From positions 54,624-74,623 of the forward strand of contig JBBIQV010000011.1 in the NCBI GenBank assembly GCA_037442105.1: a stretch of 20,000 nt of DNA, written 5' to 3'. Shown here one piece after another: positions 1 to 20,000 of this stretch (its first letter is position 1; each line of letters begins with the position of its first letter). The position numbers and the translations under genes were made by a program. A model generated the notes under the pieces. It was not told the DNA's origin, made no database searches, and worked only from the letters and a program-made list of their open reading frames with translations. This DNA is from Nitrospiraceae bacterium (GTDB lineage: Bacteria; Nitrospirota; Nitrospiria; Nitrospirales; Nitrospiraceae).

Positions 1-59
1 ATATCCTGGGTCAGTTGGGCATCGACGGGGTTGTCTTCGACGAGGAGAACCTTGATCAT
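1..59 (-). CDS. N-terminus of a response-regulator receiver-domain protein (partial, runs off the window edge)
   Basis: Not in the ORF track. Manual minus-strand translation from ATG at 59 gives MIKVLLVEDNPVDAQLTQD, the classic receiver beta1 plus acidic pocket (VLLVEDN). Confidence 0.8.
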   Translation of the reverse strand, partial: MIKVLLVEDNPVDAQLTQD

Positions 60-152
60 GTGCACCCACGCTGGAAGGCGTACGGATACCTTCCCACGTC
101 ATACCTATGCCACCAGAGGCTTAGTGGTGAGTCTCCCCCCTTTGAATACACA

Positions 153-180
153 ATTATAGCGGAAGCCCGCTCGCCAACAA
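153..180 (-). promoter_or_regulatory. Putative sigma70 promoter for the edge receiver gene
   Basis: Minus strand TTGTTG-N16-TATAAT, with a perfect -10 at 153-158. Confidence 0.5.
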
Positions 181-284
181 GGGAATTAGCGATTCTCAGG
201 CGTCAGAATTCTCCCGCCCCTGAGAAGATCACCGACCATCCAGGTGGGGAACGACTCCGTCGAGAGCCCAGATTCGTGCACGAG

Positions 285-662
285 CTAGCCGCAATGAAGT
301 GCCTCGGCCCGCCGGCGGACTTCCTGGGCTTTTTTCGACTGCCCGAGATTCTCATACAGCGAGGCGATGTTGGCATGCAAATGCGTGAGGAGTTGCCCCA
401 ACTGCGCTTCTTGGGCGATGACGTTGGCCTCCAGCGCCACCTTCTTCTCTTCGCTGCGACGGAAGCGTTCTTCGAGTCGCTGTACGAGCTGGATCCACCC
501 GCGAATCTTTCCTGAATCGAGCTCGGGCATCGCCGGCAAGGACTCGCCGCAATCCAGCGCCTTCTCCGTTTGGTTCATCCAATTTATGAAGACGAGAAAA
601 TCGCCGAGCGTAATTTTGAGAGCGGATGAGGCCCCTTCTTCTTCAATAACCAAATCTTCCAT
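285..662 (-). CDS. Hypothetical helical protein (about 125 aa; coiled-coil plus TPR-like C-terminal helix pair)
   Basis: ORF 285..668 with AAGGAG 5 nt before ATG at 662. The C-terminus LHANIASLYENLGQSKKAQEVRRRA resembles a TPR helix. Confidence 0.65.
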   Translation of the reverse strand: MEDLVIEEEGASSALKITLGDFLVFINWMNQTEKALDCGESLPAMPELDSGKIRGWIQLVQRLEERFRRSEEKKVALEANVIAQEAQLGQLLTHLHANIASLYENLGQSKKAQEVRRRAEALHCG

Positions 663-994
663 CGTCACTCCTTCGAGACGTTGATGATTATTCCACGATC
701 AGACCTGATCCCTTCCACCTTCACCCAACCCAGTAAACCCACCGTTCTGCCGGAATCCCCGTCGCCGCGCTCGAACCCATGGGGCATACCTTGACACTGC
801 GGCGTGACGGCAGCGCAGGGTAAAGAGATCACCTCCTTCTGAGAGAACTTGTTCCGTTGAGAATGAGAGGCACGACGGAAGAGGGTGTTTCATCCGGCAG
901 GCAGGTAAGTGATGTTGTGTAACTACATACTGCGGGAAGGTAGTCCAAGTCAACGGGAGTCCATCCCGCACCTCGACGAGTTGAGGCCACCTCG

Positions 995-1022
995 TAGACA
1001 AAGGCTAAGAGCATGTTATCAT
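995..1022 (+). promoter_or_regulatory. Putative sigma70 promoter (extended -10) for suhB
   Basis: TAGACA-N16-TATCAT with TG at 1014-1015. An in-frame GTG lies 6 nt downstream. Confidence 0.45.
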
Positions 1023-1028
1023 GCCGGC

Positions 1029-1844
1029 GTGGTACGCCTCTCTCTTCCACCGCAGTCGGTTCGAAGCCGAGTGCTGCGCACAGCCATTGACGCCGCGACG
1101 AAAGCCGGAGCTGTGTTGCAAGAACATGCCCGCAAAGGATTCCGTATCGCGCACAAGAACATCGTAAACCTCGTCACTGATGCGGACCACGCAGCGGAAC
1201 AATGTATCGTGGACCTGATCAGGACATCGTTTCCAGACCATCGTATCCTAGCCGAGGAACGAGGGGCCAACGAGCCCACGACCTCGCCCTATCACTGGGT
1301 GATCGATCCGCTCGACGGCACCACCAATTTCGCGCACGGCTTTCCGGCTTACTGCGTCTCGATCGGGGTGGAATACGAAGGACACGGCATGCTCGGTGTG
1401 GTGTTCGACCCGACCAGGCAGGAACTTTTCACGGCAGAGGTGGGCGGTGGCGCCTTCCTCAATGACGCAAAAATTCAGGTGTCGAAAACGCCGGCGCTCG
1501 ATCAGGCGCTTCTCGTAACGGGCTTCGCATACGACATTCGGGAGACGTCCAACAACAACCTCGATCACTTCGCGCGATTTGCGCTGCGAGTGCAAGGCTT
1601 GCGTCGAACCGGCACTGCGGCACTGGACCTCTGCTACGTCGCTGCAGGACGCTTCGACGGATTTTGGGAGCTGAAGCTGAATCCCTGGGACATGGCTGCC
1701 GGTGTGGTCATCCTCCGTGAGGCCGGAGGCACCGTGACCGATTTCTCAGGAGCAGCGTTTTCAATCTTCGGACAGCAGCTTGTCGCCAGCAATGGTTTGA
1801 TCCACCAGGCCATGATCTCCATGTTGAACCAAAACCCCGCCTGA
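1029..1844 (+). CDS. suhB: Inositol monophosphatase family protein
   Basis: Motifs NLVTDAD, ILAEE, WVIDPLDGTTNFAHG, RRTGTAALDLCYVAAGRFDG and PWDMAAG. Start placed at GTG 1029; the extension to 909 is not IMPase-like. Confidence 0.93.
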   Translation: MVRLSLPPQSVRSRVLRTAIDAATKAGAVLQEHARKGFRIAHKNIVNLVTDADHAAEQCIVDLIRTSFPDHRILAEERGANEPTTSPYHWVIDPLDGTTNFAHGFPAYCVSIGVEYEGHGMLGVVFDPTRQELFTAEVGGGAFLNDAKIQVSKTPALDQALLVTGFAYDIRETSNNNLDHFARFALRVQGLRRTGTAALDLCYVAAGRFDGFWELKLNPWDMAAGVVILREAGGTVTDFSGAAFSIFGQQLVASNGLIHQAMISMLNQNPA

Positions 1845-2008
1845 TTTTTCTCTCATCTGTTCGAACTCGCTTGAGTTTTCCTTGCGGTTCACAGGTCCCG
1901 CGTGAAGCCTGGCTGCGACGGACGCTTTTCTCTCCCCTGACATCGGTATACAGGACACTTGCCGGTGCGCTATGATCGGCATGGAACAAGCAAGGAGGCG
2001 CCACACAC

Positions 2009-2278
2009 ATGGCTAGTCAGACACCGCCGTCAAAACCAGGACTTGGAGCACCACCGCAGCCGGAAGTCTGGGATGTCGAACTCCTCCGCGTCCTCGTGAG
2101 CCGCAAAGGCAAACAAGTGAATGCGGAGTGGGCTATCCACCCTCAGATCAAGCATGATCTCCTGCCCGCCGAGTGGAAAGAGCTTACCGACCTCATGGCA
2201 AAAGTCACCAACATCGTCGGCAACCGTTTCTCGCAGATCCTTGTGGAAGCGGAGCCGGATCCGCCGGGCCACGCCTGA
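2009..2278 (+). CDS. Small hypothetical protein (89 aa)
   Basis: Strong SD AAGGAGG upstream of the ATG, a TATGAT -10-like box at 1971-1976, and a globular-looking sequence. Confidence 0.75.
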   Translation: MASQTPPSKPGLGAPPQPEVWDVELLRVLVSRKGKQVNAEWAIHPQIKHDLLPAEWKELTDLMAKVTNIVGNRFSQILVEAEPDPPGHA

Positions 2279-2281
2279 AAA

Positions 2282-2356
2282 CCAGTGATGAGCGACGAGT
2301 GACGAGTGACAGAGTTGTCCGCCACCCCATGCTCGTCGTCCATCACCCATCACCGG
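2282..2356. repeat. Heptamer-tandem inverted repeat element (GAYGRGY type)
   Basis: Left arm ccagt-gatgagc-gacgagt-gacgagt. Right arm gctcgtc-gtccatc-acccatc-accgg is its imperfect reverse complement. Confidence 0.8.
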
Positions 2357-2366
2357 GAGTTGATGC

Positions 2367-2699
2367 ATGGAGACCTATTACCATCCCAAAGATTTGGACA
2401 AGTTCGGCGACATGGGCAAGGGCAACAAGGAGTTGTGGGAGAAGTTTATGAGCTATTACAGCGCCGTCTTTGCGGAAGGGACGCTGAGCGAACGTGAGAA
2501 AGCTCTCATCGCGCTCGGCGTGGCTCACGCAGTTCAGTGTCCCTACTGCATCGATGCCTACACGCAGGCCTGCTTAGAGAAAGGCTCGAACGTGGAAGAG
2601 ATGACCGAGGCTATCCACGTGGCCTGCGCAATCCGCGGAGGCGCCTCACTGGTCCACGGTGTACAGATGCGGAACATTGTGGAGAAACTTTCCATGTAG
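2367..2699 (+). CDS. AhpD/carboxymuconolactone decarboxylase family protein with CxxC (arsenosugar-associated peroxidase-like subfamily, TIGR04169-like)
   Basis: LSEREKALIALGVAHAVQCPYCIDAY CMD/AhpD motif. The N-terminal YYxPxDLxKFG and C-terminal AIRGGASLVHGVQM are typical of this subfamily. GGGAG SD. Confidence 0.85.
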   Translation: METYYHPKDLDKFGDMGKGNKELWEKFMSYYSAVFAEGTLSEREKALIALGVAHAVQCPYCIDAYTQACLEKGSNVEEMTEAIHVACAIRGGASLVHGVQMRNIVEKLSM

Positions 2700-2707
2700 C
2701 TTCTCCA

Positions 2708-2790
2708 CAGGCTATAGGTCCGAAGATCTCTCTTGCCTCTTTCCAGACAAGCTTCCAGTCTATCGTCCATAGCCTATTGCCGATTGCCTG
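2708..2790. repeat. Heptamer-tandem inverted repeat element (GCCYMTY type) between convergent genes
   Basis: Short left arm caggctatagg. Right arm gtctatc-gtccata-gcctatt-gccgatt-gcctg. Confidence 0.7.
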
Positions 2791-2794
2791 CGCG

Positions 2795-3805
2795 CTACGC
2801 GCGCAAGTACCCATTCTCGCGAAACCACGCCAGTGCGTCCGAGAGCGCGGTTTCCACCGGACGACGCGGATAGTCCAGCTCCCGTATCCCTTTGGAGCAA
2901 TCGTAGTGCTGCATGTGCCGGAGCACCTCCATGAAAAAGCCGGGGATGGGAGCGGGCTTGCGTAATACGGTTCGGAACACCCAGTCGCCGAATTTCGATC
3001 CGAGTCGAGCTACTTCGAAGGGCGCGGGGAAAAGCGGTGGCCGGACGCCGGCCACGCTGGCGATGAGTTGGTTCAGGGCTTTCTGTGTCGTGTTCCAATT
3101 GCCCAAAATGTAGCGCTCGCCCACGCGTCCTCGTTCCGCCGCGCGAATCATGCCCTCCGCCACATCCCGCACGTCGATCACGTTCACCGGCCCATCGACA
3201 TAGGCCGGCATCTGCCGCTTGGCGATCATCAGGATCTGCGTCCCGCTGGTCGGCCGACTATCGTAAGGGCCGTAGAATGCCGTGGGATTGACCACGATGG
3301 CCGGCACACCCCGGCGCGCCGCGTCCAGCACCTCGCGCTCCATCGCGATCTTCGACATGAGGTACGGATTCTCCGTATAGGTCGTAGTGAATGGGCAGTT
3401 TTCGTCGGCGAGTCGGCCCCTCCGAGGAGGAAACCCGATCGTCGTGAGCGTGCTGGTGAAGACCATTCGCTCGACCGAGGCACGAGCGACGGCCTGCAGC
3501 AAGTTGTCTGTTTCGGCCAGCGCCTGCTTGGTAGCGACCTCAACGGGAATCGTATAGGGCGGGTAGTAGCTCGCACACTGGTACACAGCGCGGACTCCCT
3601 CGCATGCACGGATGAGGGAGTCGGCATCGTTCAAGTCACCGTCGACGCGCTCAATGTCCAACCCTTTCAGAGAGAGATGGCGACGGGCCTGCGCGCTGGA
3701 CTGAACCGTGTGAAACAACACGCGCACGTGCTCCCCTCTGTCCAGCAGCGCGCGGACGAGGTTCGCGCCGAGGTGTCCGGTCCCGCCGAGTACCAGAACT
3801 TTCAT
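2795..3805 (-). CDS. NAD-dependent epimerase/dehydratase (extended SDR; HpnA/dihydroflavonol reductase-like)
   Basis: Rossmann motif VLGGTGHLG, catalytic YLMSK (YxxxK), and motifs VNPTAFYGPYD, VDVRDVA-like IDVRDVA and GERYILG. Confidence 0.9.
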   Translation of the reverse strand: MKVLVLGGTGHLGANLVRALLDRGEHVRVLFHTVQSSAQARRHLSLKGLDIERVDGDLNDADSLIRACEGVRAVYQCASYYPPYTIPVEVATKQALAETDNLLQAVARASVERMVFTSTLTTIGFPPRRGRLADENCPFTTTYTENPYLMSKIAMEREVLDAARRGVPAIVVNPTAFYGPYDSRPTSGTQILMIAKRQMPAYVDGPVNVIDVRDVAEGMIRAAERGRVGERYILGNWNTTQKALNQLIASVAGVRPPLFPAPFEVARLGSKFGDWVFRTVLRKPAPIPGFFMEVLRHMQHYDCSKGIRELDYPRRPVETALSDALAWFRENGYLRA

Positions 3806-3869
3806 GTTGGTCTCTCCCGAGCGAGGAGCAGAGGGAACCGAAAATGCGCGGTTCAGCAGATACGTCGGA

Positions 3870-5732
3870 CTACAGGTACGGATACTCAGGAATCGCCAGA
3901 GTGAAGTACTTCCCTCGCTCTTCGTATAATATGCGCTTTGTGGTCAACTCGGCCAGCGTCGTAGCAAGCCTGTCGTGGGAGAGCATTCCTTGCGCCGGCT
4001 GCGCCATCGCCGCGCTGCGGATCTGCTCAGCCGATTTCGGCGCCTCGTTGCAACACTCAATGACGAAGGATGCCGGCCAGTCGAATCGTTCCCGCGTCGG
4101 GGCGCCGGGGTTCCGCCCATCGTACACCGTGACATAGGTCATCGCTTTCGAGTAATAGAGGAAGGGTTTGTCGGCCGAAGCATGCCGGCGCCGCCATTCG
4201 CATACCAGATCGACCAACTCCTGATAGACGCGGGGATCGACTTTCCAGTCGTCCATCTCGTACTCGAAATCGTAGGCGATCTTCATCAAATCCACCTGCC
4301 TCGCATCATACACATATTCGTACGCCGCCCCCGGTCCCGTAATTCTGATTCCATACTCCTGCGGCCGTCTGAAGTAAGGACTGAATCGCTCCAGCCAGAA
4401 CTTGCCGGCCCCTTCCGGCGGCTGGAGATGGAACAACGAGGGTAGGAGCGCGAGCTGCCGGCGATAGTCCTCATTGGTCTCGCCTGGGAACCCGAGCAGG
4501 ATGTTCCATGAAACGCCGATGCGATAGTAGTAACTCCACTTCAAACATTGGATGTTCTGCAACGGGCTGACTCCCTTGTCCATCGCATGGAGCTGCGCGT
4601 GACTCAGGCTTTCCAGTCCCGGCTGCATGCACTTCACACCACCGGCCGCCAGCGTGCGAATCTGCTCCTTGTGCAGGTTGCTCTTGGTCTCGATGAAGAC
4701 GTCGAGATCGCAGTGGTCGGCGGCGAACTTACCGAAGAGGTGCTCGATGTACTTCATGTCGATAATGTTATCCACCAGCCGGAAGCGCGCCGTGTCGTAC
4801 CGGCTCGACAGATAGGCCATCTCCCGCGCCACCTGCTCGGAGGACTTCGCACGAAATTTCATGCTCTGCGCATTCAAGCCGCAAAACGTGCAATGGTGCT
4901 TCTCACCCCACCAACAACCGCGCGAGCCTTCGTAGAGCAGGATGCGGTTTAATCCATGAGCCGCATCTGTGCCCAGTTCGGCGAGCAGATGATAGTAGTC
5001 ATCATAGTCCGGCGGACCGGTCCGGGCAAAATCGGAAAACAACGCCGTATTGGGTTCATAGCCGATGCGGCCGCCTTTTCGAAAGATCACCCCCTTGGGA
5101 TAGCCGTCTTGCTTGCCTGCGAGCACGTGCTCGACCAGAGCGGGGAAGACCTCCTCGCCCTCACCGACTACCACATAGTCGATCCAGGGAAACGCCCGGA
5201 AGTACTCCCATCCCATCTCGCCGTCGTAGTTCGCGCCGCCGAAGACGACCTTCACGTCCGGATAAAGATCCTTGATCAATTTGGCCATCGTGAGACTGGC
5301 CACATTCTGATCGAACGTCGAGGTGAACCCGACGATCTTGTACCGCTCCCAATCCATTGCTGTCAGCGCCCAGGTGAGGAATTGCGGGGCAAGGCGACCG
5401 GCCAGGTCTTCAAAATGCGACACGGGGCGCCCGCTCTCCTCAGCCAGTTGCTCGAACACCGGCTTGAAGACGCGCGGATATTCGCCCCGCTTCGGGTTGT
5501 CGCGAAACAGCAGATACGAAAAGAGCCATTCGCCGAACAGCGCCCGCTTCTCGCAAATCAGCTCATACAGCGGCACGCCGATCTTGTAGGCGAACCGCAC
5601 GTTGAGGTGGTGGCAATCGACCGCTATGCCTCGAGACTTCAGGAGGGCGGAAAGCGTCCCCAATTGAATGGACGGGTACTTCGAAAAGCTGAACGGCATA
5701 TTGACGAGCGCCACCTGGGCCTTCTCGCTCAT
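3870..5732 (-). CDS. B12-binding radical SAM C-methyltransferase, 'RiPP maturation radical SAM protein 1' (TIGR03975-like)
   Basis: N-terminal LVNMPF..PSIQLGTL, cobalamin-domain VGFTSTFDQ and FGGAN..GEGE, Cx7Cx2C cluster motif SRGCWWGEKHHCTFCGLN, QPGLESLS, and WNILLGFPGE. Confidence 0.88.
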   Translation of the reverse strand: MSEKAQVALVNMPFSFSKYPSIQLGTLSALLKSRGIAVDCHHLNVRFAYKIGVPLYELICEKRALFGEWLFSYLLFRDNPKRGEYPRVFKPVFEQLAEESGRPVSHFEDLAGRLAPQFLTWALTAMDWERYKIVGFTSTFDQNVASLTMAKLIKDLYPDVKVVFGGANYDGEMGWEYFRAFPWIDYVVVGEGEEVFPALVEHVLAGKQDGYPKGVIFRKGGRIGYEPNTALFSDFARTGPPDYDDYYHLLAELGTDAAHGLNRILLYEGSRGCWWGEKHHCTFCGLNAQSMKFRAKSSEQVAREMAYLSSRYDTARFRLVDNIIDMKYIEHLFGKFAADHCDLDVFIETKSNLHKEQIRTLAAGGVKCMQPGLESLSHAQLHAMDKGVSPLQNIQCLKWSYYYRIGVSWNILLGFPGETNEDYRRQLALLPSLFHLQPPEGAGKFWLERFSPYFRRPQEYGIRITGPGAAYEYVYDARQVDLMKIAYDFEYEMDDWKVDPRVYQELVDLVCEWRRRHASADKPFLYYSKAMTYVTVYDGRNPGAPTRERFDWPASFVIECCNEAPKSAEQIRSAAMAQPAQGMLSHDRLATTLAELTTKRILYEERGKYFTLAIPEYPYL

Positions 5733-5774
5733 CTGCTGCCTCGTGGGTTCATAGAAAAGCGTTCTGACCGACGG

Positions 5775-6125
5775 CTAGCCGGCGGCGGCCCTGAACGGTT
5801 CGAATTCCCGATCGGCCTTGGCGGCCAGATAGAAGTCGCTTTCTGTCAGACCGTTGATCTTATGGGTCCAGATTTCGACCTTGCATTTGCCCCAGGCCAG
5901 ATAGAGGTCCGGATGGTGGCCTTCGGCCTCAGCAATCGCGCCGACCTTGTTCACATACGCGAGAGCCTGGGCAAAGTTTTTAAACGTATAGAGTCGCTCC
6001 AGATGCCCGGCTCCATTCAAGAACCAACCGTGACCAAGTTCTTGCAATAAGCCCTGCGCCCGTTCTGCAGGAAGAGGTGGGACTCCTCCGCGACAGGGAA
6101 TACATTTGTTATCGGCGAGACTCAT
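5775..6125 (-). CDS. phhB: Pterin-4-alpha-carbinolamine dehydratase
   Basis: N-terminal CIPCRGG, catalytic AEAEGHHPD, and WTHKINGLTESDFYLAAK. AAGGAG SD. Confidence 0.92.
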   Translation of the reverse strand: MSLADNKCIPCRGGVPPLPAERAQGLLQELGHGWFLNGAGHLERLYTFKNFAQALAYVNKVGAIAEAEGHHPDLYLAWGKCKVEIWTHKINGLTESDFYLAAKADREFEPFRAAAG

Positions 6126-6157
6126 CGTTCTTCTCCTTCATATCATGACCGACAAAT

Positions 6158-6186
6158 ATTCTAAGGGGCGATGCGCGGAGAAACAA
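6158..6186 (-). promoter_or_regulatory. Putative sigma70 promoter for the pterin dehydratase-radical SAM-SDR operon
   Basis: Minus strand TTGTTT-N17-TAGAAT. Confidence 0.55.
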
Positions 6187-6203
6187 GGCAAGGGAGGGGG
6201 CGA

Positions 6204-7202
6204 CTATTCGGTTTCGTCCGGGGTTCCACCGGTTTTCGCCAAGTCGTCCATTTTGATCTTGTCGGGGTTGAACTTGGCCGCTGCTGCCGCCATCCGGTCG
6301 AGGGCCTCGTCGAAGGAAAGGGGCGGTGCATCTTTGGGCCGAAAGCGAATGGGATTCACGCGCGCCACGACAAAAGCCTTGAGGTACGGACTCGTCAACC
6401 CCCTGACCTTCAACGCCTCCACTTGCTTGACGATCTCGTCATCGAGCGTCAGGACGGTTCGTGCCCGCGCGTGCCGCACTTCGATCGCCGAGCGCAGCGG
6501 CTTCTTCAAAAACTCGTCCACCCGTTTTAGTACCGGATGATAGGCGCCCCCGCTGAACCGAGGGCGTTCCTCATAGCAGAGGCCGAGCGTAATGAACGCC
6601 GGTTCTTCGAACTCCAGGGCATAGGTCTCCTCGGTCACCTCATCGAGACGGGTCAGTTCTTTGTACATGCGGATGACTTCCAGCGCCTTCTCCCTGAGGT
6701 TGTGCGCTTTCTCGGTATTCAGCGCGAGAATTTGATAGGCTGCCGCCGCTTCCGGCACCACGATCGCCACGATGCTCTTGGCCCCCAGCATCCGCATCGC
6801 CGACAATCGGTGATGCCCGTTCGGCGTCCAGTACTTCGCGGCATGATCTACCTTCGGCATATGCACGGCAATGACCGGATCAAGGAAGCGGCCGATCTTC
6901 CCGATCACAGCTTCCAACTTACGGACGTGGGTCTCGGAGAGATTCCGCTGATAGGGCGTGGGCTCCACCAATTCGATCGGCAAGGCAGCCATCACCAGCC
7001 AACGTCCACCGTAGGGCTCGCGATAGACCGCAAGCACTTTGCCGCCATCCTGATCGATCGCCCGATGCAGTTCGGCGACGTCAGCCGGGGGCGCGGCAGC
7101 TTGCAACTCCGTCGCGGCGAGGCCGACCGCGGCGCCGGCCGGTTTCCGCCGACGCCGGACACTTCCGGACGCTCTCGGCTCTTTGAGTTTCTTCCCGGCC
7201 AT
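6204..7202 (-). CDS. ParB/Srx N-terminal domain protein
   Basis: PTPYQR (ParB box I-like), FLDPVIAV, TPNGHHRLSAM (box II-like) and ALNTEKAHNLREKA. No adjacent parA. Confidence 0.8.
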   Translation of the reverse strand: MAGKKLKEPRASGSVRRRRKPAGAAVGLAATELQAAAPPADVAELHRAIDQDGGKVLAVYREPYGGRWLVMAALPIELVEPTPYQRNLSETHVRKLEAVIGKIGRFLDPVIAVHMPKVDHAAKYWTPNGHHRLSAMRMLGAKSIVAIVVPEAAAAYQILALNTEKAHNLREKALEVIRMYKELTRLDEVTEETYALEFEEPAFITLGLCYEERPRFSGGAYHPVLKRVDEFLKKPLRSAIEVRHARARTVLTLDDEIVKQVEALKVRGLTSPYLKAFVVARVNPIRFRPKDAPPLSFDEALDRMAAAAAKFNPDKIKMDDLAKTGGTPDETE

Positions 7203-7276
7203 CGTTCAATATGGTAGGGAAGTGGAGGGATAAAAGAAAGCCCCTGATCCAGCATGCGCACAAGGAGGATTCCGCG

Positions 7277-7939
7277 ATGCTTCGCATCGGTCACCGTGGC
7301 GCCGCCGGTCATGCGCCGGAGAATACACTGGCCTCCGTCGAGCAGGCAATTTCCCTCGGAGTGGACCTCGTCGAAGTAGACCTTCGGAGCACTCGTGACG
7401 GGCACCTGGTCATCATCCACGATGAGCGCGTCGACCGGACCACCAATGGCAGGGGAGTTGTCGCCGAGATGGCATTGGCCAAACTCCAGCAACTCGACGC
7501 AGGCAATGGCCAACACATTCCCACGCTCGTGGAATTACTTGACGCCACCCGCGGCCGCGTCGGCCTGCTGCTGGAGATCAAGGCGGCCGGCGTCGCCGAG
7601 AACGTGCAAGCCATGCTCCACAGCGCGGAATTTCCCGGCCCGGTCATCATCGCTTCATTCCTCGCCGAGGAGCTGCTCTCGATCCGGAACTCGGACCCTT
7701 CGGTCTCTACACTGGTTCTGTTCGATAAGTACGCGAGGGATCCGCTCTCCCAAGCAGTCATGGCCAAGGCTTCGCACATAGGAGTTCCTTTCACGAGGGT
7801 GACGCAAGCACTGGTCCAAGCTTCCCGCCGGGCCGGACTGCGCGTGTTCGTCTACACCGTCAATGATCCTCGCGATATTCAGAAGATGCGCGCGCTCGAT
7901 GTCGACGGCATCATCTCCGACTTTCCTGACCGCTTGTAA
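7277..7939 (+). CDS. Glycerophosphodiester phosphodiesterase (cytoplasmic UgpQ/GlpQ-like)
   Basis: IGHRGAAGHAPENT, EVDLRSTRDGHLVIIHD, LEIK, YTVND and DGIISDFPD. AAGGAGG SD before ATG 7277. Confidence 0.93.
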   Translation: MLRIGHRGAAGHAPENTLASVEQAISLGVDLVEVDLRSTRDGHLVIIHDERVDRTTNGRGVVAEMALAKLQQLDAGNGQHIPTLVELLDATRGRVGLLLEIKAAGVAENVQAMLHSAEFPGPVIIASFLAEELLSIRNSDPSVSTLVLFDKYARDPLSQAVMAKASHIGVPFTRVTQALVQASRRAGLRVFVYTVNDPRDIQKMRALDVDGIISDFPDRL

Positions 7940-8019
7940 TTTGAACCCGGATTATTTATGACGGCTCGTCGTTCCCCTTTGCTTCAGCCACACTTCCTGG
8001 TGCTTAACCGGGAGGCCTC

Positions 8020-9354
8020 GTGAGTCATCCAGCGCCGTCCCGACAGATCGGCTGGTTCACCGCAGCCTGTGTGCTGGTGAGCAACATCATCGGCGGCGGC
8101 ATCTTTACCACGACCGGCTTCATAGCCAGGGACCTCGGCGAGCCCCTCACCATCTTGATCTTGTGGGCGGTCGGAGGCCTGCTCGCGCTCGCCGGTGCAA
8201 TGGCCTATGCCGAACTGGGCTCGGCCCTTCCACAGGCCGGCGGTGATTACATCTACCTCCGGGAAGCCTACGGGCCGTTCGTGGCATTCCTGAGCGGATG
8301 GACCTCCTTCACGATCGGCTTCGGCGCTGCAGTCGCAGCGTCGGCCGTCAGTTTTGCATCCTATGCGCTTCGCGTCATGCCCATCGGGGAAGAAAATGAG
8401 CCGGTCGCCAAAGCCCTGGCGCTCGGGTTGGTTTGGAGCCTCTCTGCCGTCCACGCAGCCGGGATCGCCACCGGCGGGTGGTTACAACGGCTCCTGACCA
8501 CGACGAAGATCCTGGCGATCACCGGGTTGATCCTGGGCGGACTCACAATAGGGACAGGCCAGTGGACACATCTCAGCGAGCGAGTACCGGACACAAAGCC
8601 GAACCTCGGTGCGTTGTCTGTCGCATTGATATTCGTGATGTATAGCTATCTCGGCTGGAACGTGGTCGGGTACATCGCTGGAGAAATCGCCAACCCACAG
8701 CGGACCCTGCCGAAGATCATGATCGGCGGCACATCGTTCGTGGCCGTGATTTACCTGCTGCTGAATCTGGTCTACTTCTACGCACTCCCGGTCGCGACCC
8801 TGGCCCACCCCCCCGTGCTCCCGGTGGCGGAGAAAGCCGCGGCCGCCCTGTGGGGACCGGCGAGTGCCCGCATGGTCGCGGCACTCCTCTGCCTCTCGAT
8901 CGCCGGCGCCGTCAGCGCCATGATCTGGGCAGGCCCACGGGTCTATTGGGCCATGGCCCGGGACGGAATCATTGCGCCCTGGTTGGCCCAACTCCATCCG
9001 AGCTCCGGCGCACCGATCCGTGCGATCCTGCTCCAAAGCGTCTGGGCGTCCGTCCTCATCCTGACCGGAACGTTCGAACAACTGATCGTCTATAGCGGAT
9101 TGGTCCTTGCCGCATTTGTGGCGTTGACCGTGAGTACCATCTTTCTTTTGCGGCAACAACAGCCTGACCTCGTGCGGCCCTATCGAGTGCCGCTCTATCC
9201 GGTGCTCCCTGCCCTGCTCATCGTCGGCGCCACAGGCATTGTGGCCTACAGTGTTGTCCAACGGCCGATCGAGTCTCTCTTTGGCATAGCGACGGTTCTC
9301 AGCGGAATTCCATTCTACCTTCTCTGGCAAAGATCCCATTCCCGCAAATGTTGA
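8020..9354 (+). CDS. APC-family amino acid permease
   Basis: IIGGGIF, YAELGSALPQAGGDYIYLREAYG, YSYLGWN..AGEI.NPQRTLPK and RPYRVPLYP. About 12 hydrophobic segments. Confidence 0.92.
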   Translation: MSHPAPSRQIGWFTAACVLVSNIIGGGIFTTTGFIARDLGEPLTILILWAVGGLLALAGAMAYAELGSALPQAGGDYIYLREAYGPFVAFLSGWTSFTIGFGAAVAASAVSFASYALRVMPIGEENEPVAKALALGLVWSLSAVHAAGIATGGWLQRLLTTTKILAITGLILGGLTIGTGQWTHLSERVPDTKPNLGALSVALIFVMYSYLGWNVVGYIAGEIANPQRTLPKIMIGGTSFVAVIYLLLNLVYFYALPVATLAHPPVLPVAEKAAAALWGPASARMVAALLCLSIAGAVSAMIWAGPRVYWAMARDGIIAPWLAQLHPSSGAPIRAILLQSVWASVLILTGTFEQLIVYSGLVLAAFVALTVSTIFLLRQQQPDLVRPYRVPLYPVLPALLIVGATGIVAYSVVQRPIESLFGIATVLSGIPFYLLWQRSHSRKC

Positions 9355-9359
9355 GTCAG

Positions 9360-9852
9360 TGCCCCCACGTGGCCGTCTGCGCGGACAAGCATACATCCCA
9401 CCAGTCGCCGGCCGAGCCGACGGTGGCCGAACAGTCGGCAGGCCGGACACCCCAGAGTCAGTTTGGGCAGGCTGGGGGTAGAGCTGATCCAGGCCCACTC
9501 GCCGCAGGCCAAGAGCCGAGTCGAACGGCTCTTTCACACCTTTCAGGATCGGCTGATTAAGGAGCTACGCTGGTGGGGATTGCGACCTTCAAGGCGGCAA
9601 ATTGGGTTCTGGATGGCTCTCTGCCGCGCGACAACCGGCGCTGTGCGGTGCCACCGGCCCAGGCCGCCTATCCGCCTCGGTCGAGGCCGGGCGGGCCGGG
9701 AGCTGGACCGCATCCTGTGCTTCAAGACAACAGGGGCCTTTCGCTGCGACTCGAAGGTCGCGACCTCCCCGCGCCTAGTCAAGCCGATGGGGGATCATCC
9801 GTGGCGCCAGCGGGTTTACCATAAAACCGGACATTTCTAAATTGGGTTGACA
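9360..9852 (+). mobile_element. Degenerate IS remnant (ISNCY-type DDE transposase 3' part plus right terminal repeat)
   Basis: Transposase segments in three frames: ADKHTSHQSPAEPTVAEQ..PQSQFG / GVELIQAHSPQAKSRVERLFHTFQDRLIKELR / GIATFKAAN..LPRDNRRCAVPPAQ / RELDRILCFKT..DHPWR. Ends in GGACATTTCTAAATTGGGTTGACA, an IS-end-like sequence (5'-TGTCAA on the minus strand). Confidence 0.8.
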
Positions 9853-9868
9853 AGGATCAAACAGAGCC

Positions 9869-9897
9869 TTGTGGAACGATATGGCCTGTGTTAAACT
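9869..9897 (+). promoter_or_regulatory. Putative sigma70 promoter for rpsU
   Basis: TTGTGG-N17-TAAACT with an extended -10 TG. Confidence 0.5.
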
Positions 9898-9974
9898 TCG
9901 ACCTCCCGTGAGGCGGCAGGGTGACCGCTATCACTCTCAAAATCTCAGGCAAGAAGGACGGCTACGATAGCGCG

Positions 9975-10169
9975 ATGGAAATTCGAGTTTTCAATAACAA
10001 CGTTGATAAGGCTCTCAAGGTTGCCAAAAAGAAATTGGCTGGCGAGGGGCTGTTTCGCGAGTTAAAGCGGCGCCGATATTACGAAAAGCCCAGCGTGAGA
10101 AAGAAAGCCAAGCAGCGGGAAGCCCAGCGGCGTCGTCAGAAGTGGCTCTCCAAGCGCCGAATGGATTAG
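9975..10169 (+). CDS. rpsU: 30S ribosomal protein S21
   Basis: MEIRVFNNNVDKALKVAKKKLAGEGLFRELKRRRYYEKPSVRKKAK carries the S21 signature. The start is at ATG 9975, not 9921. Confidence 0.95.
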   Translation: MEIRVFNNNVDKALKVAKKKLAGEGLFRELKRRRYYEKPSVRKKAKQREAQRRRQKWLSKRRMD

Positions 10170-10251
10170 GGGTCCCGCGCGCTTCACTGCCTCCGATTGG
10201 TCGACTCCTCTCCGGTCTGTTTTCCTCAACCGGTCTTCGGCTCTCACTCGA

Positions 10252-10911
10252 ATGCGCGACAGGGATATCCACGCCGCTATCCGTGTTCTGAAACGGGAGG
10301 TGCAGCAGTGGCAGGAACCTGCCGTCGGCCTCGTGGCGAAAGAATCGGGGGGCGATCCATTTCGGATTCTCATCTCCTGTCTCTTGAGCCTGCGCACCAA
10401 AGATCAAACCACTGATGAAGCCAGCCGACGCCTCTTTGCGCTGGCAACCGATCCGGCCTCCATGCTCAAGATTCCTGTTCGGCAAATCGAACGGGCGATC
10501 TATCCCGTCGGCTTCTACCGCACTAAGGCGGTGCGGATTCATGAGATTTGTCGCCGGCTATTGGAGGAGTACGGTGGGCGCGTGCCGCATTTGATCGAGG
10601 ACCTGCTCGCCTTGCCTGGGGTCGGGCGGAAGACGGCTAATCTTGTCGTGACAGTGGGCTACCAGAAGCCCGGCATCTGCGTGGACATTCACGTCCACCG
10701 CATCAGCAACCGCTGGGGATACGTCAAGACGAAGACGCCGGAGGAAACCGAGCAAGCCCTGCGCAGCAAACTGCCCACCCGATATTGGATCACCTATAAC
10801 GACCTGCTGGTGCCGTTCGGGCAACACCTCTGCCGACCGGTGTCCCCCTTCTGCAGCCGGTGCAACCTTGCCAAGTACTGCGATCGGGTGGGCGTGACGA
10901 GATCAAGGTAG
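10252..10911 (+). CDS. nth: Endonuclease III (HhH-GPD, [4Fe-4S])
   Basis: LISCLLSLRTKD, HhH LPGVGRKTANLV, VDIHVHRI and C-terminal CRPVSPFCSRCNLAKYC. Confidence 0.93.
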   Translation: MRDRDIHAAIRVLKREVQQWQEPAVGLVAKESGGDPFRILISCLLSLRTKDQTTDEASRRLFALATDPASMLKIPVRQIERAIYPVGFYRTKAVRIHEICRRLLEEYGGRVPHLIEDLLALPGVGRKTANLVVTVGYQKPGICVDIHVHRISNRWGYVKTKTPEETEQALRSKLPTRYWITYNDLLVPFGQHLCRPVSPFCSRCNLAKYCDRVGVTRSR

Positions 10912-10985
10912 GCTATAGGCAAGAACAAGAAAAGGAGGAAGGAGCCGGTTCCGCCCCGTAGCCCTTCGCCCATTGCCCCCCGCCT
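10905..10985. repeat. Heptamer-tandem inverted repeat element between convergent nth and DsrE-like genes
   Basis: Left arm aaggtag-gctatag-gcaagaa. Right arm ccccgta-gcccttc-gcccatt-gcccccc-gcctg. Confidence 0.75.
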
Positions 10986-10987
10986 GT

Positions 10988-11407
10988 TCAAATGAACAGC
11001 GTCGTTTCCGCCCCGGCCGTGAGAGAAATAATGGCAGGCAGGCCCAGCACCTCATCCACGTTCTTCGCCACCGCGTCCGCCTCGACGCCCATATATTCCA
11101 GCCCTGCGCTGCAGGCGATCAGGCGAAAACGTCCGACCAGCCGAGCCTCCTGAAACATTCCTGAAATCCGCGGGACTTTCTTCTCTTTGAGGAGTTGGGC
11201 GACTTGTGGAGCAGACTCGGCATACTCGGGCGGAAAGTCCATGGCATCGATCCGCCCCTCTGCCAGCTTCTTGATCGTCCAGAAGAGCAACACGACGATC
11301 ACGTCTTTTCCCATTGCGGCGGCGGTGAGGCCGAGGGTGGCCACCTGGTGCAATTTGTCATAGGTGGCATTGTGCGCGAAGATCACGAACTTGGGTTTGG
11401 CATGCAC
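10988..11407 (-). CDS. DsrE/DsrF/DrsH-like family protein
   Basis: Motifs GLTAAAMGKDVIVVLLFW, RLIACSAGLEYMGV (single conserved Cys) and C-terminal TLFI. Confidence 0.8.
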   Translation of the reverse strand: MHAKPKFVIFAHNATYDKLHQVATLGLTAAAMGKDVIVVLLFWTIKKLAEGRIDAMDFPPEYAESAPQVAQLLKEKKVPRISGMFQEARLVGRFRLIACSAGLEYMGVEADAVAKNVDEVLGLPAIISLTAGAETTLFI

Positions 11408-11418
11408 GGCAACAGCCT

Positions 11419-11811
11419 CTACTTCTTCCGCACCTGAGCTTTGACGCTGTTCACATAGTCGGTAATCACGGCGTCCACCTCACTGGGACTCATGGCGCGA
11501 TCGTGGGTTTCGCTTTCGTCGACGACATAGGTCTCACGGTTCTTCTCTTGCCGAACGACGACGGTGTTCTCCGGCGTCACCTCCACCATCATGAACCATT
11601 CTTTCTGACCCTGCCGGATCGTCACTTCTTTGCCCAACCCCTTCTTGGTGATTTCCACTTCCAGTTCTTGGCTGGGTCCGGTGGCTGGGTCGGCGGCCAC
11701 GGCGAGGGAGGTGCCGGCCAGAAGGAAAATCCCAGCGAGAGTCGCGTGAAGGAGACCGTGGTGAAACTGTATGCGGCTGTAAGCTCCGTTGTTCTGAAAA
11801 CGGACGATCAT
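11419..11811 (-). CDS. Hypothetical exported protein
   Basis: Signal-peptide-like LAGIFLLAGTSLAVAA followed by a beta-rich domain. Lies 11 nt from the next gene, so probably co-transcribed. Start uncertain. Confidence 0.7.
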   Translation of the reverse strand: MIVRFQNNGAYSRIQFHHGLLHATLAGIFLLAGTSLAVAADPATGPSQELEVEITKKGLGKEVTIRQGQKEWFMMVEVTPENTVVVRQEKNRETYVVDESETHDRAMSPSEVDAVITDYVNSVKAQVRKK

Positions 11812-11870
11812 ATCAACTTCCGTCGCCGAGGAACCCGATGGTGTCCGATCGGCCCTCAGCGTGAGTAGGC

Positions 11871-11899
11871 ATTATAGCCCCCTCCCTCACCAACGTAAA
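11871..11899 (-). promoter_or_regulatory. Putative sigma70 promoter
   Basis: Minus strand TTTACG-N17-TATAAT. Confidence 0.6.
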
Positions 11900-11959
11900 C
11901 CGTCTCACCACGACCACGGCCCTTTCCGTCGCAGCGAGCACGTGCTAGGATTCGCCCGC

Positions 11960-12388
11960 ATGGACGCACTCCTGTCGAAGGCGATCGAGATTGTTCCCCC
12001 GGATGTGCTGGTCAAGCTGACGGTGGCTTCACTGGTCGGCTTTGTCGGCACCCTCGTTGCGATCCCCTTCATCCTGGTCCGGCTCCCGGCGGACTATTTC
12101 GATGTCCGCGTACCTCGAGCCTGGATGCGGGATCATCATCCGGTGCTCCGTTTCATCGGGCACATCGTCAAAAACGCCGTCGGCGTGGTGTTTGTGCTGG
12201 CGGGCTTTGCGATGCTGTTTCTTCCGGGGCAAGGGATCCTCACGATGATCATCGGGATTTCGATGCTCGATTTCCCGGGCAAACGGCGATTGGAAGCCAA
12301 GCTGGTCGGCCAACCAGCCGTGTTACACGCCATCAACTCCATGCGCGGCAGGTTCGGCAAGCCGCCGTTGACCGTTGCCGGCACGTAA
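11960..12388 (+). CDS. PGPGW-domain putative membrane protein
   Basis: LVRLPADYF, GFAMLFLPGQGILTMIIG and DFPGKRRLE motifs with three hydrophobic segments. ATG 11960 follows TGcTAGGAT. Confidence 0.8.
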   Translation: MDALLSKAIEIVPPDVLVKLTVASLVGFVGTLVAIPFILVRLPADYFDVRVPRAWMRDHHPVLRFIGHIVKNAVGVVFVLAGFAMLFLPGQGILTMIIGISMLDFPGKRRLEAKLVGQPAVLHAINSMRGRFGKPPLTVAGT

Positions 12389-12390
12389 TA

Positions 12391-12428
12391 TTACCTTTAC
12401 CTTTCGCCTTCTGACTCTTTTGACCTGC
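12391..12428. repeat. Single-arm pyrimidine-rich degenerate 6-8 bp tandem repeat upstream of polA
   Basis: ttaccttt-acctttc-gccttct-gactcttt-tgacctg. Confidence 0.45.
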
Positions 12429-12430
12429 TG

Positions 12431-15073
12431 ATGCCCACTCTCTATCTCATCGACGGCAGCGCCTACATTTATCGGGCCTTCTTCGCCCTGCCACCGCTCT
12501 CCAACTCGAAGGGCCTGCCGACCAACGCGGTCTATGGGTTCACCACGATGCTCATGAAGATCCTGCGCGAGCATCGTCCCGGTTGCCTGGCCGTGGCGTT
12601 CGATGAAAAGGGTCCCACTCAGCGCCACGAAGAGTACAAAGCCTACAAGGCGCAGCGCCCCCCGATGCCGGAGGGGATGAGCGGACAGATTCCCTACATC
12701 CATCGAGTGGTCGAAGCCTTCGGCATCCCCGCCGTCCGGCAATTCGGCTATGAAGCCGACGATCTGATCGGCACATTAGCGCGCCAAGCCGAACAGGCCG
12801 GCTACGAAGTGGTCATTGTGACCGGCGACAAGGACATGTTTCAGCTCCTTACGCCGATGGTCCGCATTTACGATCCGGTCAAGGACAAGTGGTTCGGTGA
12901 GGCCGAGTGCCGCGAACGGTTCGGGGTGGAACCGGCGCGTGTCGTCGAGGTGATGGGCTTGATGGGGGATGCCACCGATAACATCCCCGGCGTGAAAGGG
13001 ATCGGAGAGAAAACCGCTATCAAGCTGATCAGCCAGTTCGTCACGATCGATGAGCTCCTGCGGCGAGTAGAAGAAGTCACGCCGGCCAAAATCAAGACCA
13101 TGCTGATGGAGCAGGCGGAGAACGCGCGTCTCAGCCGGCGGCTCGCAACGATTCAGGTGGACTGTCCGGTTGAGTTTCATCCCGAACAATACCAGGTCAA
13201 GCAACCGCACATCGACAGCCTGGTGGCGCTGCTGCGCGAGCTGGAATTCACCTCGCTGGTGAAACAGTTTCAATCGGCGTCGCCAGCCCAGTCCGCGGAG
13301 ACGGAGGTGGCGACCATCCAGGATGCAACGGCGGCCAAGCACTTCGTGCAGGAGTTGCCGGAGACCGGAGCCGTCGGCCTATATGCCGTGCTGGCCGGCG
13401 ATGTCAGCGTGCGCACCGAGGCGCAGGGGCTGGCCATTGGGACTCCGAGCGGACGAACCGTCTTCGTCCAGGGCGATGGCCCAACCTGGCCGCAGCCGAT
13501 CAAGGATCTGCTCGGTGATGCCGGGAAAAGGAAGGCGGTCCATGATCTGAAACCGGTCCTCCTGGCCTTGGCTCGTCATGACATCCAATTGCGCGGTCCC
13601 TGCTTCGATACGATGATTGCCGACTACCTGCTGAATCCTAATCGCCGTGCCCACACGCTCGAAGCCGTGGCGCTGGAAGTGTTAGGGGCTCAGCTTGGGG
13701 CGGCGAAGCCGAGTACCATGACGAAGGTTGCGGCCACGCTGTTCGATGTGGATGAGAGTATCGTTCAGCATGCCGGAGAAGCGGCGGCGACGACGGCTAA
13801 ACTGGTTCCTGTGCTGGAAGAGCGGCTCACCGAGCAAGGCAGTCTTCGCCTCTTCAAGGACGTGGAGATGCCGCTCGTGCCGGTGCTGGCGGAGATCGAA
13901 CGGAACGGATTTCTCCTCGACGTGGAGGCGCTCCGGTCGCTCAGCAAGGAGCTGGAGCGCGAATTAGACCGGATGATGGAGACCATCGCCGGGCTGGCGG
14001 GCGGCGAGTTCAACATCAACTCGCCCAAACAACTGGCCACCGTCTTGTTCGACAAACTGGGGTTGAAACCGATCCGAAAAACCAAGACGGGTTACTCCAC
14101 CGACGAAGAAACGCTCACGCAGTTGGCCGCGCAGCACGATCTACCGGCCCAGATTCTGAACTACCGAAGCCTCAGCAAGCTCAAGTCGACGTATGTGGAT
14201 GCGCTGCCCGAACTCGTCAATCCGGATACGGGCCGGCTGCACACGTCACTGAATCAGACGGTCGCTGCGACAGGCCGGCTTTCCTCCACTGAGCCCAATC
14301 TGCAGAACATCCCGGTGAAAGGCGAGTACGGGTTGCGGATCAGGGAAGCCTTCATCGCCCCCAAAGGCCACACGTTGCTCTGCGCGGACTACAGCCAGAT
14401 CGAGCCGCGCATTCTGGCGCATCTCTCACAAGATGAGAAGCTGCTCAAGGTGTTTGAACGGGGAGAGGACATCCACACGGCCACGGCGGTAGAGATTTTC
14501 AAGCTTCTACCGGAACAGATCACCAAAGAGATGCGGCGCGCGGCGAAGACGGTGGTGTTCGGGATTGTCTACGGGATCAGCCCGTTCGGACTCTCGCAGA
14601 ACATCGGCGTGTCGCAGGCAGAAGCGAAGAAGTACATTGATACCTTCTTTGAACGATTTGCGGCGGTGCGGGCGCTCATGGACCGGAACATCGCCGAGGG
14701 GAAACAGAAGGGCTATACCACCACCATTCTGGGACGCCGACGTCCCATCCCTGAACTACAGAGTTCCGATCCGACCCAGCGCGGCTTCGGTGAGCGGATG
14801 GCGGTGAACAGCCCGATTCAAGGCTCGGCGGCCGATGTCATCAAAGTCGCGATGATCGCCGTGAACAAGCGATTGCAGGAGGAAATACCGAGTACGAAGA
14901 TGATTCTCCAAGTGCACGATGAGTTGATCTTCGAGGTACCCGACAAGGATTTGGAGAAAGCAAAGCAGCTCGTGAAGTCCGAGATGGAGGCAACGGGGAC
15001 GAAACTCGGACTATCGGTGCCGCTGAAGGTTGATCTCGGCGTCGGCCACAACTGGCGATCGGCGCATCCGTAA
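12431..15073 (+). CDS. polA: DNA polymerase I
   Basis: 5'-3' exonuclease LIDGSAYIYRAFFA, EADD and DNIPGVKGIGEKTA. Polymerase motifs ATGRLSS, ADYSQIE, RRAAKTVVFGIVYG and LQVHDEL. Confidence 0.98.
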   Translation: MPTLYLIDGSAYIYRAFFALPPLSNSKGLPTNAVYGFTTMLMKILREHRPGCLAVAFDEKGPTQRHEEYKAYKAQRPPMPEGMSGQIPYIHRVVEAFGIPAVRQFGYEADDLIGTLARQAEQAGYEVVIVTGDKDMFQLLTPMVRIYDPVKDKWFGEAECRERFGVEPARVVEVMGLMGDATDNIPGVKGIGEKTAIKLISQFVTIDELLRRVEEVTPAKIKTMLMEQAENARLSRRLATIQVDCPVEFHPEQYQVKQPHIDSLVALLRELEFTSLVKQFQSASPAQSAETEVATIQDATAAKHFVQELPETGAVGLYAVLAGDVSVRTEAQGLAIGTPSGRTVFVQGDGPTWPQPIKDLLGDAGKRKAVHDLKPVLLALARHDIQLRGPCFDTMIADYLLNPNRRAHTLEAVALEVLGAQLGAAKPSTMTKVAATLFDVDESIVQHAGEAAATTAKLVPVLEERLTEQGSLRLFKDVEMPLVPVLAEIERNGFLLDVEALRSLSKELERELDRMMETIAGLAGGEFNINSPKQLATVLFDKLGLKPIRKTKTGYSTDEETLTQLAAQHDLPAQILNYRSLSKLKSTYVDALPELVNPDTGRLHTSLNQTVAATGRLSSTEPNLQNIPVKGEYGLRIREAFIAPKGHTLLCADYSQIEPRILAHLSQDEKLLKVFERGEDIHTATAVEIFKLLPEQITKEMRRAAKTVVFGIVYGISPFGLSQNIGVSQAEAKKYIDTFFERFAAVRALMDRNIAEGKQKGYTTTILGRRRPIPELQSSDPTQRGFGERMAVNSPIQGSAADVIKVAMIAVNKRLQEEIPSTKMILQVHDELIFEVPDKDLEKAKQLVKSEMEATGTKLGLSVPLKVDLGVGHNWRSAHP

Positions 15074-15196
15074 TTTGAACCTCTCACGGTTTCTTGTTTT
15101 TCTTATCCGCCGGCCCCTCCGCAAAGAGCAGCCACGCGAGAACCACAAAACCCACCGCCACCGCCGCGATCGCAAGCCAGGTTCCCAGTTTCTCCA

Positions 15197-15598
15197 TCAG
15201 GATGCTCTCGGTGACGGGCCCTGAAGTGCCTTGAGAAGACGGGACTCCAAGCGTTTGACCTTCCCGTCAAGATTGACTGTCACCAGCTTCGCCGAGCCTT
15301 CCACGACGATCCGCCCGCTCGTGCGTTCACGGATAACATGAGCGAAGGTGAACGACGTGCGCCCGATCTCAGCGAGCCTCGTTTCAATCGCGAGGACCTC
15401 ACCATAGCGGGCGGGGGAGCGATAGTCCGCCTCGGCATGCACGACCAGAAATTGTGTGCCTTCCTCGATGAGTCCGGCCACTGAGACCCCACGTTGTTCC
15501 AAATACTCCGTCCGGGCGCGCTCGAAGTACTTCAGGTAGTTCGCATAATACACCACGCCGCCACAGTCGGTATCTTCGTAATAAATGCGGATGTCCAT
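15197..15598 (-). CDS. YbgC/FadM-family acyl-CoA thioesterase (hotdog fold)
   Basis: IRIYYEDTDCGGVVYYANYLKYFERARTE signature. Confidence 0.9.
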   Translation of the reverse strand: MDIRIYYEDTDCGGVVYYANYLKYFERARTEYLEQRGVSVAGLIEEGTQFLVVHAEADYRSPARYGEVLAIETRLAEIGRTSFTFAHVIRERTSGRIVVEGSAKLVTVNLDGKVKRLESRLLKALQGPSPRAS

Positions 15599-15603
15599 GA
15601 ATG

Positions 15604-15757
15604 CAGCTGATGGCTAACAGCCGGCAGCACATAGCGAACAGCTACCGGCCTTGAGCCCTTCAACGGTCAACTGAACACCGACCAGATGATCGTATTCTCC
15701 ACCCCCGTCCGTCATGCTTTTATTTGGCTGCTCTCCGCCAGCTATTCGCTATTAGCT
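15604..15757. repeat. Heptamer-tandem inverted repeat element (GCNRAYA type) with an approximately 75-nt spacer
   Basis: Left arm gctgatg-gctaaca-gccggca-gcacata-gcgaaca-gcta. Right arm ends ccgccag-ctattcg-ctattag-ct. Confidence 0.75.
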
Positions 15758-15759
15758 CG

Positions 15760-17022
15760 TTAAAGATTCAGCGTCGGAAACTTCGGCAGCGAGGTCTCGT
15801 TGACGCCTGTCAACTTCACGACGACCTCACACAGTTGCTGTACCCGCTCGGTTTTGACCGGCTCGAAGCCGTGGCCCAGCACCCCATGACTGGCGGCATC
15901 GAGCAACGGCTTCATCTTCGGCCATTGGGCAAGAAATCCCTGCCCCATCTGATCGCCGAGACCGGCCAACGCGCGGAACTGACTCGGCAGCGGCAGCTTG
16001 AACTTCCCGTCCACATCGTCGAGGTAGCAAGTCCGGCATGTCTCGCGCAACGCCTGCGGCAACTGCTCCGGCTGCACGTCCCACGTCTTGATCTTGTACT
16101 GCTTGAAGAGCTGCTGCTGCGCAAAGGCTTCGAGGGCCCGCACCAGCGCCTGCATCGCGGCTTCGGGATCATGGTCCACGCTCGCGCGGCGTTCGGCATG
16201 GGCAAGGAGGTCCAATGCAACCGCCTCCTTCACTTCAGCAGGATCGAGCACGATCTTCTCCAGGAAAGCCGCGTTCGCCCTGATCAGAGGAACCAGCGCC
16301 TTCAAACCCGGCGGCCCGCCCCAGAGCGACGCCATCTCCAGCGCCTTGAGCGAAGTCTTCAGTTTGTCCCACGCCGGCCGGTACTGGAAGCGCTCCCACA
16401 ACCGATACCCCTCTGCCAGGTCGGCGACCGCGCGATAGAGCGGTTTCTGTCCTCCGCTCACGCGCGCTTCGAGATCGCGAAAGGCCGACGCGGCGGCGCT
16501 GAAGCTCCCTTGGTTGAATAACTCGCACGCTTCGTGGCGCGCCACGGTCGCAGCTTCATCCCACGGATTGCCCTGAAGCCAGACACACTCCCGTCCATCG
16601 ATCACCACCGTCTCGCCGCTCGTCGCCGTCGTGTTGCTCGCCCCGACAATGGCGAGGATCCGCGATGTCCACGGCAGGCTGGCCGCCGCCAGCGCGGCCG
16701 CCATCGCCGGTGTCGCCCCTGTGAGATCGACGACCAGCTCGCCGGCTTGCACCTCCCAGGTCTTCAACAAATCGCGGAGCGTGCGGGAAAGGGCTTGATG
16801 GCAGGCGACGATGCTCGCGGCATCGGGCGTGACCACCCAATCCCAGCGCCGGGGCATCCGGTGGATCTGAGGCTGGACCGCGCTTTCCACCAGCACCTTC
16901 CCGCTCTCCGGGACGAAAAAGCACAGGAGATCGGGCGTAAGGCGATTGACCACATAGACCGCCGCCGGTGCATCGTCCGTCAACGCTACCAACAGAGCTT
17001 TCACTGGGCGGTCTTGCGGCAT
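15760..17022 (-). CDS. TIGR02710-family (Csm6/Csx1-related) CARF-HEPN-like protein with degenerate motifs
   Basis: CARF-like N-terminus (L.PDLLCFFV.ESGK and VVDLTGATPAM, cf. DxTGGTKxM), NPWD linker, helical middle (LAEGYRLWERF, DLLAHAERRA, RALEAFAQ) and C-terminal ASHGVLGHGF (cf. RNxSILAHG). Confidence 0.75.
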   Translation of the reverse strand: MPQDRPVKALLVALTDDAPAAVYVVNRLTPDLLCFFVPESGKVLVESAVQPQIHRMPRRWDWVVTPDAASIVACHQALSRTLRDLLKTWEVQAGELVVDLTGATPAMAAALAAASLPWTSRILAIVGASNTTATSGETVVIDGRECVWLQGNPWDEAATVARHEACELFNQGSFSAAASAFRDLEARVSGGQKPLYRAVADLAEGYRLWERFQYRPAWDKLKTSLKALEMASLWGGPPGLKALVPLIRANAAFLEKIVLDPAEVKEAVALDLLAHAERRASVDHDPEAAMQALVRALEAFAQQQLFKQYKIKTWDVQPEQLPQALRETCRTCYLDDVDGKFKLPLPSQFRALAGLGDQMGQGFLAQWPKMKPLLDAASHGVLGHGFEPVKTERVQQLCEVVVKLTGVNETSLPKFPTLNL

Positions 17023-17030
17023 GGGCGCGG

Positions 17031-17059
17031 ACTATAACATCCCCCTTGGACCCGATCAA
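17031..17059 (-). promoter_or_regulatory. Sigma70 promoter of the CARF-like gene (near-leaderless)
   Basis: Minus strand TTGATC-N17-TATAGT with an extended TG. ATG lies 8 nt downstream with no SD. Confidence 0.7.
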
Positions 17060-17067
17060 CGGAGGAT

Positions 17068-17160
17068 GAATCGTTCGTCATTCGTGAGGAGGGGAAAGGC
17101 GCGGCGACGAGAGCCGACGGTCTCCGTTCCGGACAAACGACGGTCGACGATTGACGCGTT
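17068..17160. repeat. Heptamer-tandem inverted repeat element (TCGT/ACGA type) between divergent promoters
   Basis: Left arm gaatcgt-tcgtcat-tcgtgag. Right arm acaaacg-acggtcg-acgattg-acgcgtt. Confidence 0.6.
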
Positions 17161-17167
17161 TCGGCGT

Positions 17168-17196
17168 TTGACAGAACCCTGAGGCTCTCCTACAAT
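17168..17196 (+). promoter_or_regulatory. Near-consensus sigma70 promoter of gmhA (near-leaderless)
   Basis: TTGACA-N17-TACAAT. The GTG start lies 8 nt downstream with no SD. Confidence 0.8.
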
Positions 17197-17204
17197 CGCC
17201 GCTC

Positions 17205-17783
17205 GTGAAAGACCGAGCTACCAAAGCGTTCGAGGACAGTGCCGACGTACAGCGCCGGTTCGCGCAATCGCACGCCGACAAGATCGTGGGCATGGCGCAG
17301 ATGATCGAGCGAGCCTTTCGCGAGGGGCACAAAGTGTTGCTGTTCGGCAACGGCGGTAGTGCCACCGACGCGTCCCACATCGCAGCGGAATTCGTCGGGC
17401 GGTATCAGCGCAATCGCGCACCGCTGCCCGCTCTCGCGCTGGGCACCGACATGGCGGCCGTCACCTGCATCGCAAACGACTACGCATATGATGAGGTTTT
17501 CGCCCGCCAAATCCGTGCGCACGGCCAAAAAGGCGACATCGCCGTCGCCATCAGCACGAGCGGCAACTCCCCGAACGTGCTGAAGGCCGTGCAGGCCGCG
17601 CGCGAGGCCGGGCTCACCACGATTGCCTGGACCGGCGGCACCGGCGGCAAACTCGCCGGCCTGGTGGACCATGCGTTCATCGTGCCTTCGACAGTGACGG
17701 CCCGCATCCAGGAAAGCCACATCACCCTCGGTCACGTGTTGTGCGAACTCATCGATGAGCAGCTCTTTGCGCAAACGACTTGA
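17205..17783 (+). CDS. gmhA: D-sedoheptulose-7-phosphate isomerase
   Basis: FGNGGSATDASHIAAE, IANDY, ISTSGNSPNV and TARIQESHI. Confidence 0.95.
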   Translation: MKDRATKAFEDSADVQRRFAQSHADKIVGMAQMIERAFREGHKVLLFGNGGSATDASHIAAEFVGRYQRNRAPLPALALGTDMAAVTCIANDYAYDEVFARQIRAHGQKGDIAVAISTSGNSPNVLKAVQAAREAGLTTIAWTGGTGGKLAGLVDHAFIVPSTVTARIQESHITLGHVLCELIDEQLFAQTT

Positions 17784-18762
17784 CCAGGCGCGCGCGCCCG
17801 TCCATCCCCGTTCTCCGACTCCTCCGATCGACGTGTCGGAGCTCAAAACCTATCCGCTCAAGAAACGCCATAGCAAGGTCCGCCTCACGAACTTCGCGCA
17901 GACCTGGAAGTCCGGCGGCAGCTTGAAGCAATTCCTTCGCTCGCTCCCCGACATTCTCGCCGTGAAGACCTTGCGCGAAGTGGCGCATGCCATTGCGCAG
18001 GCGCACCGGCGCGGCCGGCCGGTCATCGTCGGCATGGGGGCGCACGTCGTCAAGGTCGGCCTGAATCCGATCATCGTGGATCTGATGGAACGCGGCGTCA
18101 TCACCGCTGTCGCCATGAACGGCGCGGTGATCATCCACGACTTCGAGCTTGCGTTGATGGGGCACACGTCGGAAGAAGTGGACGCCGAAATCGACTCCGG
18201 CCGGTTCGGGATGGCGGAAGAAACCGGGCGCATGCTGAACGACGCGATCATCCGAGGGTGGAAAGACGGGCAAGGAGCCGGCGAAGCGATCGGGCACTAC
18301 ATTAATCGCTACCAAGGCCAGTTTCGTTACCGCGACACAAGCATCCTCGCCACCGGGGCCCGCCTCGGTATCCCGGTGACGGTCCATGTCGCGATCGGAA
18401 CCGACATCATCCATATGCACCCCTCTGCCGACGGAGCGGCGATCGGCGCCGGCTCCATGCTCGATTTCCGCCGGCTCGCCGCGGTCGTGGCAAATATGGA
18501 TGGGGGTGTCTATCTCAACCTTGGCTCAGCGGTGATCCTGCCCGAGGTGTTCCTGAAAACCGTCTCACTCGGCCGGAACCTCGGTCATGACCTCACGAAC
18601 ATCACGACCGTGAATATGGACTTCCTCTCCCACTACCGTCCGTTAACGAATGTGGTGCGACGCCCGACGCAAAAAGGCGGCAAAGGTTACTCCCTTACCG
18701 GCCACCACGAGATCATGGTGCCGCTGCTAGCCGCGGCAGTGCTTGAAGAGTTGGACCGGTAG
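17755..18762 (+). CDS. Conserved protein with deoxyhypusine-synthase-like fold (GSU2086-like family)
   Basis: GMGAHVVKVGL, AMNGA..IHDFE, G.FGMAEETG, TVHVAIGTDIIHMH, GSAVILPEVFLK and GHHEIMVPLL. Start uncertain; it overlaps the gmhA end by 29 nt. Confidence 0.75.
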   Translation: MSSSLRKRLDQARAPVHPRSPTPPIDVSELKTYPLKKRHSKVRLTNFAQTWKSGGSLKQFLRSLPDILAVKTLREVAHAIAQAHRRGRPVIVGMGAHVVKVGLNPIIVDLMERGVITAVAMNGAVIIHDFELALMGHTSEEVDAEIDSGRFGMAEETGRMLNDAIIRGWKDGQGAGEAIGHYINRYQGQFRYRDTSILATGARLGIPVTVHVAIGTDIIHMHPSADGAAIGAGSMLDFRRLAAVVANMDGGVYLNLGSAVILPEVFLKTVSLGRNLGHDLTNITTVNMDFLSHYRPLTNVVRRPTQKGGKGYSLTGHHEIMVPLLAAAVLEELDR

Positions 18763-18771
18763 CCGAGGCTC

Positions 18772-19341
18772 ATGCCGCACCGAGATTCGCCGCCGCTCTC
18801 CACCGACCGGCTCCAGTCGATCTGGCTCGATCTCAACGCCCGTTTCTTCGACGGCAGGCTCCCGCCCATTCAAATCGTCTGGAGCCGGCGGCTGACGGCC
18901 TCGTCCGGGATGTTCGTGAGTCGCGTCGGGCCCCGTGCCAGGACCGAGCATGGGACAGATGCGCGATCGGAGCGACGAGCAATCCGGCTCTCGCTGCCTC
19001 TGTTGCAATCGCTCTCAGTTCGAACCTCATATGCCGAGCAGGAGGTCGTGAGCACCATCGCGCACGAGATGATTCACCAGTGGCAGTTCGACCTGCTGAA
19101 GCGACGCCCGGATCACGGGTTGGACTTCTTGCGCAAGATGACCGAGATGAACCGATCGGGTTTGGTCGGAGTGACGATCTATCACTCGCTGAGGAAAGAA
19201 GTGCAAGCCCTCTCGCGATACGCATGGCGGTGCCGACAATGTGGCCGCATCTACCAGCGACACCGGCGATCGATCCAGCCACAGCGCCACCGGTGCGGGC
19301 AATGTCGGGGACCGCTGCAGGAGTTGGCTTACGTCCAATAA
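18772..19341 (+). CDS. SprT-like zinc metalloprotease with C-terminal zinc ribbon
   Basis: LNARFFDGRLP, HEMIH (HExxH), DHG..F and CRQC..CGQC. Confidence 0.88.
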   Translation: MPHRDSPPLSTDRLQSIWLDLNARFFDGRLPPIQIVWSRRLTASSGMFVSRVGPRARTEHGTDARSERRAIRLSLPLLQSLSVRTSYAEQEVVSTIAHEMIHQWQFDLLKRRPDHGLDFLRKMTEMNRSGLVGVTIYHSLRKEVQALSRYAWRCRQCGRIYQRHRRSIQPQRHRCGQCRGPLQELAYVQ

Positions 19342-19347
19342 GGCAGG

Positions 19348-20000
19348 TTACGCACGGTCGGCGGCTGGAGGGGTCGCCGCCGGGTTGGTACTGGCTCCCT
19401 CGCCTTTCCGAAGCCAACGCGCCAGCACAGCGGCCAGGTCCTGCGACTTGACCGGCTTCGAGATGTATTCGTCCATCCCGGCTTCCAAACACCGTTCGCG
19501 ATCCCCCTTCATCGCGTTGGCGGTCATGGCGATAATCGGAATATGGCGATGGGCGATGGGCAAGGGGCTATGGGTGGGAGAAGACAACTCCGGCCTATCG
19601 CCTCTTGCCCCTTGCCTCTTGCCTGCGGCGGACTCGCGTTCGCGAATCCGTCGCGTGGCGGCAAATCCGTCCATCTCCGGCATCTGGCAGTCCATCAACA
19701 CCGCCGCATACGCCACCCGAGCGGTGGCTTCGACCGCCTCCACGCCGTTGGCGACCACATCGACGCGATACCCCAGCTTCTCCAGCATGCGGACCGCCAC
19801 CTTCTGGTTGATGACGTTGTCCTCGGCCAGCAGCAACCGGACGCCGGTCTTCAACTTCGCCTCAGCCAGCGTATGCCGTGTCACCAGGGCGGCCGACGCC
19901 CGAGGCACGGGGCGAGAGGCCGGCAGGAGCGCATCCTCGCCGGTGCGCTTCTCGCGTCGCGCCTCGGCCCGTTCGCCCATCACCGCGACCAGACAGTCAT
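19348..20000 (-). CDS. C-terminal receiver domain of a hybrid sensor histidine kinase/response regulator (partial)
   Basis: LLAEDNVINQKVA, VLMDCQMPEMDG and IPIIAMTANAMKGDRERCLEAGMDEYISKP. The frame stays open to the window edge. Confidence 0.92.
   Translation of the reverse strand, partial: DCLVAVMGERAEARREKRTGEDALLPASRPVPRASAALVTRHTLAEAKLKTGVRLLLAEDNVINQKVAVRMLEKLGYRVDVVANGVEAVEATARVAYAAVLMDCQMPEMDGFAATRRIRERESAAGKRQGARGDRPELSSPTHSPLPIAHRHIPIIAMTANAMKGDRERCLEAGMDEYISKPVKSQDLAAVLARWLRKGEGASTNPAATPPAADRA
19543..19625. repeat. Heptamer-tandem inverted repeat element located in frame within the receiver domain
   Basis: Left arm gcgatgg-gcgatgg-gcaaggg-gctatgg. Right arm gcctatc-gcctctt-gcccctt-gcctctt-gcctg. 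Confidence 0.85.
19898..19978. repeat. Heptamer-tandem inverted repeat element located in frame in the interdomain linker
   Basis: Left arm gcccgag-gcacggg-gcgagag-gcc. Right arm gcttctc-gcgtcgc-gcctcgg-cccgttc-gcc. Confidence 0.7.

Follow-up and report, generated by a model that had tools for sequence, protein, structure and literature searches.

Repeat elements of the window

The stretch of DNA analysed here (the window, 20,000 nucleotides of a Nitrospiraceae genome) holds eight elements made of 7-nt repeats, seven of them with two arms (Table 1). All eight had been recognised in a preliminary description, were recovered at their positions, and are also present in a conspecific strain. Compared with themselves, the arms are 0.40-0.80 identical at lag 7; for lags 6 and 8 most values lie at 0.04-0.35 and reach 0.46 in class-E arms that are rich in purines.

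Table 1. Position, class and context of the repeat elements in the window. Fold z is the z-score of folding against 100 dinucleotide shuffles, with the better strand taken.
Position	Element	Strand	Context	Fold z
2282..2356	Class A (GTGAYGR), two-armed	.	Co-directional junction	-5.3
2708..2790	Class E (GGC core)	.	Convergent junction	-2.7
10905..10985	Class E, decayed	.	Overlaps nth stop codon, convergent nth/DsrE junction	-0.3
12389..12428	TACCTTT class, lone 3' arm	.	Between stop of PGPGW gene and ATG of polA	
15599..15760 (arms 15604-15757)	Class C (AGC core)	-	Whole junction, from stop of TIGR02710 CARF gene to ATG of YbgC-like thioesterase gene	-3.3
17066..17160	Class F (CGTCA core), decayed	.	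Divergent spacer	-1.4
19543..19626	Class E, intact	-	In frame, loop of receiver domain	-7.6
19896..19980	Class E, decayed	-	In frame, linker ahead of receiver domain	-2.5

An 89-aa gene ends (TGA) 4 nt before the class-A element, which directly precedes the GGGAG and ATG of a CMD-family gene. The left arm of the class-E element at 2708 is cut down to two units, and the conspecific strain carries one extra whole unit (+7) inserted after position 2713. The class-C element has a spacer of ca. 80 nt, and no ribosome-binding site is visible in it. The class-F element ends just upstream of a promoter-like site (TTGACA...TACAAT) of gmhA. The two last elements (19543 and 19898) both lie in frame within a response-regulator gene; the receiver-domain loop that contains the former is 24 residues longer than that of the syntenic homologue in genome G001, and the same loop carries class-E inserts in two paralogues of this genome.

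The orthologous sites in related genomes are variously empty, occupied by another class or occupied by a cassette bearing a gene, so that the turnover suspected earlier is observed, including turnover of class. Out of eight usable sites orthologous to 2282..2356, three carry a two-armed element of another class, one a lone 6-mer arm and four no element, and 10 of the 11 junctions homologous to 10905..10985 carry repeat arms, of class E in none and with period 9 in three; both comparisons were scored by eye, one rearranged row being left out of the former. The junction of the lone arm bears both arms of the TACCTTT class in one genome (G007) and the 5' arm only in another (G010). In 6 of 10 relatives, the junction of the class-C element contains a gene encoding a four-helix-bundle protein, flanked by arms that belong to two other classes, the remaining four relatives having the same class-C element (one), two nested gene-less classes (one) or remnants (two). 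No arms were found in the three short spacers orthologous to 17066..17160 (L037, L039 and L040).

Five two-armed copies fold with z-scores of -2.5 to -7.6, but those at 10905 and 17068 have scores of only -0.3 and -1.4, which indicate that both are decayed. A scan with the arm classes detected both arms at 2282, 15604 and 19543 and one arm at 2708, 10905, 17068 and 19898; it missed 12391, the class of which was absent from the seeds. Three copies do end in GCCTG, as had been noticed; all three are of class E (3 of its 4 copies in the window), of which this sequence is the outer end.

Arm classes and their distribution in the genome

The genome contains about 430 such loci (434 after merging) with 693 strong arms, against a chance expectation of 4. 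This is about one element per 6.5 kb, a lower density than the one per 2.5 kb estimated from the window. The 7-nt autocorrelation and inverted-repeat scan against shuffles that had been proposed as a check gave a clear signal: 506 segments at lag 7 (490 without N runs) compared with 33-60 at lags 5, 8, 10, 11 and 13 and with 21 in a triplet shuffle. Of the 132 array pairs separated by less than 150 nt, 58 match as reverse complements with at most 1 mismatch and 6 are direct, while reverse complementarity at that level is found in 4.9% of random array pairs. The elements have terminal inverted repeats, as MITEs do, although degenerate ones (ca. 67% paired in register), and they are also tandem 7-mers dispersed in intergenic DNA, as heptamer simple-sequence repeats are.

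The arms fall into about nine sequence classes, each of which pairs solely with itself and in a fixed orientation (for instance 53 of 54 and 79 of 87 pairs), classes A, C, E and F having 21-87 paired copies each. Units have fixed and free positions; in class B, five of the seven positions are 95-100% fixed and two are free. The idea that the copies share architecture but not sequence is therefore not sustained, nor is that of a structure-defined element. No covariation between arms was found, and the pairing within an element is no better than that between arms drawn from separate copies of the class; at free positions facing arms in fact match below chance (0.20-0.23 vs 0.28 in class B, 0.39-0.42 vs 0.44-0.45 in class C). 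There was no folding advantage of the sense strand (107 of 208), no strand bias per element and no G-U bias in the stems (454 G-U vs 484 A-C). No excess of flanking direct repeats indicative of target-site duplication was detected at 244 elements, whose ends are approximate and whose old duplications may have decayed. The lack of covariation, of G-U bias and of an excess of target duplications, together with the scarcity of U-tracts, indicates that the arms are sequence-defined, not structure-defined, and that they are not terminators. A role as bidirectional intrinsic terminators, also put forward in the preliminary description, is indeed hardly credible. It would fit the closeness of the hairpins to stop codons, the two window copies at convergent junctions and a frequency of U-tracts about twice the background (18/229 and 21/229 on the two strands vs 3.8%), but on a given strand more than 90% of the elements have no U-tract, there is no preference for convergent junctions (occupied in 14 of 256 cases vs 169 of 1957 for co-directional ones), and copies are found within the rpoB-rpoC operon, ribosomal-protein operons and some reading frames. 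A match to a miRNA in Rfam was below threshold (26.6 bits vs 66) and was taken to be a chance hairpin likeness.

Arm length has its mode at 30-31 nt. Five in-register cores are present in 91 of 174 arms flanking a gene, with a steep drop to 18 at six cores, and in 65 of 138 arms sampled across phyla. The lengths change by whole units, as seen between conspecific strains both at 2713 and in the arms of contig C2 (+14, +7, +14 and about +15). Stops in all three frames occur in 77-92% of classes A, B and F but only in about 30% of classes D and E, so that stops do not explain the period. The whole-unit indels, together with the over-representation of heptamer repeats in bacteria (PMC4692102), could suggest that the elements are simple-sequence repeats generated by local slippage, with the second arm arising by template switching and the gene merely collecting them. 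As the origin of the elements this is largely refuted, and we consider it very improbable: in classes B (0.20 vs 0.28) and D (0.36 vs 0.48) adjacent units resemble each other less than expected by chance, and slightly more in class E, the numbers fall off steeply beyond five cores, the second arm is no copy of the first, orientation is fixed by class, and each protein clade keeps one grammar across phyla (see below).

Most elements lie within operons, shortly after a stop codon: co-directional junctions house 196 of 246 pairs, and about two thirds of the pairs start between -20 and +12 nt from a stop codon. The orthologous junction often has an element too, in most cases one of a different class (14/26 vs 3/43 junctions for G001, 18/25 vs 9/37 for G013). 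These three observations are those expected if the stem had a role for the host at the RNA level, being cut by an RNase III type enzyme or bound, so that operon mRNAs are split or stabilised, for which any class would do. Coxiella's 23S rRNA intervening sequence (IVS), with the same protein family, heptamers and cleavage by RNase III at the first repeat (PMC4990558), provides a precedent. We nevertheless regard such a role as unlikely, given the results on strand, G-U pairs and free positions described above; moreover, many relatives have no element at the same junctions, and tolerant sites or nesting would equally give rise to shared occupancy. No 23S rRNA gene was found assembled in this genome.

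The four-helix-bundle gene between the arms

Each of the five PF05635/TIGR02436 genes of this genome is enclosed by a pair of inverted arms whose class differs from gene to gene (A, B, C, D and G), and all five are co-directional with their neighbours. Genes enclosed by arms of classes E and F were found in relatives and are absent from this genome, which is 87% complete, even though these two classes account for 5 of the 8 window copies. No other genes were found between matched arms. The packaging of the gene by arms recurs in the family: among 118 of its loci, the strongest of about 190 matches, an inverted period-7 test exceeded every shuffle in 87, and 26 of the 118 passed the control in direct orientation as well. 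The best period was 7 in 82 loci, 8 in 11, 9 in 7 and 6 in 5; the result was mixed or a single 10-mer match in 9, and no period was obtained in 4.

At these 118 loci, the protein clades each carry one arm grammar across host genera, with period 7 or, in some clades, 6, 8 or 9. For the nearest relatives of one clade (56-75% identity), inverted periodic arms were present in 71 of the 78 usable loci, and the strict AGCnnTCAGCnnTCAG motif (AGC-NN-TC arms) stood on both sides in 40 of the 78 compared with 0 of 113 loci of other clades, those 40 spanning at least nine named phyla and including an archaeon. At cross-phylum loci the neighbours are co-directional in 37 of 45 cases, vs 24 of 50 in an antisense control, a comparison that carries no information since antisense frames are often open. 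The constancy of the motif within each protein lineage, over many phyla, makes it likely that the protein reads the arms, but any cassette that moves as one piece would show such linkage, which is no proof of recognition. Genomes with the cognate clade are also richer in arms of class B (median 75 vs 8, p 6e-4) and of class F (median 18 vs 2, p 8e-5) and mismatched combinations give p 0.06-0.09, values that treat related genomes as if they were independent, which they are not.

Arms persist without the gene, as indicated by four genomes 99-100% complete that have 80-120 class-B matches and zero match to the clade-B query, and by one genome (G067) with 61 class-F matches and zero match to PF05635. 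None of 54 spacers of at least 30 nt in empty copies resembles the gene, and the polarity of the 3' arm seen in filled copies (26 vs 9 of 46) does not appear in empty class-B copies (8 vs 5 of 54), so that direct descent by deletion of the gene is not established. The spacers are nearly all unique, unlike those of recently copied MITEs.

A structure model of the protein matches the five-chain structure 2GSC with a TM score of 0.95 and Avd, the accessory protein of diversity-generating retroelements, with 0.82-0.83 (4DWL, 0.82; 8UB7). In 13 sequences only four residues are invariant and no recognised catalytic motif was found. The peak of five cores per arm coincides with the number of subunits in the solved pentamer of the PF05635/TIGR02436 family.

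Possible mode of spread and comparison with known systems

The reading that we favour, with a probability of roughly 0.55, is that the hairpins are gene-less members of the gene cassette family and that the predicted pentamer binds its own arms and helps to spread them. The enclosed gene would then supply the trans-acting factor that had been postulated, so that the preliminary interpretation retains this factor and the turnover but loses the structure-defined element and the terminator. A full cassette would consist of two inverted arms, each with about five short cores in a 7-base register, around the PF05635/TIGR02436 gene. The protein would probably bind five cores, those of the class to which it belongs; each subunit could hold about one of them, on single-stranded RNA or DNA as its structural relative Avd does; the chemistry of strand transfer might come from a host or helper enzyme. 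Cassettes and gene-less shells would probably be helped by the protein into transcribed gene junctions, to survive mainly where insertion is tolerated, as in last codons, spacers between a stop and a ribosome-binding site, or protein loops, and they would decay as units, one arm or the gene were lost.

If so, two long-unexplained things would be connected, the over-represented heptamer repeats of bacteria and the function-less 'S23/IVS protein' family, in a way that can be tested: with as many cores per arm as subunits (five) and one grammar per clade, a clean binding matrix of proteins and arm classes is predicted. Elements after the stops of core operons and in protein loops also reshape operon junctions and proteins in relatives of nitrifiers. 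A bolder version, possible but in our opinion doubtful, is that the elements represent a new kind of prokaryotic mobile element that lacks a classical transposase. An Avd-like pentamer would read five tandem cores per end according to a code specific to its clade (period 6-9, with a fixed core and a free linker) and, assisted by a host or helper enzyme, would write cassettes, both full and empty, into transcribed junctions, in many cases in place of an older element. Were it true, it would explain the heptamer excess and the origin of ORF-bearing rRNA IVSs, and would yield a set of protein-repeat pairs orthogonal to one another.

The layout, a gene within inverted repeats and hundreds of empty doublets near stops, with no excess of target duplications, parallels that of REPIN-RAYT systems, in which a gene is likewise associated with inverted repeats and accompanied by many empty extragenic doublets (PMC3116915, PMC3337134, as far as covered). 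Three Y1_Tnp matches are present in this genome, so the doublets could in principle be moved in trans by an HUH (RAYT/Y1) transposase, with the four-helix-bundle gene as mere cargo. This is improbable: none of the three matches is bracketed by arms, arm class tracks the four-helix-bundle clade, and the arms are tandem arrays around a gene with no known catalytic activity, whereas REPs are short palindromes moved by an HUH transposase, with a GTAG- or CGTC-type foot (cf. PMC3733652). Here CGTC is confined to class F, in which it is the repeated core, and no conserved foot was found outside the arms (the top 4-mer in 10 of 488). No transposase with cognate ends, as expected for MITEs, was found. 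No arms were found near Y1 transposase or reverse-transcriptase genes, and a search for GxxExxY/PDDEXK_3 genes returned nothing. Regarding diversity-generating retroelements, the fold is shared with Avd (PMC10053308, in the part covered), but the Avd HMM gives weak matches in 3 of the 5 proteins (24-39 bits vs a cut-off of 80) and no reverse transcriptase stands beside the cassettes, the sole RVT_1 match of the genome lying elsewhere with no arms nearby.

In the literature covered, mostly open-access main texts, the only link of PF05635/TIGR02436 to inverted repeat arms is the Coxiella rRNA IVS. In Coxiella burnetii the S23p protein is encoded inside a stem of terminal inverted repeats, the 5' arm of which has tandem GACAGAT heptamers whose copy number differs between strains (PMC4990558). 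Unlike such ORF-bearing 23S IVSs, the window elements lie at mRNA junctions or in coding frame, not in an rRNA gene, and here hundreds of gene-less copies and many classes co-exist; the covered text of that paper has no description of classes or of copies outside rRNA.

Heptamer repeats of Xanthomonas (GGGAATC) and Nostoc (GGGGAYT) occur in about 185 sets per genome, mostly of four units, of which 70-75 form convergent inverted pairs, between co-directional genes and less than 50 bp from stop or start codons (PMC4692102). They differ in being read as G-quadruplex repeats with one class per genome, and no link to a gene is described in the text covered. The TAACTGA sets of Beggiatoaceae (PMC4679880) are direct repeats, with one inverted case, and no protein is named for them in the text covered; the terms 'four helix', '23S' and 'S23' are absent from the main text. 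They abut start codons, occur in ribosomal-protein operons and provide stops in all three frames, and their author suggested as the possible mobile agent a protein that binds the repeats.

Abundance and composition of the arms

All eight features reported in the window were present, and the heptamer period and inverted layout claimed in the preliminary description hold genome-wide: 7-nt autocorrelation gave 506 segments versus 21 in shuffled sequence and 33-60 at the other lags that are not multiples of three, and 58 of 132 pairs of neighbouring arrays were inverted, versus 4.9% at random. The genome under study (G000; 2.81 Mb in 62 contigs, 58.6% GC, 87% complete) carries 693 strong arms of nine learned sequence classes, with 4 expected; counted otherwise, it has 250 pairs of matching class plus 232 strong arms that lack a partner, or 434 loci. 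Arm order is fixed in each class (A, 23/24; B, 53/54; C, 79/87; D, 15/15; E, 16/18; F, 17/21).

The class-B unit reads GCnnTCA, five of its positions being 95-100% fixed, and of 112 arms in this class 111 are distinct. Adjacent units resemble each other less than expected by chance in classes B and D, and in class E slightly more. A secondary-structure signal had been proposed, and of the window's seven two-armed copies five do fold better than shuffled sequences (the exceptions start at 10905 and 17068). Against such a signal, the two arms of one element match no better than arms of different copies, and at the free positions of classes B and C they match worse; moreover, the better fold lies on the transcribed strand in 107 of 208 elements, and G-U pairs number 454 versus 484 A-C. 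The spaced cores, and no selected duplex, therefore carry the information. Nor are the elements bidirectional terminators, as had also been suggested.

The gene-filled form and its protein

The elements are a real family of the IVS type, and we assign a probability of about 0.9 to their being gene-less members of a four-helix-bundle cassette family. All five PF05635/TIGR02436 genes of G000 lie between inverted arms, of five different classes, and are co-directional with their neighbours. At the window junction that starts at 15604, such a gene is found in six of ten relatives, with two protein lineages and two other arm classes, while the other four comprise one with the same class-C shell (arms without gene), one with a pair of nested shells, and two with remnants. 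Nesting, also between different classes, was observed at this site in relative G001 (locus L036), on contig C2 of G000 and in the L240/L242 region. Some filled cassettes contain a hairpin inside one arm. At two loci (L146 and L148), where the gene has a C-terminal extension, a whole hairpin lies upstream and a 3' arm is missing nearby.

PF05635 is present in 54 of 61 genomes of the family. In a tree of 118 different loci, those with the highest scores among about 190 matches, each starred clade has one arm grammar over several host genera, the deep forks being unresolved because only 106 columns were available. The best period is clade-specific (7 in 82 loci, 8 in 11, 9 in 7 and 6 in 5; nine are mixed or single 10-mer matches and four lack a period). 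Outside the family, we started from the 80 proteins closest to that of class B and removed two with short flanks; inverted periodic arms flank 71 of the remaining 78, and in 40 of the 78, from at least nine named phyla including Bathyarchaeota, both flanks carry the strict class-B pattern with unchanged orientation, versus 0 of 113 loci of other clades. Matching arms are more numerous in genomes with the cognate gene (medians 75 versus 8 and 18 versus 2, kin not being independent), yet in several complete genomes arms are abundant although the query protein finds no match. We consider cognate binding with protein-assisted spread somewhat more probable than not. Five contigs of viral collections (L370-L374) code for proteins close to that of class B (58-60%).

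The protein model (pLDDT 96.5) matches Xcc0516 (2GSC, a five-chain structure) with a TM of 0.95, as well as BT_0352; its match to Avd is more distant (TM 0.82). PMC4990558 calls Xcc0516 a homopentamer, as does the title of a work cited in PMC10053308. Segments are most often 30-31 nt long. Among 174 filled arms, 91 have five in-register cores and only 18 have six, and the peak in empty elements is five in classes C and E and four in A, B and D. The simplest reading of the five cores would be that a ring of five subunits occupies five sites. If units are lost between near-identical neighbours, both the short tail below five cores and the scarcity of identical neighbours would follow.

The individual pieces are already in print. 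As far as the accessible parts of these papers go, heptamers accompany S23p in the Coxiella IVS (PMC4990558), inverted four-unit heptamer pairs lie close to stop codons in Xanthomonas (PMC4692102), and a mobile repeat-binding protein was suggested for the TAACTGA sets of Beggiatoaceae (PMC4679880); the available text of RepRanger has Nitrospira moscoviensis in a table only, heptamers going unmentioned there (PMC12306157). Our literature search rendered no paper connecting the four-helix-bundle gene family with these arms outside rRNA.

Position, turnover and origin of the empty copies

Gene positions were taken from a simple caller of our own, which called 2,530 genes and so locates starts and a few frames only approximately. 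The 246 short pairs fall in 196 co-directional, 15 convergent and 16 divergent junctions, at 7 contig edges, and within called reading frames in 12 cases, these being in frame by construction and a few doubtful. Occupancy per junction (169/1957 co-directional, 14/256 convergent, 12/255 divergent) indicates a modest preference. The preference for gene edges is strong: of the co-directional pairs, 129 start between -20 and +12 nt of the stop and 106 end 4-20 nt ahead of the next start. In 33 long spacers the element lies in the first tenth in 12 and in the last fifth in 8. Class-E inserts are also found in one receiver-domain loop in three paralogues, where, judged by eye, relatives have remnants of class E or other classes. 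These positions and loop inserts would fit broad insertion with survival at tolerant places. At the C25 junction of the table, the cassette of G013 is filled with a gene and belongs to another class.

Turnover was followed in seven regions, mostly picked as element-rich, at junctions with both genes found; there, G001 is occupied at 14 of 26 junctions where G000 has an element versus 3 of 43 elsewhere, and G013 at 18 of 25 versus 9 of 37. The class at shared junctions mostly differs (11 versus 3 the same in G001, 15 versus 3 in G013), classes beyond the nine being undercounted. The same patchwork extends over five relatives in the tuf-rpoB-rpsJ region, and occupancy and class vary likewise at the other window sites. 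Two runs whose contigs are identical, and which may be one data set, represent a conspecific strain that retains every window element, with one extra unit at 2713; on contig C2 four of its arms have gained unit lengths, and one left arm is part of a 141-to-143-nt replacement. No presence/absence difference of a whole element was seen within the species.

Empty spacers are nearly all unique and revealed neither gene remnant nor polarity. Together with the lack of whole-element polymorphism, this suggests that empty copies may have arisen as scars or through recombination among copies instead of by simple deletion. No catalytic partner of the cassettes was found in the genome, and the gene for classes E and F is absent from this 87% complete assembly.

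Other features of the window and genome

Locations of individual features in G000 (window, contigs C#, retrieved loci L#)
Feature	Location	Remarks
TIGR04169 peroxidase-like gene (arsenosugar-associated name)	window 2367-5732	near TIGR03975 RiPP radical-SAM methyltransferase
Degraded remnant reading AHSPQAKSRVERLFHTFQDRL	window 9360-9840	immediately past permease stop
Junction compared in ten relatives	window 15604-15757	
Stand-alone TIGR02710 CARF/Csm6-HEPN-like gene	window 15760-17022	close to gmhA
Nested elements	C2:11840-12460	
Class-A right arm inside apparent prepilin leader peptide	C25:17533 region	L152
CACTTCnGAAAGTG-core repeat	L167:15435-15530	C4, outside window
CACTTCnGAAAGTG-core repeat	L167:18713-18810	C4, outside window

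The window, at C11:54624-74623 of G000, otherwise holds ordinary metabolic genes, nth, polA, the CARF gene, gmhA and a receiver domain. One of its proteins, searched against the Atlas, gave a weak indication of Nitrospirota. The CARF gene is syntenic with a YbgC-like thioesterase gene throughout the family, and the window contains no CRISPR genes. The remnant, which we take to be transposase-like, gave no Pfam match. A second, non-periodic repeat family lies directly behind stop codons, with a conserved core around CACTTCnGAAAGTG in variable flanking stems; it has 11 core matches in G000 and many in the relatives G001 and G004.
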